From: a virus
Length of the DNA stretch: 64,000 nucleotides
Direction: 5' to 3' (one strand)
Virus record (IMG/VR): IMGVR_UViG_3300020048_003770
Coordinates: 1-64,000 of that record
Part shown: piece after piece, positions 1 to 64,000 of the stretch
Layout of the letters: the number at the start of each line of letters is the position of its first letter
How positions within the stretch are numbered: the first letter of the stretch is position 1
Made by a program: the position numbers and the translations under genes
Notes under the pieces: generated by a model
Told to the model about the DNA's origin: nothing
The model's input: the letters and a program-made list of their open reading frames with translations, nothing else
Databases searched by the model: none

Positions 1-116
1 TCCCTGATGCCCTGCAAGCTTAGATTTCATGTTTTTCATGATTTCAAGCAACTATCAGGGCGGTCTCATAAGCCGCTGCGTAAGCCTAGGGAGTTCGAAT
101 CTCCCTCCCGCCACCA
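1..116 (+). tRNA. 3' part of an atypical tRNA, probably CAT anticodon (Met/Ile2), with a large hairpin insertion; 5' end outside window
   Basis: T arm GGGAG-TTCGAAT-CTCCC, acceptor strand TCCCGCC-A-CCA, arm GCGGT-CTCATA-GCCGC, extra hairpin CCCTGAT...ATCAGGG. Confidence 0.5.
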
Positions 117-126
117 TTTTTCTATA

Positions 127-203
127 GGGAGTGTAGTGTAGCGACCTAACACGTCTGCCTGTCGAGCAGAAAATCGCCAGTTTGAATCTGGTCACTCCCG
201 CCA
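127..203 (+). tRNA. tRNA-Asp(GTC)
   Basis: Acceptor GGGAGTG/CACTCCC, anticodon arm TCTGC-CTGTCGA-GCAGA, encoded CCA. Confidence 0.9.
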
Positions 204-209
204 TTTAAT

Positions 210-289
210 ACAGGAGTATAACCTCTCTCTACGAAAGAGTTGAAAGTTTAATTGGATACATGCGGGTTCAAATCCTGTCTCCTGTACCA
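210..289 (+). tRNA. Non-canonical tRNA-like gene, probable anticodon ACG (Arg), anticodon hairpin nested in D arm
   Basis: Acceptor ACAGGAG/CTCCTGT-A-CCA, T arm GCGGG-TTCAAAT-CCTGT, hairpin CTCT-CTACGAA-AGAG precedes D-loop-like TAATTGG. Confidence 0.6.
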
Positions 290-302
290 TATTTAAAAAG
301 AA

Positions 303-381
303 AGGGTGTTGGCACAGCGGCGACTGCACCGATCTCCAAAATCGGTATTCATCGGGGGTTCGAGTCCCTCACACCCTGCCA
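303..381 (+). tRNA. tRNA-Trp(CCA)
   Basis: Acceptor AGGGTGT/ACACCCT, anticodon arm CCGAT-CTCCAAA-ATCGG, CCA end. Confidence 0.9.
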
Positions 382-389
382 TAATTTAC

Positions 390-461
390 AGTCGCGTGGT
401 CTAAAGGAGGGGCGCAAATTTCCTAAATTTGTTAATGCAGGTTCGAATCCTGTCGCGGCTA
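390..461 (+). tRNA. tRNA-Arg(CCT)
   Basis: Acceptor AGTCGCG/CGCGGCT, anticodon arm CAAAT-TTCCTAA-ATTTG, T loop TTCGAAT; no encoded CCA. Confidence 0.75.
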
Positions 462-483
462 AAGTCTTTCTAAAAATATTTTC

Positions 484-511
484 TTGATTTATCTATTCGG
501 GAAAGTATAAT
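484..511 (+). promoter_or_regulatory. Sigma70-like promoter (recurrent TCTTGA-N17-19-TATAAT family)
   Basis: TTGATT...TATAAT; same motif at about 2203, 7700, 18667, 20032, 46530, 49328, 53985, 54216, 55064, 61608, 63676. Confidence 0.7.
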
Positions 512-556
512 ATACCCATAGATTGAAAAATAACGTAACAAAGAAAGAGAAAAACC

Positions 557-868
557 ATGATGACAACAATTGCAAGATTTACTCCTAGACCAGCCGACGA
601 CACTAATACAACATGCGATTTGATTTTAGGAAAAGTGCTTAATCAAAGTAAAATGATAAAGCCGAACCATGTCTATGAAATAATTGATTGTTTGGGTCAA
701 CTTATGATTAAAGATTTAGGCGAATCGTCTATGGGGATGGTTCCTAGAGATAGCATGCTTTCAAATGTTGGATGGGCACAAGAATGTGGCGATATTGTAA
801 ATGATGGATCTCATTTATATACTAAAAGGGACGCAGAAAAGTTTATTGAACAACGAAAGACAAATTAG
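557..868 (+). CDS. hypothetical protein
   Basis: 103-aa ORF downstream of promoter. Confidence 0.6.
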   Translation: MMTTIARFTPRPADDTNTTCDLILGKVLNQSKMIKPNHVYEIIDCLGQLMIKDLGESSMGMVPRDSMLSNVGWAQECGDIVNDGSHLYTKRDAEKFIEQRKTN

Positions 869-965
869 TAAAATGGACATTACATTAGAAAAGACGATAA
901 TTCAGACAGACGAACCAAAAAGAATGGACTTTGGCAAAATACCAATATGTTCAATTTTGACAACG

Positions 966-2331
966 GTCAACTACCCAATGACTAAAGATCATTGGGCTTG
1001 TAAATGAGTTTCCTCTTTACATTTGGCGTGTTGACGGGACGCCTGCTCTATAGACTCTAATTGAGCAATAGAGATAGTGTAATCACGCTTTATATTTATT
1101 GATGCATTTATATCTGCATGTTCAATATAACCGCAATTCTTACATTTGTATTGTGATTTATTCCTACTCGCCTTGTTTGTATCTCCACAACTACTGCACT
1201 TTTGAGAAGTATAATGAGGATCTATATATACTACTTGCTTACCAAGTGCGTTAGCTTTGTAAGTTAAAAACTGTTCAAATTGGTAAAAACTCCAATTTGA
1301 TAATAACTTATTTAACTTTTTTCCTTTTTTCTTGCTTCTTATATTTGTTAATTTCTCAAGAACAAATACTTTATGTTGTGGATTATTTGCTATCTGTTTT
1401 GTTATACAGTGATTGACATCCTTCATGAACCTCTTCTCTTTCCCACTAATCTTCTTTAATTTTCTTTTAGCGGATTGAGTGCTTTTTTGTTGGAGTGTCT
1501 TTTTGACGTAAAGGTGTTTTCTTCTCTGATTTCTTATTGATTGGGCAGAGAAAAATTGATTATCTGAAGTAACGGCAATATGATATAATCCTCTGTCAAT
1601 CCCAACAATATCTTTAGAAGATGTTGGGATTTGCGTAGTTACTTCTATTGGATTCTGAAATACTAAATTAATCCAAAATTGATTTTTCTTTTTCTGATAA
1701 GTAAGAGTTGCCATCTTGAAGTTCCAACTCTCAAATATTTTTTTATGTATTTCTGGAACATACAATATCTCTTTATGGCGTTTTGATATTCCAATAATTG
1801 TTACCTGAGTTCCTCTAACAGTGATAGCTCTTTTGTCCAGTCTAAGTCCTGACGTTTCTTTTTTAATTGGTTGTTTACATTTGAACTTTCTTGATTTCAC
1901 TGATTCCAAAGCATTATCTCTGATTGATTGGATTAAAGCCGTTTTTATGTTTGGGAATAGTTCTTGAACCTTGAAATAGTTATCTTTGTGGCATTTACCT
2001 TTATTAAAAGACTTGACTTCGTAAGCCCATTTCGTATAATAGTTGAAAAGTTGAGAAGACTCTTTAAGAAGTTGTAGATATTCTTCTTTATCTAGTTCGT
2101 TCAACTTAATTGAAATTGTTTTCATTTCAGGTTTCATATTAATATAGTTCTAGAATTTTTCTAAATATCCTGCAAGAAAATTAGAAAAAGTCAAAATAGT
2201 TCTTGATTAATGTCAGTTTTTATATATAATATAGGAAATTAAGGATAAATGGATCACTTGCATCACGCCGTTAGCGAAGCATAGCTGAAGCTAACTTCGT
2301 GACACTAAAGATGTCGGGATTTTACGTTCCC
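966..2331 (-). mobile_element. IS200/IS605-family TnpB-only element
   Basis: Right-end hairpin CCCAATG-ACTAAAGAT-CATTGGG next to GTCAAC at 966; similar hairpin GAC-ACTAAAGAT-GTC near 2302 as probable left end; no tnpA; left boundary approximate. Confidence 0.65.
989..2137 (-). CDS. tnpB: TnpB RNA-guided endonuclease
   Basis: RuvC motifs GIDRG, FVLEKL, HADINASINI; Zn ribbon CSSCG...CKNCG. Confidence 0.93.
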   Translation of the reverse strand: MKPEMKTISIKLNELDKEEYLQLLKESSQLFNYYTKWAYEVKSFNKGKCHKDNYFKVQELFPNIKTALIQSIRDNALESVKSRKFKCKQPIKKETSGLRLDKRAITVRGTQVTIIGISKRHKEILYVPEIHKKIFESWNFKMATLTYQKKKNQFWINLVFQNPIEVTTQIPTSSKDIVGIDRGLYHIAVTSDNQFFSAQSIRNQRRKHLYVKKTLQQKSTQSAKRKLKKISGKEKRFMKDVNHCITKQIANNPQHKVFVLEKLTNIRSKKKGKKLNKLLSNWSFYQFEQFLTYKANALGKQVVYIDPHYTSQKCSSCGDTNKASRNKSQYKCKNCGYIEHADINASINIKRDYTISIAQLESIEQASRQHAKCKEETHLQAQ

Positions 2332-2362
2332 ATAATAAATAAATTTAAAAGGATTGTGAATT

Positions 2363-2869
2363 ATGTTAAACGAAATTAGATACGAAACATTTCAAAAAGA
2401 TATAGATTATTGTATCCCTTCTATCTTTTTAGCTGGTTGCACAGTTCGTGGAAATCAACCCCATTTGACTTCTTGGAGAAAGGAAGCAATTCAATTATTT
2501 AAAGATTATGGATTTGAAGGTAATTTAATTATACCTGAATTTTCTGATCCAACAGAATCCGATGAAGTCAGATATGATATTCCGGCATGGGAGTTCGAAG
2601 GTCTTAGAAAATCAACTGTTATTATGTTTTGGATTCCAAGAACACGCGAATTAATTGGTCTTACTACAAACTTTGAAATTGGTTATTGGATGGCAAGAGA
2701 TAGAGAGAGAATCGTCTATGGAAGACCTAGAGACGCTTTTAGAATGCAATATATCGATATCATGTGGGTTGAAGACTACAAAAATAGGTATGATAAGAAT
2801 CACGGTGCTCATATCTATACAACGTTAGAGAAAACAGTTAAGAAATCAATTGATAAAGTATATGCATAA
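2363..2869 (+). CDS. Nucleoside 2-deoxyribosyltransferase-like protein
   Basis: SIFLAG, WR, WEFEGL, IMFWIPR, TTNFEIG motifs. Confidence 0.75.
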   Translation: MLNEIRYETFQKDIDYCIPSIFLAGCTVRGNQPHLTSWRKEAIQLFKDYGFEGNLIIPEFSDPTESDEVRYDIPAWEFEGLRKSTVIMFWIPRTRELIGLTTNFEIGYWMARDRERIVYGRPRDAFRMQYIDIMWVEDYKNRYDKNHGAHIYTTLEKTVKKSIDKVYA

Positions 2870-4070
2870 TAAAATAAAAGTCAAAAGAGAAGATTATGTT
2901 TCTACTATAGATGGGAAAACGAATTATTTTTCCACAATAACCCTTCCTGATACAATTGTTGAAGGAGGTAGGTCTATAGTATTTAAAAAACCTCTTTCCC
3001 TCAAATGTCATTATATTGGATCTGAAGACTATGGTTATAAAGTGGCAGTATTTACATTCGACTTCGGACTAGAACACATTACTCCATTAGAAAAAGAACA
3101 CAATTTCATATTAATGCGGTCAGATGATAAAACGGATGAAGAAAAAATAGCTTTTGATGTTATTTTTGATTTGTTTCATGCTTTCTTCCACTGTTCTGTA
3201 GATCCAAACTATACTGATTACCATTGGGCGCTTTATGGCAATCTAAAAGATAGAGTTATAATAAAAGACGAAGAAGACCGAGACAATATTCCAAAACAAA
3301 TAGATTTAAATAAGATATATTGCGAAAATTGTCTTACTACAATGGATAGAATGAATGATGGATTTGTTGATTTGACAGTAACATCGCCACCATACGATAA
3401 TTTACGAGATTATAATGGGTATTCATTTGAGTTTGAAAAGGTTGCTAATGAGCTTTATAGAGTAACCAAAGAAGGTGGAGTTGTCGTATGGGTTGTGGCT
3501 GATGCAACAATTGATGGAAGCGAATCAGGGACAAGTTTTAAACAAGCTTTGTATTTCCAATCAATAGGATTCAATCTTCATGATACAATGATATATTTGA
3601 AAGATAATCCGCCTCCTGTTGGTGGTAGTAACAGATACTATCAGCATTTTGAATATATGTTTGTTTTTTCAAAAGGTAAACCAAAAACATTCAATCCTAT
3701 AATGACGCAACGAAGAAATAAATGGAATGATAAAAGGACAGAAAGGGTCAAGGGATTCAACCGGAATAAGCAGGGAGAATTTACACAGAAAAAAGTTTCC
3801 TTGACAGGCGATGTAAAAATTGGTAATGTATGGAAGTATGTTGTAGGAGGAGGTAATTCTGTTCCTTATGGAGTTAAGAATCCTGCGGCATTTCCAGAAA
3901 AACTAGCAGAAGACAACATTCTTTCATGGAGCAACAAAGGAGATATAGTTTATGATCCATTTTTAGGAAGTGGAACAACTGCTAAAATGGCGAAAGTACA
4001 TGAGAGAAATTATATCGGAAGTGAAATATCAGAAGAATATGTTAATAGTGCAATTGAAAGGGTAAAATGA
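2862..4070 (+). CDS. DNA N4-C/N6-A methyltransferase (beta class) with extra N-terminal domain
   Basis: VTSPPY catalytic motif, PAAFP, DPFLGSGTT SAM motif. Confidence 0.88.
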   Translation: MHNKIKVKREDYVSTIDGKTNYFSTITLPDTIVEGGRSIVFKKPLSLKCHYIGSEDYGYKVAVFTFDFGLEHITPLEKEHNFILMRSDDKTDEEKIAFDVIFDLFHAFFHCSVDPNYTDYHWALYGNLKDRVIIKDEEDRDNIPKQIDLNKIYCENCLTTMDRMNDGFVDLTVTSPPYDNLRDYNGYSFEFEKVANELYRVTKEGGVVVWVVADATIDGSESGTSFKQALYFQSIGFNLHDTMIYLKDNPPPVGGSNRYYQHFEYMFVFSKGKPKTFNPIMTQRRNKWNDKRTERVKGFNRNKQGEFTQKKVSLTGDVKIGNVWKYVVGGGNSVPYGVKNPAAFPEKLAEDNILSWSNKGDIVYDPFLGSGTTAKMAKVHERNYIGSEISEEYVNSAIERVK

Positions 4071-4861
4071 CAACTAAAGATCAAGAAAAACGAATAAAAG
4101 CAATAAACGCATTACAGTTCCTGCAAAATCATCCTGCAATCAGTACTGAAGCTACAGGAAATACTCTTTTTGACGGGGCTTGGATGTATATGGCGAAATG
4201 TTGCAAAAGAGGAATTTGCGAAAGTGCTAAAAACATGCTGACCGTATATCGTGGAGATAAAAACTGGGAAAATGTAAAATACAAATTCGATAAATTAGAA
4301 AAAAAATACGCTAAAGAAAATGATATTCCAAAAGAATTTCATAGCGTATATGTTAAATATTCCGAACTATATAAAGAACCATGGAAGTTTGACCATGTTG
4401 AATATTGGTACGAAACTACATTTTATATATACGAAGGGAATCCATATGATAGGATGGAGTGTCTTGATTATAAAAAATGGGATGGCTTTTCAGGACCAGA
4501 AGGCGGAGCCAATACTTTTGAAGATATGATTATTGAACAAGCGTCAAAAGTAAAGAAGATTTATGGCAATTTCAATAAAGAAAAAGATTTCAGGTTAGAT
4601 GCGGAAATAAAAAACAATAAAGAAAATGAAATGTTTCATAAATTTGACACTGAAAAAGGTAGACTTTGTTTAGATAGAAATCCTGAATATCTAGACGTTA
4701 CTATTGGCATGATAAATCTTAGATGGTGGCAATGGTTTGTACACACAGATTATTGCAAAGAACATTGGGGCGATTCAATAGAGAGAATTAATAAAATAAT
4801 TAAACGAATGGACGATAAGATGCCTAAAAAAAGAAAAGAATTAATTGAAAAATATTCTTAA
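4067..4861 (+). CDS. hypothetical protein
   Basis: 264-aa ORF overlapping previous stop. Confidence 0.65.
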   Translation: MTTKDQEKRIKAINALQFLQNHPAISTEATGNTLFDGAWMYMAKCCKRGICESAKNMLTVYRGDKNWENVKYKFDKLEKKYAKENDIPKEFHSVYVKYSELYKEPWKFDHVEYWYETTFYIYEGNPYDRMECLDYKKWDGFSGPEGGANTFEDMIIEQASKVKKIYGNFNKEKDFRLDAEIKNNKENEMFHKFDTEKGRLCLDRNPEYLDVTIGMINLRWWQWFVHTDYCKEHWGDSIERINKIIKRMDDKMPKKRKELIEKYS

Positions 4862-4870
4862 AGGAGTACA

Positions 4871-5227
4871 ATGGAAGAACAATGTAGTGATATTTTTATG
4901 GAAGTGTTTGACTCTCATTGTGGCGGGATATTGCGAGAATGTCATTGCGGTAGAATTACATTTGATAGCACATCTGACTTTGGATGGGAGGCGAATGAAT
5001 TAGAAGATTTGATGCGGAAAAGTACAATCTATCCAGATCAATATATCGCGACTGATTCAACAGTAGGTACGATGATTATAGGCGGCGTTGAAATAGTATA
5101 CGGTTGTAAATGCGAAACAGCGAAAAAGTATGAGAATTTTATCAGAAATGAAGCCGCAAAATTGGCAGAATACTTAAAGAAATACGCACAGTCATTAAGG
5201 GAGAAGGCAGACACGTTTGACATGTAA
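4871..5227 (+). CDS. hypothetical Cys-rich protein
   Basis: AAGGAG RBS, CHCG and CKC motifs. Confidence 0.65.
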   Translation: MEEQCSDIFMEVFDSHCGGILRECHCGRITFDSTSDFGWEANELEDLMRKSTIYPDQYIATDSTVGTMIIGGVEIVYGCKCETAKKYENFIRNEAAKLAEYLKKYAQSLREKADTFDM

Positions 5228-5258
5228 CAAGAAAGTTGGAAAACAATGAAGGAGCAAA

Positions 5259-5846
5259 ATGGAAAGAGCATATTATATCGTTCGGAATAGCAAATTAAGA
5301 GATGACGCAATTAAAATTGATGAACAAAAAAGAAAACGTAAAACCGATAACATGAATAGACTTAAAGAATTATCTATTAAATTCGGATGTGACGAAAAAC
5401 AATATTATTCAAATAGCAATGGCAATATATCTGCATTAATGTTCGCTGATAATTTTAAAGTTAATAAGAATCTTTGGAAACAAGTTGATAACACAAACGG
5501 TTTCATGCCAAAAAGAAATTCCGCCGAAGGAAGAATGTGGTATAAGGAAATCGTCGGGAATGATGTTTCTAAATTGGATACAAATAGTGTAATTCCAAAA
5601 GAAAAATGCTTTGAATGGGTAATTAAAGATATGCACATGTATAGTCCTCATTGTTCTGTCCTGCCATTTAGCGTTTTTGGTAAAGAAGATATAGTCATAT
5701 TGAGCGTTCCATATGACGAATATAAATCTGACGCACCCCAAGGAATTCCAGAGGATATTAATATGAGACTTTCTTCAATTAAAGCACATGAGATGCAAAA
5801 ATTATATGACGAATACAACGAACTGGCAACATCTAAAAAGGATTAA
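5259..5846 (+). CDS. hypothetical protein
   Basis: AAGGAG RBS, 195-aa ORF. Confidence 0.65.
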   Translation: MERAYYIVRNSKLRDDAIKIDEQKRKRKTDNMNRLKELSIKFGCDEKQYYSNSNGNISALMFADNFKVNKNLWKQVDNTNGFMPKRNSAEGRMWYKEIVGNDVSKLDTNSVIPKEKCFEWVIKDMHMYSPHCSVLPFSVFGKEDIVILSVPYDEYKSDAPQGIPEDINMRLSSIKAHEMQKLYDEYNELATSKKD

Positions 5847-5848
5847 CT

Positions 5849-6277
5849 ATGCATCAAGCAAATGAATTAAAGCAATTAGCATTAAAACGACGCGAAGTCA
5901 AAACTTATAGCGATTCTGACATTGGAGAAAGATTAGAATTAGCTATTGCATCGCTAACACATGAATATCGCAATGGACAAGTCAGACGAGCAGTTGATGG
6001 CACAATAATATTACAAGGAGATAGTTATTTTGGCGCTATGGAAATATTAGAGGGGTTTTTGAGTTCTATAACACAATATCCAAACAATATAAATGGCGTA
6101 ACTGCGGGAATGCAATGGTACTGTTTCTTTTGTGGACATCTGGAGCCACACGAAGTGAAAAATGACGAAACATGTAGTTTATGCGGTTCAAGATTGCCAA
6201 AACGTAAAATTGAAGATGGATCACTTGTCGAAAAGCGATGGAACGAGTATAGGGAATTTCAAAAAAACAAAGGATAA
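5849..6277 (+). CDS. hypothetical protein with Zn ribbon
   Basis: CFFC...CSLC. Confidence 0.6.
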   Translation: MHQANELKQLALKRREVKTYSDSDIGERLELAIASLTHEYRNGQVRRAVDGTIILQGDSYFGAMEILEGFLSSITQYPNNINGVTAGMQWYCFFCGHLEPHEVKNDETCSLCGSRLPKRKIEDGSLVEKRWNEYREFQKNKG

Positions 6278-6284
6278 AATTATT

Positions 6285-6914
6285 ATGGAAATTCCAAAAG
6301 AAATAATTGATCCAAAAATATACGATATTGTTTCAACATTCAATAATCTCGGATTAACATCTCAAGCAAGTTGTGCGGGTGTAGGTAAAATAGAAAACAC
6401 AATTAAAAATCATCGAGTTTTTGACTTTCCATATATCGCTTTTAAAATTAAAAACGACGAAGACTTAATGTTAATTAGAAAAATAGGAGCTTTATTTTTA
6501 TTTAATCCATTGTGTGTTGAACTTCCGAAAACAGAAAAAATACAAACCTTTTACATCGATCCAAAAGGAGTTGGATGCAAAGAGCTACAAGTCGAATGGG
6601 GGAATAAATTCTCATTAGTAACATTAATACTTTTTAAACACGAAACTAAAAATGGAATTTCACAATTTATCACGGAAGATAATTATAGCCCATCTCTTTT
6701 TCGGTCTTATTTTGATGTTCCATCTTTTTTTGTAAATTTATTCAAAAAAGATTATAATGGATTCGCTATTCATTTCGGACTGGAGGTTAATCCCTATATG
6801 CATTTTTTATATAGTTTGCCAGAAACAGACAAGAATGAGCTAAATAGACTTATTAGAAAATTAAAATCGAAATGGCTACAGTACGTTAGTGGCAGAATTC
6901 AAGAAATAAATTAA
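6285..6914 (+). CDS. hypothetical protein (N-terminus loosely Tyw3-like)
   Basis: IDPKI..FNNLGL..QASCAG motif; start moved to MEIPKE. Confidence 0.5.
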   Translation: MEIPKEIIDPKIYDIVSTFNNLGLTSQASCAGVGKIENTIKNHRVFDFPYIAFKIKNDEDLMLIRKIGALFLFNPLCVELPKTEKIQTFYIDPKGVGCKELQVEWGNKFSLVTLILFKHETKNGISQFITEDNYSPSLFRSYFDVPSFFVNLFKKDYNGFAIHFGLEVNPYMHFLYSLPETDKNELNRLIRKLKSKWLQYVSGRIQEIN

Positions 6915-6916
6915 AA

Positions 6917-7237
6917 ATGTCGTTATTGTATTGTTTGTTGTGTGGAGAAATCGATATGCCTAAATTTAAAGATAAGACAACAAGGGGATATCATCAACGG
7001 ATAGACGATTACCATGAGCGAGAGAGTCAGATATTCCCCCGAAAAACAAATCATGTATGTTTAAAATGTCGGAAAGCATTTAAGTTGAATGCACATCATG
7101 AAAATCATAAATGCCCTCAATGCACAACATTATTGCATGGTCTTGCTACATGTGCGAGAGTACCTAAAATGAATGCATCTAATGGCAAATGGCAAACATT
7201 CATTAAGAGATTTTTGCCTTGGTTATCTTGGTCGTAA
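6917..7237 (+). CDS. Zn-finger hypothetical protein
   Basis: CLKCRK...CPQC. Confidence 0.55.
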   Translation: MSLLYCLLCGEIDMPKFKDKTTRGYHQRIDDYHERESQIFPRKTNHVCLKCRKAFKLNAHHENHKCPQCTTLLHGLATCARVPKMNASNGKWQTFIKRFLPWLSWS

Positions 7238-7305
7238 CAAACAATTTCAAAAGACAAAGGAAGTAACGTTGCAAAATCCGAATAATATGAATAAGGAGAT
7301 AAAAT

Positions 7306-7686
7306 ATGTATATACAAATGGATAATGGAAACGCAATAAATTTAAAAGCAATTAATAATTCTTGGGAGATGGAAACGAAAGATGAATATTCCGATATCGC
7401 ATCTCAACCGGCACCATCTTTATCTCATAATACAATCTTGACAAAATTAAAAGAAATGTGGGATAAAGGCGATGTTAAAAATCCTGAATTCATGCGATTG
7501 GTTAGAGTATTCGAAACAAGATTTAAACAGGAAATAACAATCGGCATGCTTGATATGATTGGAGATTTGAATGAGGGATTGAACGAAAAAGAAAAAACAG
7601 TTGTGAATTGCCCTTATTGTTTTAAAAACTCTGACAATTGCGAATGTTCTGACGCAGATGTTTCATATGACATTGGGGATAAATAA
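7306..7686 (+). CDS. hypothetical protein
   Basis: AAGGAG RBS, C-terminal CPYC. Confidence 0.6.
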   Translation: MYIQMDNGNAINLKAINNSWEMETKDEYSDIASQPAPSLSHNTILTKLKEMWDKGDVKNPEFMRLVRVFETRFKQEITIGMLDMIGDLNEGLNEKEKTVVNCPYCFKNSDNCECSDADVSYDIGDK

Positions 7687-7796
7687 TTTAATTTACTGCT
7701 TGATTTTAATAAAAATTGTTGTATAATAGAATTACGAAAATTAAATAGAGGAGTTTGGAGAGAATTTTAGAAAATGTCTTTTTAAGGAGTAATCAA

Positions 7797-7889
7797 ATGT
7801 TTTTCATCAATCAACAGAATAATCAACAGAACCAAAATTCTGAGAGCAATCTTGGAATGGTGGTACAGATTATTCTGCTTGCAGTTTAA
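7797..7889 (+). CDS. Asn/Gln-rich attenuator leader peptide MFFINQQNNQQNQNSESNLGMVVQIILLAV
   Basis: AAGGAG RBS; codons 5-14 all Asn/Gln; followed by terminator and tRNA-Asn, -Gln, -Asn. Confidence 0.88.
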   Translation: MFFINQQNNQQNQNSESNLGMVVQIILLAV

Positions 7890-7908
7890 TTCTCATACCT
7901 TCCATCCC

Positions 7909-7945
7909 AAGAGGCTCTCAAATCAACCTGAGAGCCTCTTTTTTT
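7909..7945 (+). terminator. Attenuator terminator 1
   Basis: AAGAGGCTCTCA/TGAGAGCCTCTT plus U tract; 5' arm can instead pair with leader 7841-7860. Confidence 0.9.
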
Positions 7946-7968
7946 GTTCTTTTATATAGTTTTTAAAT

Positions 7969-8042
7969 TCCCATATAGTGTAATGGTAGCACGAAATACT
8001 GTTAATATTTTAGTAATGGTCCGAATCCATTTTTGGGAACTA
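7969..8042 (+). tRNA. tRNA-Asn(GTT)
   Basis: Anticodon arm AAATA-CTGTTAA-TATTT; acceptor TCCCATA/TTTGGGA. Confidence 0.8.
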
Positions 8043-8050
8043 ATTTAAAT

Positions 8051-8124
8051 TGTCTCTTGATGTAAAGGTAGCATTCAGAACTTTGACTTCTGTCGTGAAC
8101 GTTCAAATCGTTCAGAGACAACCA
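8051..8124 (+). tRNA. tRNA-Gln(TTG)
   Basis: Acceptor TGTCTCT/AGAGACA, arm CAGAA-CTTTGAC-TTCTG, CCA. Confidence 0.9.
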
Positions 8125-8142
8125 CTTATGAAAATTTTTAAT

Positions 8143-8217
8143 TCCTTAGTAGCTCAATAGTAGAGCGTCGGTCTGTTACGCCGAGGGTTGTAGGGGCGGA
8201 GCCTACCTAAGGAGCCA
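8143..8217 (+). tRNA. tRNA-Asn(GTT)
   Basis: Acceptor TCCTTAG/CTAAGGA, arm TCGGT-CTGTTAC-GCCGA, CCA; unusual T loop. Confidence 0.85.
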
Positions 8218-8755
8218 TTTTTATTATGATTGACGATTTAGAAAAATGTCCATGTCGTAGATGGGATAAGAGTGGTCAAGCTCCTTATTTGATAGACATG
8301 CCTAAAATAATAGATGACAAAAATAAACCGAACCATAATTTAAAGGTTAATTGTAAATGTTTTTGAATTAGATATCATGTTTACAAACGGATCAACTGCG
8401 GAAAATAAATCGGCTTATGAATTAGATAAGTTAAAGGATAGGTTTGGCGGTTTCGAAGGACAAAATCAAGGTCCGAGTCATACAATGGAAAATCAATGGA
8501 TTCCTAAATTACCTGGACTATTTGCATATCCAGCTCAAGCGAGGAATAAAAATGATAAAACAGATTCAGAGCAAGTTGAATGAAGCCTTACTCAATTTTA
8601 AAATAAAAAGATTGAATAAGGAGTTGAAATCTATTGCAATTGAATTTGTGCAGAATAATAAAGCCATTAAAAAAGCCATCTCTCTTAAAACTCGACAAAA
8701 GGAATTGAAAATCAAATTTGTTGAATTAAAAAGAGAAATCGCTAAATTGGACAAG

Positions 8756-9598
8756 TCATTTATAGATAATTTTATAGAATCCGATATGTCCATTTAGTGG
8801 CAAATTAAAAGAAAAGCGTGTGGTATTTACGACGACATTTGAATAAAGTATTTTAAATTCATCATTTAATGAGTGAGACCTATAAACGTCCATTAGTAAA
8901 TGGTTTGCTGGTGTTGCAGATGTTTCTACGGTTATAGTTAATAGATTATCTAAGCCATTGACCGACATTTTAATTATATTGTTATTGATTTCGGATAAGT
9001 TAAACACGTTAGATAAGTCGAAACTTTGTATATTTAATAAGATTAGTTCTGCCATTTCGGATTGAGACAAGAATAAACGTTGAATGGATGGGTCAGATTC
9101 TGAAATGGTCGTTATATCTTTTTTATAAAAGCTAATGGCAGTATTTATTCCCTTTCTATTTGGCAAGAATGTAGGTGAGCAAGGGATGGCAGGTTGGGTT
9201 AACGGGGTTAGAGGATTTATAAGTGTATTAGTTTCAGTACGGTGAGTATGTTCTATGGTGTTTCCTATGTACCAAGCGTCATAAGAGTTTACGGGGTTTA
9301 ATTTATGACCGAACCATATATAGTTATTCCCATTGATTTGTTTATAGCATTTATGGTTGTTGATGGTATATGGTTGTATTGCATAATAGCCTAATTTATT
9401 GGAGATATCAGAGTCATTTATTGATTTGATAGTTCCGTTATAGAGTTTCCATCGGTCTTGCCATATTTTGATAGATTCATTGAATGTTCCGGAGACAACA
9501 AGATATTCTGATACATTATTAGTAACATCCGTTTGAGCGAAAGTCATTATTTTGAGTAATGGCAGTAATAAGAAGGCTAATATCAACAATTGTTTCAT
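8756..9598 (-). CDS. Secreted hypothetical protein
   Basis: Signal peptide MKQLLILAFLLLPLL; C-terminal GFYKI. Confidence 0.65.
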   Translation of the reverse strand: MKQLLILAFLLLPLLKIMTFAQTDVTNNVSEYLVVSGTFNESIKIWQDRWKLYNGTIKSINDSDISNKLGYYAIQPYTINNHKCYKQINGNNYIWFGHKLNPVNSYDAWYIGNTIEHTHRTETNTLINPLTPLTQPAIPCSPTFLPNRKGINTAISFYKKDITTISESDPSIQRLFLSQSEMAELILLNIQSFDLSNVFNLSEINNNIIKMSVNGLDNLLTITVETSATPANHLLMDVYRSHSLNDEFKILYSNVVVNTTRFSFNLPLNGHIGFYKIIYK

Positions 9599-9821
9599 TT
9601 TTAATATCGCTCCTTTTTAATGTTGAATTGACATTTCGACTTGTTTTACTAGTCATTCCAACTTAACGTCAAAAACTCCTTTAAAAAGAAATATTTTATT
9701 ATAGAAACTGGAAAAGATGAGATTGAAAGTCAAGGAGTTGTCTGAAAACGATAGTGTTGAATAGTAATTATCAATATATTATTATTTAATGCCCGTTCAG
9801 CATTTAATTATCAAAATATTA

Positions 9822-10598
9822 TCACTTAAAATATTCTGGAAGATATTTCGGGTTCATTGTTGTTATGAAATTATTTACCCAAGTCTTAGTGAAATCATTT
9901 AAATCTTCGCATTTATCTACGACTAATTTCCCATTTATCAAATCTATTTTTTCTTCGATGTCGGTTAGATATATTTGATATTTCTCCAATGTAATTTCAT
10001 TTATCTCTGTTTCTGGAGTAACATTGAAAAATGACATTGAATCAACTACTTTTTCCACCAGATTGAAATATCGCTCAGACGGCAATGCGTTTTTATGGTT
10101 CAAAATTGCATTCAGATATCCTTGTATCTTTTTAGCTTTATTTTTAGCTTTAGGAATGTGTTTATAGGATTTCTTTTCTGGCAAGTATTTTTTGTAAAGT
10201 TCTTCTTTCAATATTTTAGCGTAATCATTTTCATATTTTTCATGACAATTTGCGCATAAGACAACAATATATTGGGATTTACGTGATTTCAGTTCATATG
10301 GAAAATGCTTTCTATATTCGTAGGGGATAATATGATGTTTGGTTAAGAGTTCAAGATTTGTTTCGCCACAAACGATACATTTATTTTCTCTTAAGTCTTT
10401 CAGGTATTCGGTTTTCTCGCCGTCTCCTTTAGGTTGGAAATTGAGTTTGATAATCAATGGATCTTCTTTCAATATAGTTGCTAGGTTTCTATTTAGATAC
10501 CATTTTGCTCTTTTTTCGAGGCATCTGAACATAAGGTCGCCGTTTGGATTTAGAACCTGACAATTTCCATAAATAAGTTGTTTTCTTTTTGCATGCAT
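9822..10598 (-). CDS. HNH endonuclease-like protein resembling the EXD2 HNH-like domain
   Basis: YGNC..L.P.G..MFRC..K.AKWYL, CIVCG, HHIIPYEYRKHFP, LCANCH. Confidence 0.75.
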   Translation of the reverse strand: MHAKRKQLIYGNCQVLNPNGDLMFRCLEKRAKWYLNRNLATILKEDPLIIKLNFQPKGDGEKTEYLKDLRENKCIVCGETNLELLTKHHIIPYEYRKHFPYELKSRKSQYIVVLCANCHEKYENDYAKILKEELYKKYLPEKKSYKHIPKAKNKAKKIQGYLNAILNHKNALPSERYFNLVEKVVDSMSFFNVTPETEINEITLEKYQIYLTDIEEKIDLINGKLVVDKCEDLNDFTKTWVNNFITTMNPKYLPEYFK

Positions 10599-10664
10599 AT
10601 TATATTATACAGGATTATTTTATTCAATCAAGGAATTATATGGTTTAAGATATGAAGGAGACAA

Positions 10665-11060
10665 ATGAGAATAATTAAAATATGTAGTGAAGATATATTG
10701 ACTAATTTTGAAAGACAAGATATGGCGAGCAATCCAGATAAAAAACCATCTAGAGAAGATTATAAGAAAGATTGGCTTCAAAGACATGAATCTCAATACT
10801 TAAAAAACGGCAAATGGACTTTTTATCACGCTACGCCAAGGAAAACGGCAAAATCCATTAGTTTTTTGAAGGCAGGCAGTTTATTGACGGATACTATTGA
10901 ACGAGCGATTCATTTTGCCAGTAGAGATAGGGATTTGAAGGAGAAAGATATTGTCGTTTTTGAATTGACGTTGAATCCAAATCAGTTTAACGCTGGCATG
11001 TTTCCTAGTATAGATGAGGATATTCCTTTAAATTCTGGCATAATAAGAGTTGTGCATTGA
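10665..11060 (+). CDS. hypothetical protein, possible ADP-ribosyltransferase-like fold
   Basis: FYHAT motif; MRIIKI N-terminus like other putative virion-targeted proteins. Confidence 0.45.
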   Translation: MRIIKICSEDILTNFERQDMASNPDKKPSREDYKKDWLQRHESQYLKNGKWTFYHATPRKTAKSISFLKAGSLLTDTIERAIHFASRDRDLKEKDIVVFELTLNPNQFNAGMFPSIDEDIPLNSGIIRVVH

Positions 11061-11169
11061 AAAAATCGGTGAAAATGCACAGATTAAAAACTGTGGTCCA
11101 CATAATTTAAAATGATGTATAATGAAACTGTTGAAGAAAAATAATTGTAATAATAGCGTCGAATTTATA

Positions 11170-11530
11170 AAGCAGGAGACGAACCCTGACGGACAAGGGG
11201 GGGAACTCAAAGCCCGTAAAAAGGCATCAGTCAAATTTGTAATGAATACGTTTCTGCGGGAGCCTGCGGCGTCAGAGACTGATGAATAGAGGTATGCACG
11301 AACGACTCAAGTCTCAAAGGCAGACCAACCAAATAATCTCCCGATGCTCAATTGTACAATTCATATGGTAATGTTACGGCGGTCAAGAGCTAGGAGACCA
11401 AAAGTGTCCCGATGCGATTGGAGAGAATTGGGTGGCGTAACAGAGAAATGATAGGAAAAATTCAGTGTTTTTTCTAATAGGGAGAGGTGTCCTCCAATCT
11501 AAGAACTCAAGGCAGTTTAAAATGCCTTTA
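11170..11530 (+). ncRNA. Candidate structured ncRNA upstream of HNH gene
   Basis: About 360 nt without a credible ORF, GC-richer than flanks, ends in hairpin AAGGCA-GTTTAAAA-TGCCTT. Confidence 0.35.
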
Positions 11531-11543
11531 AAAGGATTAAACT

Positions 11544-12032
11544 ATGAAAATTGAATGTAAAACTGGAGAAATTGTTAATTCTTTAGATAAATATTATCAA
11601 ACCATACACTGGAAAAATATAATTAGAACCTATATGGAATCTGATTTATCAAAAAGATGTTTTCATTGTAAAAAAGAATGTATACCGGTGAAATTTCATC
11701 ATAGGACAAAGAAAAGATTAGGTAATGAGAAGTTAACCGATATAGTCCCATTATGCTCTAATTGTACAGAATTTAAATTATCCAATAGTAAAAAGAAAAC
11801 AGAACGGCATGAATTATGTAAATTTGGTTTTAACAAAAACATGTCGGAAGCGCAAAAAAACAAGATATTGTCAATAGAACCTAAATTAAGGGGTAATGTC
11901 CTGTCTAAATATTATTCAAGGATAGCTGGCAAATACAATCCGAGTCAGACATGGATAAACAATCAAGTGAAATTGACATGTAAATGGATAAAAAAGCAAG
12001 AGAAAGAGTTAATGTTCGCGAATTTTGTATAA
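11544..12032 (+). CDS. HNH endonuclease
   Basis: CFHC...HHRT.KRLGNE...LCSNC. Confidence 0.75.
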   Translation: MKIECKTGEIVNSLDKYYQTIHWKNIIRTYMESDLSKRCFHCKKECIPVKFHHRTKKRLGNEKLTDIVPLCSNCTEFKLSNSKKKTERHELCKFGFNKNMSEAQKNKILSIEPKLRGNVLSKYYSRIAGKYNPSQTWINNQVKLTCKWIKKQEKELMFANFV

Positions 12033-12055
12033 TATGGAAAATATTTGGAGGTTTT

Positions 12056-12955
12056 ATGAGACGGCGATTATTTATTCTTTTGTTTTTATTTCCTTGTTTA
12101 ATTAGTGGAAAAGAGTTGCAGATTTCCATAAACAATGATGTATTTAGTGAGACTGATAATTATTATACTCATGGAACGGTTATTTCTTATCTATCCGACC
12201 ATGAACCTAGAGAGCATTGGTTATTAAACAAAGATACAGTTGCAGAAAGGATTTCGATTGGGCAATATATATATACTCCTAGTGACATTGAAATCCAAGA
12301 TCTAATTGTTGATGACAGACCTTATGCGGGATTGTTATATTTGAATGGGATATCTTATTTTAAATCTGAAAATAGGACGAGATCTTTTTCAACATTAATT
12401 GGTATTGTTGGTGATATGTCATTGGCCGGATATGCTCAGAAAACAGTGCACAAAGCCATTGGATCTAAAAAACCTATGGGATGGGATAATCAACTAGATA
12501 ATGAGGTTGTATTGAATGTTGCATATACTCAAAATAATCGTATATATTCGAACAATTATATGGACTTATCAATTTATCATGGTGGCTCATTAGGAAATCT
12601 TAATACCCAATTACTTATCGGAAGCATGATCCGTGCAGGTTTTGATAAATTTAGTTATTGTGATCTTGTTAATTTTGAGCCTATCCCAAAACGTAGCGTT
12701 ATGTGGTATAATTTTAATATTTTCCTAGCGATGGACCAAAGGGTTGTAGCTCATAATATCTTGTTAGACGGAAATACGTTTTCAGAAAGTCATAGTGTGG
12801 ATAAGGAATATTTAGTGAGCGAATTAATGTATGGTATTAGTTATCGTTATGGTAATTGGAAAACAATTTATTCTAGTCATATTCGGAGTAAAGAGTTTGA
12901 AGGTCAGAAAGATAATTTTTCATTTGGGACATTGAGTATCGTTTATTGTTGGTAA
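12056..12955 (+). CDS. lpxR: Lipid A 3-O-deacylase LpxR-family outer membrane protein
   Basis: Signal peptide; NDVF..DNYYTHG, IGQYIYTP, DRPYAG, GWDNQL, terminal aromatic residue. Confidence 0.85.
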   Translation: MRRRLFILLFLFPCLISGKELQISINNDVFSETDNYYTHGTVISYLSDHEPREHWLLNKDTVAERISIGQYIYTPSDIEIQDLIVDDRPYAGLLYLNGISYFKSENRTRSFSTLIGIVGDMSLAGYAQKTVHKAIGSKKPMGWDNQLDNEVVLNVAYTQNNRIYSNNYMDLSIYHGGSLGNLNTQLLIGSMIRAGFDKFSYCDLVNFEPIPKRSVMWYNFNIFLAMDQRVVAHNILLDGNTFSESHSVDKEYLVSELMYGISYRYGNWKTIYSSHIRSKEFEGQKDNFSFGTLSIVYCW

Positions 12956-12959
12956 ATAA

Positions 12960-13313
12960 ATGTATAATAAGATTATGGACAAAAAACCTAGAAATATAAC
13001 GGAGTTTTCTATTATGAAACAAGAAGAAACAACGATAAATCTATCAGAACCAACAAACGTCCCAGATATTCCGATGATGACTGCTGGTGACGAAGAAATT
13101 CCAGAGACAGTATCATTAACGCGAAATGATTTTAAAGCGTTAATGCGGACAAAATACTTTGACTTGAAAGATAAATACAAAAAAGCATATATATTGAAGA
13201 ATAAAAAGACTGGTGCTGTTGCAGAGATACAGGCTTTATCTTCCGTCCATGCTTGTAGTTTCATAGGATGGAGACCAAAGAATGTTACAATCATAGATAC
13301 AATAAACGCTTAA
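12960..13313 (+). CDS. hypothetical protein
   Basis: 117-aa ORF in operon. Confidence 0.6.
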   Translation: MYNKIMDKKPRNITEFSIMKQEETTINLSEPTNVPDIPMMTAGDEEIPETVSLTRNDFKALMRTKYFDLKDKYKKAYILKNKKTGAVAEIQALSSVHACSFIGWRPKNVTIIDTINA

Positions 13314-13335
13314 AAAGGAGAATCTTAATAACACA

Positions 13336-13860
13336 ATGCAACCATTCATAATAAATAAACGTACCAATTTCAGTGTCGTTAAACTTATTGACCAAGATTT
13401 GAAATTTCATGATAAAGTCTATATAGCAGATGCAATTAAAAAAGCTACAGAAGAACGTTTAGATTTAGTTTGTTTCCAGTTACCTTCTGATAATCAATTG
13501 GCGTTATGTAAGATTCTTGATTATGGAAAGTGGAAGTATAGAGAAGAAAAGAACAAGAAGAAAGTAGCGGCTAAAGTTATATCGGAAGTTAAAGAGATTA
13601 GATTTACGCCGGTTATAGGTGATAATGACGTTGATCATAAATTAAAACAGGTATTTGATTTTCTCGAAGAAGGGCATGAAGTTTTAATGGTTATGCAATT
13701 TAAGGGGATATATCGTCGTCATTTTGAGATTGGTGAAGAAAGAATGCAGTTCATATTGGATAAATGTAAACATGTTGGTGAAGTGGTAAACTATAAAAAG
13801 ATGAATAATCAAATTATGGTTAGGATGAAGAAACAAAAAGTAAAAAAGGAGGAGAAATGA
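13336..13860 (+). CDS. infC: Translation initiation factor IF-3
   Basis: LDLV...CKILDYGKWKY, VKEIRF.P.IG.ND...K, FLEEG. Confidence 0.92.
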   Translation: MQPFIINKRTNFSVVKLIDQDLKFHDKVYIADAIKKATEERLDLVCFQLPSDNQLALCKILDYGKWKYREEKNKKKVAAKVISEVKEIRFTPVIGDNDVDHKLKQVFDFLEEGHEVLMVMQFKGIYRRHFEIGEERMQFILDKCKHVGEVVNYKKMNNQIMVRMKKQKVKKEEK

Positions 13861-14372
13861 AAAGAGTAATGAGTTCGGTTGTGGCGGCTGTTGTTTTGTC
13901 GGCATTAGTAGGTTGTACTGTAAATACGGATAGTGCAAAGATTATTGCTCAGAGTACTGGAATGGGGGCAGCAGTTACATGGATTGCATACGATAATCCT
14001 GATACTGCCGTAAAGGGATTAGTAAAAGATACATTATCTATGGTTCAGACTAATCTCTCATTGGTAACAGAAGGCAAAACGTACACAGAAGTTATTTATC
14101 CTATTGTAATTGAATTTACGAAGGGGATAGAGGCTAGATATATTCCGTTGGTTTTAACAGGAAGTATTGCGATATTGAATGGCATAGATATCTTGTTTGC
14201 GACGAATCCAGAGTGGAAAACGAAAACGGAATTGGCGTTTGATATTTCTAATTCGTTTATTAATGGCGCAAAGATTGGACTGTCATTAGGAAATAATGAT
14301 CCTGCTATTCTACAGGCTAAGGAAATGTCTAATAAGCGAGAGGCAATTAGAAAACAATATTCTGTTGAATAA
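13857..14372 (+). CDS. Lipoprotein
   Basis: Lipobox LVGC after hydrophobic signal. Confidence 0.7.
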   Translation: MKRVMSSVVAAVVLSALVGCTVNTDSAKIIAQSTGMGAAVTWIAYDNPDTAVKGLVKDTLSMVQTNLSLVTEGKTYTEVIYPIVIEFTKGIEARYIPLVLTGSIAILNGIDILFATNPEWKTKTELAFDISNSFINGAKIGLSLGNNDPAILQAKEMSNKREAIRKQYSVE

Positions 14373-14386
14373 TTGGTATGTTTTTG

Positions 14387-14423
14387 AAAGACGGATAAGT
14401 TGAAATATTTATTCGTCTTTTTT
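14387..14423 (+). terminator. Intrinsic terminator
   Basis: AAAGACGGATAA/TTATTCGTCTTT plus U tract. Confidence 0.75.
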
Positions 14424-14441
14424 ATTGAAAAGGAGTGAATT

Positions 14442-14915
14442 ATGAGTATAAAAGTTAAGATTAAGAAGATTACAGACGATCCTGATTTTATTTATCCATC
14501 TTATGCCCATGATGGTGATTCTGGCATGGATGTATATTCTTTGGAAGATATTTGGTTGCCAGAAGGTTCAACTCATTTGTTTAAATTGGGATTTGAAGTT
14601 GAATTTCCTAAGGGTTACGAGATTCAAGTTAGATCAAAAAGTGGGTTGGCGTTGAAGGAAGGTTTGGTTGTATTAAATTCTCCAGGTACAGTCGATCAAA
14701 GTTACCGTGGATGTTTGGGTGCCATTTTGCATAATATTAAAAAGAAAAATGAACCTTCTACGGATGAATCTTTAGTGAGTACCAAATTTATCAAGAAAGG
14801 TCAGAAGATTGCTCAGATAGTTTTATGTCCTGTTATTGAATGTGAATGGGAAAAGGTTGAAGAATTGAATGAAACAAATCGTGGCGAAGGTGGCTACGGT
14901 TCAACTGGTGTGTAA
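14442..14915 (+). CDS. dut: dUTPase
   Basis: GDSGMD, RSKSG, GTVDQSYRG, KIAQ, RGEGGYGSTG. Confidence 0.95.
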   Translation: MSIKVKIKKITDDPDFIYPSYAHDGDSGMDVYSLEDIWLPEGSTHLFKLGFEVEFPKGYEIQVRSKSGLALKEGLVVLNSPGTVDQSYRGCLGAILHNIKKKNEPSTDESLVSTKFIKKGQKIAQIVLCPVIECEWEKVEELNETNRGEGGYGSTGV

Positions 14916-14924
14916 AGGAGTATT

Positions 14925-15731
14925 ATGGCAAATTTCGTAGAACCAAAAGTATATAGGATTGCAGAAACACAACTTAATGACGATGATGTTTTAGCTTGGC
15001 TACAGGATATTGGTGGAGATGAATGTTTAGCTCATGTGGAAGGTGAAGATAAGGAAAAGTTAATTGAGTTATGTGGAAGAAGATGCTACAAGAGTTACAA
15101 AGAGGGTCTAAATCCTAATGTCAATAGAATTAGGAAGAATAGCGAAGAATATCATGAGAATGTAAAGAAGTCTAGACATGGTTCTATTATGGAACACGCC
15201 AATGTAACTTTTGCGATTGAAAATGTAAGTCGTGTAGTTACTCATGAGATTGTTCGTCATAGAGTTGGAACAGCATTTTCGCAAGAAAGTCTTCGATACG
15301 TTAGACTTACTGATATAAACATGTATTTCCCTAAGGTTTTTTCAGAATTTGGGGAAGAAAAGGAAAGAATGGTGCGTGAGTTAGCTTTAAATGCTATGAA
15401 AAATGCAGAGCAAACTCAAAAAGATTTAATGGCAATATTTGAAAATGAAATGCAGTCTGATTTTGCTTTAAAGAAAAAACTAACTTCATCATTTAGAAGA
15501 TTTGCTCCTATTGGCTTGGCTACTGGAATTATAATTACTGTTAATTTCAGGTCTGCACGTCATATATTGGAGATGAGAAGTTCTGAACACGCTGAAGAAG
15601 AAATTATTACTGTAGCAGATCAGATGATGGATTTTATGATTAAGGATTATCCTATGTTGTTTGGCGATTACAAGTCTCGTGATTTAGGCAGTGGATTGAT
15701 AGAATACATAACTGATTATCCTAAAGTTTAA
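14925..15731 (+). CDS. thyX: FAD-dependent thymidylate synthase
   Basis: HGSIMEH, RHRVGTAFSQESLRY. Confidence 0.95.
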   Translation: MANFVEPKVYRIAETQLNDDDVLAWLQDIGGDECLAHVEGEDKEKLIELCGRRCYKSYKEGLNPNVNRIRKNSEEYHENVKKSRHGSIMEHANVTFAIENVSRVVTHEIVRHRVGTAFSQESLRYVRLTDINMYFPKVFSEFGEEKERMVRELALNAMKNAEQTQKDLMAIFENEMQSDFALKKKLTSSFRRFAPIGLATGIIITVNFRSARHILEMRSSEHAEEEIITVADQMMDFMIKDYPMLFGDYKSRDLGSGLIEYITDYPKV

Positions 15732-16104
15732 GAAAAAGGATATTGATTCTTTTTTTTGAATATATCTTTAGTGATTTAAAAAGATACAAATAATTCATGA
15801 AAGGTAAATGATAAAATGACTTTTTCACAATATAGTTTAGAACAGATAGAGTCTTTAACAAAAGATGATGCAATTTATAATCAGTTAGAACATCTTTTAG
15901 AACAAGATACTGACGAATTAGAAAACTTGAGAAAAGTCGCTAAAATCATGATTAAAGAGTTTGAATTGTCATATAAGGAATGGCAAAAAGTTATGTTTAT
16001 ACTTAAGTTAGCCAAAAGTTGTCATGAGTAAAATAGCCCATTTTGATTATTTAGGTGAAGATATGTTTTTTGAAAGATTAAAACAATCATTTTAAAAAAA
16101 AGCT

Positions 16105-18657
16105 TTGTCTCAAAGTATTTTAGATCAACTATCATTATGGAATCAGAGTTTCAGTACTAATCCTTCAGAAGAGTCTCTTGTTAAACTTAGGAGGATTTTA
16201 GGAGAAATAAATCAAGATTTTGATAAAATTTCATATGTGATTAGAAAAGGATTCCGTTCCTTTTCAGAGGATCTTATTCCAATGGCGAGAGAAGTTTTGC
16301 CATTGATTAACAATATCGATGTTATGAAAAATTTATTAGATCAAACAAAATCGTTTCTTGAATCTAATAAAGCTTCATTAATGCAAATAGATGCTAATCG
16401 AACAATTGATGAAAACGCAGGATATTTTGCTCAACAAGAAATAAAGAACCGTCTTTTATCAGATAATCTATGGAGAGTGGCAGATTATTTAATTACCTCT
16501 TTACAAAATACCAATATATCAAATAAACATATTCAGTTTATTAATAAAATTGCCTCTAATGAGATGGGTAGCGTAGTAGAAAAAATAGAAGAGGCAGATG
16601 AGGAAAGACAGGGCAAAATTCAAAAGCAAACGATGTATTCAATTTCTAATGCTAGTGAGTTGACTTTAAAAGTATTACGCGAAACGCTACAAAATGCATC
16701 TGATGCGGTTTTAGATAGTAGTCTTTTGAATTCGGGAAATTATACGCCTACAATAGAGGTTTTTACTAATACATTTGCTTTAGACGAACCTGATGAAAAA
16801 GCAATGGATCTTGTCGTTAGAGACAATGGAATAGGAATGGATGTCGATACTCTCAGGAATAAATTTTTTGTATGGTTCGCAACTGGAAAAGAAGAAAAGA
16901 AGGGTGATACTGGTGGATTTGGTATTGGTAAAAGATTGATTTTAGAAACACCAGAACAAGGTTGGTCAATAGCTACGAGAAATAATTTTTCCAATAAATC
17001 TTCTAGAAACTCTTATTTGTCGAGGAATAAACATGAAGTTGTTGATGATTTGGATTTATATTTCCCAAAGGTTGAAGCAAAAAACGGAACGACTTTAGCT
17101 TTATATTATTTGCCAGCAACTCAAAGTTATACAATAGAAACACTTTGTAAATCATATGCTACAAACTCTAGATTGAAAATAATACTTAATGGCATTCCAA
17201 TAGTTCCTGCTTTTCCAATTGATAAATTACAATTAATTGAATCTGGAGGAGATGCTATTTCTACTTTAGTTAGTAAGAACGAATATCAAGAAGGAATTGT
17301 AAAAGATTTAGTAAATAAGCAAGGACAAGATTTTTTAAATAATTTAGGAGGATTACATTTTGATCATGAAGGTAGCTCGACAGATGTAAAGTTTTATGTC
17401 GCTCCCGCTTCAGATGGTTTTTCTTCGGGTAAATCTTATTTTATGATGAATGGTAATTATCAGTTTAGTCGTAATGCGAATTTTCCAAAGGTGAATATAA
17501 TTTGTGATATTAGGAGTACAGCTAGACCAGATGATTCAGGATATCCTATGGATCAAAGTCGAGATAACGTAAGAGAACCATATAATTCTCAAATAGATAG
17601 TGTATTGGGAAAAGTCAAAGTTCTTTTAGAACAAATAACTAAAAGTCAAATTTTTCAAGATGGTCTAGAGATATATACTGTTAATGGAACTAGTTCTCCA
17701 TTAAGTACATCAACATCAAAAAAACAAGATGGTAAAGATAAATTATTACATTTCATGGGTCATTCAGATCTATTTAATAAAGAGAAATCTAGCAAACAAG
17801 AAATAATTCAAAGCGTTCAAGAAGCGATAAGAGTTTCAGACAGCCCTGAAAAAGTCAAGATATTACAGGGATTAGTTAATACCGTAAGAGAAATGGATGA
17901 CGATAAAATAATAAAACATGATGATTTGGGTACAATTTTAGACGGATTATCTACGCCATGTAATATTAATATTCAAAAGAATTTTGTTTCTAAAGAAATT
18001 GCCTATCAACGAGTAGATTTGACAAAAAATCTTATAATATTATGGAAAGAGATTATTGAGCTTATTATAGGACAATCTAATTTTATGGTTGGAAGGTGGG
18101 ATGAGAAAGAATATATTCCTGGATTGATATATTCAGATGAAGCGCTTGCCTTGTATTCTCCACCTTCGCATGGGAGTACGTTTCATTGTCTATCAATAAA
18201 TCCGATAAGTGTAGCCGCTATGTTAAATCCTTCAAGATTTGAAAAGGTTATCAGACAACAAAAACCAGAAACTTTCAAGGATCAAGTTCAATTTGAAGAA
18301 GAAAGTAATATAAAAACCGACAATACTCCAACAATTAAACTTACCAATATGTTATATCATGAAGCGGTGCATGAAGTAACTCACTTTCTATTCCCAGATG
18401 CTTCTTACGATATGGTGAATTTTCATAAATATATAACAAAAATTGAATATTTATGTGCTCCCATTTATGATGATATAAGGTTGGCTGTAAAAAGATATTT
18501 ACAAGGAATTAAGAAAGATAGTAATGAATTAATAACGCAAATGAAAAAAGACATGAATAATAAAAATGTTGAATCGTCTGTGAAAAATAAATTGACAATT
18601 AAAATGTCTAAAAAGAAATGGGAATCTATTGGTAAAATAGCAGGATGGATTTATTGA
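16105..18657 (+). CDS. GHKL (HATPase_c) ATPase with C-terminal HEXXH motif
   Basis: RETLQNASDA, DNGIGM, GGFGIG; HEAVHEVTH; C-terminal KMSKKKWESIGKIAGW. Confidence 0.8.
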   Translation: MSQSILDQLSLWNQSFSTNPSEESLVKLRRILGEINQDFDKISYVIRKGFRSFSEDLIPMAREVLPLINNIDVMKNLLDQTKSFLESNKASLMQIDANRTIDENAGYFAQQEIKNRLLSDNLWRVADYLITSLQNTNISNKHIQFINKIASNEMGSVVEKIEEADEERQGKIQKQTMYSISNASELTLKVLRETLQNASDAVLDSSLLNSGNYTPTIEVFTNTFALDEPDEKAMDLVVRDNGIGMDVDTLRNKFFVWFATGKEEKKGDTGGFGIGKRLILETPEQGWSIATRNNFSNKSSRNSYLSRNKHEVVDDLDLYFPKVEAKNGTTLALYYLPATQSYTIETLCKSYATNSRLKIILNGIPIVPAFPIDKLQLIESGGDAISTLVSKNEYQEGIVKDLVNKQGQDFLNNLGGLHFDHEGSSTDVKFYVAPASDGFSSGKSYFMMNGNYQFSRNANFPKVNIICDIRSTARPDDSGYPMDQSRDNVREPYNSQIDSVLGKVKVLLEQITKSQIFQDGLEIYTVNGTSSPLSTSTSKKQDGKDKLLHFMGHSDLFNKEKSSKQEIIQSVQEAIRVSDSPEKVKILQGLVNTVREMDDDKIIKHDDLGTILDGLSTPCNINIQKNFVSKEIAYQRVDLTKNLIILWKEIIELIIGQSNFMVGRWDEKEYIPGLIYSDEALALYSPPSHGSTFHCLSINPISVAAMLNPSRFEKVIRQQKPETFKDQVQFEEESNIKTDNTPTIKLTNMLYHEAVHEVTHFLFPDASYDMVNFHKYITKIEYLCAPIYDDIRLAVKRYLQGIKKDSNELITQMKKDMNNKNVESSVKNKLTIKMSKKKWESIGKIAGWIY

Positions 18658-18754
18658 AAATAGTTCTTGCTTTTTGAAATAAAATGGTATAATATACATA
18701 CAACGATTAAATAAAAAGAGGAATTTGAAAGAAAATAAAGAAACATAACAGGTA

Positions 18755-18844
18755 ATGAAAATGAACATAAATACAATCCATATCCCAGAACATATTGAGA
18801 TTCCCGAACCTATTGGTAAGGGTTATGGATGTGTTATGTCGTAA
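18755..18844 (+). CDS. Ile/His/Pro/Glu-rich attenuator leader peptide MKMNINTIHIPEHIEIPEPIGKGYGCVMS
   Basis: Codons 8-20 only I,H,P,E; followed by terminator and tRNA-His, -Ile, -Glu, -Pro. Confidence 0.88.
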   Translation: MKMNINTIHIPEHIEIPEPIGKGYGCVMS

Positions 18845-18866
18845 TTAGTAACATATCAATTAACAG

Positions 18867-18901
18867 AAACCCTTGCCGATAAAAGTCAGCAAGGGTTTTT
18901 T
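18867..18901 (+). terminator. Attenuator terminator 2
   Basis: AAACCCTTGC/GCAAGGGTTT plus U tract; 5' arm pairs alternatively with leader TTGGTAAGGGTT 18813-18824. Confidence 0.9.
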
Positions 18902-19080
18902 ATTGGAAAAATTAGGTTTAAAAATATGAAAAAGAAGATAAAAGATGGTAGCACTGAATGTTTTGGATTGTTAAGATTGTTAGTCTCAAGCGGTAAAGAA
19001 AGATTTGCGAAAACGACTATGAAAGAGATGCGTGAATATGGTAAAAAAATGGCGAAATGTATAGAGAGGATTTAAGTAAT

Positions 19081-19172
19081 GGTAATAGTGATGGAATTGG
19101 CTAAACATGCTAGACTGTGAATCTAGTGAGTTATAAAAACTCTTGCGGGTTCGAGCCCCGTCTATTACCCCA
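19081..19172 (+). tRNA. tRNA-His(GTG) with long variable arm
   Basis: G-1, acceptor GTAATAG/CTATTAC, C73, arm CTAGA-CTGTGAA-TCTAG, variable stem GAGT...ACTC. Confidence 0.88.
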
Positions 19173-19186
19173 ATTTTAGGAGAATT

Positions 19187-19546
19187 ATGAAAGACATGGA
19201 AAGAAAAGAAATCAGAGTTGAATTGGGAGACGTAGACTCATCTTATTTTGACGGAACTATAGACGATGTTATTGCGAGATTGAAGGCGTTAAAAGAAAAG
19301 TATTCAGATTATTCTATCTTAGACATTAGTTCTGAAGTCGGTTATGGATATTATGATAGCACTTTTGTTAAGTTTTCGTTAAGTGGAATAAGAATGGAAA
19401 CCGATGCAGAGTTTGAAAAAAGAACAGATGATTTGAAAAAGGCTAAGGAGGCGGCGAAGAAAAGGAAAATAACGATGTCTCAAAGGCAAGAGGAAAAAGA
19501 TAGGAAAGAATTCGAGAGACTGAAAGCTAAATACAAAGAGGAATAA
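19187..19546 (+). CDS. hypothetical protein
   Basis: AGGAG RBS; lies inside tRNA cluster. Confidence 0.65.
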   Translation: MKDMERKEIRVELGDVDSSYFDGTIDDVIARLKALKEKYSDYSILDISSEVGYGYYDSTFVKFSLSGIRMETDAEFEKRTDDLKKAKEAAKKRKITMSQRQEEKDRKEFERLKAKYKEE

Positions 19547-19548
19547 TT

Positions 19549-19740
19549 ATGAAAAAGTTTTGGAAAGAGTTTTGGATGGAAGATGTTAGAGAAATCACTG
19601 TTAATGCAACGATATTGATTGAAAATGCATTAAAAGAATTCAATATTGTGTTGACAGAGAAAGAAGAAGACGATATACATAATAAGATATGGGAAGTTTT
19701 AGAAAAAAGAAGTAATGGAGATTATCAAAATCATATGTGA
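19549..19740 (+). CDS. hypothetical protein
   Basis: 63-aa ORF with RBS. Confidence 0.5.
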   Translation: MKKFWKEFWMEDVREITVNATILIENALKEFNIVLTEKEEDDIHNKIWEVLEKRSNGDYQNHM

Positions 19741-19753
19741 ATGATATAAAAAC

Positions 19754-19828
19754 GGGCACTTCTTCTAAAGGTTAAGAAAATCGTCTGATACGCGATCAAT
19801 AATGGTTCGATTCCATTAGTGCCTACCA
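19754..19828 (+). tRNA. tRNA-Ile(GAT)
   Basis: Acceptor GGGCACT/AGTGCCT, arm ATCGT-CTGATAC-GCGAT, CCA. Confidence 0.88.
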
Positions 19829-19837
19829 ATTAAAAAT

Positions 19838-19915
19838 GTCGATGTAGACAAAATGGTTAAAGTCACCAGGCTTTCATCCTGGAATTTGCGGGTTCGAGTC
19901 CCGTCATCGATGCCA
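19838..19915 (+). tRNA. tRNA-Glu(TTC)
   Basis: Acceptor GTCGATG/CATCGAT, arm CCAGG-CTTTCAT-CCTGG, CCA. Confidence 0.92.
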
Positions 19916-19940
19916 GTTTTGAAAAAGTTTTAAAATTTAT

Positions 19941-20015
19941 TAGGGATGAGGTGTAATGGTTTGCACATCTCGTTTGGGTCGAGAGGGAGGAGTTCGAGTC
20001 TCACATCCTTAACCA
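19941..20015 (+). tRNA. tRNA-Pro(TGG)
   Basis: Arm TCTCG-TTTGGGT-CGAGA, acceptor AGGGATG/CATCCTT, CCA. Confidence 0.82.
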
Positions 20016-20064
20016 TTTTTTAAAATAATTCTTGACTTTCGTATTTATCTAGTATAATATCATT

Positions 20065-20391
20065 ATGAAAAAAGTAGGGGAACATTTAATATTTTCAGTT
20101 GATTTCTATAGTTCAATCAAACGTGTCAATTGTTATATGTTTGGACATTCTATGACTGGCTTATATATCAATGAATGTTCTAACGTATTAGATGCATTTA
20201 AATTAGAATTAGATAAGATTGTTGATGCTAAAAAAAGATTGAGATTTGACAGGCTTAGGTTTGGATTTAGAGAGGGTGATAAGATGTCGTATTATGATGT
20301 CTCAAAAGAAGAATATTTGAGATGTAAATGTGATATTGTTAAACCGATATTTAATATGTTATATGATGGATTTTATAGTTGTAAAGATTGA
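20065..20391 (+). CDS. hypothetical protein
   Basis: ORF directly after promoter. Confidence 0.55.
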   Translation: MKKVGEHLIFSVDFYSSIKRVNCYMFGHSMTGLYINECSNVLDAFKLELDKIVDAKKRLRFDRLRFGFREGDKMSYYDVSKEEYLRCKCDIVKPIFNMLYDGFYSCKD

Positions 20392-20406
20392 TAAATGGAG
20401 TGAAAA

Positions 20407-21120
20407 ATGAGTAAGAACAAAATAATTTATGAGCCGAAAGGAAGAGCGTTGGAATATAGTCCATTAGCATGTGATTTATATAAATTTTGTACGCATGGGT
20501 GTAAATATTGTTATCTAACCGTTAAAGATGGGAAAATCGCCAATTCAGATCCTATTCCTAATGTATTGGAAAAATTAGAAGAAGAAGCTAAGAGTTTAGA
20601 GGGCGACGGGAGAGAAATCTTGTTGTCATTTTCTTCTGATCCTTATTTTTCTGAAGAAGCGGCAGTTTATACGAGAAAAGCTTTGGAAATATTTGAGAGA
20701 CATAGATTGAACGCACAAGTATTGACAAAAGGTGGAATGAAAGCTTCTAGAGACTTCGATATATTGAGGAGGAACAATTGGAGGTTTGGTAGTACTGTAT
20801 GTTTCTCTAATGATGATTTAAGGAAGGAGTGGGAGCCAAATGCTGCATCAATTGACAGTAGAATTGAAGCGTTACATGAAGCCTATTGCAAAGGTATTTT
20901 CACATGGGTTTCTATTGAGCCTGTAATTGATCCATCTGAAGCCATAAAAGTTATTGAAAGATTGAAAGGTTCTGTTAATTTATGGAAAATTGGAAAATTA
21001 AATCACTTTCCTGAGATTGAGGCTAAGATTGATTGGAAGGCGTATTTAAGGACGGTAATGGATTTATTGAAAGGTGAAAGCGTTGTCTATAAAAAAGACT
21101 TAATTGCTTGCATTGATTAA
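20407..21120 (+). CDS. Radical SAM protein (SPL-like group)
   Basis: CTHGCKYC, SSDPY, VLTKG, WVSIEP. Confidence 0.88.
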   Translation: MSKNKIIYEPKGRALEYSPLACDLYKFCTHGCKYCYLTVKDGKIANSDPIPNVLEKLEEEAKSLEGDGREILLSFSSDPYFSEEAAVYTRKALEIFERHRLNAQVLTKGGMKASRDFDILRRNNWRFGSTVCFSNDDLRKEWEPNAASIDSRIEALHEAYCKGIFTWVSIEPVIDPSEAIKVIERLKGSVNLWKIGKLNHFPEIEAKIDWKAYLRTVMDLLKGESVVYKKDLIACID

Positions 21121-21418
21121 AAATATGAAAAATTACACATATGATAGCGTTACCGTGTCGAATGGAACTGAAGCGACTGTAGTGATGATGAAATTAATTA
21201 AGGATGGATGGAAAAATCTTCAATATGTTGCTCATTCAAGTTGGGGAGATTGTTCTTGTCCTGAAATAACTGGCACTCGTCCTATGACAAAAGATGAGTT
21301 AAAAGAAAAAGATGATATGCTAAAGAAAGAATATCGGCAAGACTTAAAAGAATTAAAATTGCTTTCTAAAAAGCTAGGATATGATTTAATTAAGAAAGAT
21401 TAATGGGAAAGTAAAATT

Positions 21419-21913
21419 ATGAATATAGTTAATGTATTTGCGGCGTATGGGGATTTCGGGAACTTTGGTGATGGAACACTTATCGGAGTTTTTGATGACA
21501 TAAATCAAGCGGAAAAAGCTGCAAAAGGAAGAGGTTCATTGGATTGTGGAGGAGATGGGCATATAAAAGAAAGAAAGGCGATTCAAGACGGTAAGGATTT
21601 TTATTTGCTCGAATTGAATTTTGCAATTTCTATCAATAAGGAATTAAGTCCTAATCCTAGAGATAGAGATGAATCGTATTCAGTAGTGGTTACTAGAGTA
21701 AATAATTCGCTTGAATTTATGAAAATACTTCGCAGAAGGACTGGAATGAGCCTTCGTGAAACAAAAGAATTTATGGATAATTTTTATGCTTATGGGAAAG
21801 CTAAGATTCAGCCATGTACATCTTATTTTGACGGAACATTTTCTAAGGATGAAGCAATATCTTGGAAGCAAGAAGTAGAATTAAATGATGTTGCTCGATT
21901 GGAGTTGGAGTAA
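21419..21913 (+). CDS. hypothetical protein with L7/L12 CTD-like helix motif
   Basis: KILRRRTGMSLRETKEFMD. Confidence 0.5.
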   Translation: MNIVNVFAAYGDFGNFGDGTLIGVFDDINQAEKAAKGRGSLDCGGDGHIKERKAIQDGKDFYLLELNFAISINKELSPNPRDRDESYSVVVTRVNNSLEFMKILRRRTGMSLRETKEFMDNFYAYGKAKIQPCTSYFDGTFSKDEAISWKQEVELNDVARLELE

Positions 21914-22211
21914 TCAATTGCATAATTCTAAAGAAGACAAGAAATATTTTGTTTATATGGTTCGGTGCAAGAATAATTCTCTTTATACTGGTTTTTCAAC
22001 TGATGTAGAGGCGAGAGTAAAAACGCATAATTCTAGGAAAGGGGCAAGAGCGGTAAAAATGATGGGATTGCCTGTTGAATTAGTTTATAAAGAGGAGTGT
22101 AATAATTTGAGTTCGGCATTGATTAGAGAAAACGAAATAAAGAAAATGACGAAAAAGAAGAAAGAACAATTAATAAATGGAAGCTCAAACGCCACAACAG
22201 ATGCTAGATGA
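21885..22211 (+). CDS. GIY-YIG nuclease (UPF0213-like)
   Basis: FVYMVRCKNNSLYTG.STD..R...HN, ALIRE.EIK. Confidence 0.88.
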   Translation: MMLLDWSWSNQLHNSKEDKKYFVYMVRCKNNSLYTGFSTDVEARVKTHNSRKGARAVKMMGLPVELVYKEECNNLSSALIRENEIKKMTKKKKEQLINGSSNATTDAR

Positions 22212-22749
22212 TAGAAAAGAGAATCAGGTATGCCATATAACATCATTGTTGGGTATGCGGATTTTATCAAAAGAAATTCTTAAAAGAGAGTTGAATGTAA
22301 TTTCTATTCGAGAGCCAAAGAAACAAAGAAATGCAGATATTCAATCTCAATGCGACAAGATTGACTTATTGCATGGCGAAAGGTGTTTTTCTGTTGATTT
22401 TCAAGATATTGATTTCATTTCCAAATCGTCAAAGATGGTCAATCCAAATAAAAAACAGATTGCATCAATATTGGATTGGGCTAAAAATAAATATCAAGAA
22501 AACGGAAAGTTATTCGTTGTTCATTGTTTCGCAGGAATAAGTCGTTCTTCTGCGGTTGCCATGTTGATTAATTATATGATTAATGGAGATTTATTTGCTC
22601 CTTATGACGTTAAATATCATAGTCCTAACAAATTGATTTTAGAATTTGGTGCTGAGATATTAGGGTTTGATTCTATTTCTGTTATAAATAAGATAAAGGC
22701 TATTTCAGATGAATATTTTGCAGGAGATTGGAAATATGAAATCTTTTAA
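22177..22749 (+). CDS. Protein-tyrosine/dual-specificity phosphatase-like protein
   Basis: HCFAGISRS CX5R loop. Confidence 0.85.
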   Translation: MEAQTPQQMLDDRKENQVCHITSLLGMRILSKEILKRELNVISIREPKKQRNADIQSQCDKIDLLHGERCFSVDFQDIDFISKSSKMVNPNKKQIASILDWAKNKYQENGKLFVVHCFAGISRSSAVAMLINYMINGDLFAPYDVKYHSPNKLILEFGAEILGFDSISVINKIKAISDEYFAGDWKYEIF

Positions 22750-23377
22750 AAGTAAAATAGTTTGTTTGATTTTATTGTTATTTACAACCACGAATGTATT
22801 GTCTAGTATACGTCCATGGTTTGCGGTATCTACTCTTTGGGGGCAAGGTTCGGCAGGATTATCTTATTATGATGACCCAATTATTTATTCTTTGAAATAT
22901 GATTTTGTATATGGGCGTGATGGTTTTACATATCATGAACTTGTGCCTAATGTAGTTGTTGATAAATATACATTCGGGATAAAATATAGATGGCAATTAG
23001 ATCAACATGAGTACGCTCCATATATAGGGTATTTTTTGCAATTTAAAGACCTAACCGTTCCAATTTCGTTGTATAATGAGTTGGAATATCGTATTAATTC
23101 TGTTGTTAAAGATTATGATTATTACAGGTCTAGACATATCTTGACTTTTTATGCTCCGGTTGAAGAGGATGATATTTTCAGACCATATTTTGCCATTGAT
23201 TCATTTATTAATTTGAGTTCTAAAGACTTTGAAAAGACTAGGTTGAATATAGGCTATTTTATTTACTTGAAAAGTTGTACGGTTAGAGTATACTTTATAC
23301 CAGTTTCATATGGGAATAAGGAAGAAGAATGGGACGATAGTAATGAATTTGGGGCGTCTGTCATATATAAATGGTGA
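22736..23377 (+). CDS. Putative outer-membrane beta-barrel protein
   Basis: Signal peptide, alternating aromatic strands, terminal YKW. Confidence 0.55.
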   Translation: MKSFKSKIVCLILLLFTTTNVLSSIRPWFAVSTLWGQGSAGLSYYDDPIIYSLKYDFVYGRDGFTYHELVPNVVVDKYTFGIKYRWQLDQHEYAPYIGYFLQFKDLTVPISLYNELEYRINSVVKDYDYYRSRHILTFYAPVEEDDIFRPYFAIDSFINLSSKDFEKTRLNIGYFIYLKSCTVRVYFIPVSYGNKEEEWDDSNEFGASVIYKW

Positions 23378-23391
23378 AGAAAGGTTGAAAA

Positions 23392-24036
23392 ATGAAGATA
23401 AAAAAAGAAGCTGAAAACATTTATAGCGTAGTTTATGATACGCAATACGAGCTAACTATGTCTTTTGTTCGGTTGCAGGAGTTTTATGAGAGCCCTAAAT
23501 TTAAAGGAGAGTATTTTACATTAGAAGAGTATATGGATTATTGGGCTGTAAATTTCGGGAATGGATCTTTTGATTATCCTGTTAGATGGAGCGGGTTCAA
23601 TATTCCAGGTGCAGTTTTATCTAATTGGATTGAGATTTTTGAAGAGAGTGTATTAAGGGAGAAAGAAATCGTCTTAATTAATAGATTGAGAAAGGTTTTC
23701 AAAAGAGACAAAAAATCATTTTCTAATGAAGTTTATATTATTGGGGCGCATAAAGGTAAAGATTGTAGATCTGTTATAAATCACGAAATGGCGCATGCTT
23801 TCTATAATTTGAATCCTAAATATAGACGCGACATGAATAAATTGATTGAAGGTTATTTTAGCAATGATATTATTAATGCAAAAGAGAGATTGATTCAGAT
23901 GGGTTATTGTGATGATGTGATTCTAGATGAGATTCAAGCGTATTGGTCAACGGGGGGCATAGGGAATATTTATCATCCGCTTGATCAAAGATTTGAATTT
24001 AGAGATTGTTACCGAAAATATGTCTATGGAATGTGA
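23392..24036 (+). CDS. hypothetical protein with HEXXH motif
   Basis: RLQEFYESP, HEMAH, DEIQAY. Confidence 0.6.
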   Translation: MKIKKEAENIYSVVYDTQYELTMSFVRLQEFYESPKFKGEYFTLEEYMDYWAVNFGNGSFDYPVRWSGFNIPGAVLSNWIEIFEESVLREKEIVLINRLRKVFKRDKKSFSNEVYIIGAHKGKDCRSVINHEMAHAFYNLNPKYRRDMNKLIEGYFSNDIINAKERLIQMGYCDDVILDEIQAYWSTGGIGNIYHPLDQRFEFRDCYRKYVYGM

Positions 24037-24308
24037 TATGCAAGAAAAAATAAATAAAGTGATAGATTTGTGTTTTGAGGAAATGTTCTCTAGGGTTGGG
24101 GAGAAATATCCTAACAAAGAGTTGACTGACAAACCTAATTGGTACACTCTTCGTTCTTGGACGGATGAGCAACAGAATGATTTCAAGAAATGGATGGTGT
24201 CCTTCTTGATCAAGGAAATGAGATGGATTAAGAAAACGGCGGAAAAGGAAGTTGGCTTTTTTATATTAAATTATGGATGGTCAACTAAGTTATTTTGAAA
24301 GGAAAATT

Positions 24309-24680
24309 ATGAAGATATTGGTTTTGGAAGACGATCAAGAAAGAATTAAGATTTTTCGTAGGAATTTAGAGATAGGATGCGAAACGTTTTTAGTTGCAAT
24401 TACTGCCGAAGCATGTATCCAAGCGTTAGAAAATATGAAATTTCAGTGGATTTTTCTCGACCACGATTTGGGGGGTAAAGTTTTTGTTAAGTCGGATGGA
24501 GAAGAAAAGACTGGCTGGCATGTTGCAAAATGGTTAAGCGAGCATGAAGATAGAAAGCCAGAGAATATAATTATCCATTCTTTAAATGAGGCAGGAAGAA
24601 AGCGGATGATGTCACTTTTGCCTGAAGCTAAAGAAGTTCCTTTTGCATGGAATTTGGTTAAGATTGAAAATAAATCATGA
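24309..24680 (+). CDS. Cyclic-phosphate processing receiver-domain protein
   Basis: VLEDD, FLDHDLG, TG..VAKWL, IHSLN. Confidence 0.8.
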   Translation: MKILVLEDDQERIKIFRRNLEIGCETFLVAITAEACIQALENMKFQWIFLDHDLGGKVFVKSDGEEKTGWHVAKWLSEHEDRKPENIIIHSLNEAGRKRMMSLLPEAKEVPFAWNLVKIENKS

Positions 24681-24967
24681 AAATAGAAAAAACAGTTAAG
24701 AAATTACTTGAAACGCCATATTGGTTAGAAACTCTTAATCCAGATTTTGCATACAGGAGAGAGCATGATGACCACGATGGAGAACCAAAAGGTGGACTTA
24801 TGGTTATGTTTGATGAGTGGGGAGATGGGTATGTCGCAACGGATCAACATCCATGGCTTAGATTCAGAACGTATGGCGGAGGAGGGAAAAGCCTTAGAAC
24901 TAGGAATGCTTTAATGATTTTAGCAGAAGCGATAAGACTTGATAACGAAGAAGGTAAACGTGTATGA
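24677..24967 (+). CDS. hypothetical protein
   Basis: HDDHDG, LRFRT.GGGG.S. Confidence 0.6.
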   Translation: MKIEKTVKKLLETPYWLETLNPDFAYRREHDDHDGEPKGGLMVMFDEWGDGYVATDQHPWLRFRTYGGGGKSLRTRNALMILAEAIRLDNEEGKRV

Positions 24968-25117
24968 CGCAATTAAACAAAGATTCTTATGCGCAATTGA
25001 TAAAAGAAGATATACATTGGTTATTGGAGAAAACGGAAGATTGTTTGGAGCGCCAGCATATAGAATCTATTTTAATGAATTCAATTGATCTGATATATAA
25101 TAAAAACGAAAGGAAAA

Positions 25118-25645
25118 TTGAAAATGAGAGTAATTAAGCAAATCACAAACAATAAGTTTCTTAATATTAAAGAGGTAAGCGATCCTAATATGGGTTGCAA
25201 AGGATATCAATTTGCAGAGAGAAGAGGAGTTGATTCTATCGCATTTATTTGTTATGATAAATCCACGAATAAATTTCTATTGAACAATGAAGCAACGCCA
25301 CCACTAGGGCTATTTTTGATTAGAGCATTCGGTGGTTCGCTTGACAAAGATGTTGTTCATGAAGAAATCGTAAAGGGGGAAGTTGAAGAAGAAGCTGGAT
25401 ATGAAGTCGAACTTAAGCAGATAAAAAGTTTAGGAAAGTGTTTCGTGTCCACTCAAATGAATCAATATTGCTATTTATATCTTGTTTTAGTATCTGACAA
25501 AAACAAAACTGAAAGAAAGCCAGAAAATGCATGTGAGGCTTTGGCGGAGACAGTGTGGTTATCTGAAGAGGATATCGTTGATGGAGATGATTGGAAGGCA
25601 ATTGCGATTTTGAACAAAGCGAAGAAACAATTAATAATTCAATAA
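25118..25645 (+). CDS. Nudix hydrolase
   Basis: GGSLD...GEVEEEAGY Nudix box. Confidence 0.8.
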   Translation: MKMRVIKQITNNKFLNIKEVSDPNMGCKGYQFAERRGVDSIAFICYDKSTNKFLLNNEATPPLGLFLIRAFGGSLDKDVVHEEIVKGEVEEEAGYEVELKQIKSLGKCFVSTQMNQYCYLYLVLVSDKNKTERKPENACEALAETVWLSEEDIVDGDDWKAIAILNKAKKQLIIQ

Positions 25646-25656
25646 GGAGAGAAATC

Positions 25657-26055
25657 ATGTTTGGTAAAAAGACGAGAGTTAAAGACGTTATTAATGCGTG
25701 GGATAAATTTATTTTAATCTATAGGAAATTTCGAGATTCGAGCGGGATGAGTGCTCCTGATTATTCTGCATTTGAAATTTGTACATCTTTGTCAGATAAG
25801 CATGGCAGGATATGTCGTCAGATTAAACATGCTGAAAGGAATGACGCTAAATCTGATTGGCCACAAGGAATGACCGAAGCGATGGCGGGATATATCGTTT
25901 ATTTGGAAATGTTGTTGGATAAATATAAAATAAGTGCTTCTGATGGATGGAGAAATGAATTGGAATCTGCTTTACGCCAATATCGGGTCAAAACAGACAT
26001 TGATTGTGGAGGAGTGGACGAATTTGAATGCGAAGTTGTTGTGGATGGAAAATAA
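25657..26055 (+). CDS. hypothetical protein (possible MazG-like helical fold)
   Basis: AAGGAG RBS before MFGKK. Confidence 0.5.
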   Translation: MFGKKTRVKDVINAWDKFILIYRKFRDSSGMSAPDYSAFEICTSLSDKHGRICRQIKHAERNDAKSDWPQGMTEAMAGYIVYLEMLLDKYKISASDGWRNELESALRQYRVKTDIDCGGVDEFECEVVVDGK

Positions 26056-26107
26056 TTATTGAAAAACAAAAAAAGGATTTTGGTATAATAGATTTGAATT
26101 TATAATT

Positions 26108-26191
26108 ATGAACACAAAACAGAACATATTTAGCTTTTTTAGCTTTAGACACCCTTCATGGACTTTGAAGGTTGGTTATGTTATGTTTTAA
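26108..26191 (+). CDS. Phe(/Ser)-rich attenuator leader peptide MNTKQNIFSFFSFRHPSWTLKVGYVMF
   Basis: FSFFSF run; followed by terminator and tRNA-Phe. Confidence 0.85.
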   Translation: MNTKQNIFSFFSFRHPSWTLKVGYVMF

Positions 26192-26213
26192 TATAATTAA
26201 AGCCAATTTAAAA

Positions 26214-26247
26214 AGAGCCCATGAATTAAGTTTCGTGGGCTTTTTTT
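26214..26247 (+). terminator. Attenuator terminator 3
   Basis: AGCCCATGAA/TTCGTGGGCT plus U tract; 5' arm pairs alternatively with TTCATGGACTTT 26155-26166. Confidence 0.88.
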
Positions 26248-26255
26248 GTTTTATT

Positions 26256-26331
26256 GGAGGTTGCGTAGGTATGGTTATTACGTCGAACTGAAAATTCGAA
26301 GAATCCGGTCCGATTCCGGAAGCCTCCACCA
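26256..26331 (+). tRNA. tRNA-Phe(GAA)
   Basis: Acceptor GGAGGTT/AGCCTCC, arm TCGAA-CTGAAAA-TTCGA, CCA. Confidence 0.88.
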
Positions 26332-26375
26332 ATTTTGAAAAAGGGATAATAGTTCTCATGATAGAAATAAGTATT

Positions 26376-28274
26376 ATGAGAATTTTCCGTCAAGCAATAA
26401 CTAAACAAATTAAAGAACAGGTTTCAACTAGAGAAGAATTACCGTTCAATAATATTTTTGATGATGATAACCTGAGAATTGTCATTCCTATTCAAAGTGA
26501 AAAAATTCAATATATACTGAATTCTCTTAAGCATGGACAAACAAAAACAGGGACGAAATACCAAATTGATTTAGATAATAAAATTGCCTATCGTTTAATC
26601 AAAAATGAGAGTGGAGACTTTGTTTTAGACCCAAGACCTATGCGATTAGGCAAGGTGATTCATAAAGAACTTGGCGACAAATGGGCAGACGCATGGAGTA
26701 TTGAAATTGCTAGTAAAGACAGTGAGGGTAAATCCATCATTTTGTCAAGATCTCCAGTCGATGTTGTCAGAATGAGTGATCATACTTGGGAGTCTTGTCA
26801 TAGCCCTGGTGAAAATTATTTTGACAGTGCAATACAGGAGGCTATAGGCGGTGGAGCGGTAGCTTATGTTGTAAATAATCAAGATATTGATGATTTTATA
26901 AAACGAAATGGCAACGACGAAATGGCGCTTCAATCAGAAGAAATTTTCAGAGACGACGATAGGGGCATTGAAGGCATTGTCCCATTGTCAAGAATAAGAG
27001 TAAACAGATACGTGAGTGATGATGGAGATGAACTAGCCTTGCCGGTTACGAGGACTTATGGCGAAAAATCTTCTGGATTTCTTGATACTGTAACTGATTG
27101 GCTTAAGGAAAAACAGTCCAAAACGATTGATTATGATAGATTGAATATGAAACAATATGAGAGAACTGGAGGAATGTACGCAGATGATCCAGATCGTAAG
27201 ATAATGACTAATTTCTTTGGTAATGCTAAAGGTGTTACAAATGATTTACCTCACAAAGGAGGAGAATCGAGACTTCAAATATGGGATACCGAATTATATC
27301 AGATGAAAGAAGTTATAAATGAACAGTTAAAGCATTCTAGTGTTACTTATTTTATCGATGAGGTAGATAACCATGTTTTTATTTCCGGTGAAGGATATAT
27401 TGATTTTGCATTTCGTGGATATGTCGATGAAACTCAAGATGGTTTAGAGGATTTATTTAATAATTTTAAAAGCACGTTACAAGTTAATTATTGTGGCTAT
27501 GTTGATGAAATTGGCATTACAAATGAAAATGGAATAGCTAGGTTATCTTTGAGAATTACAATGGATCAAAACGATTCTATTAATGATCCTGATGATTGGC
27601 AAAGTAGAGCGGAAAGATTTGTATATTATGAAGAAACATTTTATCATCAAGATATTGAACATTTAAAAAACATTTTAATTGAAAAGTCGATATTGGAAAG
27701 CGTTGATGAGGTAGAAGATAAAGAAGAGTATTTGGCGAATCATATAAATGATGGCAATGGTATTCATAGCGGCGGGAATGATATTGATTTGTTTTTCAAT
27801 ACCGGAATTAAACTTCCAAAAATGACGGCAGGGGTAAATCAACCTTTAAAGGATCTTGTAAGCAATGTGTTTCTTGAATCGTTGCAAAGGAATGTAAATG
27901 CCAAATATTCAAATGTAAGTGGACAAATGAATTTTGATTTTTACGCCAATCAAGAGCTACAGTATAAAGACCCAAAATTTCATATGGATATGTCAATCGT
28001 AAAGCCGAATTATTACATTTCTTTTGCGAATTATGATTATCTTGCCAATTTTCGCATACAAATTCCATATTCTGAAATTTATCGTTTAGGTAAGACATAT
28101 TTTGATTTATTGTTGAAATCTTATGATGCTATATATAATGATATATATCGTGCGACTAAACAGTATATGGATAATTATAATTTGACTGTGAACAAGGGAA
28201 CAACAGCGGGGAAACTGAATTGGTATGATTTATGTAAATTGTCCCATTCAATTAACAAAAGGGAGATGGAATGA
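26376..28274 (+). CDS. Large hypothetical protein, possibly virion-associated
   Basis: MRIFRQA N-terminus, RMSD...WESCH motif, C-terminal NWY motif. Confidence 0.6.
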   Translation: MRIFRQAITKQIKEQVSTREELPFNNIFDDDNLRIVIPIQSEKIQYILNSLKHGQTKTGTKYQIDLDNKIAYRLIKNESGDFVLDPRPMRLGKVIHKELGDKWADAWSIEIASKDSEGKSIILSRSPVDVVRMSDHTWESCHSPGENYFDSAIQEAIGGGAVAYVVNNQDIDDFIKRNGNDEMALQSEEIFRDDDRGIEGIVPLSRIRVNRYVSDDGDELALPVTRTYGEKSSGFLDTVTDWLKEKQSKTIDYDRLNMKQYERTGGMYADDPDRKIMTNFFGNAKGVTNDLPHKGGESRLQIWDTELYQMKEVINEQLKHSSVTYFIDEVDNHVFISGEGYIDFAFRGYVDETQDGLEDLFNNFKSTLQVNYCGYVDEIGITNENGIARLSLRITMDQNDSINDPDDWQSRAERFVYYEETFYHQDIEHLKNILIEKSILESVDEVEDKEEYLANHINDGNGIHSGGNDIDLFFNTGIKLPKMTAGVNQPLKDLVSNVFLESLQRNVNAKYSNVSGQMNFDFYANQELQYKDPKFHMDMSIVKPNYYISFANYDYLANFRIQIPYSEIYRLGKTYFDLLLKSYDAIYNDIYRATKQYMDNYNLTVNKGTTAGKLNWYDLCKLSHSINKREME

Positions 28275-29584
28275 TAAAGAGCTATGTTTTGGATACGAAT
28301 GTGTTATTGTCAGACCCAGAAGCGATGTTTAATTTTGAAGATAACAATGTAATAATACCAATCGGAGTTATTGAAGAATTAGATCGGTTTAAAAAAGACC
28401 AAAGCGAGTTGGGTAAAAATGCTCGTCAAATATCTAGATTATTGGATGATTTAAGGCTTAAAGGTGATTTGAGAGAAGGTGTTAAGGTCGGTGACGGTAA
28501 GGTAATGGTACGCTATAATGGCAATTTAGAGTCTTACCTTAAAGAGAATAATGTTGATTTACATGTAATTCATATTGCTCAAAAGACGATGGACAGTGAC
28601 CCTGAAACGCCTTGCATTGTTGTTTCGAGAGATGTAAACGTAAGAATAAGAGCAAATGCGTTGGGGATAAAAGCGGAAAATTATGAAAGCGACCAAATCC
28701 CTCACGAAGAGATAGATAAAGGGTATAGTGAAATATTATTCGATGATAAATCGTTTGATGAGTTTGCGCAAGAGGGTAAAGTTAGAATAAACGATGTAAT
28801 GGATGAAGAAACCAAGAGACAAATCTTCCCTAATGAATATTTTATGATTTACAATAATAGTGGGTCTACATTGTTGGGTAGAGTCGATCCATATGTAACT
28901 GTTTTAAGGAAGTTAATATCTTGTCCTAACGGGATTGGTGTTATGCCAAAGAATAAAGAACAGTCATTTTTAATTGATGCGCTTTTAGATAATGATATAA
29001 AATTGGTATCCATTGTTGGAATTGCAGGCTCTGGGAAAACTATATTAAGTTCGGCAATTGGCTATTATTTGGTAGTTAATAAAAAAGATTACAAGCGATT
29101 ATTGATAAGTCGTCCTGTTTTTCCAATGGGTAAAGACTTAGGTTATTTACCAGGATCGGTCGATGAAAAGCTTGCGCCATGGATGTGTCCGATATATGAT
29201 GCGTTTGATGTAATTAAAGAACACGCTAATTCTAATGTCAAATCGGGCGTTACTGGGAAAAGCATTGTTGATGGGAATAGCGTAGTGGTGGAGCCATTGA
29301 CATACATTAGAGGAAGAAGCATTCGTGACCAGTTTCTTATTGTCGATGAATCTCAAAACTTAAATGTCCATGAGATTAAAACAATTATAACTAGAGCCGG
29401 AGATAACACGAAAGTTGTATTGACTGGCGATATATATCAAATAGACAATCCCTATATTGATAGTTTGTCGAATGGTTTATCTAGTGTTGTAAAGAATATG
29501 AGAGATTCAAAATTATCCGCTCATATAGTATTATCAAAGGGCGTTCGGTCTGAATTGGCGGAAGAAGCATCTCGTAAACTATAA
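28271..29584 (+). CDS. phoH: PhoH2 (PIN domain plus PhoH ATPase)
   Basis: VLDTNVLL, GIAGSGKT, LGYLPG, YIRGRS, DESQN, GD..QID. Confidence 0.93.
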   Translation: MIKSYVLDTNVLLSDPEAMFNFEDNNVIIPIGVIEELDRFKKDQSELGKNARQISRLLDDLRLKGDLREGVKVGDGKVMVRYNGNLESYLKENNVDLHVIHIAQKTMDSDPETPCIVVSRDVNVRIRANALGIKAENYESDQIPHEEIDKGYSEILFDDKSFDEFAQEGKVRINDVMDEETKRQIFPNEYFMIYNNSGSTLLGRVDPYVTVLRKLISCPNGIGVMPKNKEQSFLIDALLDNDIKLVSIVGIAGSGKTILSSAIGYYLVVNKKDYKRLLISRPVFPMGKDLGYLPGSVDEKLAPWMCPIYDAFDVIKEHANSNVKSGVTGKSIVDGNSVVVEPLTYIRGRSIRDQFLIVDESQNLNVHEIKTIITRAGDNTKVVLTGDIYQIDNPYIDSLSNGLSSVVKNMRDSKLSAHIVLSKGVRSELAEEASRKL

Positions 29585-29711
29585 AAATAGAAAAAGGAGT
29601 TTCACTGTATAATAAAGAAACAGTTAAGTAGTTCAGAAAGAATATCAATGCTCAAAGATAGAAAAAATGTTAAATTAACAAAAGTTATAAAAAAGAAAAG
29701 GAGAACAAAAA

Positions 29712-30899
29712 ATGGCTAAAGTTGTATTGTTTAAGTTGGGAGAGCAGGTCGTTAATGCTGCGGCTGCGGTTAATGTTACGGAAGCTAGACTTTCCAGTAA
29801 AGCTATAGTTTCTAGTCTTGCTATTGCCGCTAAAAGTGTTGAAAGCGTAGGCGGAATGTGCGTAGATAACTCTGGTAATATTTATGTTTCAGATGATCAA
29901 CAGCATGTAATTGTAAAAGTTACAGAAAGCGGACAGATTAATGTTTTAGCTGGTTTAGCTGGAACTTCTGGTAATAACTCTGCATTACAGAATGTTACTG
30001 CCGCTAATGCTCGTTTTAATCAGCCTAAGGGTTTGGCTTGCGATAATAGTGGCAATATTTATGTTGCAGATTATGGCAATAACCAGATTCGTATTATCAA
30101 AAATGGCAAGGTTAGCGTATATGCTGGTAATGGCGCTACTCTTTCTGGATTGGTAGATGCAGCGGCGAATCCATTGCAAGCAAGATTTAGTCATCCTTCT
30201 GATGTTGCTGTTGACGCGAGTGGAGTTGTTTATGTAGCTGACACGGACAATCATGCTATTCGTAAAATATGGGGCGCTACAGTATTGACTATTGCTGGCG
30301 ACGGCTCTTCTGCTGATAATGAAAACGTAAGAGCAAGCCAATACATTCCTTTCTGCGATTCACCTACTGGCATTGCGGTTGATAGGAAGGGAACGGTATT
30401 TGTATGCGATACTGGAAATAATAAGATTAAGAAGATTACTCCTAACGGACGAATTTATTTGCATTCAGGAAGTGGGTCTGCTGGTAATTCTCTTGGGACT
30501 GGTGCTACAAGGGCTTATACTTGTGAATATCAAGGTCTTAAATACATCGCTGTTGACAGTTATGGCTATCAATATGTAACGGATGTTGCTGCTACTGGTT
30601 CAAGATTGGTGAAGATCAATCCTAATGGTATTCCTTCGAATATCGTTGATTTTTCTGCTGCTACTACAAGCGATCCAGGTGTTATTGGTGTTGCGGTAAG
30701 TCCTGCTGGTAAAGTATTTGTTTCAATTACTACAGCGGCAGACATGAACAGTTCAAGCTCAAGCGAATCTAGTGAATCCGAAGGAAACGTTTCAAGTAGC
30801 TCTAGCTCAAGTGATTCTAGCTCAAGCGACTCAAGTGATTCTAGCTCAAGTAGTTCAGAAGGATTTAGTACTTCTAGCTCAAGCACAGATGTAAGCTAA
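29712..30899 (+). CDS. NHL-repeat beta-propeller protein with Ser-rich tail
   Basis: Repeated P.G.A.D.SGNIYVAD..N..IR. Confidence 0.88.
   Translation: MAKVVLFKLGEQVVNAAAAVNVTEARLSSKAIVSSLAIAAKSVESVGGMCVDNSGNIYVSDDQQHVIVKVTESGQINVLAGLAGTSGNNSALQNVTAANARFNQPKGLACDNSGNIYVADYGNNQIRIIKNGKVSVYAGNGATLSGLVDAAANPLQARFSHPSDVAVDASGVVYVADTDNHAIRKIWGATVLTIAGDGSSADNENVRASQYIPFCDSPTGIAVDRKGTVFVCDTGNNKIKKITPNGRIYLHSGSGSAGNSLGTGATRAYTCEYQGLKYIAVDSYGYQYVTDVAATGSRLVKINPNGIPSNIVDFSAATTSDPGVIGVAVSPAGKVFVSITTAADMNSSSSSESSESEGNVSSSSSSSDSSSSDSSDSSSSSSEGFSTSSSSTDVS
30750..30890 (+). repeat. Low-complexity Ser-coding repeats (TCTAGCTCAAG)
   Basis: Several imperfect copies. Confidence 0.7.
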
Positions 30900-30919
30900 T
30901 AATATAAAATAGTTAACTA

Positions 30920-30957
30920 AAAAGGAGCCATATTGTTCATATGGCTCCTTTTTTTTG
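30920..30957 (+). terminator. Intrinsic terminator
   Basis: AAAGGAGCCATAT/ATATGGCTCCTTT plus U tract. Confidence 0.88.
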
Positions 30958-30969
30958 TATAATATCTCT

Positions 30970-31986
30970 ATGGAAATAATACATAGAGAGTTTTTGCCTT
31001 CTGATACAAGGTCTGTGCATGCCTCAACTATTGAAATATGGAATGGGCATCCTGTTTTAGCATGGTTCGGAGGTTCTCGCGAAGGTGAAGGCGACGTTTC
31101 TATTTATATTTATAACTTAAATAATAAGAAAGATATCATTAAGTTGGGTGATACGGATGTAGTTCCTAGATGGAATCCGATATTGGTTAATTTGGGTGAG
31201 AAAATCATATTGTTTGAAAAAGTTGGGGTGTTTTGTGATAGATGGGCTACATTCATCCATGATATAACTAATTGGGATAGTAATACAACTCAAAAAGAAA
31301 TTAGACACAATCAAATAGTTCTTCCTGCTGGTTTGAATGGTCCCGTTAAGAGTAGACCTTTAATTAAAGATGGAATAATGTATTGTGGAAGTTCGTTTGA
31401 AACCATATACGATTGGACATCATACATCGAAGAGTATGAAATTGACAACGGACAATTAATCTTCAAAAATCGTTCTAAGCCTTTGATAGAAAAAGAAAAA
31501 ATCATTTATAGTAATCATCGTAGCGGAAAAACGGAGCGGAGTTTGGGGATTATACAGCCAACGTTGTGGAGTCAGGACGATAAACTTTATGCTTTTTTCA
31601 GGTCTTCTAATGGTTTAAATACAATATATTTTTCTGAATATTTAAGATCTGAATGGTCAAATCCAATTGCAACAAATTTCCCAAATCCAAATAGTGCAGT
31701 TGATGTCGCTACATGTAATGGCGATTTATATTTGGCGTGGAATCCAAATCCCCATGATAGATTTCCATTGATGGTTAGTAAAATAAGAAGGAAAGGTAAA
31801 AGTTCAGCATTTGAAGTGGAAGATGAAATTTGTATATCTAATGATTTGGATTATGATAATTTTTATAAAAAAGGTTGTAATTCGCCGGAATTGTCGTATC
31901 CTTATTTGACAGAGAACGATGGTAAGTTACATTTGACATATACGTGGGGGCGTAAGCTTATTGAGCATTGTGTAATAAAGGTTTGA
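30970..31986 (+). CDS. BNR-repeat sialidase-like protein
   Basis: HASTI, AWFGGSREG, WNP.L, GPVK, IQPTL, PNPNS, SYP. Confidence 0.85.
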   Translation: MEIIHREFLPSDTRSVHASTIEIWNGHPVLAWFGGSREGEGDVSIYIYNLNNKKDIIKLGDTDVVPRWNPILVNLGEKIILFEKVGVFCDRWATFIHDITNWDSNTTQKEIRHNQIVLPAGLNGPVKSRPLIKDGIMYCGSSFETIYDWTSYIEEYEIDNGQLIFKNRSKPLIEKEKIIYSNHRSGKTERSLGIIQPTLWSQDDKLYAFFRSSNGLNTIYFSEYLRSEWSNPIATNFPNPNSAVDVATCNGDLYLAWNPNPHDRFPLMVSKIRRKGKSSAFEVEDEICISNDLDYDNFYKKGCNSPELSYPYLTENDGKLHLTYTWGRKLIEHCVIKV

Positions 31987-31988
31987 AA

Positions 31989-32390
31989 ATGTATAAAAAT
32001 ATTATTGTTACAACTCCAAAAAGTGAAACAGAAAATTCTAGATTGGAAGCCGAGAAATGTATTGAGAATGGCGGCGGTTATTATTTCAGGACGATAGCAA
32101 AACAGCCAAAAGATATTGAGCCATTTAAAAGTTTTATCTATTATGTTGAGGATGGATATGTTAGGGGAAGGGCGATTATAATGGGCGTTACTGGCGGAAT
32201 TGAGGATTGCAGCGTAACAAATCGTGAATGGGGGGATAATAAATCAAAAAACATATGGATGCAGGCGAACACATGGGAGTGGATCAATCCTATTCCAATG
32301 AAAGGTTTTCAAGGATGGAGATATTTTGACGATAAAGATGTTAAAGTTGTTGGCGGATGGAAAGATGAAAAGCCGTTGACAAACAATTGA
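31989..32390 (+). CDS. hypothetical protein (PUA/ASCH-like)
   Basis: PIPMKGFQGWRY. Confidence 0.5.
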   Translation: MYKNIIVTTPKSETENSRLEAEKCIENGGGYYFRTIAKQPKDIEPFKSFIYYVEDGYVRGRAIIMGVTGGIEDCSVTNREWGDNKSKNIWMQANTWEWINPIPMKGFQGWRYFDDKDVKVVGGWKDEKPLTNN

Positions 32391-32504
32391 TTTTAAATTG
32401 AAAGAAGGAATTATCATGGAATTGACGGAGAAGAAATATAAATAGAAAAGAAGGATAAAAATAGAACTTCCTAGAAATATATTGATAATGGAGGAAGTTC
32501 TATT

Positions 32505-33218
32505 ATGATGAATGGACATGCTAAAAAAGATAATAATTATGCTTTACATTGGGCTAAAAAAATAAAATGTGTGCGACTTCTTGGAGGTCGATGTGAAAAA
32601 TGTGGTGATTCCAATATTATACATTTAGAATTTCATCACGAAGACGGAAGTAAAAAAGAAGATAGCGTTAGCCGTTTGATAGACACTAAAAAATGGGATT
32701 CTGTTGAATTAGAACTAAAAAAATGTAAATTGCTATGCTCTAATTGTCATATGGATTATCATTGTGGAAGTGGTAGAAAAACAACAATTAAGACTCGTTT
32801 TCTCGATAACATCAATAAAACAAAATGTAATGTTTGTGGATATAGTAAAAATGTCGGCGTTTTATCTTTTCACCATGTTAACCCTATAGATAAGAAATAT
32901 GGTATCGCAAAAATAATGGAAAGAAAAAAGAATGAAACTTCACTTAAGGAGTTGTCGGACGAAATCGATAAATGCGAACTCCTTTGTAGGAATTGCCATC
33001 GAGATAAGCATTTCGACATAAATAGATTTAAGCGTCTGGAGGCATATATATATCACAAGGTAGAAACTCATAAACAACACAAGGTTGTGGATGAAAACAA
33101 AGTAATAGAAATGGTTAGACTGGGCAAAAGACATTGCGAAATAGCAAAAGAAATTGACTGTTGCCAAACAACCGTCCGAGGCATTATTAACAGAATGAAA
33201 AGGAAACATAGATTATGA
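32505..33218 (+). CDS. Tandem-HNH homing endonuclease with C-terminal HTH
   Basis: Two CxxC...FHH...KC.LLC.NCH units. Confidence 0.85.
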   Translation: MMNGHAKKDNNYALHWAKKIKCVRLLGGRCEKCGDSNIIHLEFHHEDGSKKEDSVSRLIDTKKWDSVELELKKCKLLCSNCHMDYHCGSGRKTTIKTRFLDNINKTKCNVCGYSKNVGVLSFHHVNPIDKKYGIAKIMERKKNETSLKELSDEIDKCELLCRNCHRDKHFDINRFKRLEAYIYHKVETHKQHKVVDENKVIEMVRLGKRHCEIAKEIDCCQTTVRGIINRMKRKHRL

Positions 33219-35530
33219 ACGAAATCCCCGTTATAATAGAATCGGTTAGGATGTTTGCTAATGGATGGTCATTAATGTCTTGTAACTTGAACCCATATTC
33301 AGAGTTATATTCAGACGCATTGGAAGAAATGGTTCAGCCATATATTGACAAGAAATATCATACCTTTACAGTTACCGGCACTATACCTGAAGATATGGGC
33401 AATATGCAAGGCGGTCAATTCGTCTTTATTGGCGATTTTTGCACACATCCTAAATACGGCAATCAATTTAAAGCGGACTTTTTCTATCAAGATGTTCCAG
33501 CTACCGAAGATGGATTAATTTGTTTTCTTATGTCTTTGCCCAACATTAAGGAATCTCGTTCTAAGGCAATTGTAAGTAAATTTGGGGTTCAAGGTACATT
33601 TGACATTCTAAATAACGACATTTATAGGTTGACAGAAATAAATGGCATTACTGTGCATAGAATTCCTGCGATAGAAAAAGCATGGCAAGAGAAAAAGTGT
33701 CTTAGAGAATTATATGAGTTTTTAGTTGAACATGGCATTTCTCACAAATTTGCAGAAGCTATTTATAAGAAATGGGGTCCATTGGCGAAACAAGTAATAA
33801 TCGAGAATCCTTATCGTTTCGTTGAATTGAGGGGAGTCGGGTTTGTAACGGCTGATAAATTGGCTCATCAGATAATGGATGTTGTATCTAATGAGTTTAG
33901 AACTATTGCTTGTTTAAAGTATATACTGGAAGATTTTGTAAACCAAAACAGCAATCTTTGCATTCCATATGAGCAATTAAAATCTAAGCTGAAAGAGATA
34001 ATTAGTGAATGTGATATTGCATTGGGTAATCAGCCGAATAATATGTGCGTTGATTTGATTCCGCATTGTATAAAAACAAATCTTGATGTTTTCATGGCCG
34101 TTAAAGATCTTGAAACAAAAATAACTTATGTTTATCTTAAGGATATTTGGGATAAGGAAGTGTTTATTTCTAGGGAATTGTATAAAAGAAGTAAATCAGA
34201 CCATAATAAGGGAGAATGTAGCGAAAATGACATAGAAAAAGCTGAAAAAGGATTGTCTCTTTTTTATGATAGAGAAATAAAATTAGACGAAACTCAAATA
34301 CAAGGGATAAGGACGGCGTTTGACCATAAGGTTTCTGTTATTACAGGTGGGGGTGGAACTGGGAAAAGTACTATTTGTCGTTGTATCTTTGAATTGGCGC
34401 AAGAAAAGGAGCTGTCAATAAGAATGATGTCTCCAACTGGTAAGGCTGCACAAGTATTGGAAGCTAAGACTGGTTGTGGGGCTTCTACAATTCATCGTGG
34501 TTTAAAAATGGTTCCTGGCGAAGACCTTCCTAGAGAAGATATTGTAGAAGATATATTGTTGATTGATGAAGCCAGTATGTGTGGTGTTGATACTATGTAC
34601 GCCATGCTAAAAGCAATGGAATCGAATATATGGGGAAATATTGTATTTGTTGGTGATAAAAATCAGCTTCCGTCTGTTGCTCCAGGTAACTTTTTGTCTG
34701 ATATTATAGAATCAGGATGTGCTAATGTGGTTACTTTGGATAAAATTCATCGACAAAGTGAAGACAGTTATATAAGTTTATTGGCGAATGATATAGCTAA
34801 GGGGAAGGTCGTTGGAATCCCTGTTAATGCTACAGATATAAAATGGCATAATATTGATGTTGATAATTTTGACGCTGATATTTTAAGATTTGTTGATAAT
34901 TATCTTAAAAAAGGTAATTCTATTGAAGATTTGCAGATAATGAGTCCGATGAAGAAAGGTTTGTGTGGAGTTTACAAGATTAACGAGATAGTTCAGAAAA
35001 GAATGGCTATTGTAAATGGAACAAATGACCATGGAATGAAATATAAATTTACTGAATTTTTTGTTGGTGACAGGGTTATACAGGTTGAAAATGATTATGA
35101 TAAGATGGTTTTCAATGGCGATATGGGAGTAATTACGGATTTGGGCGAAAAGGTGGTTGATTCGAAGAAAAGTGACAAAAAGGAGAAGTTCATAACGGTT
35201 TCTTTTTATGGCGACGAGATTTCTTTCTATGGAGATGAGATTGAACAAATTCATTTAGCTTGGGCGATAACCGTACATAAGTTCCAAGGCTCACAATGCC
35301 CTAATATATTGTTGGTTTTAGCGAGTGAGGCTAGTATGATGATGTCTAAAGAATTAGTTTATACGGCGTTCACAAGGGCTGAGAAGCAATTGGACATTTT
35401 TGGTAATAATTCTGTATTTAGAAATGCTCCGACTAAGAGCGCGATTAGAAAGCGATATACCAATTTTACTAGGATTGTTGACAGTTTTAAGCAGAATAAG
35501 AAAATTTTGTCATTGTTGGGTCAAAAATGA
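33215..35530 (+). CDS. recD2: RecD2 SF1B helicase
   Basis: HhH N-terminus, GGGGTGKS, DEASM, GD.NQL, HRQ, ITVHKFQGS, YTAFTRA. Confidence 0.93.
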   Translation: MNEIPVIIESVRMFANGWSLMSCNLNPYSELYSDALEEMVQPYIDKKYHTFTVTGTIPEDMGNMQGGQFVFIGDFCTHPKYGNQFKADFFYQDVPATEDGLICFLMSLPNIKESRSKAIVSKFGVQGTFDILNNDIYRLTEINGITVHRIPAIEKAWQEKKCLRELYEFLVEHGISHKFAEAIYKKWGPLAKQVIIENPYRFVELRGVGFVTADKLAHQIMDVVSNEFRTIACLKYILEDFVNQNSNLCIPYEQLKSKLKEIISECDIALGNQPNNMCVDLIPHCIKTNLDVFMAVKDLETKITYVYLKDIWDKEVFISRELYKRSKSDHNKGECSENDIEKAEKGLSLFYDREIKLDETQIQGIRTAFDHKVSVITGGGGTGKSTICRCIFELAQEKELSIRMMSPTGKAAQVLEAKTGCGASTIHRGLKMVPGEDLPREDIVEDILLIDEASMCGVDTMYAMLKAMESNIWGNIVFVGDKNQLPSVAPGNFLSDIIESGCANVVTLDKIHRQSEDSYISLLANDIAKGKVVGIPVNATDIKWHNIDVDNFDADILRFVDNYLKKGNSIEDLQIMSPMKKGLCGVYKINEIVQKRMAIVNGTNDHGMKYKFTEFFVGDRVIQVENDYDKMVFNGDMGVITDLGEKVVDSKKSDKKEKFITVSFYGDEISFYGDEIEQIHLAWAITVHKFQGSQCPNILLVLASEASMMMSKELVYTAFTRAEKQLDIFGNNSVFRNAPTKSAIRKRYTNFTRIVDSFKQNKKILSLLGQK

Positions 35531-35829
35531 TATCTTGGAAAGAATTGGCAATAGAATACAGGAAGGAAATTGAATCATTATTGGATTATATTGAGGATGC
35601 TTGTATTGAATTTGAAAAGAAAGTTCCCAATTCTTATGCTCAAGGCTTGAAAATATTAGAAGAATGTCTTGATTTATCGACAGAAAACGTTAGAATATTG
35701 TCATGTTCGGAACCGATGGATTTATTTGAGGAAAAGATAGATATTCAAAAGTTTAAAATAGAGAGTAAAATAGAAGATGATGATTGGTTGTTTAATTAGG
35801 GGAAATGATTAAAAGAAAGTGAGGTTGTT

Positions 35830-36408
35830 ATCAAATACTGTTCAATTGATTTGGAGACATGTGGACTTGACCCTGAAACTTGTGATATTTTGGAATTTGG
35901 AGCAGTTTTAGATGATTTAAAGAACCAAAGACCGATAAAGATGCTTCCAACATTTCATTGTTATTTTTCTCAGCCAACATATAAGGGCGAACCATATGCG
36001 TTGTCTATGCATGGTAAGATATTTGAGAGGATAGCAAATAAAGAGAAAGGTTATGATTATTATGCCCCTACTAAATTCGGTATGGCGTTCAAACGGTTTC
36101 TTATGCAGAACGGATATGAGTGTGAGCGTGATTTAATAACGATAAATGTTGCAGGTAAGAATTTTGGAGCTTTTGATTTGCAATTTCTCAATCAGCAAAC
36201 AGATTTGAAAAAGCACGTAAAAATCAGTCATAAATTTTTAGATCCTGCTATTCTTTTTGTTGATAGAGATGACAATCGTTTGCCGGGTTTGTCTGATTGC
36301 AAAAAAAGAGCAGGAATGTCAGAACATGTAGCTCATACTGCTGTTGCTGATGCGATGGATGTTGTTCAATTGATACGTGAGGGATTGGTTGGTAAGTTTC
36401 CGTCTTAG
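35830..36408 (+). CDS. DEDDh 3'-5' exonuclease (probable ATC start)
   Basis: SIDLETCGLD, GKN..AFD, HTAVADA; catalytic Asp lies upstream of the TTG start in the ORF track. Confidence 0.8.
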   Translation: MKYCSIDLETCGLDPETCDILEFGAVLDDLKNQRPIKMLPTFHCYFSQPTYKGEPYALSMHGKIFERIANKEKGYDYYAPTKFGMAFKRFLMQNGYECERDLITINVAGKNFGAFDLQFLNQQTDLKKHVKISHKFLDPAILFVDRDDNRLPGLSDCKKRAGMSEHVAHTAVADAMDVVQLIREGLVGKFPS

Positions 36409-36655
36409 GAGATGTTATGATGGTATTTGCAATTTTATATTTTTTAACTTGTTTGTTTTGGATGCTTTATACCTTGAGATGGCAATTGGAAATATATCCG
36501 CATTCTAGTTTAGCCAGATTAATCATTTGTGGGATTCTTAATTTTCTGTTTTGTCCTATGGCGATTGTAATGGCTCATTGCAATTTTGATCGAATCTAAT
36601 ACTTTATGGCATTCTGCAAAGGATTAATCTATTTAAATTGGCAAATATATAGATT

Positions 36656-36898
36656 ATGCCATTATATAATTCATCAGATTCATTTACCAAACAGTCTCCA
36701 CCTCCTGTAGATACTAGAGATGAGATTCCAAAAGAATTAAATATCTTTTATCGGAATGAAACTGCATTTTTGCCAGAAGGGAAGAAGGTTGAAGATTTGA
36801 CACCTGAAGAATTGCAAAAGGTGAAATCTCAATATCGATTTGATTATTTCGTTCCGGGGCTTTATCAAACGCTAACTGGAATAGGCAAAATGATTTGA
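36656..36898 (+). CDS. hypothetical protein
   Basis: 80-aa ORF after AAAGGA motif. Confidence 0.55.
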   Translation: MPLYNSSDSFTKQSPPPVDTRDEIPKELNIFYRNETAFLPEGKKVEDLTPEELQKVKSQYRFDYFVPGLYQTLTGIGKMI

Positions 36899-36987
36899 AA
36901 AACTTTTGTATAATAATCACATGATTTTTGATGACTGAAAAAACCTAATAACTCGAAAAATGTAGTTTTAGGAAAAAGGAGAATGAT

Positions 36988-38571
36988 ATGGACGAAACTA
37001 GAGGCGTAATATTGTTTAATAGAGGCGATAAGATGATTGTACGCGCTATTGTCACTCTTTATACTCTCAGGCAATATTGGGATGGTCCAGTGACGATGTA
37101 TTTGGAAGATCCTTATCCGCATGAATTTGACGAAGTATGCAAACATTTTAATGTAGATATTGTTTATAACGTTGAGAAGCATGAAATAAAAACATTGGCT
37201 CGAAAAACCGAAATGTTTTCAAATCCGCCTTATGATAGGACTTTATGGTTAGATATAGATACTGTTATCGTTGGTAAAATAGATGAAATGTTTGACTATT
37301 TAGATGAAAGCGATGTATCTATCCCTCATTTTTGTGGATGGGTTTCTAATGGTGGAACTATCTCAAAACGGATTAAAAGGTTCCATGGTATTGCAGATGA
37401 TAAGTATATGTCAAAAGCGTTAGAATGTCATCCTGCAATAAATACTGGTGTTTTATCTTTTAAAAAATCTGAAGCGTGGACGAAGTTTGTTGAATATTGG
37501 GTTGATTTGACGAATGAAGGCTTCAAAAATGGTGTTTTCATAAGTGATGAAGTGGCTTTTCAAATACTTTATCCGTCTATTTCAGATTGGGGGTTGAAAT
37601 GTCATATATCTCCGTCAAAATTCAACATTAGTGTAAAACATGACAATCATACAGAAGATAAAAGGTGCGTACATTTTCACGGCCAAAAACATTGTATGGA
37701 TTTTGGTCTTTGCTATATGTGGAAAGAAGTTTTTGAACATATGCGTAAAGAGAATATCGCTAACATAAATGCATTTTTAAAGTATGCTGATAAAAGATTG
37801 GTTTCTTATTTGCAAGGCGGTCAAGATGTAACTATTGTGACGGCTTGTGATGAAAAATATGTAGAAATATTAAGAGAGACATTCCCTAATTGGCGTAAAT
37901 ATAAGAATATTGATGATTATCCAGTGATTGTATTTGTACACGGAATAGAATTATTGGATTCAAGACTTGATTTTCTTCGTTTAAAAAATGTAAAGATTGT
38001 GCCATGGAAAATGGAAAATGCTGAAAGTCATAGGGCGGAGATGCTTAGTGCGTTTGTATTTGGGGCGGCAGAGCATGTTAAAACAGATTATTGGTTGAAA
38101 TTAGATGCAGATAGCTATGCAACTGATTCAAGACCATTTATAGATAACGAGATGAAGCAATATGCATTTTGTGGTCATAAATGGAGTTATAGCCGTCCTG
38201 AGCATATAAATAAGTTAGATGAATGGGCTAAAGGTCATTGGAAGAGGAAGCTTAGGAATGCTGAGCCTATGATAAAAGAGGGAAAAATTGAAGGGAATCG
38301 ATTTTATCATAATACAAGAAGGACGATTTCTTTTATCCAGTTGCACAAGACAAGATTTACTCAGTTTTGTATTAAATTATTGCGAGAGAGAAAATTACCT
38401 GCGCCTACCCAAGATACTTTTATGTTTTATGTTGCTAATAGATTTGATCCTCAAACTGTTGGAACTAGGAACTTCAAGAGAGATTATGGATTTACACAAG
38501 GGAATGGAAGAAGAGGATTTGAATCAATTAAAGAGGCGATTAAGTTAATAAACGAGACGAATGTTAATTAG
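36988..38571 (+). CDS. Two-domain GT-A glycosyltransferase
   Basis: WLDIDT, INTGV, DEVA, HFHG; second domain KLDAD. Confidence 0.78.
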   Translation: MDETRGVILFNRGDKMIVRAIVTLYTLRQYWDGPVTMYLEDPYPHEFDEVCKHFNVDIVYNVEKHEIKTLARKTEMFSNPPYDRTLWLDIDTVIVGKIDEMFDYLDESDVSIPHFCGWVSNGGTISKRIKRFHGIADDKYMSKALECHPAINTGVLSFKKSEAWTKFVEYWVDLTNEGFKNGVFISDEVAFQILYPSISDWGLKCHISPSKFNISVKHDNHTEDKRCVHFHGQKHCMDFGLCYMWKEVFEHMRKENIANINAFLKYADKRLVSYLQGGQDVTIVTACDEKYVEILRETFPNWRKYKNIDDYPVIVFVHGIELLDSRLDFLRLKNVKIVPWKMENAESHRAEMLSAFVFGAAEHVKTDYWLKLDADSYATDSRPFIDNEMKQYAFCGHKWSYSRPEHINKLDEWAKGHWKRKLRNAEPMIKEGKIEGNRFYHNTRRTISFIQLHKTRFTQFCIKLLRERKLPAPTQDTFMFYVANRFDPQTVGTRNFKRDYGFTQGNGRRGFESIKEAIKLINETNVN

Positions 38572-38578
38572 TCTATAA

Positions 38579-39220
38579 GTGGGAATTTTAAATATGGGAA
38601 TTTTAAATAGTTTGGGATTGAAGTACGGTACGGATAAATCCAGTTCTCGTCATGGTTATCTAGATATATATGAAAAGCATTTTTGTGAAATTAAAGATAG
38701 ACCGATTAAAATGTTGGAAATTGGAATATTCAATGGGGCTTCTTTAAAAATGTGGGAAGAGTATTTTTCTAACGCTCAAATATATGCCATTGATATAGAT
38801 CCGAAAAGAATGCAAAATTATGGCAGGGTAAGTTCTTTTATAGCGAATCAAGAGGACAGGCAAAGTTTATTGAATGTTATAAACAAAATTGGCGATTGTG
38901 ATATAATTATAGATGATGGTGGGCACACAATGCTTCAGCAGCAACTTACGTTAGGGTGTTTATTTCCATTTGTTAAAAGTGGAGGGATTTATTGCATAGA
39001 AGATTTGCATACTTCGTATTGGAAAAAGCGTCATGGTAACTTTAATCAAACTCAAACAAAAAATACGACATTAACAATAATAGAAAGTATTTCTAAAAAA
39101 GAAGATTTTGTTAGTGATTTTATGTCGGATGATGAAATTCAATATGTAAAAAACAATTGTGAATATTGTGTTGTTGGAAAAGGATTTAAATCAGAAATTG
39201 CTTTTATAAAAAAGAAATAA
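38579..39220 (+). CDS. SAM-dependent sugar O-methyltransferase
   Basis: GTDK..HGY, LEIG, IIDDGGH, GGIYCIEDL. Confidence 0.85.
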   Translation: MGILNMGILNSLGLKYGTDKSSSRHGYLDIYEKHFCEIKDRPIKMLEIGIFNGASLKMWEEYFSNAQIYAIDIDPKRMQNYGRVSSFIANQEDRQSLLNVINKIGDCDIIIDDGGHTMLQQQLTLGCLFPFVKSGGIYCIEDLHTSYWKKRHGNFNQTQTKNTTLTIIESISKKEDFVSDFMSDDEIQYVKNNCEYCVVGKGFKSEIAFIKKK

Positions 39221-39252
39221 ATTGAATTATTGTTTCATACAGGGGCGTTAAA

Positions 39253-39819
39253 ATGCAGATTGGAACACGTAATGATTTTGGAGAATTGTTAAAAATAAAA
39301 CAATTAAATGGATTTGGGGCTGAGATAGGAGTCGCGAATGGTTCGTATTCAGAGTTATTAATTAACAATACTCCAATTGGTAAGTTGTATTTGATTGATC
39401 CTTGGAAAGACTACCAAGACCCTACCGCAGATCGTGGCGATTGTTACGGTACACAATTGGAACAGGATAGGCGTTATGAATTTGTAGTTAATAAATTCAA
39501 GGTTTATGGCAATAGAGTTTCCGTTTTGAGAAAAGAGTCGTTAGAAGCCGCAAACGATTTTGAAGATGGACATTTTGATTTTATATATATTGATGCCAAC
39601 CACTCTTATGATTTTGTTAAAGCAGATATAAACGCTTGGTATTCTAAGTTAAATGTTAATGGGATTTTAGCTGGGCATGATTATTTGGTCGGAATACATG
39701 GAAGAGATGGCGTTAAAAAAGCAGTAGATGAATTTTGCTTTAAAAATAAACATAAGTTATACATAACTGGGGGGACTAAGAGATGTCCTCCGTCTTGGTA
39801 TTTTATAAAGGAGAGTTAA
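39253..39819 (+). CDS. Methyltransf_24-type methyltransferase
   Basis: EIGV, IDPW, YIDANH.Y, GHDY. Confidence 0.85.
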   Translation: MQIGTRNDFGELLKIKQLNGFGAEIGVANGSYSELLINNTPIGKLYLIDPWKDYQDPTADRGDCYGTQLEQDRRYEFVVNKFKVYGNRVSVLRKESLEAANDFEDGHFDFIYIDANHSYDFVKADINAWYSKLNVNGILAGHDYLVGIHGRDGVKKAVDEFCFKNKHKLYITGGTKRCPPSWYFIKES

Positions 39820-40568
39820 TGAAAAGAGGGTTTGTAAGAGGGTTGTGGGGGTCTTTTGATGTAACTAATCGTTTGACGGCAAGGAGATTTAATGTTGCAA
39901 ATGATATTTTAAATATAAAGAACAATAAATTTAATGAAAGGTTTGTAACTTATGTTATGGGGGTTGATAATTTTAAGATATTGAATGATCTTGGCATTGA
40001 AGATGTAGTTCTGATTGACAAAGAACCATTTAGATTTGATTTGACGGCTCATCAATATAGAAATAAGATAGAAGTTATTGCTCACGCTTTTTTAAATGAT
40101 GGATATGATGAATTGGTATATCTTGATTGGGATTGTGTTCCTCAAAAAAAACTACCCAATGATTTTTGGACAGAACTTGGCAAACGAGAGATGTTTCAGG
40201 CAAATTTACAAGCTTATAAGAAGAACAAGATAACATGGCGACAAACTGACAATCAAATAATCCCGAATGGCGGGTTCCTTTATCTACGCAATAAATCGAT
40301 ATGCGAATTGGCAATTGAAAAGTGGGAACCTATTGGGAAACCGGTGAATGATGAAGTTGTATGGGCGTCTATTACAGACGATATGGTTGGCGGATGGAAG
40401 GGCAGAGAAACATATAAGAATATTTTTGAATCTATGTACTCTAACTTGCATAAAAGTTCGCCTTTCCAAAAAGACTGGTTAAATTCAAAAGATGTTTGTT
40501 TTGTCCATTATCAAGGTGGTGGAACTAAAATCCCTGCTGATTTTGTAAATGCTAAAAATAACGGTTAA
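39819..40568 (+). CDS. Putative GT-A glycosyltransferase
   Basis: YLDWD, PNGG, NDE, HY. Confidence 0.6.
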   Translation: MKRGFVRGLWGSFDVTNRLTARRFNVANDILNIKNNKFNERFVTYVMGVDNFKILNDLGIEDVVLIDKEPFRFDLTAHQYRNKIEVIAHAFLNDGYDELVYLDWDCVPQKKLPNDFWTELGKREMFQANLQAYKKNKITWRQTDNQIIPNGGFLYLRNKSICELAIEKWEPIGKPVNDEVVWASITDDMVGGWKGRETYKNIFESMYSNLHKSSPFQKDWLNSKDVCFVHYQGGGTKIPADFVNAKNNG

Positions 40569-40578
40569 TGGAGTTGAA

Positions 40579-41118
40579 ATGATAAATAATAGAAATGAGT
40601 TTGGTATCTTTGTTAAAGATAATTTATTAAATAATAACATTGTTGAGGTGGGCGTTAATAATGGGAATTTTTCTAAAGTTTTGATTGATAGTTCAAATGC
40701 ACAAAATATTTATCTTGTTGATCCATGGAAAGAGGATTCCCCTGATTCAATTGATATCGATAAATATGGAACCAAAGATGATCAGGACGGGAGATATAAT
40801 ATGGTTTTAGAACGGTTTAAAAACAATTTAAATGTGAAATTGGTAAGAAAGGAATCCTTAGAAGCTGCCAAGGCGTTTGAAGACGGATATTTTGCCTTCA
40901 TATATATTGATGCATTACACGAATATAAACATGTTAAAGATGATTTAAATGCATGGTATCCTAAATTAAAGGAAGGTGGTTTATTTGCCGGTCACGACTA
41001 TAAAAGGTCAAGATCAAAACGAGGACTATGTGTTGCAGTTGATGAATTTGCTGAATTAAACAATAAGATTATTATGACTACATGCGAAAGATGTCCGTCA
41101 TGGTATTTTTTTAAATAG
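40579..41118 (+). CDS. Methyltransf_24-type methyltransferase (paralog of 39253)
   Basis: EVGV, VDPW, YIDALH.Y, GHDY. Confidence 0.85.
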   Translation: MINNRNEFGIFVKDNLLNNNIVEVGVNNGNFSKVLIDSSNAQNIYLVDPWKEDSPDSIDIDKYGTKDDQDGRYNMVLERFKNNLNVKLVRKESLEAAKAFEDGYFAFIYIDALHEYKHVKDDLNAWYPKLKEGGLFAGHDYKRSRSKRGLCVAVDEFAELNNKIIMTTCERCPSWYFFK

Positions 41119-41140
41119 ACTATCGTTCATTTGTATTGTT

Positions 41141-42013
41141 ATGATTAAGATAAAATATCACGGAAGATTAGGAAACCATTTGTTGCAATTCTGTTTTGCA
41201 AAAATATTGAGTTTGGAATTAAATCAATATCTTCCTTCTTATAAGATTGATTTCTTCCCATATACTGATAATGAATTCAATCTAGAATATAAACGACAAT
41301 GGGAGACGCCGTATCTGATTTTGAGAGGGCGAAACCTTTTTTCGATAGATAAAATAAAAAAACAAATGGAATCTATAGGGGCTGACAGTATATTATTGAG
41401 GGACTCTTGTGCTAATTATGGAAATTTTGTCAATTATAAAGACCAAATAAAAAACAGTTGGCTTAATATTAATCAGCCATATGATAAAAATAACCTCAGC
41501 AATAAACCGAAATTATTTATTAAAAAAAATGGCGTTATGGAGCCATGTGCGGTTAATGAAATTTGTGATGAAGATATAATAGTTAACGTTCGGCTTGGAG
41601 ACATTGAAAGTAAATATACAGACCGATTGCTTACTATAGATTATTTTAAAATTATTTTGGACAATATTAGGTATAATAAATTGTTCATTGCAGCGGAAGA
41701 TATGAATAGTAAATTGCTGTTGCCTTTTGAAAAATATAATCCGATTTATTTTATTCAAGACCATTATATGGATACTTTTAATTTTGCTCGTTTGTTTAAT
41801 CGTATTATCATTTCTCAAAGTAGTTATTGCTGGTGGATTGCATATTTATCTGATGCAAAAGAAATATATTATCCCGTTGTTCAAAATGGACCTTGGGTTG
41901 TTCCTTCTGTTGTCAATGAGGATTTAAGGGTTGATGAGGATAGATACATATATGTTAGTCAAAAAAACGAAAAAATATTAGGGCGATATTGTGAAATAAA
42001 AAAATGGGAATAA
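41141..42013 (+). CDS. GT11 alpha-1,2-fucosyltransferase-like protein
   Basis: GRLGN.L.Q, VRLGD, SSYCWW.AYL. Confidence 0.78.
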   Translation: MIKIKYHGRLGNHLLQFCFAKILSLELNQYLPSYKIDFFPYTDNEFNLEYKRQWETPYLILRGRNLFSIDKIKKQMESIGADSILLRDSCANYGNFVNYKDQIKNSWLNINQPYDKNNLSNKPKLFIKKNGVMEPCAVNEICDEDIIVNVRLGDIESKYTDRLLTIDYFKIILDNIRYNKLFIAAEDMNSKLLLPFEKYNPIYFIQDHYMDTFNFARLFNRIIISQSSYCWWIAYLSDAKEIYYPVVQNGPWVVPSVVNEDLRVDEDRYIYVSQKNEKILGRYCEIKKWE

Positions 42014-42045
42014 ATTTTGTATTGTAAAATTGAAGGAGTTTTAAC

Positions 42046-42714
42046 ATGGGCAATTTAAGAACTGTAGAAAAAAAAGATTCTAATTTTCGTAGAGTCAGAC
42101 GTTGTAAAGAAGGAAAGACTCCGAAACAAAATATATACGAGGCTATGGCGTTGCATTCAAAGAGTCGTTATCTTTTTGGATATCGTATAGAGCAAAATAT
42201 GCCTTCTATATGGGTTCTAGATCATTTGCTATCCTCTTATCGCCCAACTCTAATCGTAGAATTAGGAACTGGTATGGGAACATTATGTACTTATTTTTCT
42301 GTTTATGGAATGTTTTCTGATTTTAACGTTGAAGTCATATCTTTAGACTTAATTAAACCAGTCCTGCATGAAAAAATATGCGATATAAATAACAATAGGA
42401 CTTCTATATTAGATTGGGATATTTATGAGAAGGATACGATTGATTATCTTACTAAAAAAATAAATGAAGCAGAAAGACCATTTCTGCTTTCTGACGGTAA
42501 AGACCCAAAGAGTGATGAAGTTAATGTTTATTCTAAGAATTTAAGATCTGGCGTTCCGATTTTTGCCCATGATGCTATTTTAGATGGGAAACCAAAATTC
42601 AGGTGGGGATATACTGAAGATAAAATCGATTGGAATTACGTAAAGAGATACGAACCTTATTATTCTTGGTCTAAAGAAGGCGATACAAGAATGATGTGCA
42701 TGATGACGGTGTAA
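42046..42714 (+). CDS. CmcI-like methyltransferase
   Basis: IVELGTGMG, DG, HD. Confidence 0.6.
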   Translation: MGNLRTVEKKDSNFRRVRRCKEGKTPKQNIYEAMALHSKSRYLFGYRIEQNMPSIWVLDHLLSSYRPTLIVELGTGMGTLCTYFSVYGMFSDFNVEVISLDLIKPVLHEKICDINNNRTSILDWDIYEKDTIDYLTKKINEAERPFLLSDGKDPKSDEVNVYSKNLRSGVPIFAHDAILDGKPKFRWGYTEDKIDWNYVKRYEPYYSWSKEGDTRMMCMMTV

Positions 42715-42715
42715 T

Positions 42716-43429
42716 ATGGAATTAGAAATTTGTATACATTGTGTCGCTTACCAAAGACGGTTATGTTGGATGTTGAGTTCTATACTCCAACAAAAAGGAG
42801 ATTTGCCCAATATAGTTATCAATTTATCATACGCGAAAGACGAAGGTAATCCGAAAACCATAGATGTAATTGATTATTTCACTAATAAAGGATTGAATAT
42901 AATTCCTCTGGAGATGGAAGAAGAACCGGCGAAAAATAGAGCTATTGCGAGAAACATACAAACCAAAAACGCACACGCCGATTGGATTCTATTTGCCGAT
43001 TGCGATCATGTTTATGACCCGTATTTTTTCGAAGATATATATAGACAACTTTTAACCGACAAATTCAAGAACGAAACAAAAGTTATTGGAGCGGATAGAC
43101 ACTCTTTGGATATACCTTTTTGCGTTGATTATTTTGACAATGATACAAGAGTTTATCCATGTGAAATACCAGATGTTGCTAATTTAGTGTCTACTTGGCC
43201 GGTTATGTATGTCAATGGAAAGAAGATTGCTGCTGGTAATTTCCAATTGGCGAATGTAAAATCTATAAAAGAAAAAGGTGGCATTTATTCTGGGAGGCAA
43301 AGAGATGGCGGACGAAGATTTAAATCAGATAGACAATTTAGAAATCATATGGGCGGGAAAGTTCCAATGGATGTTAGACCGCAGTACCATTTAAACCACA
43401 ATAGAGACCTTATAGATATAAAACGATGA
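42716..43429 (+). CDS. GT2-family glycosyltransferase
   Basis: RAIARN, FADCD, GNFQL, HLNH. Confidence 0.75.
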   Translation: MELEICIHCVAYQRRLCWMLSSILQQKGDLPNIVINLSYAKDEGNPKTIDVIDYFTNKGLNIIPLEMEEEPAKNRAIARNIQTKNAHADWILFADCDHVYDPYFFEDIYRQLLTDKFKNETKVIGADRHSLDIPFCVDYFDNDTRVYPCEIPDVANLVSTWPVMYVNGKKIAAGNFQLANVKSIKEKGGIYSGRQRDGGRRFKSDRQFRNHMGGKVPMDVRPQYHLNHNRDLIDIKR

Positions 43430-43497
43430 TTTTTTATTGTATAATATTCCTGTGATTAATCATATCGTTTGATTATATTTGAAAACAGGAGAAAAAA

Positions 43498-44568
43498 GTG
43501 AGAAGAAGAAGTTTGAATAAAGACGTAAATGATATAAAGAGATTTGATTCGGCAAGGGACAAGAATATGGGGATTTCAATATCTAATGAATTTTATCAAC
43601 AAGTCCCGATGTTCTTTACAAGAGAAAAATCCCCACTCAATCTAGTCGGACATTATAGAGGTGGTTCTATATTTATAATCGGCAATGGTCCTAGTCTAGC
43701 CAGTGGAAAATACGATCTCTCATTGCTAAAGAGACCCGGTGTAATGACCTATGGAATGAATAATGGGGCTAAAACCATCAGACCTAATTTCTGGTCGTGT
43801 GTCGATGATCCTAAAAGGTTCCTTAAATCAATATGGACAGACCCATGCATCACTAAATTCGTGCCTCACGCTCATGCAGAAAAAAGACTGTTCGATAATG
43901 AAAAATGGCAAGATATGGACTTGGTGGTTGGACAATGCCCTAACGTTATATATTTCCACCGTAATGAAAAATTTATGGCAAACAGATTCTTATTTGAAGA
44001 TACTATCAATTGGGGAAATAGCAAAGAGAATGGTGGTGGAAGATCCGTTATGCTACCTATTTTAAGAATTTGTTTTCTACTTGGATTCAGAAAAATTTAT
44101 TTGCTAGGTGTTGATTTTAAGATGAGTGCCGACTATACATACCATTTTGATGAACAAAGAGCTAATGGTGCGGTTAAAGGCAATATGAATACATATGACC
44201 GTTTAAACAATGAATATCTTCCTTCTTTAAAGCCTTATCTGGAAGCCGAAGGAGTTTCTGTTTTCAATTGTAATCCGGAAAGCCAACTTGATAAGTTTGA
44301 ATATGTGTCTTATGAACAAGCAATAAACGACGCTACTGCTTTATTGGGAGATGTTAAAAACGAAAGAACATGGGGATTGTATTCTAAGCCTGAAGAAAGA
44401 GTCAAGTGGAAGGACGAGCCTAGTGTTGAAGCTAAAACTCATTTGAACGCTATAAAGATAAATACGTCAGAAATTTCAACGTATGTTAATCCAGTTAGTT
44501 CTAATGAATGTTGCACCAATAACAATGCGTCCTTCAAACCAATAACTATTGAAGATGATGGAAATTAA
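43498..44568 (+). CDS. Maf/DUF115-like (sialyltransferase-fold) protein
   Basis: IIGNGPSL, LGFRKIYLLGVD. Confidence 0.75.
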   Translation: MRRRSLNKDVNDIKRFDSARDKNMGISISNEFYQQVPMFFTREKSPLNLVGHYRGGSIFIIGNGPSLASGKYDLSLLKRPGVMTYGMNNGAKTIRPNFWSCVDDPKRFLKSIWTDPCITKFVPHAHAEKRLFDNEKWQDMDLVVGQCPNVIYFHRNEKFMANRFLFEDTINWGNSKENGGGRSVMLPILRICFLLGFRKIYLLGVDFKMSADYTYHFDEQRANGAVKGNMNTYDRLNNEYLPSLKPYLEAEGVSVFNCNPESQLDKFEYVSYEQAINDATALLGDVKNERTWGLYSKPEERVKWKDEPSVEAKTHLNAIKINTSEISTYVNPVSSNECCTNNNASFKPITIEDDGN

Positions 44569-45485
44569 TGAAATATAAACTAAAAATAAATGGTCGTCAA
44601 ATTAATAAAAACGGCGGAATATTGGGTATGAGTTATCTTTTGACTTGCTTGAATGAAAGCCCGTTGTTTGAAATTGAATATCATCGAGAGTTTATTGATT
44701 CCAACAGAGGGAATGCAGGCTCCGTAATATACTTTGAAGATAAGAAAATATATTTGGATTTATGGGAATATGCGACTCCATCTCATACCGATATAGTATA
44801 TAACTCCAATTTCGATCTAATAATTAAAGCTCAACACAAAAAAATGTCACTTCAGGCGTATAGTCGATATTGTGACCGTAAAAAATTAATGTCAATAGAC
44901 CCAAGTTTAAGAGGACAGTGGCTTGAAAAATTTGTTCCTTGGACTTTTTTCCCAAGCAAAATGATGGATAGACTTAATGTTGAACGAATAATGACAGAAC
45001 CAAATAAATATCCTATTGAAAGAGATTGTTTTTTTTGCGGAAGGCATTGGAAAGGAAGACTTAAAATAATTGATTCGTTAAAAAAACAGGGGATAGAGTG
45101 TGAAGCAAGCGATCAATCAGGGGAGGTAGGCTTTAAAATTAGCGATGAGGAATTTCTCCATAAAATGCAAACAAGTCGATATGGACTCGTATTGGCAGGA
45201 AGAGCAACCCCGATAACCGATCCTAAGAACAGAAGAGAGATTGATTATCTTATGTTAGGGAAGCCATTACTAATAAATTACAAACCATTTTATTACAACG
45301 AATTTGAAGCGGGGAAGCATTATATATACATAGATGAAAATACTGATATAAAATCATTGGATAAAATGTATAATATAGATGAGATAGCAAAGAATGGGTA
45401 TGAATGGTATTTGCAAAACGCAACGCCAGAAGCAATCCCAAAAACGTTTGTTCAAATAATGCAAGAAAAACTAATAAAGGAGTAA
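44568..45485 (+). CDS. GT-B (CgeB-like) glycosyltransferase
   Basis: FFCG, RREID, GKHYI, IAKNGYEWY. Confidence 0.65.
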   Translation: MKYKLKINGRQINKNGGILGMSYLLTCLNESPLFEIEYHREFIDSNRGNAGSVIYFEDKKIYLDLWEYATPSHTDIVYNSNFDLIIKAQHKKMSLQAYSRYCDRKKLMSIDPSLRGQWLEKFVPWTFFPSKMMDRLNVERIMTEPNKYPIERDCFFCGRHWKGRLKIIDSLKKQGIECEASDQSGEVGFKISDEEFLHKMQTSRYGLVLAGRATPITDPKNRREIDYLMLGKPLLINYKPFYYNEFEAGKHYIYIDENTDIKSLDKMYNIDEIAKNGYEWYLQNATPEAIPKTFVQIMQEKLIKE

Positions 45486-46040
45486 GCTATGAATGAATTA
45501 AAAGAGTGCCAATGTAATTGTAATGAAAACCCATGTTCATGCGATTCTCGCGATCCAGAATACCTTGAACTCCAAAACAAGTATTTAAGAAATTCAGAAG
45601 ATGAAAGAAAAATTCGCAATAAAACAAATCGAATTGAACAGGCAAGATCGAATTTATATGCTTTGTTGGGATTTGTCGGCATTAATGTTGCGTCGGAAAT
45701 GGTTATTGAGTCTATTGAAAAAAACATTAAAATTATGGACGAGGTTGAAAAACTATGAGACCATCCGACATATACAGCCAGCAAATATTGTTTGAAGAGT
45801 GTAATGAGCGCCAAAATGGAGATAGATAACGCCCCGGCTGACCGGGCGGCGGTAGCCGATACGGTCAAGCCGGTTGTTCGCCGGGACTGGTATCCATCTG
45901 GAACGATGGAACAAGCCTTGTCGCTTGAAGATCCCCCCGAGTTCCACGAAGGCGATACGGCGAACTGGATATGTCCCGCAACACCAGAAGCAATCCCAAA
46001 AAAGTTTGTTCAAATAATGCAAGAAAAACTAACATAGGAG
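45420..46040 (+). repeat. About 60-bp direct repeat (45420-45482 and 45978-46040) flanking an inserted segment
   Basis: GCAACGCCAGAAGCAATCCCAAAAACGTTTGTTCAAATAATGCAAGAAAAACTAA repeated with 2 mismatches. Confidence 0.9.
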
Positions 46041-46046
46041 ATAAAA

Positions 46047-46519
46047 ATGATTATTAAATTCATTCCAGAAACAGCATCGGAAAAGAAAGATTTTGAAAAT
46101 AGAGGTATTGACGATGTCACTCATTATGGCGTTAAAGAGTACATGATATTCGGAAATAAAATGGACGATGACGGTGGAATTGAGGACTTCCATGAATGGC
46201 ATGGGGGCATGGGGCTTATAAATTTTTGTTGGGAAGTCTTAAGTGTTTTTATGAAGTAATTAATGATAATCGTCGCGGACAACAAAACTCATCTCCCCTT
46301 CGAGTAGTTGATAACAAAACGGCAAAAAGTAAAGTTGCTCCTAATATGACGCCTATGATTAAACGTGGTGAGATAGCTCCTAATATTACTCCTCTTAATA
46401 TTGTTGATTTTGCTGGAGCTAAAGCAGAGAATGATGATGGCGATGAAGGTGTCCTCTCGCACCAGCCGCTAACACTTGCCGACTTTGCCGAACGAGATAT
46501 TAACGACGAAACTTGTTGA
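46047..46519 (+). pseudogene. Hypothetical gene split by 8-nt tandem duplication
   Basis: GGCATGGG x2 at 46198-46213; removing one copy fuses the two ORFs. Confidence 0.7.
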
Positions 46520-46609
46520 AAAATAGTTCTTGATTTTTAAAATATTTCTGTTACAATTGGAAAATAAATAAAGGAATATTTAACAGAAATATAGAAACTA
46601 GATTGGAAC

Positions 46610-46702
46610 ATGAATATGAACAAGCAAATAATAGGTATAGGAATAGCGGGAGCCTGCGGCGGAGCTGCAAGGCTACGGACTTTCTATGTCTGTTTATGCT
46701 AA
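46610..46702 (+). CDS. Ile(ATA)/Gly/Ala-rich attenuator leader peptide MNMNKQIIGIGIAGACGGAARLRTFYVCLC
   Basis: Codons 7-20 are I,G,A except one C; all four Ile are ATA; downstream tRNA-Ala, -Gly and a TAT-anticodon RNA. Confidence 0.87.
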   Translation: MNMNKQIIGIGIAGACGGAARLRTFYVCLC

Positions 46703-46724
46703 ATGATATAACAGATTAAAAAAT

Positions 46725-46760
46725 AGAGAGTCCGATAAACTAATGGTTTGTCGGACTTTT
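46725..46760 (+). terminator. Attenuator terminator 4
   Basis: AGAGTCCGATAAAC/GTTTGTCGGACTTT; 5' arm pairs alternatively with CGGACTTTCTAT 46676-46687. Confidence 0.85.
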
Positions 46761-46970
46761 GCTTTATAAGGAGAAAATGGGTAGGAAAAAGAGTCAAAAA
46801 AGGAAAAACACGAATGTCGTAAAGAACGAAATGGTTTTTCTTAGGTGCTTTGAATTGCTGGGAGCATAAACGGTTCTGTCTTCTCTAAAACAAAGGCGGA
46901 ACCGAATGAAACAGGAAGGAAACAATTTTATGAATATCAAACGCAAGGACTGTATAAATGTGAAAGATGG

Positions 46971-47213
46971 ATGTCTGGTAAACTCGATCCGTACTTTTTT
47001 GTTCTTAAACATGGTAAACATCAATTTGATTTAATAACTAGCGAATATGAGCAGAGATACGAAAACGGTTTGGATTGGGATGGATTATATCAGCTATGGA
47101 TGGATTGGAAAGGAGATAGATGGTTGTTGAGGCACGTTTTGAAATGGATGAAAAATTTGCCAGATTGGATAGATAAGGAAAGTGAAGAAATAGATTTGAA
47201 TATGGGGGCGTAG
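46971..47213 (+). CDS. hypothetical protein
   Basis: 80-aa ORF ending inside tRNA-Ala 5' end. Confidence 0.5.
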   Translation: MSGKLDPYFFVLKHGKHQFDLITSEYEQRYENGLDWDGLYQLWMDWKGDRWLLRHVLKWMKNLPDWIDKESEEIDLNMGA

Positions 47214-47277
47214 CTTAGTTGGCTAAAGCGTCTGATTTGCATTCAGAAGATCGTCGGTTCGACCCCGGTCGCCTCCA
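47204..47277 (+). tRNA. tRNA-Ala(TGC)
   Basis: GGGGGCG/CGCCTCC with G3:U70, arm TCTGA-TTTGCAT-TCAGA. Confidence 0.92.
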
Positions 47278-47371
47278 AGTTGACAAGCAGATTACTTCCA
47301 CGTAGTGTCAACTGGTAACTAAGAAATTAGGCTAAAATCTGCAAGTAACAAAAGAGAATAGAAAGGATAAT

Positions 47372-47620
47372 ATGAAGAAAGTTAATACATGTTTAACGGT
47401 ATATGATATGTTGGGACAGGCGTTGAACCATGAATGCAGCGGATCTAAAAGGTTTTCGCCTGATAATACCAAAGAGGATGTCGGAATAAAATGTCTGGAA
47501 TGTGACGACTCATTCAAGATATCCATTCGTAGACTGCGTAATACTATGAGAGATCCAAGATTGACTGAATTAGTTAAACAATATAAATACATGGATTTGT
47601 TGAAGAAGTTTGTTATTTAA
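47372..47620 (+). CDS. hypothetical protein
   Basis: RBS, CLEC. Confidence 0.5.
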   Translation: MKKVNTCLTVYDMLGQALNHECSGSKRFSPDNTKEDVGIKCLECDDSFKISIRRLRNTMRDPRLTELVKQYKYMDLLKKFVI

Positions 47621-47626
47621 AAATAT

Positions 47627-47701
47627 GCATCTTAGGTGTTTATGGACACACGCTAGGCTTCCAACCTTGAGTAATGGGATCGTTACCCATAAGATGCTCC
47701 A
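47627..47701 (+). tRNA. tRNA-Gly(TCC)
   Basis: GCATCTT/AAGATGC-T-CCA, loop CTTCCAA. Confidence 0.85.
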
Positions 47702-47937
47702 ATTTTAAATTAAGGATATTATGTTTAAATCATATAAGATCTTAAAAGAATGCAAATTAGAAGAGTCTAATTTGATTCAAATGTTGCGTGAAAATAAAGA
47801 AGGATTGACTATAGATAGGATTATGTTAATGGGTTTTGACAAATGGAACTCGCTTAACAAATTATTGGCTATGCAGAAGGTTAAAGGGATTAAACAAAAA
47901 AATGATCCTTTTGTTAAAGAGACTGTTATCGTTTCAT

Positions 47938-48022
47938 GCGGGAGTAACTCACCAATCTTATGAATTGGGCAGTATAATTAGAGTAATGGTGCATGTTGGT
48001 TCAAGTCCAATCTCCCGTACCA
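47938..48022 (+). tRNA. Non-canonical tRNA-Ile(TAT), anticodon hairpin nested in D arm
   Basis: GCGGGAG/CTCCCGT-A-CCA, T arm GTTGG-TTCAAGT-CCAAT, hairpin CCAAT-CTTATGA-ATTGG inside ACTC/GAGT. Confidence 0.7.
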
Positions 48023-48094
48023 ATTTTATTCAGAAATTCTATTTGTATTTTGTATAATAGAAATGTTGAAATAAAACATAAATTGGAGGTAATA

Positions 48095-48970
48095 ATGAAT
48101 GCAGATAGAACCGTTGAAGCGTTAAAGACTATATTGGATGGTAAAACGCCTGAAGAAATAGACGCTGTTGTCCGTGATTTGAAAGAAACATTAGATCAAG
48201 CTGCGGCAGATATAAAGGGAGAAATGGATATCGATTCTACTGCTGTAGTTAGTGATTTGAAAGATGAAATTAATCAATTAAGCACTATTGAATCTGCTAA
48301 AAACTTCTCTGTTCCTGATTGCGTTATTCCTTCAGAGTCGGATGTCAAAATTAAATCGTGCAATAGAGAGACCGATATGGCTTCCGTAGAAAAACGGTTT
48401 AAGTCTGTTGTAACTTTGGATTCCTCTTTTGTATGCGCTCCAGAGGGTTTGTTTGGAGATAAGTTGGAGTTTACTTGCGCTCCTATCGGAACGAGTTCTT
48501 GCAACAAAGGTGGAGACGCTTTTGAAAATTTAGAAGTTACTGAGTTAAATGAAGAGTTGTTGAGTAAAATTGAACGGGAAAGTTCGAGTGATGAAATACA
48601 ATTATTTACAGAACCGATTCAGCCTTTTGCAACTAGATTATTCAATAAAAAATTATCCAAAGTAGAATCTGAAATATATTCTAAATATAACGTTAAAAAG
48701 AATTTGAAAAAGATAAAAACAAAAGAAAAAATAAACGATATATTAAGGAAATTCCATTTATCTAGACTTTTTTCTTTTTCTACAGATTCTATTGACAAGC
48801 ATGAAAAACCGATTTACGATGCAATACAGGAAGTTATGTTGAAAGTAAACCACTTAGACGATGATTCAATTAATGAAAGATATGAGTTAGTCGCTTCTAA
48901 AATAGACAGTTGTAGACAAGCTGCTATAAGTAATAGAGAAGAACCCATTCTATATGCTCATCCATTATAA
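48095..48970 (+). CDS. hypothetical protein
   Basis: GGAGG RBS before MNADRT. Confidence 0.65.
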   Translation: MNADRTVEALKTILDGKTPEEIDAVVRDLKETLDQAAADIKGEMDIDSTAVVSDLKDEINQLSTIESAKNFSVPDCVIPSESDVKIKSCNRETDMASVEKRFKSVVTLDSSFVCAPEGLFGDKLEFTCAPIGTSSCNKGGDAFENLEVTELNEELLSKIERESSSDEIQLFTEPIQPFATRLFNKKLSKVESEIYSKYNVKKNLKKIKTKEKINDILRKFHLSRLFSFSTDSIDKHEKPIYDAIQEVMLKVNHLDDDSINERYELVASKIDSCRQAAISNREEPILYAHPL

Positions 48971-48973
48971 ATC

Positions 48974-49324
48974 ATGAGAGAACCTTGTTTAGATTGTACG
49001 ATTAAGCATTTGGGACAGGCATACGCTTTACATGGAGAACTTAAGCAAGGATATCCGAAACATCTTTTGGGCGTTATTGGACATTTGGCGGAAGCTTCAG
49101 AAGAATGCATGTCTATGTCAAAAGAATTAGCTGATAAAATACGCCAATATAGATTATTACTATTAGAAAATGCAGTAGATATTGTGTTTAATGAAAAAGA
49201 TATTGATATTCCATATTTTGATTTATTCATGGAAGTCATGCAAATGAAAAAAGAGATCGGTTGCGGCAATTGTTCGAAAGCTTCGGATGATTTCAAAGAG
49301 AGATTGAAAAATAAATTAAAATAG
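48974..49324 (+). CDS. hypothetical protein
   Basis: CLDC..KHL..A, GHL.EA..E. Confidence 0.6.
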   Translation: MREPCLDCTIKHLGQAYALHGELKQGYPKHLLGVIGHLAEASEECMSMSKELADKIRQYRLLLLENAVDIVFNEKDIDIPYFDLFMEVMQMKKEIGCGNCSKASDDFKERLKNKLK

Positions 49325-49397
49325 TTCTTGATTTTTAAATTCTATATTGTATAGTCTAAATATCGTTTAAGAAAAAACAAAGAAATGGAGGTACATT

Positions 49398-49676
49398 ATG
49401 GCAGATGAAATGAATCAGTTGGATATTAATGAAGTTCGTAGAAATGAAGTTATTGTTACATTGGATGGACGTGATATTGCAACGCCTATGGGTTCTCTTG
49501 GGGTATCTATGGAATCAACTCCTAGAGAAATTCTAGATGCTGTTGGCGGTATTATCGAGGAAGCGGAAGGAACTCGCGACGGCTATCAGGATGCTTATGG
49601 CGATTTTACTTACACCGTTCGCAAGGCAATGAATTCAAATACTATTTATGTATATCCTAAGCCTGTTGCTGGATGA
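49398..49676 (+). CDS. Putative ubiquitin-like (beta-grasp) modifier
   Basis: 92 aa ending IYVYPKPVAG with terminal Gly; first gene after promoter; near JAB and E1 genes. Confidence 0.7.
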   Translation: MADEMNQLDINEVRRNEVIVTLDGRDIATPMGSLGVSMESTPREILDAVGGIIEEAEGTRDGYQDAYGDFTYTVRKAMNSNTIYVYPKPVAG

Positions 49677-49719
49677 TTAAATAATTGTATTAAACTAAAA
49701 TAAAGAAAGAAGGCAAACT

Positions 49720-51321
49720 ATGGAAGCACAAACTATGAATGTTGACGCACTGAATGAATATTCTGATGAAAAGAGATTGAGTATCTACAAAATGCTTTCT
49801 GCGGCATGTACCCATTTATATTCAAAGGGTAAGTTGCAGGAAGATAAGTTTATTAAGGTATCGGAAGTGTTTGCTGATTTGGCAGTTAATGATCCTGTTT
49901 TCATGGCTCATTTGACTGCTTATTTGAGCAAGAAAGAATCTAAGGATTTGAAGGTTCTTTCTGTATTCTTCAATTCTTTGAATGATGCGAATGGAACTCC
50001 TTTCTTCAAGGGAGCAAAACAGTGCAAGCCTAACTATAGAGATGTTAGTTATTCCGTATTGCAGCAGTTTGATCCGCATTTGGCGTTGAGAGTATTGACG
50101 CTTGCGCATAAGAAGTTTGGAGTTAAGGGGGTATTGAATGAGGCTAGGCATTTCCCAACTGGATTAAAGACTGCTTTCCGTAAGTATATTGGATATCGTG
50201 AGTCTAATATTGAGTCTTTGCGTGGAATGAAGAAGAGTGGTTTGACAAAGAAGATGCAGCAGATTTATCGTTTGACTCATACAAAGCCTAGTGATAGTGC
50301 CGTTGCTATTCTTCGTTGGAGTCAGAAGGACGGTAGAGATGTACAGATGGAGAATTTGCCAGACTTTGCTAATATGACTTCTAGTGAAATCGCAAGCAAG
50401 TTGGGTGAGATTAAGCTTTCTCCAACGGTTGCTTTGTCAGTTATCCCACAGGAAAAGATTACAGCTAAAGTTGCGGAAGCTCTGTTGAAGGGATGTACCG
50501 GTAATCAGTCTATCATTCTTTATAATTGGTTTGCAAGTAATGGGTTCTTGGACGTTAAGAGCATTAAGTCTCTTTTCAAGGATAAGGTTTCAACTTCCAC
50601 TACCGCTGTGGATAGAATTGATACATTGACTAAGAATGCAGACGAAGAAGACAAGCAGGAAATGGCTGAAATTCGTTCGACTGTTAGAAAGAGAGCGGCA
50701 AAAACATCTGAACTTGGCAAGATTTATGTTCATATTGATGCAAGTGGTTCTATGCAAAACGCAATTCAGTTTGCTATGGATAATGCATCGACTATTGCAG
50801 AATGTGTAACTGAACCATCAAAGAACTTCGGTTGGGGTCTTTTTGCAAATCATGGACGGAAATTGCCAATCCCTACTAATTTTAAGAAGGAAGATTTCTA
50901 CAAGATCCTATATGGTGCTAAGGCGGGTGGTTCAACTGATTGTATTGCTCTATATGAAGATGCTAGGAAGATGGGGGCGGAAGTTGATATTTATATTACT
51001 GATCAAGGTCATAATGTTGGTACGATTTCCAAGAGGATTCTAGATTTTCATGCTAGTCATCCACAGTTTAGTAAGCCAAAAGCTGCTGTTATTATCGATT
51101 TCAGTGGCAATAGGAATGCTCAAATTGTAAATCAGTTGGAAGATGGATTGAAAAAGGCTGGAATTCCAGTTTCAATCATGTATCCTGAAGCTCTTAAGGA
51201 GTCAGCATTAATCTCTCAGAGTGTTGCAACTGCTATTAAGGGCGAATTGACGGTTATTGAAGAAATCTTGGAAACTCCATTGCCATCGCTTCCAAAGTGG
51301 TGGGACAAAGTTAACAAGTAG
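49720..51321 (+). CDS. Ro60/TROVE-like helical domain plus vWA protein
   Basis: DPVFMAHL.AY N-terminal motif, MIDAS DASGS...GGSTD...ITD; adjacent tRNA-like RNAs. Confidence 0.75.
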   Translation: MEAQTMNVDALNEYSDEKRLSIYKMLSAACTHLYSKGKLQEDKFIKVSEVFADLAVNDPVFMAHLTAYLSKKESKDLKVLSVFFNSLNDANGTPFFKGAKQCKPNYRDVSYSVLQQFDPHLALRVLTLAHKKFGVKGVLNEARHFPTGLKTAFRKYIGYRESNIESLRGMKKSGLTKKMQQIYRLTHTKPSDSAVAILRWSQKDGRDVQMENLPDFANMTSSEIASKLGEIKLSPTVALSVIPQEKITAKVAEALLKGCTGNQSIILYNWFASNGFLDVKSIKSLFKDKVSTSTTAVDRIDTLTKNADEEDKQEMAEIRSTVRKRAAKTSELGKIYVHIDASGSMQNAIQFAMDNASTIAECVTEPSKNFGWGLFANHGRKLPIPTNFKKEDFYKILYGAKAGGSTDCIALYEDARKMGAEVDIYITDQGHNVGTISKRILDFHASHPQFSKPKAAVIIDFSGNRNAQIVNQLEDGLKKAGIPVSIMYPEALKESALISQSVATAIKGELTVIEEILETPLPSLPKWWDKVNK

Positions 51322-51333
51322 AAAGTAATAATC

Positions 51334-51900
51334 GTGAATATAATTGATGCTCAAATATGTTATGCGGATACCTCTCTTGGATTTTTGAGAGAGGTATCTT
51401 GCTTTATAACTCCAGAACACGGACTTCTATCTTTGACAACAAATGATAGTGGTGGTTCAGTTGATTTCGGATGGGATAAGATATGGGATACATTACGTTC
51501 TAGTAAAATTAAATCTAGTTGTGTAATAATGATCCATTCACATCCAAATGGAATGCCTACGATGTCTTCAATTGATTTTAATATGGTACAGGGGTGGAGA
51601 TTAGCTTTGGGAGTGCCTATTTATTTCAATATTGTTACGCAAGGTCATGGATGGTTTAGAGGTTGGAATGGCGGATGGAGCTTGGGGAGAGTTTCATCTT
51701 GTAAAGTTGATCGTGATGAAAACAAAAAGATAGTTGTAAATAGTGAAATTTTCCATGAGGTTGAATATTTAAATCGCAGTTATAGAATTTTGTATGAAAT
51801 AATTTATGGACTGTCTAAGTATCCTTTTTTACGTGAAAGTGGTATATTAGAAATTGAAAATTATATCAAGGATTCTTCAATGATGGAGTTTGAATTATGA
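51334..51900 (+). CDS. JAB/MPN+ (JAMM) isopeptidase
   Basis: E...HSHP.G...MSSID. Confidence 0.82.
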   Translation: MNIIDAQICYADTSLGFLREVSCFITPEHGLLSLTTNDSGGSVDFGWDKIWDTLRSSKIKSSCVIMIHSHPNGMPTMSSIDFNMVQGWRLALGVPIYFNIVTQGHGWFRGWNGGWSLGRVSSCKVDRDENKKIVVNSEIFHEVEYLNRSYRILYEIIYGLSKYPFLRESGILEIENYIKDSSMMEFEL

Positions 51901-52208
51901 TAAAATTCCTTTCTAAGCTGATAGAACGTATAAGACGCCCTGTTTATGTGGTTTCAAGCAATGATGACGAAATGGATCGACTTTTATATCAAATCAAAAA
52001 ACAAAGTAGTGAGATAGAAGAGCAAAAGTTAGAGATACAAACTCTAAAAAATCAGTTGTTTTCAAATAGAGTGGAGGTGAATCCTGATTGTAATTCGTTT
52101 GATAATATTATACAAATCAAACTGAGTACGCATGGAGTTGCTGGAAGAGATAGAGAAAAACTTTTAGAACATGTGGTGCATGAATTGGTAAAGAAAGCTG
52201 GTTGGTGA
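51897..52208 (+). CDS. hypothetical coiled-coil protein
   Basis: Overlapping start/stop in operon. Confidence 0.55.
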   Translation: MIKFLSKLIERIRRPVYVVSSNDDEMDRLLYQIKKQSSEIEEQKLEIQTLKNQLFSNRVEVNPDCNSFDNIIQIKLSTHGVAGRDREKLLEHVVHELVKKAGW

Positions 52209-52209
52209 A

Positions 52210-52974
52210 ATGAATGTTTATGGAGTTATTTTAAATGGAATGTGGTATTCTAATCGTTCTGAATTTAGAATGAATGGAATCGCTAACGGCATTTATAGCA
52301 TGAATATGGATGCGGATGATTTTCGTTCAACCATATCTCCCGCCAACATAGATGATGCTCGTAAATTTTTTAGCAAGGCGTCAAAAGTGAAATTAATCAG
52401 AGGTATATCGTTTCATGATGGTATTATCCCTGAAAATCCAATCTCTTACAAGTCTATTCCATTAAAGGTGAATGATTCTACCTATGATGAATTTGAAGAG
52501 ATTGAAGTTGCTCATTTGAAAGATAAGGTTTGTTATTACCTGCAAACAGTGTATACAAATAAATCTTATGCTTTATTGGACGTTAAGACTGCATATGAAG
52601 AGAAAAAGCCTTTAGATGGAGTTAAGGACGTTACTCCAGAGATGAGAATGGTTTATACATTCCATTGCTTTGAAAGAAAACAGGAAGAGATTAGAAAGGC
52701 GGTTTTGGAGCCTGAGCAAATCATTCGGAGATCTATGTCTGAGGGCGGTGCTGAAGTTGAGTATGTCAAGAAGAACAATAGAGGATTTGAAGTTCAGTGG
52801 AGTTCTGGAGGACATACTATCAATACTCAGTTGGATTCTAATTATAGAGTTGTTGAAGCTGGTTTTTGTGTTAGTAATTGGGATGGAACTCAATCTGCTA
52901 GGTCTTTGGTAAATGTATTGGATGATTATGTTGACGGTGGTGATTACATTCATAAAACAAGAACAGTGAGATGA
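52210..52974 (+). CDS. Candidate divergent E2-like conjugating enzyme
   Basis: C-terminal VVEAGFCVS..D....SLV.VL with Cys; operon context only. Confidence 0.45.
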   Translation: MNVYGVILNGMWYSNRSEFRMNGIANGIYSMNMDADDFRSTISPANIDDARKFFSKASKVKLIRGISFHDGIIPENPISYKSIPLKVNDSTYDEFEEIEVAHLKDKVCYYLQTVYTNKSYALLDVKTAYEEKKPLDGVKDVTPEMRMVYTFHCFERKQEEIRKAVLEPEQIIRRSMSEGGAEVEYVKKNNRGFEVQWSSGGHTINTQLDSNYRVVEAGFCVSNWDGTQSARSLVNVLDDYVDGGDYIHKTRTVR

Positions 52975-52977
52975 TAA

Positions 52978-53382
52978 ATGGAAAAGCCCAATAAGATACA
53001 CGATAGCTTCTTTTGCGGAGGGATGTCAAACGAAGAAATTAATGAATTAGTTGGTTTTTTAGATTACAAATATTCTGTTGGGACTATGGTTCTGGTACAT
53101 GGTTCATTTAGTTCCTTTTCGGCTAAAGTGGTTGAACAAACTTATGGTTTTTGGGGAAGTTTTGGGAATATGTTACGTCAAGAATATATTGTTGAGACAG
53201 AGCAAGGAACTTTGGTTAGATATCCTGAGAATTGGTTAGAAACAGAAGAAGAAAGATCTGATAAAAGGTCAAAAATACGTAGGTTAATGGAAAAAGCGAA
53301 AACTCAAAATGATAATGACGTTAAAGAGGCACTTGTTTTTTGGGCGAATGCAATAGATGAAAGAATGTATCCTCAATTTTAG
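52978..53382 (+). CDS. hypothetical protein
   Basis: 134-aa ORF. Confidence 0.55.
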   Translation: MEKPNKIHDSFFCGGMSNEEINELVGFLDYKYSVGTMVLVHGSFSSFSAKVVEQTYGFWGSFGNMLRQEYIVETEQGTLVRYPENWLETEEERSDKRSKIRRLMEKAKTQNDNDVKEALVFWANAIDERMYPQF

Positions 53383-53418
53383 AAAGGATTGTTTTAAAGA
53401 AAATTTGAAAACAGATTA

Positions 53419-53988
53419 ATGAAAATCTATAAAATAGCTCAAGAAAAATCTTATGAAGCCGAGTTTTTATCTACATTTAAACCGCAAAGTTTAGTTGGAT
53501 TGGCTTCTGAGGCATTAAAGTGTGAAAACTTTGAAAACTTTGAATCTGATTATCTTGGGGATATTAAACATGGAACTTATTGGCATGTAACAGATAATCC
53601 TAATTTTGCCATAGATTTATCTAAAGGTTCCAGAGATATGTCGTCTATGGCTGGCGGTGGAGAAAATGCGGGATCTTTAATGGTGACTTCTGATTTAACC
53701 CATTGGGCAAACTATTATGGAGATAGTCGTGGATATGCCGCTGAAATTGATTTAAGCGGGTTGAAACGTGACGAGTATAAGCAAATAAGCAGAGGTTTTG
53801 GAAATGAATTTTATATTAATGATGCATCAAAAGTTAAAGTGAAACAGGTTCTTCCCATTAAAAACGCTTTAAAAATAGATTCATATAGAAATTCAAGAAT
53901 TCCCAACAGCCAAGAGGAATTGAAACGATTTTATAATCAAGTCAACGATAGATATAAACAGTTTGTTGAATCTAAAAATAAATATTGA
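53419..53988 (+). CDS. hypothetical protein, possible ART-like virion protein
   Basis: MKIYKIAQ leader, YWHVT, EFY; AAGGA-N18-GAA motif upstream. Confidence 0.5.
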   Translation: MKIYKIAQEKSYEAEFLSTFKPQSLVGLASEALKCENFENFESDYLGDIKHGTYWHVTDNPNFAIDLSKGSRDMSSMAGGGENAGSLMVTSDLTHWANYYGDSRGYAAEIDLSGLKRDEYKQISRGFGNEFYINDASKVKVKQVLPIKNALKIDSYRNSRIPNSQEELKRFYNQVNDRYKQFVESKNKY

Positions 53989-54058
53989 TTTTTAACTTCA
54001 GATGTTGTATAATATAAACAGTTCAGGACAAGATTTGATCTTTGATCTTTGAGATTAT

Positions 54059-54192
54059 GGGGAAGTAGCCAAATGGAAAGGCACTATTATTCGGAAATAG
54101 CAAACAGCGATTATTACTTAAATTGTTTAATAGCAATTTCTTATCTAAACGCTTACAAACTTTTGGGGGTTCGATTCCCTCCTTCCCCACCA
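54059..54192 (+). ncRNA. tRNA-like/Y-like RNA 1 (about 70-nt module in variable arm)
   Basis: GGGGAAG/CTTCCCC-A-CCA, D arm, T arm, module AGCG...ACTT-stem-CTTAT...CGCT-TACAAAC. Confidence 0.8.
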
Positions 54193-54282
54193 CTTTAAAA
54201 TAATTAAAATAAATATTGATTTTTGAAATAATATTTGTATAATAATGATACGAAACGATTTACTTGATCTTTAATAATTTAT

Positions 54283-54418
54283 GGAGAGGACGCCTAACGG
54301 TAGGGCACTATTCAGTTAAAATAGCAAAAATACAGCGATTATGCCTTCAATTGTTTAACCGCAATTGCTTTATGAACGCTTACAAACATATTAGGTTCGA
54401 CTCCTAAACTCTCCACCA
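54283..54418 (+). ncRNA. tRNA-like/Y-like RNA 2 (paralog of RNA 1)
   Basis: GGAGAG/CTCTCC-A-CCA, same module, different anticodon loop. Confidence 0.8.
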
Positions 54419-54446
54419 CTTTTAATTTAGCGTATGAAATATGACG

Positions 54447-54495
54447 CAAGCCGAACCGAATATGCTCCTTGAGATAGTTAATGGGTTAGGCTTAG
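54447..54495 (+). ncRNA. Candidate small Y-RNA-like stem
   Basis: AAGCCGAACC/GGTTAGGCTT, GCCGAA resembles the bacterial Y RNA Ro-binding motif. Confidence 0.35.
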
Positions 54496-54589
54496 ATAGC
54501 GAAGTTGTAAGGATTATATGCATGTAATTCTTTGAACATGGTCTTAAGTCCAAATGCCTATCTTGAGATTTCTGTTCTTTTATAATTTA

Positions 54590-54707
54590 AAGCGATCCCT
54601 TATGAAATACTTACACGCAAGTTCATTTGGTTGAACAAATCACTATTAATGATTCGGATCTGGTTCAAATCCAGAGCAAAAAATAGTATTGCTAACTTGG
54701 ATCGCTT
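54590..54707 (+). ncRNA. Y-like RNA 3 (terminal stem enclosing a tRNA body with truncated acceptor)
   Basis: AAGCGATCC/GGATCGCTT; internal D, anticodon and T arms. Confidence 0.78.
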
Positions 54708-54730
54708 CTTTTTCTTGTTCTTTTATATTT

Positions 54731-54862
54731 TGACTTGTGGTTTACGAACAATGCCCGACATTTTTTTGTAAACGTAAGCCTTCAACTGCTGCTAAAAACA
54801 AATAACATTACTGTCTCAGGTTCGCAGTAGTCGGCGTAGAGTAGACATTCTCTACCAAGTCA
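54731..54862 (+). ncRNA. Candidate structured ncRNA
   Basis: TGACTTG/CAAGTCA closing stem, CCGAC/GTCGG, ACTGC/GCAGT. Confidence 0.45.
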
Positions 54863-54872
54863 TTTCATTTTC

Positions 54873-55011
54873 CCAACAATCCCTTATTCAATGCTTACAA
54901 ACCGCGAATATAGCTCATTTGGTTAGAGCATTGTCCTTAAAAAACAAACGTAGAGGGTTCAAATCCTTCTATTTGCACCAAAAATAAAGCATTTACAACT
55001 TGGATTGTTGG
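54873..55011 (+). ncRNA. Y-like RNA 4 (terminal stem enclosing full tRNA body 54904-54980, loop TAA)
   Basis: CCAACAATCC/GGATTGTTGG; GCGAATA/TATTTGC-A-CCA inside. Confidence 0.8.
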
Positions 55012-55020
55012 AATTTTTTT

Positions 55021-55053
55021 AAAAAGCGTATTATTAATTTAATACGCTTTTTT
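55021..55053 (+). terminator. Intrinsic terminator closing the ncRNA array
   Basis: AAAAAGCGTATTA/TAATACGCTTTTT. Confidence 0.88.
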
Positions 55054-55120
55054 GTTTTTTATCTTGATTATTGTACTTAATGGAGTATAATATTAAAAAT
55101 AGAAATTAGAAAGGATTAAT

Positions 55121-55420
55121 ATGTATAACGATTATAAAGACCTATGGTTGTCTTTTAACGGAATTTTAGATAATAGTTCTAAGGATTTTCAATATTCTTT
55201 GGATAGTAACAAAAATCCAAAGCCTAGAATGGTAATGGGCTGGAATCATTGTCATAGATGCAGCCGTTCATTTAGTAGATTTTGGTTTTACTCCAAAGAA
55301 CAGTTTGATAAAGAGGTTTCTGAAAATATAAAATGTCCTTGGTGTGACGGAGAAACAAAAGTATTTCATGAGACGGATGAAGAGATAATGCCCCAGTCTG
55401 AATTTGGAGTCGATATATGA
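55121..55420 (+). CDS. Zn-ribbon protein
   Basis: CHRC...CPWC. Confidence 0.6.
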   Translation: MYNDYKDLWLSFNGILDNSSKDFQYSLDSNKNPKPRMVMGWNHCHRCSRSFSRFWFYSKEQFDKEVSENIKCPWCDGETKVFHETDEEIMPQSEFGVDI

Positions 55421-55442
55421 GAACAAAATAGAAAGGATTAAC

Positions 55443-56051
55443 ATGGAAACAAAAATCGAAAACTTTTTAATTTGTGGAATAGGGGCGGCAGGGGCAAATA
55501 TCTTCATGAACTTGCTATATGCCTACCCTAATGCCACATTCACTGTAGTTGATTTTGATAAAGTGGAAGATAGAAATGTCAGTCCAGGAACTCAACCTTA
55601 CACTAAAGCTGATATAAATCGCCCTAAAACGCAAGCCTTGCAGAGAATAGCTCAAATGTTAAAACAAAAAAGAATTGATGCAGCGAATATAAAAATTGCA
55701 TCGAAGTTGGATATAACAGATAGAGTTAAAGACCCAAAAACAACATTGATAATTGATGCTTTCGATAATGCGGAATCTAGGAATCTATTTTTAGAATTAC
55801 CGAAGAAGTATAATGTATTGCATGTTGGATTTAGTGCCTTATTAAGTGGGGAAGCGGCTTGGAATGAGATTTATGAACCAATGACTAAATCAAAGTCGGA
55901 TGGTGAGATTGACGTTTGCGAAATGTCTATAGCTCGCCCTTTCATTATGTCATTAACTGGTATGGCATCTATCGTTATTGCTAATTTCATTGAGAGTGGC
56001 AAGAAAATCAATATGTATTTTGATAAGCATTTGAATGTTAAGAAGTTCTAA
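55443..56051 (+). CDS. ThiF/E1-like adenylating enzyme
   Basis: GIGAAG, DFDKVEDRN, K, DAFDN..SR, DVCE candidate catalytic Cys. Confidence 0.88.
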   Translation: METKIENFLICGIGAAGANIFMNLLYAYPNATFTVVDFDKVEDRNVSPGTQPYTKADINRPKTQALQRIAQMLKQKRIDAANIKIASKLDITDRVKDPKTTLIIDAFDNAESRNLFLELPKKYNVLHVGFSALLSGEAAWNEIYEPMTKSKSDGEIDVCEMSIARPFIMSLTGMASIVIANFIESGKKINMYFDKHLNVKKF

Positions 56052-56064
56052 AGAAAGGATTAAT

Positions 56065-56478
56065 ATGCATTATGGATATTTGGAAGAAGGCGATAAGTGT
56101 CCAGAAAAAGAGTGTAAAGGTATATTGGAATATCCTCATCCTAAGAATTGTTCGTGTCATATAAGTCCGCCGTGTCACGCATGTACTTCTGTCGTTTTGA
56201 CCTGTAATGAGTGTGGATGGGAAGATGAGTCAGAACCAGTTGACTATGTGGCATGTTGTCCGGGACTTTATCTGGTAGTTAACAAACCACAACCATTAGA
56301 TAATACAAAGGTTAGCTATAGATGTGAATTGCATTCTAATTCTTCTATGATAAAGAAGGGCGTTTATCCTGAACATATGAGTTGGGAAGATGTTCGAAAA
56401 GAGGTAGATGGAACATTTGGTGGAAGGTTTGAGTATTTTAATGATGGGAAGTTTAAATTTATAGCATACACTGATTGA
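56065..56478 (+). CDS. Cys-rich hypothetical protein
   Basis: CSCHISPPC..C, GTFGGRF. Confidence 0.6.
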   Translation: MHYGYLEEGDKCPEKECKGILEYPHPKNCSCHISPPCHACTSVVLTCNECGWEDESEPVDYVACCPGLYLVVNKPQPLDNTKVSYRCELHSNSSMIKKGVYPEHMSWEDVRKEVDGTFGGRFEYFNDGKFKFIAYTD

Positions 56479-56488
56479 AAGGAGAATT

Positions 56489-56913
56489 ATGAAAATTAAT
56501 GTTGAAATTGAAAAACTTTATCAGGATTCCGAAATTCCAGAATATAAATCGGATGGAAGAGTAGAATATGATTTGAAGGCGTATGTAAAGACATCGAATA
56601 ATATGCCTTGGAGTTTTTTGTGACAGAGGGGATGAGAAGTGTTCCAATTCCAACAGGATTGAAAATTTCTATACCTGACAATTATTGTGCAGTTATAACA
56701 ACGGGACGTAAATTATTGGAAAATACAACGATTAGAGTTTCTGGTGGGGCTATTATTTTAAATGGAAGTTACAATGACGAGTTAGCCATTTATATTGATA
56801 ATATTGGCGAATGCGAAAGAGATGACGTATCGATTAAACACGGTGACGTTATTGCACAATTAACATTTCTCCCATATCATATCGCTAAATTTATAGTTAA
56901 AGGAGAATTATGA
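56489..56913 (+). pseudogene. Degenerate dUTPase-like gene with -1 frameshift
   Basis: N-part ...IPEY..DG..YDLKA stops after TTTTTTG; -1 frame continues IPTGL.I.IP...GD.IAQL. Confidence 0.65.
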
Positions 56914-57161
56914 TAATTAATACGCAACTATGACTTGATGAATGCGCTTCAAAATTTTTGGGTAAAACGGTATTCTTTTTAGATTCATTTGGTTTGCCGT
57001 GTAAAGGCGTCGTATCTAATTATGATGCTCGCCAGTTATTCGTTGGGAAGAATCGCAGCTTGATTTATGGGCAATCTGAATTCTTTTTTTCAATAGAAGA
57101 ATTGTGTAAGTGGGTTAAAGATAATGTTAGAGAAGTATAAAGCTGATTGAAAGGTAAAATA

Positions 57162-57947
57162 ATGAGCGATTTAAACATAAGCTCTCTAGAAACATATAAT
57201 CGAAGAATGTCCACCAGCCTAATCGACAAGATATTCTTCCTAGATAAGGTCAATGTCAAAAACTTTTTAGATTTTGGATGTGCGAATGGAGAATTACTAT
57301 CTTTTATGGTTACTATTGTTGATGGTGACGTTCATCTGATCGGATATGATAAATATCCTGAAATGATAAAACTAGCCAAAAATAGATTGGGCGGATTAAA
57401 AAGCGTTACTTTAAGTGATTCATTTGAAGAATTAGAAAAAATCGACTTTAGCGAAACTTGTTTGGTTCTAAGTTCTGTTTTGCATGAGATTTACCATTAT
57501 GGAACTCCAAAAGATATAGAAGATTTTTGGGAAATGGTATGGAAGTCGAATTTCAAGAATATTGTCATTAGAGATACAATTCCCTCATCGACTATTGAAA
57601 GGTTATCTCATGTAAATGATATCCGTTCAGTTATGACTCATGATTTGTTGCATAGATGTCTGTTAAGAGACTTTGAGGATAATTTCGGCAGTATATCTAG
57701 TAATAAGAACTTAATCCATCTATTGCTTAAATATCAATATATCGAGCCAAATTGGAAGCGAGAAGTCAAGGAGAACTATTTTCCTATATATTATGAGAAT
57801 TTACTTAGGTTAATCCCTTCCAAATATGAAACTATATATAGCAATCATTATGTGTTGCCTTATTTTTATCGTCATATTAAGAATGAGTTTGGAATAACGA
57901 TAAAAGACAATACGCATTTACAATTGATACTTGAAAGGACAACATGA
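57162..57947 (+). CDS. Class I SAM-dependent methyltransferase
   Basis: LDFGCANG, LSSVLHEIY, IVIRD. Confidence 0.85.
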   Translation: MSDLNISSLETYNRRMSTSLIDKIFFLDKVNVKNFLDFGCANGELLSFMVTIVDGDVHLIGYDKYPEMIKLAKNRLGGLKSVTLSDSFEELEKIDFSETCLVLSSVLHEIYHYGTPKDIEDFWEMVWKSNFKNIVIRDTIPSSTIERLSHVNDIRSVMTHDLLHRCLLRDFEDNFGSISSNKNLIHLLLKYQYIEPNWKREVKENYFPIYYENLLRLIPSKYETIYSNHYVLPYFYRHIKNEFGITIKDNTHLQLILERTT

Positions 57948-58244
57948 TTGAAGAATTAGCAGAAATTAAATCGGAATTAGCGAAAATTAATAACGATCCA
58001 GATGTGATGTTTTTAGAATGTCATTGTTTTGAGATTGAAAACATTAAAACTATAGGGCGGAAAGCCGAACAGTGCAAGAAATGTCCTGCTTATATTAGTT
58101 TTGCTTCACAATATCCAAAGCACTTCCCCAATTATTATTAAAGCGGAATTGACAAAGCCACTATTTAAAATTGCAAAAGGAATCTGTTTCACTTTTTACG
58201 AATTAGTAATCTGTTCAATTTTTAACTAGCATAAAGGAGAATAG

Positions 58245-58640
58245 ATGAAAATAGTAAAGACAGCATCAGGCAAACAAACAATAAAGATTTCCAAAAAAGA
58301 ATGGACATCTCTTGGTAAAAAAGCTGGTTGGATAAAAACGGCGACATCCAGTAGAGAAAAAGTGATGCATGATTTGAGATCTATCCTTGGCGATAAGGCT
58401 TTTATTAGACCAACTGAAGAATTTGATGGGACTCCAGACGGGATATGGTTCTCAAATGAAGAAGATGGTATTGACGGACTTCCAACATTTGATACCAATG
58501 GAGAAACGGAGATGCTCGCTAATTTCGGTATAGAAGCATATCCATATCAAGCTCACCCTAAACTCGAAGCTCTAATGAATAGTCATAATTGGTATATTGA
58601 ACCATATGACGGTGGAACATTAATGGCTTGGACAAGATAA
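58245..58640 (+). CDS. KTA/AGW-leader protein 1
   Basis: MKIVKTASGKQTIKISKKEWTSLGKKAGWIKTA. Confidence 0.75.
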   Translation: MKIVKTASGKQTIKISKKEWTSLGKKAGWIKTATSSREKVMHDLRSILGDKAFIRPTEEFDGTPDGIWFSNEEDGIDGLPTFDTNGETEMLANFGIEAYPYQAHPKLEALMNSHNWYIEPYDGGTLMAWTR

Positions 58641-58655
58641 ATTCAAGGAGAATAT

Positions 58656-59174
58656 ATGAGAGTTACAAAAACAGCAAATAAATCAAAAATCACTTTGTCT
58701 CAAAAAGAATGGCAAAACATAGGTCAGAAAGCAGGATGGATGAAAACTGCTCAATTTGGTAGTGGAATGGAAACTGTCGAAATAGGTAGCACTCCAAACG
58801 ACGAACCATGCGCTCAAGTTGGATCAGATAACTATAGGCAACTAGCTCAAATGGAAATAAAAGCATTTGCAAAACAATGTCAAAGAATGTTCCCGAATAA
58901 GCCACAAGGTGCTAGATTCGTAGTAACTAATAACCCACACGATTTTGGTACTTATTATGAGTTAGGAGTAAAATTTAGAACGGATGATGAAGAAGCTGAA
59001 AATTATGCTTATGAAGTTCAAAATAGCATGCCTTCTAATTGGGATGATCAAGCGAGAGCAGAATTAGAACAACAAGGGTATTTTCAATTGTTAGATGGCA
59101 ATAAAGAAAATGATTCTGAGATGCCAGGTTTTGAAGGCACTAATGATTCTCTCAATAATTTAGGAATACGATAA
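58656..59174 (+). CDS. KTA/AGW-leader protein 2
   Basis: Same leader; P..E.CAQVG, HDFGTYYE domain. Confidence 0.75.
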   Translation: MRVTKTANKSKITLSQKEWQNIGQKAGWMKTAQFGSGMETVEIGSTPNDEPCAQVGSDNYRQLAQMEIKAFAKQCQRMFPNKPQGARFVVTNNPHDFGTYYELGVKFRTDDEEAENYAYEVQNSMPSNWDDQARAELEQQGYFQLLDGNKENDSEMPGFEGTNDSLNNLGIR

Positions 59175-59176
59175 TT

Positions 59177-59719
59177 GTGAAAATAGTAAAAACAGCTAGT
59201 GGTAAGCAAAATATAAGATTGAGTAGAAGCGAATGGCAATCCATTGGAGAACGTGCTGGATGGATAAAAACAGCCAAACAGTATGAAGTCAGTTATTCTG
59301 TTGGTTTCTCCCCTGAAATAAAAAAGAAAACTGTTTTTGTCAATCCCTCCAAGCTTCCAGAAGGTGTTACAGAAAAAGATTTTATTGCTAAACAATTGAG
59401 CAAAAAAGAGGGGAAGAATGTAATTATAGTGAAATCAATACCGATAGGTTCTGTTAGTAAAAAGCATGGACCGAATGTAAAAGATTTGCAAAGGGCTCGT
59501 GGCGAAGAAATGAGGAAAGAACGCCAACGTATAAAAAACAGGGAAGACCATGAAAATTGGTTGAAACAGAAATTGAAAGAAAATGATTTGCCAGAAGATA
59601 TAGATGAGGAAAGAGCACTCCCATTGATTGAAGAATTCGAACAAGTTAAAGGATTGGGTGAAGAAGAAAAAGAACTTTCATTAATTGAACAATTGGAACG
59701 GAAAAAGAAAAACATATGA
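59177..59719 (+). CDS. KTA/AGW-leader protein 3
   Basis: Same leader. Confidence 0.75.
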   Translation: MKIVKTASGKQNIRLSRSEWQSIGERAGWIKTAKQYEVSYSVGFSPEIKKKTVFVNPSKLPEGVTEKDFIAKQLSKKEGKNVIIVKSIPIGSVSKKHGPNVKDLQRARGEEMRKERQRIKNREDHENWLKQKLKENDLPEDIDEERALPLIEEFEQVKGLGEEEKELSLIEQLERKKKNI

Positions 59720-60129
59720 AAATAACTAAAACAGCAAGCGGTAAACAAACGATTAAGATTTCCAAGAAAGAATGGGCAAGTATTGGTAAAAAAGCGGGTT
59801 GGTTGGATGGAGACGTTATGAAAGTTGTAAAAGAAGACATTCAGTATCAAGCCGCTCCATATGGTTATATCGCTACTATACCAAAAGGAACCGCCGTTGT
59901 ACCTGCATCTAATCTAGAGATGGGTGGATATTGGGCTGAAGAGTGGGATGGAATGGACGAAAAGGCAAGATCATGGTTGGATAATTATGGCTTTCATCTT
60001 TTAGAAAGCGATGTCGAAGATGTTGACGATACTTATCACTCAGAACCTAATCACCAAGATGTTTTAGATAGAAGAGCGGATGCAGAAGATGAGGCGGAAT
60101 ATAATAAATGGATGTCAGAACGAGGATAA
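59716..60129 (+). CDS. KTA/AGW-leader protein 4
   Basis: Same leader. Confidence 0.75.
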   Translation: MKITKTASGKQTIKISKKEWASIGKKAGWLDGDVMKVVKEDIQYQAAPYGYIATIPKGTAVVPASNLEMGGYWAEEWDGMDEKARSWLDNYGFHLLESDVEDVDDTYHSEPNHQDVLDRRADAEDEAEYNKWMSERG

Positions 60130-60209
60130 TTATTTAAAATAGTTCTTGATTTTAAAACAGAACAAGCCCTTGACATACTCCCCATGAATAAATTCAGGGG
60201 ATTCTAGGC

Positions 60210-61382
60210 TCAAGCGAGGGCAGCTTGACTCACGTCAAGTCTGACACCCTCTCGCCAGCAGGATGATGTCCCATCCTTTAAATCATTTAAACCTCTCTTA
60301 ACTATATTTATAGCTGCGTTCATATCTCTATTATGAGAAGTCAAACACTCAGGACAAACCCACTCTCTATCTTTTTGAGTTAATTCATTGTTCTTATATC
60401 CACAGGAACTGCATGTTTTCGTACTGGCAAACCATTTATCAATATGGTGAATAATTTTTCCATATTCCAAAGCTTTATTTTCCAATATTCCCATGAAATT
60501 AGAAAATCCAAGATCATTTATCTTCTTCCCATGTTCTTTTTTCATTGAACTGATATCCAAAGTTTCAAAAAACATAACATCATAAGTTTCACATAATTGT
60601 TTTGCAAGTTTGAAATGATAATCTAATCTTTTATTTGCAACTTTCTTATGTAATTTAGCCAATTGATGTTTTGCTTGTTGGTAATTATTTGAACCTTCAG
60701 TCTTTCTTGATAATGTCTTGTTCGCTTTGGATATCTTGTTTCTATTTTGTTTGAAAAATAGTGGAGCTTTTATTTTGGTTCCATCATCTTTAACTAGAAA
60801 ATCCGTACATCCGAAATCAAAGCCTGCGGTTTCACCCGTCATGGAAATTAATTCAGAATCATTTTCTAATTCGCAAACAATATAAACATACCAATCCTCT
60901 GATTTATCTTTTTTAAGTGTAATGCATTTTATTTCTCCTTTTGTTTCTCTTGATTTCCAGTATTTGTAAATTCTGTTATTTATTTTGATTTGGTTGAACG
61001 GCAATATTTTGTATCCATCTTGTTTGAAGGTAATGCTTGCATAGGATCTAACTTTTTTGAATGATGGAGGGCTTACTTTTCTAGTTTTGTTTTTCTTTTT
61101 GCAATTATCAAAGAATGCCTTGTATCCTTTTTGGATTCTATCTGTAATTTCTTGAATAGCTTGAGCGTTTACTTTTTTCCAGAATGAATATTTTTCTAAT
61201 TTTTTCAGTTTTGTGATATGTTTTTGGAGTTGAAATTTATTGAGGGATTTTCCGAATAGTTTGTAATATCTATAGTGGAGAGCGATGCAGTGGTTATAGA
61301 TATTGCCTGCTATTTTGGTTTGTTCATTCAGGAATTTGTTTTTCTTTGAATGATATAATTTATATTTGAATGTCTTTATCAT
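60210..61382 (-). CDS. tnpB: TnpB RNA-guided endonuclease
   Basis: KTFKYKL HTH, GFDFG, FFETL, HNRDMNAAINI, Zn ribbon. Confidence 0.94.
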   Translation of the reverse strand: MIKTFKYKLYHSKKNKFLNEQTKIAGNIYNHCIALHYRYYKLFGKSLNKFQLQKHITKLKKLEKYSFWKKVNAQAIQEITDRIQKGYKAFFDNCKKKNKTRKVSPPSFKKVRSYASITFKQDGYKILPFNQIKINNRIYKYWKSRETKGEIKCITLKKDKSEDWYVYIVCELENDSELISMTGETAGFDFGCTDFLVKDDGTKIKAPLFFKQNRNKISKANKTLSRKTEGSNNYQQAKHQLAKLHKKVANKRLDYHFKLAKQLCETYDVMFFETLDISSMKKEHGKKINDLGFSNFMGILENKALEYGKIIHHIDKWFASTKTCSSCGYKNNELTQKDREWVCPECLTSHNRDMNAAINIVKRGLNDLKDGTSSCWREGVRLDVSQAALA

Positions 61383-61539
61383 TATCTTTTAGAACCTTGA
61401 GGTATTTTTTCAGGAACATTTTAAATGCGCCTGAAATATTTATGGCGTAATTATTTTTAAGTTCTTCCATGGCGTCGAAGTCTTCTTGATTTAATCTGAA
61501 GGCATATGGGTATTGTTTTTTAACATAATTATTTTTCAT
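61360..61539 (-). CDS. Small ribbon-helix-helix-like protein (59 aa)
   Basis: MKNNYVKKQYPYAFRLNQEDFDAMEELKNNYAINISGAFKMFL..., overlaps tnpB start. Confidence 0.55.
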   Translation of the reverse strand: MKNNYVKKQYPYAFRLNQEDFDAMEELKNNYAINISGAFKMFLKKYLKVLKDNDKDIQI

Positions 61540-61682
61540 GTTTATTTATTCAATACTTTTCAAATAATTCCTTTATTTGTAAATGAGAAAATAATTTAAA
61601 ATAGTTCTTGATTATTAAAAGGAGTTATGTATAATGATTAGGAACATTAAATAGATTCGAGATTTGGAGAAGGAATAAAATT

Positions 61683-61760
61683 ATGTATATTAAAACGAAA
61701 ACAGTAGAAAAAGCAACGGTATTCAAAAAAACCGTTATGGGCTTATTCTGTTTTGTTTAA
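61683..61760 (+). CDS. Lys/Thr/Val-rich attenuator leader peptide MYIKTKTVEKATVFKKTVMGLFCFV
   Basis: 12 of codons 4-18 are K,T,V; followed by terminator and tRNA-Lys, -Val, -Thr, -Thr. Confidence 0.88.
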   Translation: MYIKTKTVEKATVFKKTVMGLFCFV

Positions 61761-61777
61761 GTACAAAATAGATTTTT

Positions 61778-61810
61778 AAAAGCCCGTAAGTGTTACTTGC
61801 GGGCTTTTTT
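61778..61810 (+). terminator. Attenuator terminator 5
   Basis: AAAAGCCCGTAAGT/ACTTGCGGGCTTTT; 5' arm pairs alternatively with TTATGGGCTT 61735-61744. Confidence 0.9.
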
Positions 61811-61847
61811 GTTTTATTTAATGGTAATTTGGGGGATAGAATAAAAT

Positions 61848-61922
61848 GGAAGTGTAGTTCAACGGTAGAACAACGGTCTTTTAAACCGTGAAATGATGGT
61901 TCGATTCCATCCACTTCTACCA
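61848..61922 (+). tRNA. tRNA-Lys(TTT)
   Basis: Arm ACGGT-CTTTTAA-ACCGT, CCA. Confidence 0.92.
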
Positions 61923-61964
61923 TTTTTAAAGGAAACGATAAGAAGGAATATGATATAATATAAT

Positions 61965-62038
61965 GGGCGATTAGTTCAATGGTAGAACTCTGTCTTTACA
62001 CGGCAGTTACGGGAGTTCGATTCTCTCATCGCCTACCA
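61965..62038 (+). tRNA. tRNA-Val(TAC)
   Basis: Arm CTGTC-TTTACAC-GGCAG, CCA. Confidence 0.92.
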
Positions 62039-62297
62039 TTTTAAAAAAGAAAGGGAGTTGTAATGAAAATATTAAATGTAGATACTAAGATCCACGAAGC
62101 GATAGGAATGACTATATTGACGAAAGAAGATGTCGCTAGCAGAAGATTGGGAGAACCTATGGAGATATGGCCGAAAGACTGTTCATTTAATCCATCGGGA
62201 ATCTCTTTGGAAGAAGCTAGAGGAGCAATGAGGAAAATGTAAAGAACATAGAGGGGAGAAGGTTGTAGTTGAAGAAATTAAAACATTATTTAAAAAC

Positions 62298-62373
62298 GCC
62301 GGTTTAGCTCAGTTGGTAGAGCAATAGTTTTGTAAACTATAGGTCGTCGGATCGTACCCGTCAACCGGCTCCA
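62298..62373 (+). tRNA. tRNA-Thr(TGT)
   Basis: GCCGGTT/AACCGGC, loop TTTGTAA, CCA. Confidence 0.92.
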
Positions 62374-62382
62374 TTTTTTAAT

Positions 62383-62458
62383 GCCACCATAGCTCAGTTG
62401 GTAGAGCAATAGTTTCGTAAACTTTAGGTCGCAGGTTCGATGCTTGCTGGTGGCTCCA
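62383..62458 (+). tRNA. tRNA-Thr(CGT)
   Basis: GCCACCA/TGGTGGC, loop TTCGTAA, CCA. Confidence 0.9.
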
Positions 62459-62581
62459 TAAAAGAAAATAACCGTATAAGATAAAAGATTTTAAAACGAT
62501 GGTATGGCGGAAAATGGTTATGCGCCTTACTTATTTTTATATTTATAAAGGATTTTTATTTTGTTTATAGAATAAATATTT

Positions 62582-63193
62582 ATGAATGAAATAAAAATAG
62601 AAAATATTCAAAAATATTATAATGACGGACATTCTTGGAGAGAAGTAATTGAAGAATTCCATACGGGCTGGAAAACGATACAGAAACTAGTTAGAAGTGG
62701 GAAGTTGATTTCTAGAAGTTTATCTGAGAGTACTAAGCTGGCATATAAAATTGGGAAAATAGTAAAAGTGCATACAGAAGAAAGTAAGAAGCATCTATCG
62801 GCAATTGCAAAGAAAAGGGGATTGGGTGGCGATAGACCGAGTAAGCATATTGAATATAACGGCTTTAAATTATGTTCGACATATGAATTGAGAGTTGCAA
62901 AAATTTTAGATAAAAGTGAAATAAAATGGATAAAACCAAAAACTACGTTTGGGTGGACTGATTTAAATAACGAAAAACACACATACCATCCGGACTTTTT
63001 TTTGCCGGATTTTAATGTCTATTTAGATCCGAAAAACAGTTATTGCATAGAAAGAGATAAAGAAAAAATTAAAAGGGTTAGAATGGAGAATATGGTTAGC
63101 GTTTTTATTATTCCGATAGAAGTTATAAAAAAATGGGAAAATAAAATAATAATAAGCATACAAGATATAAATCAAGATACGGAAGGTTTGTAG
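62582..63193 (+). CDS. PD-(D/E)xK homing-type endonuclease
   Basis: STYE, YHPDFFL..FNVYLDPK; N-terminal HTH and HTEESK repeat. Confidence 0.8.
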   Translation: MNEIKIENIQKYYNDGHSWREVIEEFHTGWKTIQKLVRSGKLISRSLSESTKLAYKIGKIVKVHTEESKKHLSAIAKKRGLGGDRPSKHIEYNGFKLCSTYELRVAKILDKSEIKWIKPKTTFGWTDLNNEKHTYHPDFFLPDFNVYLDPKNSYCIERDKEKIKRVRMENMVSVFIIPIEVIKKWENKIIISIQDINQDTEGL

Positions 63194-63220
63194 TTCTAAG
63201 GTGAAGGACATATGTCAAAA

Positions 63221-63264
63221 TTTGTAATAAGAACTATGGGGTTTCGATACCTCTGCCGGCTCCA
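63221..63264 (+). pseudogene. 3' half of a tRNA-Thr(TGT)-like gene; possible 5' half at 62498-62532
   Basis: TTTGTAA, T arm, TGCCGGC-T-CCA. Confidence 0.45.
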
Positions 63265-63270
63265 TTTTTT

Positions 63271-63390
63271 GCCAAAGATGCTTAGGAGTTCGATTCTCCT
63301 TCGTTCCATTTGACGGGACGGATGGTTCACAAAGTGCTACGGTGACACGGTTCGCTACTGTATCGGGTTCGATTCCCGACTTTGGCTCCA
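63271..63390 (+). ncRNA. Expanded tRNA-like RNA with two T-arm-like hairpins
   Basis: GCCAAAG/CTTTGGC-T-CCA; AGGAG-TTCGATT-CTCCT and TCGGG-TTCGATT-CCCGA. Confidence 0.6.
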
Positions 63391-63591
63391 TTTTTAGAGG
63401 AATGATATGAATATAAAAAACGAGATAGAACTTGATGCCGCCCTTGAACACATAAATGATAATTGGCATTTATTAGATATTCCAGATGATGCCGATTCTG
63501 AATTGGTTACTAAACGCGATAATCTTCTTAAATTAATTTATGATGCTGAAGAGTACGAGAAGAAATATGTTTTTGATTAATATAAGTGCAT

Positions 63592-63666
63592 GGATTGCAA
63601 GCTTTTATGGTGAAGCAATAGATTCTTAATCTTTGGAACGGGGTTCAAGTCCCTGGAGATCTACCA
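63592..63666 (+). tRNA. tRNA-Lys(CTT)
   Basis: Loop TTCTTAA, T loop TTCAAGT, CCA; imperfect stems. Confidence 0.72.
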
Positions 63667-64000
63667 ATTTTTATCTTGATTTTCTATTCCTCTTATTGTA
63701 TAATATAACATCGATTAGAATAATTATGGAAAGGGAAATTATGGAATTAAAATGTTTTGAAGATATTGATGAAATGATGACGATACCAGCAGGGCATTTT
63801 GTAAACCATGTTGATTTAGATTGTGATACTCCATATTGTCAAGTGTGTCGAGAAAGTGACATGAAAGATTTTGACGATAAGATATTCGTTCCGAAAGCAC
63901 TGGCGTATTATTTGCGGACTCATTTTTGTGGAAGTGAAAGAATGCATAAATCTCTTAAGGAAGACGGAAGAAGATCTTGTCAGAATGAAATAAAAGAAGC

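What the first reader, a model, noticed from the sequence alone, without database searches (positions are those of the whole stretch)
210..289. tRNA with rearranged topology (anticodon hairpin nested inside the D arm), copy 1
Acceptor, T arm and CCA are canonical, but the order is 5' D strand (GTAT), anticodon hairpin (loop CT-ACG-AA), D-loop-like TAATTGG, 3' D strand (ATAC), short linker, T arm. The same architecture recurs at 47938-48022 with different sequence, so it looks like a structural class rather than decay. It might evade anticodon nucleases or standard tRNA finders (inference).
Basis: partly seen in the sequence, partly recalled or inferred. Interest (0 to 1): 0.72.

Follow-up and report, generated by a model that had tools for sequence, protein, structure and literature searches.

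The report
Rewired non-cloverleaf phage arginine tRNA
This 80-base phage gene is very probably a working arginine tRNA whose D-arm pieces are joined in a different order from the universal cloverleaf; well over a hundred phage genes share the design, gene finders miss it, and I found it in no paper.

Summary
Window 210-289 has a 7-bp acceptor stem, T arm, encoded CCA and an anticodon hairpin (loop CUACGAA, anticodon ACG). There is no D hairpin. Instead, AAC (220-222) pairs with GUU (246-248), enclosing the anticodon arm. The D-loop motif UAAUUGGA lies 3' of that helix, not inside it.

Three capped IMG/VR scans gave 110 genes with this layout. In 84 distinct sequences the enclosing helix is paired in every one, with compensatory changes at two of three pairs. 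RNAalifold finds it unprompted.

A model built without the window scores it 87.6 bits, against 21.4 or less for canonical tRNAs.

Members carry only Arg or Ile anticodons. The base after GG is A in Arg genes (24/24) and U in Ile genes (59/60), as in the bacterial identity rules. They fill empty anticodon slots in phage tRNA arrays. ARAGORN finds almost none, and Rfam scores this one below threshold.

Charging and decoding are inferred, not shown. This scan has noted the same class before on other phage DNA.

The parts
210..216 (+). acceptor stem, 5' strand (ACAGGAG)
   Evidence: Pairs with 279-285. All 7 pairs covary in the family.
217..219 (+). U8, A9 and U10. U10 lies opposite U249 as a conserved U.U.
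   Evidence: T8 and A9 are invariant and T10 is at least 90% conserved in 84 sequences.
220..222 (+). 5' strand of the enclosing D-like helix (AAC)
   Evidence: Pairs with 246-248. This helix is paired in all 84 sequences, with AU/CG/GC/UA exchanges. RNAalifold predicts it de novo.
223..223 (+). C at the helix junction (like position 26), possibly paired with G242
   Evidence: C:G in 104 of 111 sequences and G:C in 2. Weak evidence.
224..240 (+). anticodon arm: stem 224-228/236-240 (four Watson-Crick pairs plus a conserved U.U at the top), loop 229-235 CUACGAA, anticodon ACG at 231-233
   Evidence: The stem covaries at 4 of 5 pairs. The U.U is present in 81 of 84 sequences.
241..245 (+). linker UGAAA, a 3'-side bulge between the anticodon stem and the D-like helix
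   Evidence: G and AAA are invariant in alignment A1, where the search pattern did not impose them.
246..248 (+). 3' strand of the enclosing D-like helix (GUU)
249..261 (+). relocated D-loop plus a short variable-like connector: U AAUUGG A UACAU. G254 and G255 stand for G18 and G19, and A256 for A20.
   Evidence: Invariant motif. The base after GG is A in 24/24 Arg genes and T in 59/60 Ile genes.
262..278 (+). T arm (GCGGG / TTCAAAT / CCTGT)
   Evidence: Covaries at 4 of 5 pairs.
279..289 (+). acceptor 3' strand (279-285), discriminator A286, encoded CCA 287-289
   Evidence: The discriminator is A or G in 23 of 24 Arg members.
47938..48022 (+). second gene of the same layout: anticodon UAU, helix CUC/GAG, 12-nt linker, AAUGGU
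   Evidence: 37.4 bits with model R2. Relatives L471 and L468.

Best explanation
Window 210-289 encodes a functional elongator tRNA-Arg with anticodon ACG. It would read CGU, CGC and CGA if A34 is deaminated to inosine as in bacterial tRNA-Arg(ACG). It belongs to a conserved class of phage tRNAs with a rewired core. In canonical numbering the order of parts is 1-9, 22-43, a short linker, 10-21, about 46-48, then 49-76. In other words, the 5' D-strand and the D-loop have been moved to the 3' side of the anticodon arm. The D-like helix (220-222 with 246-248, ending in an invariant G-C that matches canonical G10-C25) stacks on the anticodon stem as one long bulged hairpin. The relocated loop keeps the partners of the canonical elbow and core: A14 for U8, A15 for U48, G18 and G19 for the T loop, and A21. 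An L-shape can therefore still form. The three new backbone joins (9 to 22, 45 to 10, 21 to 46) connect residues that already touch in the base triples of a normal tRNA. The host ArgRS would charge it through A256 (the A20 equivalent), C232, G233 and A286. Shown here: the secondary structure, its conservation and covariation, the link between identity bases and anticodon, and the position in tRNA arrays. Inferred: the three-dimensional shape, processing, charging and decoding.
For: All four helices covary. In 84 distinct sequences, 93.9% of cells are paired against 61.9% in shuffles, and the enclosing helix is paired in all of them (11:39 is CG 56, AU 22, GC 4, UA 2; 12:38 is CG 51, UA 29, AU 2, GC 1, UG 1). 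The same holds for 23 Arg(ACG) genes retrieved with a pattern that did not touch the helix. RNAalifold recovers the helix unprompted. Model R2, built without the window, scores it 87.6 bits against 21.4 for the best canonical tRNA. Only Arg (ACG, UCU, UCG, CCU) and Ile (UAU, GAU, one CAU) anticodons occur. The base after GG is A in 24/24 Arg genes and U in 59/60 Ile genes. The discriminator is A in 60/60 Ile genes and A or G in 23/24 Arg genes. These match the bacterial identity sets listed in PMC9976931. The gene lies 6 nt after tRNA-Asp and 13 nt before tRNA-Trp, with CCA encoded. Of 41 family members in loci with 10 or more other tRNAs, only 1 shares its anticodon with a canonical tRNA there. 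In this phage CGU, CGC and CGA make up 30% of Arg codons, and the record holds no other tRNA that reads them. E. coli EF-Tu, ribosome and HisRS accept an engineered tRNA without a D arm (PMC11551756).
Against: There are no expression, processing or charging data. The window's D-like helix is the weakest variant in the family (two A-U pairs and one C-G). Its anticodon stem has only four Watson-Crick pairs. The single-sequence fold is no more stable than shuffled sequence (z = -0.65). The three-dimensional argument rests on textbook tRNA geometry and not on a model. Microbacterium phage Zooman carries a canonical tRNA-Arg(ACG) 70 nt upstream of its rewired one, so the two forms are not always simple substitutes. 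The phage record is only 87% complete, so a canonical tRNA-Arg(ACG) could lie in the missing part.
Confidence: 0.78

Rival explanations
1. It is a tRNA-shaped RNA that is made but does not decode. It could be a decoy or sponge for host tRNA-targeting nucleases or modification enzymes, or a regulatory RNA that only mimics tRNA-Arg.
For: Zooman keeps a canonical tRNA-Arg(ACG) next to the rewired one. Phage tRNAs are known counter-measures to tRNA-cleaving defences (PMC10264068 and PMC11464382, listed).
Against: A decoy has no need for synthetase identity bases that switch with the anticodon. It also has no need to fill otherwise empty anticodon slots, as in 40 of 41 large arrays. U33, purine 37, the 7-nt loop and CCA are all kept.
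Confidence: 0.12
2. It is a tRNA without a D arm whose long 3' connector is unstructured in vivo, giving a Y- or boomerang-shaped molecule like mitochondrial tRNA-Ser(AGY). This is how the Rfam alignment treats it: D arm deleted, long variable loop.
For: The Rfam alignment. The helix has only three pairs. The minimum-free-energy fold of the single sequence does not form it.
Against: The three pairs are kept in 84 of 84 sequences through changes on both sides, which only selection for pairing explains. The conserved GG, A14-like and A21-like bases argue for a normal elbow.
Confidence: 0.07
3. It is a decayed tRNA pseudogene, or a chance resemblance.
For: Standard finders reject it.
Against: 110 genes share the layout on 108 viral contigs. 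All helices covary, and E is about 6e-22 with an independent model.
Confidence: 0.02

Closest known systems
Canonical bacterial and phage tRNA-Arg(ACG), Rfam RF00005 (for example the annotated tRNA-Arg(acg) of Microbacterium phage Zooman, OK040793 89043-89115)
   Same: 7-bp acceptor stem, 5-bp T arm with a TTCRA loop, 7-nt anticodon loop with U33, anticodon ACG and A37, a GG-A motif, an A or G discriminator, CCA, and a place in a tRNA array.
   Different: There is no D hairpin. The strand after U8-A9 pairs with a strand 3' of the anticodon arm, and the D-loop motif follows that strand. It scores 24.9 bits against RF00005 (gathering score 29) and ARAGORN does not call it.
Mitochondrial tRNAs without a D arm, such as mammalian mt-tRNA-Ser(AGY)
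   Same: There is no D hairpin. The anticodon helix is in effect extended. The secondary structure is a three-way junction.
   Different: The mitochondrial forms replace the D arm with a short loop on the 5' side and lose the G18/G19 contact with the T loop. Here the long connector is on the 3' side and keeps the complete D-loop motif. The mitochondrial forms work with co-evolved organellar factors, whereas this one would have to use a bacterial host's machinery.
Engineered 'mini HisT' tRNA without a D arm in E. coli (PMC11551756)
   Same: It shows that bacterial EF-Tu, the ribosome and a synthetase tolerate a tRNA without a D hairpin.
   Different: It is artificial, it removes the D-arm elements instead of moving them, and it needed a host RNase (pnp) mutation to work. 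[quoted passage not shown]
Circularly permuted tRNA genes of the red alga Cyanidioschyzon merolae, and allo-tRNAs with 8/4 or 9/3 acceptor branches (PMC5389517)
   Same: They are natural departures from the standard tRNA gene or fold.
   Different: Permuted genes are processed back to a normal cloverleaf. Here the 5' and 3' ends are in the normal order and the rearrangement is internal and stays in the mature RNA. Allo-tRNAs change helix lengths, not strand order.

Membership tests
Canonical cloverleaf tRNA (Rfam RF00005) | 7-bp acceptor stem, discriminator and 3' CCA | tested here: met
   210-216 pairs with 279-285, then A286 and CCA 287-289. All 7 pairs covary.
Canonical cloverleaf tRNA (Rfam RF00005) | T arm of 5 bp with a T-psi-C type 7-nt loop | tested here: met
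   262-278, loop TTCAAAT. Covariation.
Canonical cloverleaf tRNA (Rfam RF00005) | Anticodon arm with a 7-nt loop, U33 and purine 37 | tested here: met
   Loop CUACGAA at 229-235. The stem has 4 Watson-Crick pairs plus a conserved U.U.
Canonical cloverleaf tRNA (Rfam RF00005) | D hairpin (stem 10-13/22-25 closing the D loop) between position 9 and the anticodon arm | tested here: not met
   Only 5 nt (219-223) lie there. cmscan deletes the 15 D-arm positions of the model.
Canonical cloverleaf tRNA (Rfam RF00005) | Reaches the Rfam gathering score, or is called by ARAGORN | tested here: not met
   24.9 bits against 29. Absent from the ARAGORN lists with or without introns.
Canonical cloverleaf tRNA (Rfam RF00005) | Aminoacylation and decoding on the ribosome | not testable with these tools
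   Only indirect evidence: identity bases track the anticodon, and the genes fill empty anticodon slots.
Rewired-core phage tRNA class (Arg/Ile; unnamed, not in Rfam) | Match to a covariance model built from other members only | tested here: met
   Model R2 (46 sequences, window left out): 87.6 bits, full length 1-77.
Rewired-core phage tRNA class (Arg/Ile; unnamed, not in Rfam) | A 3-bp covarying helix between positions 11-13 and the three bases just 5' of U-AAYUGG, enclosing the anticodon arm | tested here: met
   A220-U248, A221-U247, C222-G246. The family is fully paired with changes on both sides.
Rewired-core phage tRNA class (Arg/Ile; unnamed, not in Rfam) | Conserved linker NGAAA and relocated D-loop motif U-AAYUGG-N-N-ACAU directly before the T stem | tested here: met
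   241-245 is UGAAA and 249-261 is UAAUUGGAUACAU.
Rewired-core phage tRNA class (Arg/Ile; unnamed, not in Rfam) | Arg or Ile anticodon with the matching base after GG (A for Arg, U for Ile) | tested here: met
   Anticodon ACG with A256. In the family this holds for 24/24 Arg and 59/60 Ile genes.
Mitochondrial tRNA without a D arm (tRNA-Ser(AGY) type) | Loss of the D-loop GG and of the contact between D loop and T loop, with a replacement loop on the 5' side | tested here: not met
   GG and the whole D-loop motif are kept at 250-258, and the long connector is on the 3' side.
Circularly permuted tRNA gene | The 3' half is encoded upstream of the 5' half, with acceptor ends internal to the gene | tested here: not met
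   The acceptor 5' strand is at the 5' end and the CCA at the 3' end of the gene.

The most novel reading that the evidence does not exclude
The rewired core is a counter-defence adaptation. It is a second arrangement of the tRNA core with the same overall shape, which host ArgRS or IleRS, EF-Tu and the ribosome still accept. Host tRNA-directed nucleases, modification enzymes or decay pathways that read the D arm or the core connectivity would not recognise it. This would explain why it is found in phage arrays and was not seen in the bacterial chromosomes sampled.
Probability: 0.25. Interest if true: 0.92.

Novelty: new variant of a known kind. Interest (0 to 1): 0.8.

Why it matters
Textbooks and recent papers hold that every tRNA used in bacterial translation is a cloverleaf (PMC11551756 says so in its abstract). 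This gene belongs to a large natural class that keeps all tRNA parts but connects them in another order. It is found in cultured Streptomyces and Microbacterium phages, in crAss-like phages and in many uncultured ones.

If the class is charged and decodes, four things follow:
- The tRNA core tolerates a transposition of strands.
- Phage tRNA counts are too low. Arg and Ile slots that look empty are in fact filled.
- tRNA finders and Rfam need a new model.
- Genetic code engineering gains a natural scaffold that bacterial machinery may accept but that differs in shape-defining connectivity.

It also gives a concrete test of whether phage tRNAs escape host defences through their body and not their anticodon loop.

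Tried and rejected
Rejected: no covariation, one pair unpaired in 13 of 22 sequences, and G216 belongs to the acceptor stem.
- **A normal tRNA with an intron.** Rejected: ARAGORN with introns does not call it, and there is no room for a D arm.
- **Single-sequence thermodynamic folding.** Uninformative (z = -0.65).
- **BLAST of the window flanks against named phages.** No close relative of this phage.
- **Pattern scan for copy 2's exact loop, CTTATGA.** 113 matches, none real. That loop, with G37, is rare in the family. A scan on TAATGGTGCAT gave two real relatives.
- **Prokaryote genomes.** The same pattern gave 120 matches and no real member.
- **Literature.** Five full-text searches found no description of this layout. 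The library holds only open-access papers and bioRxiv.

Full report
**Setting.** The window is the first 64 kb of a 161,288-bp, 34% GC IMG/VR phage record, classed as linear and 87% complete. ARAGORN finds 18 tRNAs, all in this window. The finding lies in a tight array: tRNA-Asp at 127-203, the finding at 210-289, tRNA-Trp at 303-381 and tRNA-Arg(CCU) at 390-461. The spacers are 6 and 13 nt, and CCA is encoded.

**Check of the observation.** The sequence shows these parts:
- a 7-bp acceptor stem, 210-216 with 279-285
- a T arm at 262-278 with loop TTCAAAT
- discriminator A286 and CCA at 287-289
- an anticodon hairpin at 224-240 with loop CUACGAA

Only five bases (219-223) separate U8-A9 from the anticodon stem, so there is no D hairpin. 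ARAGORN does not call the gene, with or without introns. Rfam's tRNA model aligns it end to end at 24.9 bits, below the gathering score of 29. It does so by deleting the D arm and inserting 18 nt in the variable region. Folding the single sequence is uninformative (z = -0.65).

**Relatives.** A pattern built from the anticodon loop, TGGA and the T loop cannot match a class I cloverleaf. Of these, 39 distinct sequences had a proper acceptor stem and T arm and the same layout. An anticodon-independent pattern on the relocated D-loop motif gave 83 more distinct genes. In all I hold 110 genes on 108 viral contigs.

BLAST places members in cultured phages. These include Streptomyces phages of the Samistivirus group such as Mildred21, Microbacterium phages such as Zooman and A3Wally, and crAss-like phages. 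In nearly all records the gene sits in unannotated gaps inside tRNA arrays. One record labels an Ile-type member tRNA-Leu.

The same first pattern in prokaryote genomes gave 120 matches, none of them real. That scan was also capped, so restriction to phages is suggested and not proven.

**Structure.** In 23 Arg(ACG) sequences including the window, positions 11-13 pair with the three bases just 5' of the motif U-AAYUGG in every sequence. Two of the three pairs show changes on both sides.

In 84 distinct sequences aligned without gaps:

| Measure | Result |
|---|---|
| Enclosing helix paired | 100% |
| Pair 11:39 | CG 56, AU 22, GC 4, UA 2 |
| Pair 12:38 | CG 51, UA 29, AU 2, GC 1, UG 1 |
| Whole structure, cells paired | 93.9%, against 61.9% in shuffles and under 50% when partners are slid |

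RNAalifold predicts the same enclosing helix with no input from me. G216 also belongs to the covarying acceptor stem.

In window coordinates the layout is:

| Coordinates | Part |
|---|---|
| 210-216 | acceptor stem, 5' strand |
| 217-218 | U8, A9 |
| 219 | U, opposite U249 |
| 220-222 | AAC, paired with GUU 246-248 |
| 223 | C, possibly paired with G242 (C:G in 104 of 111, G:C in 2) |
| 224-240 | anticodon arm |
| 241-245 | linker UGAAA |
| 246-248 | GUU |
| 249-261 | U AAUUGG A UACAU |
| 262-278 | T arm |
| 279-285 | acceptor stem, 3' strand |
| 286 | discriminator A |
| 287-289 | CCA |

So the nested topology is real, but the D-loop motif lies 3' of the helix and not inside it.

**Membership.** A covariance model built from 46 relatives without the window scores 210-286 at 87.6 bits and 47938-48019 at 37.4 bits. 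The best canonical tRNA of the window reaches 21.4 bits. The second copy has the helix CUC/GAG, a 12-nt linker and AAUGGU. Two relatives with long linkers and compensating stem changes were found. Its loop, CUUAUGA with G37, is unusual in the family. Only these two rewired genes occur in the 161-kb record.

**What it most likely does.**
- *Anticodons.* The family carries only Arg (ACG, UCU, UCG, CCU) and Ile (UAU, GAU, one CAU) anticodons.
- *Identity bases.* The base after GG is A in 24/24 Arg genes and U in 59/60 Ile genes. The discriminator is A in 60/60 Ile genes and A or G in 23/24 Arg genes. These are the bacterial identity determinants listed by Giegé and Eriani: Arg uses A20, C35, U/G36 and A/G73; Ile uses U20 and A73 among others (PMC9976931). 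This link argues that GG-N is the true G18-G19-N20 and that synthetases read these RNAs.
- *Anticodon slots.* ARAGORN overlaps only 4 of the 110 genes. Of 41 members in loci with at least 10 other tRNAs, only one shares its anticodon with a canonical tRNA there. So they fill slots that are otherwise empty.
- *Codon use.* In this phage CGU, CGC and CGA make up 30% of Arg codons, and the record holds no other tRNA for them.

I therefore read 210-289 as a working tRNA-Arg(ACG).

**Three-dimensional reading (inference from established tRNA geometry).** In canonical numbering the order is 1-9, 22-43, linker, 10-21, about 46-48, 49-76. The strand after A9 runs towards the anticodon and takes the place of 22-25. 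The strand before the D-loop motif takes the place of 10-13. The invariant G246-C222 pair then corresponds to the conserved G10-C25.

Several canonical partners are kept. A250 can pair with U8 as A14 does, and A251 with U261 as the 15-48 pair. G254 and G255 can meet the T loop, and A258 stands for A21.

The three new backbone joins (9 to 22, 45 to 10, 21 to 46) link residues that are neighbours in the base triples of yeast tRNA-Phe: 9 with 12-23, 45 with 10-25, 46 with 13-22, and 21 with 8-14. An L-shape is therefore plausible. E. coli EF-Tu, ribosome and HisRS accept an engineered tRNA without a D arm (PMC11551756).

**Why Arg and Ile only.** This is unexplained. A single origin followed by anticodon switching, for example UAU to UCU together with U20 to A20, is a simple possibility. 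I did not test it.

**Why the design exists.** This is also open. The anticodon loop is ordinary, so escape from nucleases that read only the loop is not indicated. Escape from factors that read the D arm is possible and testable. Zooman carries a canonical and a rewired tRNA-Arg(ACG) 70 nt apart, which hints that the two are not fully equivalent.

**Known or new.** Five full-text searches found no description of this layout. A 2024 paper states that all known bacterial tRNAs are cloverleaves. Earlier notes of this same scan describe the same class on other phage DNA. I used them as leads and re-derived the evidence here.

**Verdict.** This is a new architectural variant of a known kind of molecule. 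Its function is supported only by comparative evidence.

Noticed in passing
window 54059-54192: tRNA-like gene of about 130 nt with normal acceptor, D, anticodon and T arms and an insert of about 60 nt after the anticodon arm. Rfam tRNA scores it 46.9 bits. ARAGORN calls it only with introns allowed, as tRNA-Pro(CGG) with a 56-nt intron.
   Followed up: no
window 19082-19172: tRNA-His(GUG) of 91 nt with a hairpin in the variable region (GAGUU/AACUC). This is unusual, because tRNA-His is normally a short-variable-loop tRNA.
   Followed up: no
window 63271-63390: A 120-nt RNA-like element closed by a 7-bp acceptor-type stem and ending in UCCA. It holds two T-arm-like hairpins (GGAGTTCGATTCTCC and TCGGGTTCGATTCCCGA) and an anticodon-like hairpin with loop ATTTGAC.
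   Followed up: no
window 58-117: An anticodon-like hairpin (loop CTCATAA), a T arm and ACCA, with no matching 5' acceptor strand in the 57 nt upstream. Those 57 nt form a long hairpin instead. The contig starts here, so the 5' part may be missing.
   Followed up: no
G000:C1:144386-144489 (outside the window): A 104-nt tRNA-like element with a 7-bp acceptor stem, a T arm, ACCA and an 8-9-bp hairpin in place of the anticodon arm.
   Followed up: no
window 989-2137 (minus strand): A 382-aa ORF matching a PHROG transposase family (phrog_506, E = 8e-49), just downstream of the tRNA array and on the opposite strand to its neighbours.
   Followed up: no
L118 (Microbacterium phage Zooman, OK040793) 1357-1429 and 1501-1576: A canonical tRNA-Arg(acg), which is annotated, and a rewired tRNA-Arg(ACG), which is not, lie 70 nt apart in the same array.
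   Followed up: partly
Streptomyces phage EGole, MK494112 75271-75334 (hit H24): An Ile-type rewired gene is annotated as tRNA-Leu in this record, while the homologous place in about 75 sister phages carries no annotation.
   Followed up: no
window 47721-47963: An 80-aa ORF runs 26 nt into the second rewired tRNA gene (47938-48022). It has no PHROG match.
   Followed up: no

Follow-up and report, generated by a model that had tools for sequence, protein, structure and literature searches.

Five cassettes that precede tRNA operons in the genome of a huge phage are most probably ribosome-mediated attenuators of the trp/his type, through which tRNA supply would be adjusted by demand-driven feedback. 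They lie in a 64,000-nucleotide stretch (hereafter the window) of IMG/VR virus record IMGVR_UViG_3300020048_003770. A first, sequence-only reading had recognised in them the logic of trp/his/ilv-type attenuation, and every prediction testable at that level has held (reading frame, antiterminators, element order, conservation and a sixth leader). That reading was aware of no such description for phage tRNA genes, and a literature search likewise turned up no report of tRNA genes controlled in this way.

Five cassettes with one layout

The whole 161-kb contig was scanned blind on both strands for a short ORF ending just 5′ of a strong intrinsic terminator, using structure only. Only five intergenic units with ORFs of 25–30 codons were returned, and tRNA genes lie 3′ of 5/5. 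This genome-wide scan, proposed in the earlier reading as a check, recovers exactly the cassettes described there (L1–L5), each of which could be read at its reported position with the common layout.

Every leader ORF is ATG-initiated and stands 3′ of a promoter, which is of the sigma-70 type and tool-called in L1, L4 and L5, and an extended −10 element recognised by eye in L2 and L3. The reported leader lengths of 25–30 codons are borne out (30, 27, 27, 30 and 25 codons for L1–L5). Shine-Dalgarno sequences are good in L1 and L5, weak in L2 and L4, and absent from L3. An intrinsic terminator separates leader from tRNA genes in all five, with stems of −16.8 to −22.1 kcal/mol and T runs, and the downstream tRNAs are those first listed. 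The features, all on the + strand, are as follows.

1..461, +, tRNA block (Asp, an odd tRNA-like gene, Trp, Arg(CCU)); own leader lost at the contig start
7700..7727, +, L1 promoter TTGATT, 16-nt spacer, TATAAT (promoter tool)
7797..7889, +, L1 leader ORF, 30 codons, with stop; AAGGAG 7 nt upstream; codons 5–14 are ten successive Asn/Gln
7840..7861, +, L1 antiterminator 5′ strand, within the leader ORF; pairs with 7901–7921 (duplex −25.8 kcal/mol, z −5.8)
7909..7948, +, L1 intrinsic terminator; 12-bp stem (7909–7940) and T run
7969..8217, +, L1 tRNAs: tRNA-Asn(GUU), tRNA-Gln(UUG), tRNA-Asn(GUU)
18685..18693, +, L2 promoter, extended −10 TGgTATAAT (by eye); TTGCTT 15 nt upstream of the −10 hexamer
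18761..18844 including stop, +, L2 leader ORF, 27 codons; alternative in-frame ATG at 18755; codons 6–18 Ile/His/Pro/Glu only
18810..18837, +, L2 antiterminator 5′ strand; pairs with 18860–18881
18867..18906, +, L2 intrinsic terminator; stem 18867–18898
19082..20015, +, L2 operon: tRNA-His(GUG), two small ORFs, tRNA-Ile(GAU), tRNA-Glu(UUC), tRNA-Pro(UGG)
26081..26089, +, L3 promoter, extended −10 TGgTATAAT (by eye); in relatives a −35 element at 17-nt spacing
26108..26191 including stop, +, L3 leader ORF, 27 codons; four TTT among codons 8–13; no Shine-Dalgarno evident
26154..26178, +, L3 antiterminator 5′ strand; pairs with 26201–26226
26209..26255, +, L3 intrinsic terminator; 17-bp stem (26209–26248)
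26256..26331, +, L3 tRNA-Phe(GAA)
46530..46557, +, L4 promoter TTGATT, 16-nt spacer, TACAAT, TG before the −10 (promoter tool)
46610..46702 including stop, +, L4 leader ORF, 30 codons; codons 7–20 Ile/Gly/Ala save one Cys; Ile written four times as ATA
46669..46688, +, L4 antiterminator 5′ strand; pairs with 46722–46741
46729..46765, +, L4 terminator; stem 46729–46757, −16.9 kcal/mol; T run interrupted: TTTGCTTT
47203..48022, +, L4 operon: tRNA-Ala(UGC), ORF, tRNA-Gly(UCC), ORF, Ile(UAU)-like gene without D arm
61608..61635, +, L5 promoter TTGATT, 16-nt spacer, TATAAT (promoter tool)
61683..61760 including stop, +, L5 leader ORF, 25 codons; 12 of codons 4–18 are Lys (all AAA), Thr or Val
61734..61745, +, L5 antiterminator 5′ strand; pairs with 61779–61790
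61778..61816, +, L5 intrinsic terminator; stem 61778–61808
61848..62458, +, L5 operon: tRNA-Lys(UUU), tRNA-Val(UAC), small ORF, tRNA-Thr(UGU), tRNA-Thr(CGU)

The L2 promoter is missed by the tool's 16–18-nt spacer rule and its element is kept in relatives; the L4 terminator, with its weak T run, is not called by the consensus terminator tool. In Rfam, tRNA-Pro(UGG) of L2 scores 37.3 bits; the Ile(UAU)-like gene of L4 scores 31.1 bits, the latter lacking a D arm and bearing a long variable insert, with a canonical tRNA-Ile(UAU) as its counterpart in relatives. The genes 3′ of the leaders are tRNAs and small ORFs of unknown function, not genes of amino-acid biosynthesis, transport or charging. 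At least eight further tRNA or tRNA-like genes in the window lack a leader of this kind, and two of these have promoters of their own.

Leader codons match the downstream anticodons

The match between sensor amino acids and downstream tRNAs, claimed for all five cassettes, proved to be an in-frame enrichment. Cognate codons number 12/29, 11/26, 5/26, 9/29 and 10/24 in L1–L5, against expectations of 2.6, 4.2, 1.1, 2.5 and 3.3. Among sliding windows of each leader's own length across the phage's own ORFs, the observed counts were reached by 0/39088, 54/39613, 218/39613, 32/39088 and 89/39963 (empirical P <3e-5 to 6e-3; Fisher's combined P 1.4e-12). The enrichment is found in frame 0 only and clusters in codons 4–20. 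When leaders and operons were permuted, as had been suggested, the true pairing scored 48, higher than all others among the 120 permutations (runner-up 39, mean 17.4).

Codon choice also follows the anticodons. ATA accounts for 4/4 Ile codons before Ile(UAU) and for 1/6 before Ile(GAU) (Fisher P 0.024), the L2 leader of the latter operon writing Ile as ATC or ATT apart from that one ATA. Other fits are AAA with Lys(UUU), GGA with Gly(UCC), and ACA/ACG with Thr(UGU)/Thr(CGU). Sensor codons that the operon anticodons do not read under strict wobble are CCC, CCT, GCC, GCT, GGT, GGC, ACC and GTT.

Leaders pair with their own terminators

As the earlier reading had described, the 3′ coding part of each leader is complementary to the 5′ arm of the next terminator, with cognate duplexes of −14.7 to −25.8 kcal/mol and, in L1–L5, z of −3.5 to −5.8 versus shuffles. 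Across ten units tested the weakest z is −2.1, and each cognate duplex beats all its non-cognate pairings. The order of sensor run, antiterminator strand, stop codon and terminator is identical in 10/10 units.

Both conformers were folded, as recommended at the outset. The predicted long antiterminator hairpin forms whenever the terminator 3′ arm is missing, but the full-length minimum-energy fold always contains the terminator, so that the switch must be kinetic. In a simple mask model, covering the stop codon with a ribosome leaves the antiterminator of L1–L5 able to form; termination under fast translation would therefore need tight transcription-translation coupling or sterics. The same kind of model applied to the IMG/VR X units gives a clean three-state switch (0.04–0.10, then 0.90, then 0.07–0.13). 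A protector helix of the 1:2 type is clear in L2, where the sensor run is also predicted to pair with the 18810..18837 region, and is seen in the X23 and X28 units; it is not evident in L1, L3, L4 or L5.

Formation of the antiterminator in L1–L5 is predicted even when no ribosome is present, and a global loss of translation would thus give read-through as well. This raises the alternative that the cassettes report translation status without codon specificity: any translation of the leader would lead to termination, its loss in late infection or on host shut-off would open the operons, and the codon match would be secondary. We consider this improbable, as it leaves unexplained both the in-frame enrichment of each leader for its own operon's codons and the survival of that enrichment through peptide drift and its recurrence in unrelated phages with other tRNA sets.

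We give still less credence to a sensor made of RNA alone, binding tRNA directly in the manner of a T-box, or to constitutive terminators preceded by untranslated ORF-like sequence. The missing Shine-Dalgarno in L3 and the putative status of leader translation would fit such a scheme. However, the matching triplets lie in one ATG-to-stop frame, the stop is fixed relative to the antiterminator in ten units, and a run holds 5 to 18 different specifier triplets, unlike any T-box. A scan of the whole window at Rfam gathering thresholds, which included the T-box covariance model, returned tRNA only, with no T-box or other cis-regulatory family.

Conservation in relatives and recurrence in other phages

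In relatives the cassettes are 89–100% identical in nucleotide sequence; most neighbouring genes are about 76–84% identical. The L1 leader shows zero substitutions over about 90 nt, synonymous sites included, and such frozen synonymous sites indicate constraint at the level of RNA and codons. L4 keeps 100% identity in contigs where the flanking protein shows 44–49%. In an L5 homologue 11 sensor-region residues differ, yet the composition is still Lys/Thr/Val; in L5 and L2 generally, residues swap among the cognate amino acids and the peptide itself is not conserved. About 2.5 kb 3′ of the L5 cassette, one relative has an anti-Pycsar (Apyc1-like) gene.

The leader-tRNA concordance that related phages were expected to keep is indeed kept, and other lineages carry matched sets of their own. 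A 368-kb relative has a sixth leader (L018:3205-3294) before a block homologous to 1..461 of the window; it is rich in Asp, Met, Arg and Trp and is followed by Met, Asp, Arg(ACG), Arg(UCU)-like (anticodon read by eye), Trp and Arg(CCU). As far as sequence can tell, this concordant leader is an out-of-sample prediction of the attenuator hypothesis come true. Unrelated IMG/VR phages have leaders rich in Asn, Lys, Glu, Thr, Tyr, Pro and Gln before exactly those tRNAs, and in the X family among IMG/VR units the antiterminator helix shows 97% pairing and two compensatory pairs (covariation). Two concordant units of leader plus terminator also occur in Caulobacter phage phiCbK. Applied to the tRNA regions of T5 and KVP40, the same scan yielded none.

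These comparisons bear on whether the matches arose by chance, or whether the leaders are small functional peptides that happen to stand 5′ of tRNA genes, an idea to which the hydrophobic C-terminal halves of the leaders and the perfectly conserved L1 and L4 peptides lend something. It is nonetheless scarcely credible, given the combined P of about 1e-12 in the window, the drift of the L5 and L2 peptides with composition kept, and the synonymous sites frozen under RNA/codon constraint. Pooling 15 units gives P of about 1e-29, which is illustrative, as not all of the units are independent and those added to the window's own were chosen for concordance.

Proposed mechanism

We infer leader translation, the direction of the switch and the feedback from the anatomy, statistics, alternative pairings, conservation and recurrence reported here. 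Transcription would begin at the sigma-70-type promoter and a ribosome would load on the 25–30-codon leader ORF. Were the sensor run read at normal speed, the ribosome, trailing the polymerase, would cross the antiterminator 5′ strand and reach the stop codon; the terminator hairpin would then form, and transcription would halt 5′ of the tRNA genes. Were decoding slow, with the matching aminoacyl-tRNAs scarce, uncharged or destroyed, the ribosome would stall early in the run, leaving the antiterminator strand free to pair with the terminator 5′ arm and allowing read-through into the tRNAs and small ORFs. Because the induced tRNAs would decode the sensor codons, their build-up should relieve the stall and close the operon again, a codon-resolved negative feedback.

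Relation to known systems

The cassettes resemble the leader-peptide attenuators of amino-acid biosynthetic operons (trpL, hisL, pheL, leuL and thrL) in having a short leader ORF with a run of regulatory codons, an antiterminator overlapping the 5′ arm of an intrinsic terminator and a stop codon placed so that a finishing ribosome favours termination; like the multivalent ilvGMEDA and thr leaders, they mix codons for several amino acids. Unlike amino-acid operon attenuators, they are viral, occur in 5–6 copies per genome and precede tRNA genes, not enzyme genes. Their codon choice tracks anticodons (ATA versus ATC/ATT) and so reports isoacceptor supply, and the product, tRNA, is proposed to feed back directly on the sensor. 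A further difference is that no 1:2-type protector helix is evident in four of the window's five units, so that no superattenuation is predicted for them.

In the pheST attenuator, a single cellular locus, the pheM leader peptide with its Phe codons controls aminoacyl-tRNA synthetase genes. Together with other attenuator-controlled genes of the translation apparatus it is the nearest precedent, an attenuation of the supply of decoding machinery, but it controls synthetase and not tRNA genes. T-box riboswitches work without a ribosome: they hold uncharged tRNA by direct contact, using a single specifier codon and a conserved T-box sequence. They too respond to the state of a particular tRNA and toggle terminator and antiterminator before tRNA-charging genes, whereas the phage sensor is an ORF of many codons.

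The role proposed for phage tRNA arrays (in T4, T5, vibriophages and mycobacteriophages) is to keep translation going once host tRNAs are depleted or cleaved. Work on these arrays, as codon-usage supplements or counter-defence, deals with the choice of tRNAs carried and not with transcriptional control through codon sensing. PrrC, RloC, PARIS, nucleases of the colicin E5/D type and VapC/MazF-type toxins cleave particular tRNAs, and the tRNAs for Lys, Glu, Gln, Asn, Tyr, His, Asp and Arg are established anticodon-nuclease targets. The same attenuators may have been selected as tripwires for anticodon nucleases, inducing nuclease-insensitive replacement tRNAs, a purpose we put forward tentatively and hold to be rather unlikely. 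In its favour, sensing resolves the codon or isoacceptor and not the amino acid, the gated sets are rich in those eight targets, and the Apyc1-like gene indicates that these phages do invest in counter-defence. Against it, sets such as Phe by itself or Ala/Gly/Ile fall outside the classical nuclease targets, and sequence cannot tell cleavage from other shortages, for example starvation, host shut-off or a mismatch in codon usage. A general feedback between tRNA supply and demand accounts for the data just as well as the replacement of defence-cleaved tRNAs. If attenuation by ribosome stalling does govern these operons, the phage would make a given tRNA set only while ribosomes slow on its codons.

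Five leader cassettes ahead of the phage tRNA genes

Direct reading of all five cassettes (L1–L5) bore out the layout given by the sequence-only reading: each consists of a sigma-70-type promoter, an ATG-initiated ORF of 25–30 codons, a gap of 17–26 nt, a strong intrinsic terminator and then tRNA genes. The promoters of L1, L4 and L5 were called by a prediction tool; an extended −10 element marks those of L2 and L3. Because circularity was to be avoided, both strands of the whole contig were scanned blind, on structure only, for ATG ORFs of 14–50 codons ending no more than 60 nt from a hairpin followed by a T run, with a free energy of −9 kcal/mol or lower, and matches inside long genes or at the ends of long genes were set aside. 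Only L1–L5 were left after this filtering, all five preceding tRNAs, so that a contig-wide survey for a short ORF plus terminator returns just the five cassettes already singled out.

Small ORFs are interspersed among the tRNAs of the attenuator operons and would be co-induced with them:

Small ORFs among the tRNAs
18926–19078
19180–19745
46777–47200
47372–47620 (82 aa)
47721–47963
62063–62242

The 82-aa ORF is kept in relatives and has Cys pairs resembling a zinc ribbon; it has no Pfam match.

The contig and its relatives

The window forms the opening 64 kb of one virus contig of 161,288 bp. It has a G+C content of about 33%, and nearly all of its genes are on the + strand. They encode a DnaE-type polymerase, UvsX, SbcCD, RecJ, an NAD-dependent ligase, a PIN-PhoH fusion (28271–29584), a RecD2-like helicase and IF3 (13336–13860). 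A weak HATPase_c match was obtained for an 850-aa protein (16105–18657) encoded between thyX and the L2 promoter; the protein is missing at the corresponding place in every relative examined. Another side observation is that one relative encodes an Apyc1-like (anti-Pycsar) protein of metallo-beta-lactamase fold (L120:13652–14440).

Megablast and tblastn identified no close relatives among GenBank phages, and single-protein searches of IMG/VR identified none either. Relatives were obtained solely through a large protein collection combined with contig look-ups, which yielded JGI metagenome contigs at about 80% protein identity. One of these, examined in 20-kb pieces, is 367,912 bp long, so the window's contig is a fragment of a huge phage. 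The phage is present in JGI samples 3300050213, 3300033564 and 3300002026.

Leader codons match the tRNAs of their own operons

Cognate codons were scored by applying standard wobble to each operon's anticodons. The earlier claim that the sensor amino acids match the downstream tRNAs in all five units held, with every count above expectation:

Cognate codons in the five leaders (expected numbers from the phage's own codon usage)
L1, ahead of Asn, Gln, Asn: 12 of 29 codons, 2.6 expected
L2, ahead of His, Ile(GAU), Glu, Pro: 11 of 26 codons, 4.2 expected
L3, ahead of Phe: 5 of 26 codons, 1.1 expected
L4, ahead of Ala, Gly, Ile(UAU)-like: 9 of 29 codons, 2.5 expected
L5, ahead of Lys, Val, Thr, Thr: 10 of 24 codons, 3.3 expected

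Among about 39,000 same-length sliding windows in the phage's ORFs, 0, 54, 218, 32 and 89 reached the counts of L1 to L5, respectively. The cognate codons are concentrated at leader codons 4–20, and in the other two frames they do not rise above background; combining the five leaders by Fisher's method gives P = 1.4e-12. When leaders and operons were permuted, the true pairing, scoring 48, was the unique best of 120 (runner-up 39, mean 17.4).

The leader–tRNA match reaches below the amino-acid level, to isoacceptors. All four Ile codons of L4, whose operon ends in Ile(UAU), are ATA, and L2, whose operon carries Ile(GAU), has five ATC or ATT codons and one ATA (P = 0.024). Lys(UUU) is preceded exclusively by AAA Lys codons, GGA predominates before Gly(UCC), and Thr(UGU) and Thr(CGU) are preceded by ACA and ACG.

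Conservation in relatives

The cassettes as a whole are 89–97% identical in relatives, versus 76–84% for most nearby genes. L1 is nearly invariant from its ATG to the terminator, and a stretch of about 90 nt is free of substitutions even at synonymous sites. The L4 cassette shows 100% nucleotide identity to contigs in which the protein next to it is just 44–49% identical, and in these contigs the operon ends in a canonical tRNA-Ile(UAU). Leaders that vary retain composition, not sequence: the L5 homologue of the 368-kb phage has 11 changed residues in its sensor region and is still made of Lys, Thr and Val, ahead of Lys, Val, Thr and Lys tRNAs, and L2 variants have Ile, Glu and Pro swapped among positions. 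One L2 variant has a different terminator together with a matching change at the 3' end of the leader.

The tRNA block at window 1–461 has no visible leader because the contig begins there. The homologous block of the 368-kb relative reads Met, Asp, Arg(ACG), Arg(UCU)-like (anticodon read by eye), Trp and Arg(CCU), and ahead of it lies a sixth leader unit, with a promoter, a 29-codon ORF whose codons 6–15 are Asp, Met, Arg and Trp, and a terminator of −19.1 kcal/mol (L018:3205–3351). Concordance was found in this relative, out of sample and where it had been predicted.

The leaders could in principle have acquired these codons by chance, or the cassettes could be switches that lack codon specificity, or sensors in which RNA only does the sensing. 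All three explanations fit poorly with a concordance that is in frame, specific to each operon and kept in evolution. The most economical explanation is classical ribosome-mediated attenuation with tRNA genes as its output, with leader translation, terminator efficiency, the direction of the switch and feedback all inferred from computation.

RNA folding and the predicted switch

With the terminator's 3' arm omitted, each leader folds into a long hairpin in which the coding segment after the sensor codons pairs with the terminator's 5' arm and the stop codon occupies the apical part; the long antiterminator hairpin proposed before, with its stop codon near the loop, was recovered in all five. 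The elements keep one order throughout: sensor codons, antiterminator 5' strand, stop codon, 9–22 nt, and an antiterminator 3' strand that overlaps the terminator. Cognate leader–terminator duplexes have energies of −14.7 to −25.8 kcal/mol; relative to shuffled leaders, z for the five in the window ranges from −3.5 to −5.8, and each terminator pairs more strongly with its own leader than with that of any other unit.

Switching was modelled by partition function with a ribosome mask. X23 and X28, leader units from other IMG/VR phages, behave in this model as textbook three-state switches, in which the probability that the terminator arm is sequestered is 0.04–0.10 when ribosome-free, 0.90 when a ribosome stalls within the sensor run, and 0.07–0.13 once a ribosome is at the stop codon. 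For L1–L5 the model gives an antiterminator both ribosome-free and with a mid-run stall, and a weaker one when the ribosome stalls at the last sensor codon. Thermodynamics alone is not claimed to explain the switch in these five, since a ribosome masked at the stop codon leaves the antiterminator in place; termination during fast translation would therefore have to rest on kinetic coupling or steric exclusion. A clear 1:2-type (protector) helix was found only in L2 among the window's five, and the remaining units differ in this respect from trpL, which we consider a real difference. Given the scarcity of 1:2 helices, complete failure of translation is predicted to give read-through, not superattenuation.

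Unusual tRNA-like genes and TnpB

All of the contig's tRNA genes fall within the window. ARAGORN called 18, and Rfam added a second set of tRNA-like genes, a tRNA-Pro(UGG) and the Ile(UAU)-like gene. Two of the tRNA-like genes form a paralogous pair, each immediately 3' of its own TTGATT/TATAAT promoter:

Paralogous tRNA-like genes
54059–54189
about 54283–54413

The pair has no leader ORF, and both copies carry, 3' of the anticodon stem, a conserved insertion of about 60 nt. With the Rfam tRNA model the first copy reaches 46.9 bits, and ARAGORN called it in intron mode only. The Ile(UAU) gene (47938–48019; 31.1 bits) is without a D arm and contains a variable insert of 23 nt, and at its position relatives carry a canonical 78-nt tRNA-Ile(UAU) (L117:3842–3919); the window's copy may be degenerate or non-canonical. 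At 63200–63390 and 210–286 we observed tRNA fragments resembling a T arm and acceptor end, and a sub-threshold tRNA-like gene. The sub-threshold gene between Asp and Trp scores 24.9 bits, and its homologue in the 368-kb relative reads Arg(UCU) with a long insert (L018, about 3640–3740).

Genes for IS605-type TnpB (OrfB_IS605 plus Cas12f1-like TNB) repeatedly adjoin the tRNA cassettes:

TnpB genes
window 989–2137 (−)
window 60210–61382 (−)
L007:8460–9644
L016:1361–2560
L013:5975–7105

In the 368-kb relative, one TnpB insertion has truncated tRNA-Phe and parted it from its leader.

Leaders in other phage lineages

A profile search with a marker protein identified 59 IMG/VR loci at 24–43% identity. 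In one IMG/VR group the leader is 20 or 27 codons long, is enriched in Asn, Lys, Glu, Thr, Tyr, Pro and Gln, and is followed by a terminator and exactly those tRNAs; its antiterminator helix is 97% paired over six variants, versus 47–62% in slid controls, with two compensatory pairs. On another contig, L068, a Gln/Tyr/Thr-rich leader precedes tRNA-Gln. Between that leader's terminator and tRNA-Gln, the segment L068:6150–6255 shows a good acceptor stem together with a T arm and an anticodon loop reading GUA. This tRNA-Tyr-like gene, called by neither ARAGORN nor Rfam, may be a non-canonical tRNA-Tyr.

The cultured Caulobacter phage phiCbK (JX100813) has a 45-codon ORF rich in Ala, Leu, Ser, Pro and Lys, followed by a terminator and then Pro, Pro, Lys, Lys, Leu x3, Ala and Ser x2, and a second unit in which a 32-codon ORF with Gln, Phe, Val and Ile precedes Phe, Val, Ile x2, Val, Gln x2 and Ile. 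The two terminators lie in JX100813 at about 49.7 kb and 51.5 kb (L108, about 2550–2590 and 4270–4310). The Trp, Gly, Gly, Glu, Asp block of phiCbK (L108:250–545; JX100813 about 47450–47745) has no short leader; upstream, a longer ORF has a C-terminal tail made up of successive Glu, Asp, Ala, Gly and Trp residues, and in this block the sensor may be the end of an ordinary gene.

An exact-pattern scan of IMG/VR with a 17-nt leader end returned chance matches for the most part, about 9 of the 28 being true. No convincing leader was found in several tRNA-bearing relatives of the marker protein (L024, L033, L057, L077 and others); the design is confined to certain lineages. The scan for a short ORF plus terminator identified no such units in the tRNA regions of T5, and its lone candidate in KVP40 was set aside as uninformative because tRNAs for nearly every amino acid sit downstream. 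The leader-attenuator design is not universal among tRNA-bearing phages.

Proposed function and significance

Because the output tRNAs decode the sensor codons, the circuit would act as a negative feedback on the capacity to decode each codon set. An attenuator of this kind would fire whenever its sensor codons are read slowly, and possible triggers include codon-usage mismatch with the host, host tRNA degradation, starvation and anticodon-nuclease cleavage. Replacement after tRNA cleavage, the trigger suggested by the sequence-only reading, is plausible but rather unlikely to be the main selective reason. We tentatively suggest that in many tRNA-rich phages a checklist leader on each operon may report host decoding in real time, so that specific tRNA depletion, including that by anticodon nucleases, would be detected and repaired by self-limiting bursts of replacement tRNAs.

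tRNA genes are a textbook case of control only by promoter strength, growth rate and the stringent response. We found no description of leader-peptide or attenuation control of phage or viral tRNAs in the full-text literature, the coverage of which was incomplete, so that this is absence of evidence only. The class of mechanism is known; its use on tRNA genes, its isoacceptor resolution and its multi-copy use as a checklist in phages appear to be new. As the design recurs in cultured phiCbK-type phages, experiments are possible now, and the leaders are compact, natural codon-specific sensors of tRNA availability that could be reused as reporters.

If the proposed attenuation is true, the rate at which a tRNA's own codons are decoded can control its transcription, a direct feedback between supply and demand. 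This would help explain why phage tRNA blocks are small and arbitrary-looking, why promoters and terminators are interspersed with them, and how a phage is spared the expense of making tRNAs already available from its host. The design also connects phage tRNAs with tRNA-targeting defences in a concrete and testable way. Codon-by-codon surveillance, if true, would add to phage–host conflict a general layer that had gone unrecognised, and these would be the first tRNA genes known to be regulated by their own decoding.

Follow-up and report, generated by a model that had tools for sequence, protein, structure and literature searches.

A probable leader-peptide attenuator with Asn and Gln codons upstream of phage tRNA-Asn, tRNA-Gln and tRNA-Asn genes

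We analysed a 64,000-nt stretch of phage DNA (hereafter the window; positions 1 to 64,000 of IMG/VR record IMGVR_UViG_3300020048_003770) in which a group of three tRNA genes is preceded by a short open reading frame carrying ten consecutive Asn and Gln codons. This unit, cassette 1, is probably a ribosome-mediated transcription attenuator of the trp/his type that would sense the decoding of Asn and Gln codons and gate the transcription of the phage tRNAs. The core of this reading, an Asn/Gln leader whose 3' part can sequester the 5' arm of the terminator ahead of the tRNAs, had been put forward in a preliminary description; it is supported by base pairing, alternative structures, folding with a ribosome footprint, sister cassettes and conservation in relatives.

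All the elements of cassette 1 lie on the plus strand. The sigma-70-type promoter (7700–7727; 10 of 12 matches in a consensus scan) consists of a -35 box TTGATT (7700–7705), a 16-nt spacer and an extended -10 box (TGTATAAT) with TATAAT at 7722–7727. The putative 5' UTR (7734–7796), whose start is deduced from the sequence and from the alignment of the cassettes, contains the motif ATTAAATAGAGGAG..TTTGGAGA common to cassettes 2, 4 and 5. The Shine-Dalgarno sequence AAGGAG (7784–7789) is separated from the start codon ATG (7797) by 7 nt; such cores precede 78 of the 141 long ORFs of the phage genome (55%, against a background of 10%). In the relatives described below this Shine-Dalgarno sequence, the ATG and both promoter hexamers are unchanged, and the promoter spacer carries 7 substitutions. 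The leader ORF (MFFINQQNNQQNQNSESNLGMVVQIILLAV, 7797–7889) has 30 codons and a TAA stop (7887–7889), and its codons 5 to 14 form the sensor run (7809–7838). The intrinsic terminator (7909–7945) is made of a 12-bp stem (7909–7920/7929–7940), an 8-nt loop and seven T (7939–7945), and it ends 23 nt upstream of the first tRNA gene. ARAGORN and the Rfam tRNA model both detect tRNA-Asn (GUU; 7969–8040; 61.4 bits), tRNA-Gln (UUG; 8051–8124; 55.2 bits) and a second tRNA-Asn (GUU; 8143–8217; 52.3 bits); the two tRNA-Asn copies are only about 55% identical (41/75 in pairwise alignment). Thus the order of an Asn/Gln leader before tRNA-Asn, -Gln and -Asn, and the ten codons placed after an AAGGAG ribosome binding site, are as initially described. 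Further downstream, also on the plus strand, come small conserved ORFs (8226–8797).

The sensor run reads AAT CAA CAG AAT AAT CAA CAG AAC CAA AAT, i.e. five Asn codons (four AAT, one AAC) and five Gln codons (three CAA, two CAG), and contains a 12-nt tandem duplication (AATCAACAGAAT / AATCAACAGAAC). It is the longest Asn/Gln run in the six frames of the 161,288-bp genome, where the second longest has 5 codons. With a six-frame frequency of Asn/Gln codons of 0.091, about 1e-5 runs of ten are expected genome-wide, and a chance origin is rejected. This run sits 130 nt upstream of the Asn/Gln/Asn tRNAs. The CAG codons require wobble reading by the UUG anticodon, which we counted against the attenuator reading.

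Three structures are predicted in the leader RNA. The hairpin H1 (7812–7881), equivalent to the "1:2" anti-antiterminator of trp, pairs 7812–7824 with 7868–7881 and encloses an inner hairpin (7837–7858). In the antiterminator ("2:3", 7841–7920) a 5' arm (7841–7860) pairs with a 3' arm (7902–7920) that includes the entire 5' arm of the terminator ("3:4"). The predicted folding energies are -25.3 kcal/mol for H1 alone, -34.5 for the antiterminator hairpin and -20.4 for the terminator; the three overlap pairwise and are mutually exclusive. H1 is present in the minimum free energy (MFE) structure of the full leader (z = -5.25). The pairing of 7841–7860 with 7902–7920, already proposed to sequester the 5' arm of the terminator, is borne out: the duplex has an energy of -24.9 kcal/mol (RNAduplex) against -10.5 +/- 2.5 for dinucleotide shuffles, only one of 1000 of which reached the observed value. 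The pairing of the Asn/Gln codons 7812–7824 with 7868–7881 is an element absent from that first reading, and it completes a trp-like 1:2/2:3/3:4 scheme. The terminator ranks among the six strongest of the plus strand of the genome, four of which belong to tRNA cassettes with leaders.

These parts suggest the following sequence of events. Transcription would begin at the promoter, and H1 would be the first fold of the nascent RNA. A ribosome loaded at AAGGAG/ATG would move into the ten Asn/Gln codons, which contribute the 5' strand of H1. A shortage of Asn-tRNA or Gln-tRNA would delay the ribosome on the early sensor codons, keeping H1 open and 7841–7860 free; the latter would pair with the newly made 7902–7920, the terminator would be blocked and the polymerase would reach tRNA-Asn, tRNA-Gln and tRNA-Asn. 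When the codons are read at the pace of the polymerase, the ribosome would cover 7841–7860 as 7902–7940 emerges, so that the terminator would form and the transcript would stop at the T run. With no ribosome, H1 together with the terminator would be the stable state. The outcome would be a negative feedback maintaining the supply of just those tRNAs that the unit encodes.

The MFE structures of the growing transcript pass from H1 (prefixes ending at 7885–7915) to the antiterminator (ending at 7920–7928) and then to H1 plus terminator. The preliminary description proposed folding with and without a ribosome footprint as a check. At equilibrium the full-length leader with its terminator does not discriminate, H1 plus terminator being favoured under every footprint. 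As the terminator always wins, equilibrium folding is uninformative, and we therefore folded the nascent RNA ended at the terminator loop, again with ribosome footprints. In this model the expected difference appears: with the ribosome on codons 1–11 the 5' arm of the terminator remains sequestered (p 0.88–0.90), and on codons 15–23 its sequestration falls to 0.52–0.60. The switch would thus require a kinetic race, which we assume, as well as transcription–translation coupling in the host; some bacteria, e.g. Bacillus subtilis, are reportedly devoid of tight coupling.

Two positions of the ribosome bear on the switch's polarity. When stalled at the end of the sensor run (codons 12–14) it partly masks the antiterminator arm (p 0.67–0.72), hence polarity is not fully fixed by geometry. 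At the stop codon, which falls in the antiterminator loop and not on the 5' arm as in trp, it leaves this arm uncovered and allows the antiterminator again (p 0.87). Both would suit a unit made of the same parts with another polarity or another signal, either a feed-forward check on fluent Asn/Gln translation or a sensor of general translation capacity. We consider this unlikely. In all five cassettes the 5' arm of the antiterminator starts 0–3 codons behind the sensor run, the classical geometry in which a stall leads to read-through; a feed-forward loop would have no way to start, its tRNAs being themselves placed after the terminator; and a sensor of general capacity would need neither a ten-codon run restricted to two amino acids nor a separate leader matched to each of the five tRNA sets.

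The layout of cassette 1 is indeed not unique: promoter, ORF of 25–30 codons, terminator and tRNAs recur in five cassettes of the same genome, the promoters of the other four being also of the sigma-70 type in the five-cassette alignment. We scored the codons of each leader against each tRNA set. The diagonal values of this matrix are 10, 10, 4, 9 and 8 of 10 codons, the off-diagonal ones at most 4, and the observed sum is reached by 1 of 120 permutations of the leader/tRNA-set pairing. The match extends to the isoacceptor. In the cassette with tRNA-Ile(GAU) the run uses ATC and ATT, in that with a tRNA-Ile(UAU)-like gene ATA occurs four times, and the leader codons AAA, ACA, ACG and GTA for Lys, Thr and Val precede the anticodons UUU, UGU, CGU and UAC. 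Leader codons thus match the tRNAs of their own cassette down to isoacceptor level.

The RNA structures are replicated as well. For cassettes 1, 2, 4 and 5 the antiterminator duplex is equalled by 0–12 of 1000 shuffles; that of cassette 3 stands out weakly (79/1000). Folding with a ribosome footprint gives in the four other cassettes a drop of this kind past the sensor run, weakest in the Ile/Gly/Ala cassette. The grouping of Asn with Gln had initially been related, tentatively, to the GatCAB transamidation route that their tRNAs share in many bacteria. The groups in other cassettes are Ile/His/Pro/Glu, Lys/Thr/Val and Ile/Gly/Ala, which have no pathway of this kind in common, and the GatCAB idea is not needed to explain cassette 1.

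Relatives of the phage were found in metagenomic contigs. Their DNA flanking cassette 1 is 82–90% identical to ours, whereas 88 nt (7809–7896) are 100% identical; at 10–15% divergence such invariance has a probability of about 1e-4 to 1e-6. The sensor run is 100% identical in all relatives. Gene callers predict this 30-aa leader ORF in their contigs too, with differences at codons 3 and 4 only. None of the six differences found in 7797–7947 breaks a pair of H1, of the antiterminator arms or of the stems of the terminator. In four cases the position is unpaired and outside the sensor run, a modest enrichment (4/6 differences in 39/151 positions, p ~0.04 by a hand-computed hypergeometric estimate), and one is a 1-nt insertion behind 7897 in the inner antiterminator hairpin. 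The sole change at a pair of the antiterminator arms, C7908>U, turns G-C into G-U, and it is the only change of this sort. Cassette 1 has diverged too little among the relatives to show double compensatory changes. The stems of the terminator are unchanged, its single change being at loop position 7924.

Behind this conserved leader the tRNA genes of the relatives are non-orthologous: they are about 65% identical and differ in order and number, yet they remain Gln(UUG) and Asn(GUU). One relative lacks the leader and the tRNAs together. In the Phe cassette of the relatives the FSFFSF run is retained, the later codons vary non-synonymously and the antiterminator pairs vary compatibly (C-G to U-G, U-G to U-A). 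This combination indicates selection on the sensor codons and on the RNA, not on the peptide. In their cassette 2, of which the 3' half is replaced, the sensor run is conserved and the antiterminator is not the MFE structure of the prefix.

Searches in other collections brought no further relatives. There was none in the INPHARED phage collection, where the only match, at the tRNA level, was to a Pseudomonas phage, and none in IMG/VR scans with two neighbouring proteins. An IMG/VR scan with the DNA pattern of the Asn/Gln run gave only unrelated Asn/Gln-rich coding DNA without tRNAs. The 850-aa neighbour of cassette 2 had no homologue but itself in a set of 5.8 billion proteins, and a topoisomerase-like protein used as query retrieved bacterial-type sequences only, with no phage relatives. 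No RNA sequencing run was listed as containing this DNA. Almost every relative of a TnpB protein comes from cyanobacteria, at 40% identity or less; this hints weakly at the host, mat or lake cyanobacteria being candidates.

Cassette 1 could also be an ordinary small gene for an Asn/Gln-rich peptide, or a short non-coding RNA with its terminator, the tRNAs being expressed by leaky read-through or from an unrecognised phage promoter and the codon match having no regulatory role. The peptide ends in the hydrophobic GMVVQIILLAV, like small membrane peptides, and its ORF is, as said, called as a gene in the relatives. We found no credible promoter between the terminator and the tRNAs by sigma-70 consensus scan, a scan that would miss phage-specific promoters. 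This explanation nevertheless seems quite unlikely to us. It does not account for five ORFs using the codons of the tRNAs that follow, isoacceptors included, nor for the complementarity of the 3' part of each ORF to the 5' arm of the next terminator. In the Phe and His/Ile/Pro/Glu cassettes of the relatives the C-terminal part of the peptide is freely varied or replaced, with at most one substitution in the sensor run. Moreover the 88 nt of cassette 1 contain no synonymous changes, although the neighbouring genes are only ~85–90% identical, which points to a constraint at the level of the RNA.

To a ribosome a missing tRNA and an uncharged tRNA are indistinguishable. Cassette 1 might then be a classical amino-acid sensor responding through tRNA charging to Asn/Gln (nitrogen) starvation; it would mainly control the proteins encoded at 8226–8797, those small conserved same-strand ORFs that come after the tRNAs, with the tRNAs as passengers. 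We judge this very unlikely. In cassettes 1, 3 and 4 no gene separates the tRNAs from the terminator, and in cassette 2 just one ORF of 50 codons does; the tRNA specificities track the leader even after exchange of the tRNA genes; and isoacceptor-specific codons (ATA versus ATC/ATT) are not expected from a sensor of amino acids. Its output would be pointless, because extra tRNA cannot relieve amino-acid starvation.

The attenuator reading can be compared with known systems. Cassette 1 shares with the enterobacterial leaders (trpL, hisL, pheL, leuL, thrL, ilvL) a short promoter-proximal ORF that has its own RBS and carries consecutive regulatory codons, then three exclusive structures (1:2, 2:3, 3:4) and, last, an intrinsic terminator ending in a U tract. 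The closest are multivalent ones such as those of thr and ilvGMEDA, thrL and ilvL sensing two amino acids each, as cassette 1 would; its ten-codon run is also similar to the 7 His codons of hisL. It differs from all these leaders in that the regulated genes are tRNAs and not biosynthetic enzymes, so that the loop would close on tRNA supply, in that codon choice follows the isoacceptor, and in being phage-borne and present in five copies with different codon sets. In E. coli, pheM-pheST is a case of leader-peptide attenuation acting on the decoding machinery of the sensed codons, phenylalanyl-tRNA synthetase. There the output is a synthetase that raises charging, whereas in cassette 1 it would be tRNA, and the two have no sequence relationship.

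T-box riboswitches also rely on competition between antiterminator and terminator and respond to the state of a specific tRNA. They nonetheless bind uncharged tRNA through a specifier codon and the T-box sequence. Neither a ribosome nor an ORF is required, and the genes they control are those for synthetases and amino-acid functions. Cassette 1 has a well-formed leader ORF, presumably translated, and no T-box match: at the gathering threshold or at E<=1, Rfam lists neither T-box (RF00230) nor any other cis-regulatory family for 7680–8240, where besides the tRNAs it gives only two sRNA families, both weak matches driven by the terminator. The Rfam amino-acid leaders (His_leader, Thr_leader, Trp_leader, Leu_leader, Phe_leader and others) were likewise absent, from the window at the gathering threshold and from 7680–8240 at E<=1.

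In silico, cassette 1 thus has the RBS and ORF near a promoter, the cluster of cognate codons, the intrinsic terminator and the exclusive structures of a leader attenuator. The first three genes past its terminator are tRNAs, where the classical output consists of proteins of biosynthesis, transport or aminoacylation. All the described leader attenuators known to us regulate amino-acid biosynthesis, transport or synthetase proteins, and our full-text literature search retrieved no case, phage or other, of tRNA genes controlled by a leader peptide or an attenuator. The tRNA output is a new departure that touches membership in the classical set, not the mechanism.

As to the signal, the attenuators might be sensors of an attack: depletion of particular host tRNAs by an anticodon nuclease or another tRNA-targeting immunity would stall the ribosome on the leader with the corresponding codons, and only at that point would the phage's replacement tRNAs, possibly nuclease-resistant, be released, each cassette serving one set of targets. 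We offer this only as a tentative possibility, on balance doubtful. We counted as circumstantial support the anticodons present in cassettes 4 and 1, as well as an RNA ligase of the T4 Rnl1 type and an IF3 gene encoded by the same genome.

To our knowledge the regulation of phage tRNA genes has hardly been addressed so far. The role of these genes has been debated for about fifty years between codon compensation, replacement of degraded tRNAs and evasion of tRNA-cleaving immunity (PMC10264068, PMC12409363). If the attenuator reading is true, this phage would gauge decoding speed codon by codon and replenish exactly those tRNAs that are limiting, which would be direct evidence of selection imposed by a lack of tRNAs in the course of infection. 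Classical attenuation would be extended to an RNA product and to sensing at isoacceptor level, by compact, modular, codon-specific sensors of ~150 nt, with five specificities in one genome, that might be used to report on tRNA availability. From the sequence of its leaders alone one could then predict the tRNAs whose loss a phage anticipates.

A promoter (TTGATT-16 nt-TATAAT, 7700–7727) precedes a leader ORF of 30 codons, MFFINQQNNQQNQNSESNLGMVVQIILLAV (ATG at 7797, end 7889), which has the Shine-Dalgarno AAGGAG at 7784–7789. Codons 5–14 (7809–7838) are ten consecutive Asn/Gln (N/Q) codons, hereafter the sensor run, part of which is made up by a 12-nt tandem duplication. A terminator follows, i.e. 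a 12-bp stem (7909–7920/7929–7940) then seven T, and behind it lie tRNA-Asn(GUU) (7969–8040), tRNA-Gln(UUG) (8051–8124) and a second tRNA-Asn(GUU), dissimilar to the first (8143–8217). The ten codons, the AAGGAG and the three tRNAs of the preliminary description are thus all present in the sequence. No credible promoter was found between the terminator and the tRNAs. In a six-frame reading of the entire genome no N/Q run is longer than this one of ten, the next reaching five; given the six-frame N/Q codon frequency (0.091), about 1e-5 runs of this length are expected.

Three alternative structures were found in this region. The leader hairpin H1 (7812–7881, -25.3 kcal/mol) pairs the sensor codons 7812–7824 with 7868–7881; the antiterminator AT pairs 7841–7860 with 7902–7920 (-34.5 kcal/mol as a hairpin); the terminator T has -20.4 kcal/mol. 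H1 and AT share 7841–7881, AT and T share 7909–7920, which reproduces the 1:2/2:3/3:4 scheme of trp-type attenuators. AT and T had been proposed beforehand and both stand, while H1 had been overlooked. The AT duplex reaches -24.9 kcal/mol versus -10.5 +/- 2.5 in shuffles, a score attained by 1 of 1000 dinucleotide shuffles of the leader, and the folding of the whole region is far more stable than that of shuffles (z = -5.25). For a growing transcript the minimum free energy structure is H1 up to 7915, AT for 3' ends 7920–7928 and H1 plus T from 7934.

To mimic a ribosome, 29 nt were then kept single-stranded as its footprint, and the RNA was folded as far as the terminator loop. The terminator 5' arm is sequestered (p 0.88–0.90) with the ribosome at codons 1–11; the values are 0.67–0.72 at codons 12–14 and 0.52–0.60 at codons 15–23. 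With the complete terminator, equilibrium folding gives the terminator in every case; the decision of the switch must therefore be kinetic, like that of classical attenuators.

We consider it likely that cassette 1 is a ribosome-mediated attenuator, in which transcription of the phage tRNAs is gated by the decoding speed of the matching codons. Slow decoding of the sensor codons would lead to read-through and more tRNA, fast decoding to termination. A ribosome starting at 7797 would have to pass about ten codons (the sensor run) for its front edge to arrive at 7841. Over the same number of nucleotides the polymerase would move from where H1 ends to where the AT 3' arm is complete, so that any delay at the sensor codons would leave 7841–7860 free when its partner emerges. 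In such a kinetic model, which presupposes that transcription and translation are coupled in the host, stalls at the last sensor codons would be ambiguous, and the decoding of the CAG sensor codons by wobble is a caveat. Less probably, the switch has the opposite polarity or senses translation in general.

The layout of cassette 1 recurs in four further units of the same genome. The leader at 18761–18844 (MNINTIHIPEHIEIPEPIGKGYGCVMS) has His(GUG), Ile(GAU), Glu(UUC) and Pro(UGG) behind its terminator, the tRNA-Pro(UGG) (19942–20011; Rfam 37.3 bits, missed by ARAGORN) completing the I/H/P/E set. Phe(GAA) follows the leader at 26108–26191 (MNTKQNIFSFFSFRHPSWTLKVGYVMF). Behind that at 46610–46702 (MNMNKQIIGIGIAGACGGAARLRTFYVCLC) are Ala(UGC), Gly(UCC) and an Ile(UAU)-like tRNA (47938–48019, Rfam 31.1 bits); the latter has a long extra arm, its D arm is truncated and its anticodon loop reads CUUAUGA (UAU, Ile/AUA). 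The leader at 61683–61760 (MYIKTKTVEKATVFKKTVMGLFCFV) precedes Lys(UUU), Val(UAC), Thr(UGU) and Thr(CGU). When the best ten-codon window of each leader was scored against the tRNA set of each cassette, the diagonal values were 10, 10, 4, 9 and 8 and all off-diagonal cells were at most 4; the observed diagonal sum was reached by 1 of 120 permutations. At 13 codons, the I/H/P/E run is likewise not exceeded by any other run of its kind in the genome, and the same holds for the I/G/A run at 9 codons.

The match extends to isoacceptors: ATC/ATT codons stand ahead of Ile(GAU) and four ATA ahead of the Ile(UAU)-like tRNA, and the K/T/V leader uses AAA, ACA, ACG and GTA, with UUU, UGU, CGU and UAC as the anticodons behind. 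A classical amino-acid sensor serving downstream ORFs could be envisaged, but this match favours tRNA sensing over amino-acid sensing. The shared GatCAB route suggested for the grouping of Asn and Gln is not required, since the amino acids of the other cassettes have no common pathway.

In all five cassettes the AT 5' arm begins 0–3 codons past the sensor run. Its pairing with the terminator 5' arm is reached by 0–12 of 1000 shuffles, except for the Phe cassette (79 of 1000). The cassettes resemble each other in their promoter-upstream and 5'-UTR sequences, not in their sensor runs and terminators. Of the genome's six strongest terminators on the plus strand, four belong to cassettes. Just past the -10 box, cassettes 1, 2, 4 and 5 have in common a 5'-UTR motif, ATTAAATAgAgGAg..TTTGgAGA (7734–7775, 18700–18745, 46560–46600 and 61640–61675), which could serve as a site for processing or for a regulator, or be the initial transcribed region.

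The cassette is also present on contigs from other samples; related contigs stem from lake, soda-lake and microbial-mat metagenomes. In these relatives the coding DNA beside cassette 1 is 82–90% identical. Their promoters keep the hexamers with seven changes within the 16-nt spacer, and the 5' UTR differs at several positions. The 88 nt from 7809 to 7896 are 100% identical in all of them (P ~1e-4 at 10% divergence, 6e-7 at 15%); the lack of any change in this part of the leader, even synonymous, argues for constraint on both the RNA and codon identity. Within 7797–7947 six differences occur: at codons 3 and 4, a 1-nt insertion behind 7897 (inner AT hairpin), at 7901, at 7924 (terminator loop) and C7908>U, which turns an AT G-C pair into G-U. 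The relatives are too close to show double compensatory changes. An ordinary small-peptide or sRNA gene, the tRNAs arising from leaky read-through, is a further, improbable reading of the leader. This one, like reversed polarity, general translation sensing and amino-acid sensing, leaves unexplained the fivefold, isoacceptor-level codon match, the seemingly engineered complementarity or the conservation.

Behind the conserved leader the tRNA genes are exchanged: relatives carry a 75-nt tRNA-Gln(UUG) and an 88-nt tRNA-Asn(GUU), each only ~65% identical to any tRNA of the window. The first Asn gene is gone from one lake relative, and one relative has neither leader nor Gln/Asn tRNAs. In the Phe cassette of relatives the FSFFSF run is intact, later codons have non-synonymous changes (RH>SE, T>I, Y>C) and two AT pairs are altered compatibly. 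The I/H/P/E sensor run is kept except for HIEIPEP to HIILPEP, and the leader 3' half and terminator are replaced together; an antiterminator looked for in this replaced version was not confirmed. In relatives the cassette-2 terminator is separated from the His-like tRNA by an HNH endonuclease gene (12474–13175 of the contig L038). The ORF 7306–7686 (126 aa), just upstream of cassette 1, is missing from all relatives, where the cassette directly follows a homologue of ORF 6917–7237; the differing region (7227–7678) is an insertion or deletion ending exactly at the cassette 1 promoter region.

The phage record in IMG/VR is linear (161,288 bp, 34% G+C, estimated 87% complete). The window is its first 64 kb, and the 18 tRNA genes predicted by ARAGORN for the record all fall inside it. 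Two tRNA-like genes, at 54059–54189 (Rfam tRNA, 46.9 bits over 131 nt) and about 54282–54420, each have a ~55-nt insertion, were missed by ARAGORN and stand right behind their own TTGATTTTT...TGTATAAT promoter, without a leader ORF. Upstream of tRNA-Lys(CUU) at 63592, several tRNA-like fragments (63170–63400) with T-arm-like GGTTCGATTCC motifs and acceptor-like ends, called by no tool, could represent decayed or atypical tRNA genes. Further gene products of the phage are a PhoH/PIN protein, a RecD2-type helicase, a DNA methylase and an IF3 homologue (13336–13860; IF3_N and IF3_C, E 1e-12 to 1e-14) kept in relatives (L038 8892–9416). A T4 Rnl1-type RNA ligase (PF09511, E 5e-18; phrog_562) lies outside the window at genome positions 141170–142366 (17170–18366 of the stretch L024); in T4 this ligase repairs tRNA cleaved by anticodon nuclease. 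Two IS605-type TnpB genes are on the minus strand (989–2137 and 60210–61382, the second directly upstream of cassette 4, the K/T/V cassette). Among species genomes, the closest matches of the latter TnpB come almost exclusively from cyanobacteria (best 40% identity, Microcoleus), a weak hint at the host.

The proposed working principle of cassette 1 is shared with pheM-pheST and with the multivalent leader-peptide attenuators that control amino-acid operons, but the output of cassette 1, unlike theirs, is tRNA. Rfam gave no T-box or other leader-family match for cassette 1, and full-text literature searches turned up no report of tRNA genes controlled by leader-peptide attenuation. According to one proposal, phage tRNAs stand in for those that the host loses to tRNA-targeting defences (PMC10264068); that the attenuators sense such an attack is conceivable, though we think it rather improbable. 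The outcome of the proposed attenuation would be homeostatic feedback on tRNA supply.

Follow-up and report, generated by a model that had tools for sequence, protein, structure and literature searches.

In the window (the whole stretch of 64,000 nt of virus record IMGVR_UViG_3300020048_003770 that was analysed), four tRNA genes share an operon with three genes for small proteins; its promoter-proximal part holds a short open reading frame and a strong intrinsic terminator (Table 1). The short ORF, here called the leader ORF, has a start signal and lies between the predicted promoter and the first gene, with its ATG approximately 55 nt past the predicted transcript start, which is likely near position 18700. 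Its Shine-Dalgarno sequence is weak (AGGT), and AGGT is found 7 nt 5' of a second ATG (18761), which is possibly the true start and would leave the reading frame unaffected. The terminator sits between the leader ORF and ORF49, and from promoter to terminator the cassette is small, approximately 250 nt.

Table 1. Features of the tRNA operon and its control region
Feature	Position	Strand	Details
Sigma-70-type promoter	18664-18693	+	-35 region TTCTTGCTT (18664-18672); extended -10 TGgTATAAT (18685-18693)
5' untranslated leader	18700-18754	+	Carries motif AAATAaaaAGAGGAATTTG (18709-18727)
Leader ORF	18755-18844	+	29 codons, MKMNINTIHIPEHIEIPEPIGKGYGCVMS; 27 codons if the second ATG is the start
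Sensor run	18776-18814	+	Codons 8-20: I H I P E H I E I P E P I
Region 2, antiterminator 5' arm	18811-18824	+	TATTGGTAAGGGTT; pairs with 18868-18881 (14 bp)
Intrinsic terminator	18867-18901	+	Stem AAACCCTTGC(CGA) / (TCA)GCAAGGGTTT; six-T tract at 18896-18901
ORF49	18926-19075	+	First gene past the proposed attenuator; conserved, 80-98% identity in relatives
tRNA-His(GUG)	19081-19172	+	ARAGORN and Rfam (called as 19082-19172), 49.8 bits; G-1, C73, encoded CCA
ORF119	19187-19546	+	Conserved protein; homologues at 76-92% identity
ORF63	19549-19740	+	Conserved small acidic protein; 76-92% identity in relatives
tRNA-Ile(GAU)	19754-19828	+	ARAGORN and Rfam, 56.8 bits
tRNA-Glu(UUC)	19838-19915	+	ARAGORN and Rfam, 61 bits
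tRNA-Pro(UGG)	19940-20015	+	Rfam, 37.3 bits (cut-off 29; local and whole-genome searches); relaxed ARAGORN
Next promoter of the same consensus	20029-20056	+	Just past tRNA-Pro; marks the end of the transcription unit

The promoter fits the strong consensus of the phage itself (AAAATAGTTCTTGa...TAtAAT), which has nine sites in the genome on the + strand, and it is almost identical across all relatives. The 55-nt 5' leader that follows is likewise almost invariant, and cassettes C1 and C4 have leaders with a motif similar to its AAATA..GGA..TTTG. Between 18664 and 20029, a span that includes the stretch from the terminator to tRNA-Pro, the phage promoter consensus does not recur. Weak internal promoters, at the level of 9/12 consensus positions, are present, as they are throughout this AT-rich DNA. 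Thus, for the check on internal promoters that the earlier note had called for, no strong match lies within the operon, although weak 9/12 sites do occur.

The same note had listed the tRNAs 3' of the leader as His, Ile(GAT), Glu, and Pro, and this assignment was confirmed, tRNA-Pro being recovered only at relaxed settings. The latter gene is low-scoring, has six T residues directly 3', and was not called by ARAGORN at default settings or by the Rfam run on the whole window. The variable region of tRNA-His is an unusual 16-nt hairpin.

The small ORFs between the tRNAs had been put forward as candidate anti-defence genes that would be co-induced. They are conserved, but this proposal found no support in function, structure, or protein atlas. 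ORF49, ORF119, and ORF63 have no Pfam family, and a PHROGs search yielded one family, without known function. The AlphaFold model of ORF119 (pLDDT 81) combines a beta-alpha-beta-beta domain with a long C-terminal helix; it has no significant match in the PDB, and matches in the protein atlas are viral hypotheticals only. A distant homologue of ORF119 (L022) is found without tRNAs.

Leader codons and the downstream tRNAs

A run of 13 successive codons specifying solely I, H, P, and E had been described for the leader, with Ile codons that fit the GAT anticodon, and both observations hold for the sensor run. All 13 of its codons are decoded by the four tRNAs encoded 3' of the leader, and its five Ile codons are, in order, ATC, ATC, ATT, ATT, and ATT; these are the sole Ile codons of the run, and both kinds are decoded by tRNA-Ile(GAU). 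A stretch in which 13/13 codons are of these kinds occurs once in the six frames of the 161,288-bp phage genome and in 0 of 20 shuffled genomes. Codons cognate to the His, Ile(GAU), Glu, and Pro tRNAs make up 17.4% of phage codons, and the expected frequency of a fully cognate 13-codon window is approximately 0.174^13 per window.

Four other tRNA clusters in the phage genome share this layout and have leaders matched to their own tRNAs. The leader NQQNNQQNQN precedes tRNAs Asn-Gln-Asn; FSFFSF precedes tRNA Phe; IIGIGIAGACGGAA precedes tRNAs Ala and Gly and an Ile(UAU)-like RNA; and KTKTVEKATVFKKTV precedes tRNAs Lys, Val, Thr, and Thr. When each leader is compared with each cluster, the diagonal of the resulting matrix holds counts of 10, 10, 4, 9, and 8, as against at most 4 off the diagonal. 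The match extends to isoacceptors. Here, where the tRNA has a GAU anticodon, Ile codons are ATY in 5/5 cases, whereas the cassette whose anticodon is UAU has ATA in 4/4 cases (Fisher p = 0.008); ATA accounts for 37% of Ile codons genome-wide. Common ancestry of the five cassettes was considered and found unconvincing, as their alignment reaches 56% column identity in AT-rich DNA.

In relatives of the phage the leader is conserved as five variants with an invariant core, I-H-x-P-E-H (ATC CAT nnn CCA GAA CAT), and every relative retains the His, Ile(GAT), Glu, and Pro tRNA set with one leader 5' of it. Because this set is identical in all relatives, covariation of leader and tRNAs for this cassette rests on the comparison between cassettes. 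The sensor runs of the relatives are less perfect (10-11/13), and approximately 3 of 10 substitutions within the run stay within I/H/P/E, which is too few for claiming selection on composition. The tRNA bodies are 54-68% identical between relatives, as against 86-97% for the flanking ORFs, with the anticodon set constant; tRNA bodies have thus been swapped under an unchanged anticodon set.

Further relatives were sought in several ways. A search with the upstream 850-aa protein found none in IMG/VR. A search with the PhoH-like gene returned four distant phages at 37-40% identity, only one of which is tRNA-rich (13 in one array); no codon-run leader was seen by eye before that array. Additionally, an exact-pattern scan with the leader start matched no viral contig and matched three metagenome contigs, which carry variants already in the set.

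Alternative pairings of the leader RNA

The terminator hairpin (-19.3 kcal/mol, z -7.4) was also found independently in a terminator scan. Its 5' arm, region 3, is common to the terminator and to an antiterminator helix with region 2, and the two structures are mutually exclusive. The earlier note had paired TTGGTAAGGGTT with AACCCTTGCCGA; this pairing is present, and the helix reaches 14 bp. The duplex of regions 2 and 3 has a predicted energy of -19.4 kcal/mol, compared with -7.8 +/- 2.0 in shuffled sequences, and 0 of 1000 dinucleotide shuffles were as good; the whole antiterminator structure reaches -28.4 kcal/mol (z -5.75). The sensor run also makes up most of region 1, the partner of region 2 (18818-18843 in this pairing) in ribosome-free RNA. 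The resulting 1:2 hairpin, an anti-antiterminator that holds the regulatory codons, has an energy of -21.6 kcal/mol and a modest excess over shuffles (z -2.5). The minimum-energy fold of the full-length RNA combines the 1:2 and 3:4 pairings.

The pairing is maintained where the sequence has changed. In one lineage of relatives, type B, the terminator sequence differs (AAAGCCCCTAGT...ATTAGGGGCTTT), and region 2 (GGGAGGGGT) has changed to match it. The C-terminal half of the leader is wholly different in type A and type B, changing together with the terminator.

Equilibrium folding with the entire terminator was dropped as a test; the terminator wins in every case, and classical attenuators behave likewise. 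Since this is so, the switch would have to operate kinetically, as classical attenuators do, and such operation is assumed here. Instead, the RNA as made before the terminator 3' arm (region 4) emerges was folded with the ribosome footprint masked. The probability (P) that the terminator 5' arm is sequestered is 0.91 with the A site up to 18797-18800 and drops to 0.3-0.4 with the A site at 18803-18833. The antiterminator is thus kept when the modelled ribosome stalls on the first 8-9 sensor codons and is broken by a ribosome further along, and the same pattern was obtained for 5/5 natural leader variants. When the modelled ribosome stands on the stop codon, region 2 is unmasked in this simple model and P is again 0.91 for the variant in the window, so that termination at this stage would require either suitable timing or a steric block within the 41-nt loop.

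Probable transcription attenuation and alternative explanations

These characteristics suggest that the leader probably acts by leader-peptide (ribosome-mediated) attenuation of transcription, of the trp/his/ilv type, and would in this way control the phage tRNA operon. An early, host-type promoter would fire near 18700 and a ribosome would load onto the leader ORF, whose codons 8-20 would test for tRNA-Ile(GAU), tRNA-His, tRNA-Pro, and tRNA-Glu. If any one of the charged forms were scarce, the ribosome would pause with its A site at approximately 18776-18800, covering region 1 and leaving region 2 free to pair with region 3 once the latter is made, so that the terminator hairpin would be blocked. 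Read-through would then express, in order, ORF49, tRNA-His, ORF119, ORF63, tRNA-Ile, tRNA-Glu, and tRNA-Pro. If all four were plentiful, the ribosome would clear region 2 and arrive at the stop codon as regions 3 and 4 were being made; the terminator would then form, and transcription would stop at the T tract. With the ribosome absent, regions 1 and 2 would pair and the terminator would form as well. Because the products of the operon decode the test codons, the result would be a negative feedback loop, or "tRNA-stat", keeping the supply of the four decoders at its set point. OR-gate behaviour across the four amino acids is plausible because, through the invariant core, all four kinds of codon are represented among the positions at which a stalled ribosome would leave the antiterminator free.

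To the observed sequence elements, with their statistical excess, conservation, covariation, and in-silico geometry, this interpretation adds that the leader ORF would be translated, that stalling would cause read-through, and that tRNA supply would be the selected signal, all of which we infer from sequence. The earlier note had likewise read the locus as a four-amino-acid attenuator, and that part of its reading passes all sequence-level tests that were run, whereas the anti-defence role assigned to the ORFs is unsupported.

The arrangement resembles enterobacterial leaders in several respects. As in thrL (Thr, Ile), the ilvGMEDA leader (Ile, Leu, Val), hisL, and trpL, a promoter-proximal short ORF carries a regulatory codon run; four regions can form 1:2, 2:3 (antiterminator), and 3:4 (terminator) pairings; the size is similar, at approximately 150 nt from start codon to T tract; and, as in the multivalent leaders, a single leader represents several amino acids, each of which should be sufficient by itself. 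However, the phage device would gate tRNAs and small ORFs rather than biosynthetic enzymes, its product would decode the sensor itself and so provide direct feedback, its codon choice follows anticodons (ATY versus ATA), and it is phage-borne, with the module repeated per tRNA block. The classical expectation of amino-acid biosynthesis or synthetase genes as targets does not describe this operon, in which four tRNAs are accompanied by three ORFs that have no family. The Rfam His_leader, Thr_leader, Leu_leader, and Trp_leader models had no match in 18600-20100 at E values up to 10, and Rfam on the window at the gathering score returned tRNA matches only.

Two other systems are comparable. The pheM-pheST attenuator of E. 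coli controls phenylalanyl-tRNA synthetase through a leader rich in Phe and responds to charged tRNA-Phe. It is thus also a case of leader-peptide attenuation of a component of the translation apparatus, but its target is a synthetase, it senses a single amino acid, and it is chromosomal, whereas the phage device would gate tRNA genes. T-box riboswitches similarly couple the supply of a tRNA species to terminator read-through via an antiterminator, but a T-box binds uncharged tRNA directly, without an ORF, whereas the phage sensor would be a translated codon run; no T-box match was found by Rfam in the window or in 18600-20100.

Phage tRNA genes are usually seen as a fixed supplement to codon usage or as spares against tRNA-cleaving defences, and to our knowledge hardly anything is known of how their expression is controlled. 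No published description of tRNA genes, from phages or elsewhere, that are under leader-peptide attenuation was found, although older work (for instance, on the T5 tRNA region) may have been missed. If the attenuator interpretation is correct, the phage would possess a self-setting supply circuit in which decoding speed is measured codon by codon and only decoders in short supply are topped up, and textbook trp-type attenuation would extend to a new class of target. The leaders would also be a direct read-out of the host tRNAs that a phage expects to lose, and could serve synthetic biology as compact, programmable codon-specific sensors. The small size of the cassette and its natural variants make these predictions directly testable.

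Other explanations account for part of these observations. The same device could have been selected for sensing host amino-acid starvation instead of tRNA supply, since the mechanism would react to a shortage of any charged cognate tRNA and classical leaders (trpL, hisL, thrL, ilvL) operate so; a lack of His, Ile, Glu, or Pro would then induce the tRNA operon. Extra tRNA, however, cannot cure a shortage of amino acids, a codon choice at the level of isoacceptors (p = 0.008, above) would be needless for an amino-acid sensor, and each cassette fits its own tRNA set; starvation as the selected signal is therefore improbable. The near-invariance of the 5' leader and the recurrence of a similar motif in C1 and C4 could instead indicate that the terminator and antiterminator are real but are set by a protein or small RNA acting on the 5' leader, with the ORF being incidental. 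Such control leaves the codon-tRNA match in five cassettes and the genome-unique run unexplained, and is judged very improbable.

A functional micropeptide as the leader product, or a chance match beside an ordinary leaky terminator, is scarcely credible. The run was reproduced by no shuffle, and the same logic appears in five cassettes with unrelated peptides. The ORF is indeed conserved among relatives, but what is conserved is composition and RNA pairing, and the C-terminal half changes with the terminator between types A and B.

Within the attenuator interpretation, it is conceivable, if doubtful, that the cassettes are a codon-resolved sensor of damage, in which destruction of an isoacceptor would cause the stall and thereby release matching replacement tRNAs together with ORF49, ORF119, and ORF63 as counter-measure proteins. 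The agent of destruction might be a host defence (anticodon nucleases of the PrrC, RloC, or AriB kind) or the infection itself. If so, the swapping of tRNA bodies would be an escape from nucleases that recognise the body. The Rnl1 family repairs cleaved tRNA in T4, and the phage also encodes an RNA ligase of the T4 Rnl1 type.

The leader ORF and the transcription unit

The leader ORF encodes the peptide MKMNINTIHIPEHIEIPEPIGKGYGCVMS. As described in the earlier note, leader codons 8-20 specify Ile, His, Pro and Glu exclusively, all five Ile codons in this sensor run are ATC or ATT, and the tRNAs found 3' of the leader are those for His, Ile(GAU), Glu and Pro. In the long ORFs of the phage, 17.4% of codons are decoded by one of these four tRNAs, and a window in which 13 of 13 codons are cognate occurs only once across the six frames of the whole genome, in this leader ORF, and in 0 of 20 shuffled genomes. 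All four tRNAs have an encoded CCA. The weak point is tRNA-Pro, which was missed by default ARAGORN and by the whole-window Rfam run; its tabulated Rfam score comes from the local and whole-genome runs (cut-off, 29).

Features of the tRNA cassette and of related elements elsewhere in the genome
Feature	Position	Strand	Remarks
Promoter	18664-18693		
5' leader motif	18709-18727		further copies at 7743-7757 (cassette C1) and 46562-46583 (cassette C4)
Leader ORF	18755-18844		
Sensor codons (region 1)	18776-18814		leader codons 8-20
Antiterminator 5' arm (region 2)	18811-18824		
Terminator	18867-18898		followed by six T
Terminator 5' arm (region 3)	18868-18881		
ORF49	18926-19075		
tRNA-His(GUG)	19082-19172	+	bacterial G-1:C73 signature by reading (19081-19172 with G-1)
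ORF119	19187-19546		
ORF63	19549-19740		
tRNA-Ile(GAU)	19754-19828	+	
tRNA-Glu(UUC)	19838-19915	+	
tRNA-Pro(UGG)	19940-20015	+	Rfam 37.3 bits; called by relaxed ARAGORN
Next promoter	20029-20056		strong consensus; 20029-20067 with the ATG of the 108-aa ORF
108-aa ORF	20065-20391		
Phe cassette	26108-26331		
tRNA-like RNA	1-120		contig start
tRNA-like RNA	210-286		Rfam only
tRNA-like RNA	47938-48019		Rfam only
tRNA-like RNA	54059-54189		Rfam only
tRNA-like RNA	54617-54678		Rfam only
RNA ligase gene (L023)	141170-142366		outside the window; PF09511, 67.7 bits

No site fitting the phage promoter consensus was found from the terminator through tRNA-Pro, the next being located 14 nt past that gene, and a generic promoter scan within the unit returned 9-of-12 matches at background level only. 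No terminators were predicted within the unit beyond that of the attenuator. The -10 box of the next promoter ends 8 nt 5' of the ATG of the 108-aa ORF, the mRNA of which therefore probably has little or no 5' leader.

Three small ORFs among the tRNAs (ORF49, ORF119, and ORF63) are conserved at the protein level in relatives. Nothing was found for or against the suggested anti-defence role, which is unsupported, and no function could be assigned to the three: searches returned no Pfam family and only one PHROG of unknown function, a confident model of ORF119 (pLDDT 81) had no significant PDB match, and a protein atlas search yielded viral hypothetical clusters only.

Proposed RNA switch and ribosome geometry

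The cassette promoter conforms to a strong consensus characteristic of the phage (AAAATAGTTCTTGa...TAtAAT; only nine + strand sites genome-wide), with an extended -10 in this copy. A canonical intrinsic terminator lies 22 nt past the leader stop (-19.3 kcal/mol, z -7.4). The antiterminator that had been proposed was recovered, in that the terminator 5' arm can alternatively pair with region 2, directly 3' of the sensor run, forming a 14 bp duplex (-19.4 kcal/mol) that no dinucleotide-shuffled leader out of 1000 equalled; the full antiterminator structure reaches -28.4 kcal/mol (z -5.75). Without a ribosome, the full-length RNA folds with its sensor codons paired to region 2 and with the terminator hairpin in place. 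This 1:2 / 2:3 / 3:4 pairing scheme, with region 4 as the terminator 3' arm, is the classical attenuator arrangement. At equilibrium the complete terminator wins in every case, and thus the choice must be kinetic, as in trp.

Ribosome positions were therefore scanned on RNA folded up to the point before the terminator 3' arm emerges, using a 28-nt ribosome mask. With the A site at any codon up to 18797-18800, the terminator 5' arm is sequestered (P 0.91), and with the A site at 18803-18833 it is released (P 0.3-0.4). Sensor codons 1-8 read I H I P E H I E and include all four amino-acid kinds, so that a stall on any one of them should give read-through; on this folding model, the leader should behave as an OR gate, which is multivalent attenuation. 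A soft spot is that, in the simple model, region 2 is left unmasked once the ribosome rests on the stop codon, so that termination in the window's variant would depend on timing or steric exclusion. In relatives with a different terminator and region 2 (type B), the stop codon is closer and a ribosome there masks region 2.

Everything described in the earlier note was present in the sequence, and the sequence evidence strongly supports the attenuator reading, which is considered likely to be correct. In its working the cassette resembles the multivalent leader-peptide attenuators of amino-acid operons, of which it shows all structural hallmarks that could be tested, but its targets are tRNA genes, and for this reason it is classed as a variant of known leader-peptide attenuation. 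It matches neither the Rfam leader families nor T-box, and no description of leader-peptide attenuation of tRNA genes was found in the full-text literature, in which older subscription papers are incompletely covered.

A motif, AAATA(g/a)A..GGA..TTTG, recurs in the 5' leaders of this and two other cassettes approximately 10-20 nt past the -10 box, with a loose version in a further one (C6), and is nearly invariant among relatives of this cassette. It may act in ribosome standby, as a pause signal or in binding a factor.

Conservation and turnover in relatives

Homologues of ORF119 with 76-92% identity led to 14 relative contigs, one of them 367,912 bp long. On all that extend far enough, the His, Ile(GAU), Glu, and Pro tRNAs are present (some with an extra tRNA, a second Pro or Glu(CUC)), as is a single window rich in H/I/E/P codons, which lies upstream of tRNA-His. 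Among five leader variants, that of the window is the most perfect (13/13; others 10-11/13), and all share the core ATC CAT nnn CCA GAA CAT, which provides two His codons and a single codon each for Ile, Pro, and Glu. In type B relatives, the terminator is changed to AAAGCCCCTAGT...ATTAGGGGCTTT, the ORF is shorter, and region 2 is changed to GGGAGGGGT, which pairs with both region 1 and the new terminator arm; the changes represent covariation of the switch partners. One-sided, helix-compatible changes were also observed (G-U to G-C in L011; G-U to A-U in the L015 terminator).

The ORFs flanking the tRNAs are 86-97% identical to those of relatives and the anticodon set is constant, whereas the tRNA bodies are mosaic (Ile, Glu, and Pro at 19754-20015 compared with loci L008, L011, L014, and L015). 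The tRNA-His of the window is 54-56% identical to every relative's and tRNA-Pro 57-68%, while tRNA-Ile (67-99%) and tRNA-Glu (62-83%) are near-identical to some and approximately 65% identical to others. The tRNA genes have thus undergone repeated replacement, with the anticodon set and its matching leader kept, which points to frequent gene swapping under selection for identity. The variable region of the window's tRNA-His carries a 16-nt hairpin (GAGUU-AUAAAA-ACUC), unusual in tRNA-His; given its low identity to the 72-74-nt tRNA-His genes of all relatives, it looks like a replacement allele.

Between attenuator and tRNA-His, type B relatives carry a 233-234-aa gene (L012:2964-3668; L015:3155-3856) that looks like a homing endonuclease inserted in the regulated unit, with a faint HNH match in the L015 copy; the unit thus tolerates insertions. 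The module conserved between the window and its relatives starts at the promoter. Upstream, relatives encode an IF3 homologue (PF05198 and PF00707) within a few genes (L008:315-839; L011:1394-1918; L012:179-703), in place of which the window has a gene for a protein of 850 aa that weakly matches GHKL-ATPase.

Other cassettes and the tRNA complement

Four further tRNA clusters in the genome share the layout of promoter, short ORF, terminator, and tRNAs. Their leader runs are NQQNNQQNQN before tRNAs Asn, Gln, and Asn; FSFFSF before Phe; IIGIGIAGACGGAA before Ala, Gly, and an Ile(UAU)-like RNA; and KTKTVEKATVFKKTV before Lys(UUU), Val(UAC), Thr(UGU), and Thr(CGU). When each leader was compared with each tRNA set (best 10-codon window), the diagonal held 10, 10, 4, 9, and 8 cognate codons and no off-diagonal value exceeded 4. 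Three of the leader runs are genome-unique, and antiterminator complementarity is above chance in each cassette (p 0 to 0.04). A leader could respond to the amino acid or to the tRNA species. All five Ile codons in the GAU cassette are ATY, whereas ATA, which makes up 37% of Ile codons genome-wide, accounts for 4/4 in the cassette with UAU in the anticodon loop of its RNA (Fisher p = 0.008); this split argues for sensing of the tRNA species and against sensing of the amino acid. The Phe leader holds two AGC (Ser) codons and its run is kept in relative L020, yet tRNA-Ser(GCU) was not found anywhere in the genome.

The full IMG/VR record, of which the window forms the first 64 kb, is linear, 161,288 bp, with 34% G+C and 87% completeness (CheckV). 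No close cultured relative was found in the phage collection, where matches were no longer than tRNA size. All tRNA genes are on the + strand and inside the window, numbering 18 by ARAGORN and 22-23 by Rfam. The Rfam-only matches are odd tRNA-like RNAs: that at 47938 has the anticodon loop CUUAUGA (UAU, Ile/ATA), a long insert, and no normal D arm, and that at 54059 an approximately 56-nt insert 3' of the anticodon arm. The contig apparently opens within the 3' part of another, with a CUCAUAA anticodon loop (CAU), T arm, and CCA, directly preceding tRNA-Asp; the contig start cuts off the first tRNA cluster together with any leader it had. The genome also encodes a T4 Rnl1-type RNA ligase, a family whose T4 member reseals tRNA cleaved by anticodon nuclease.
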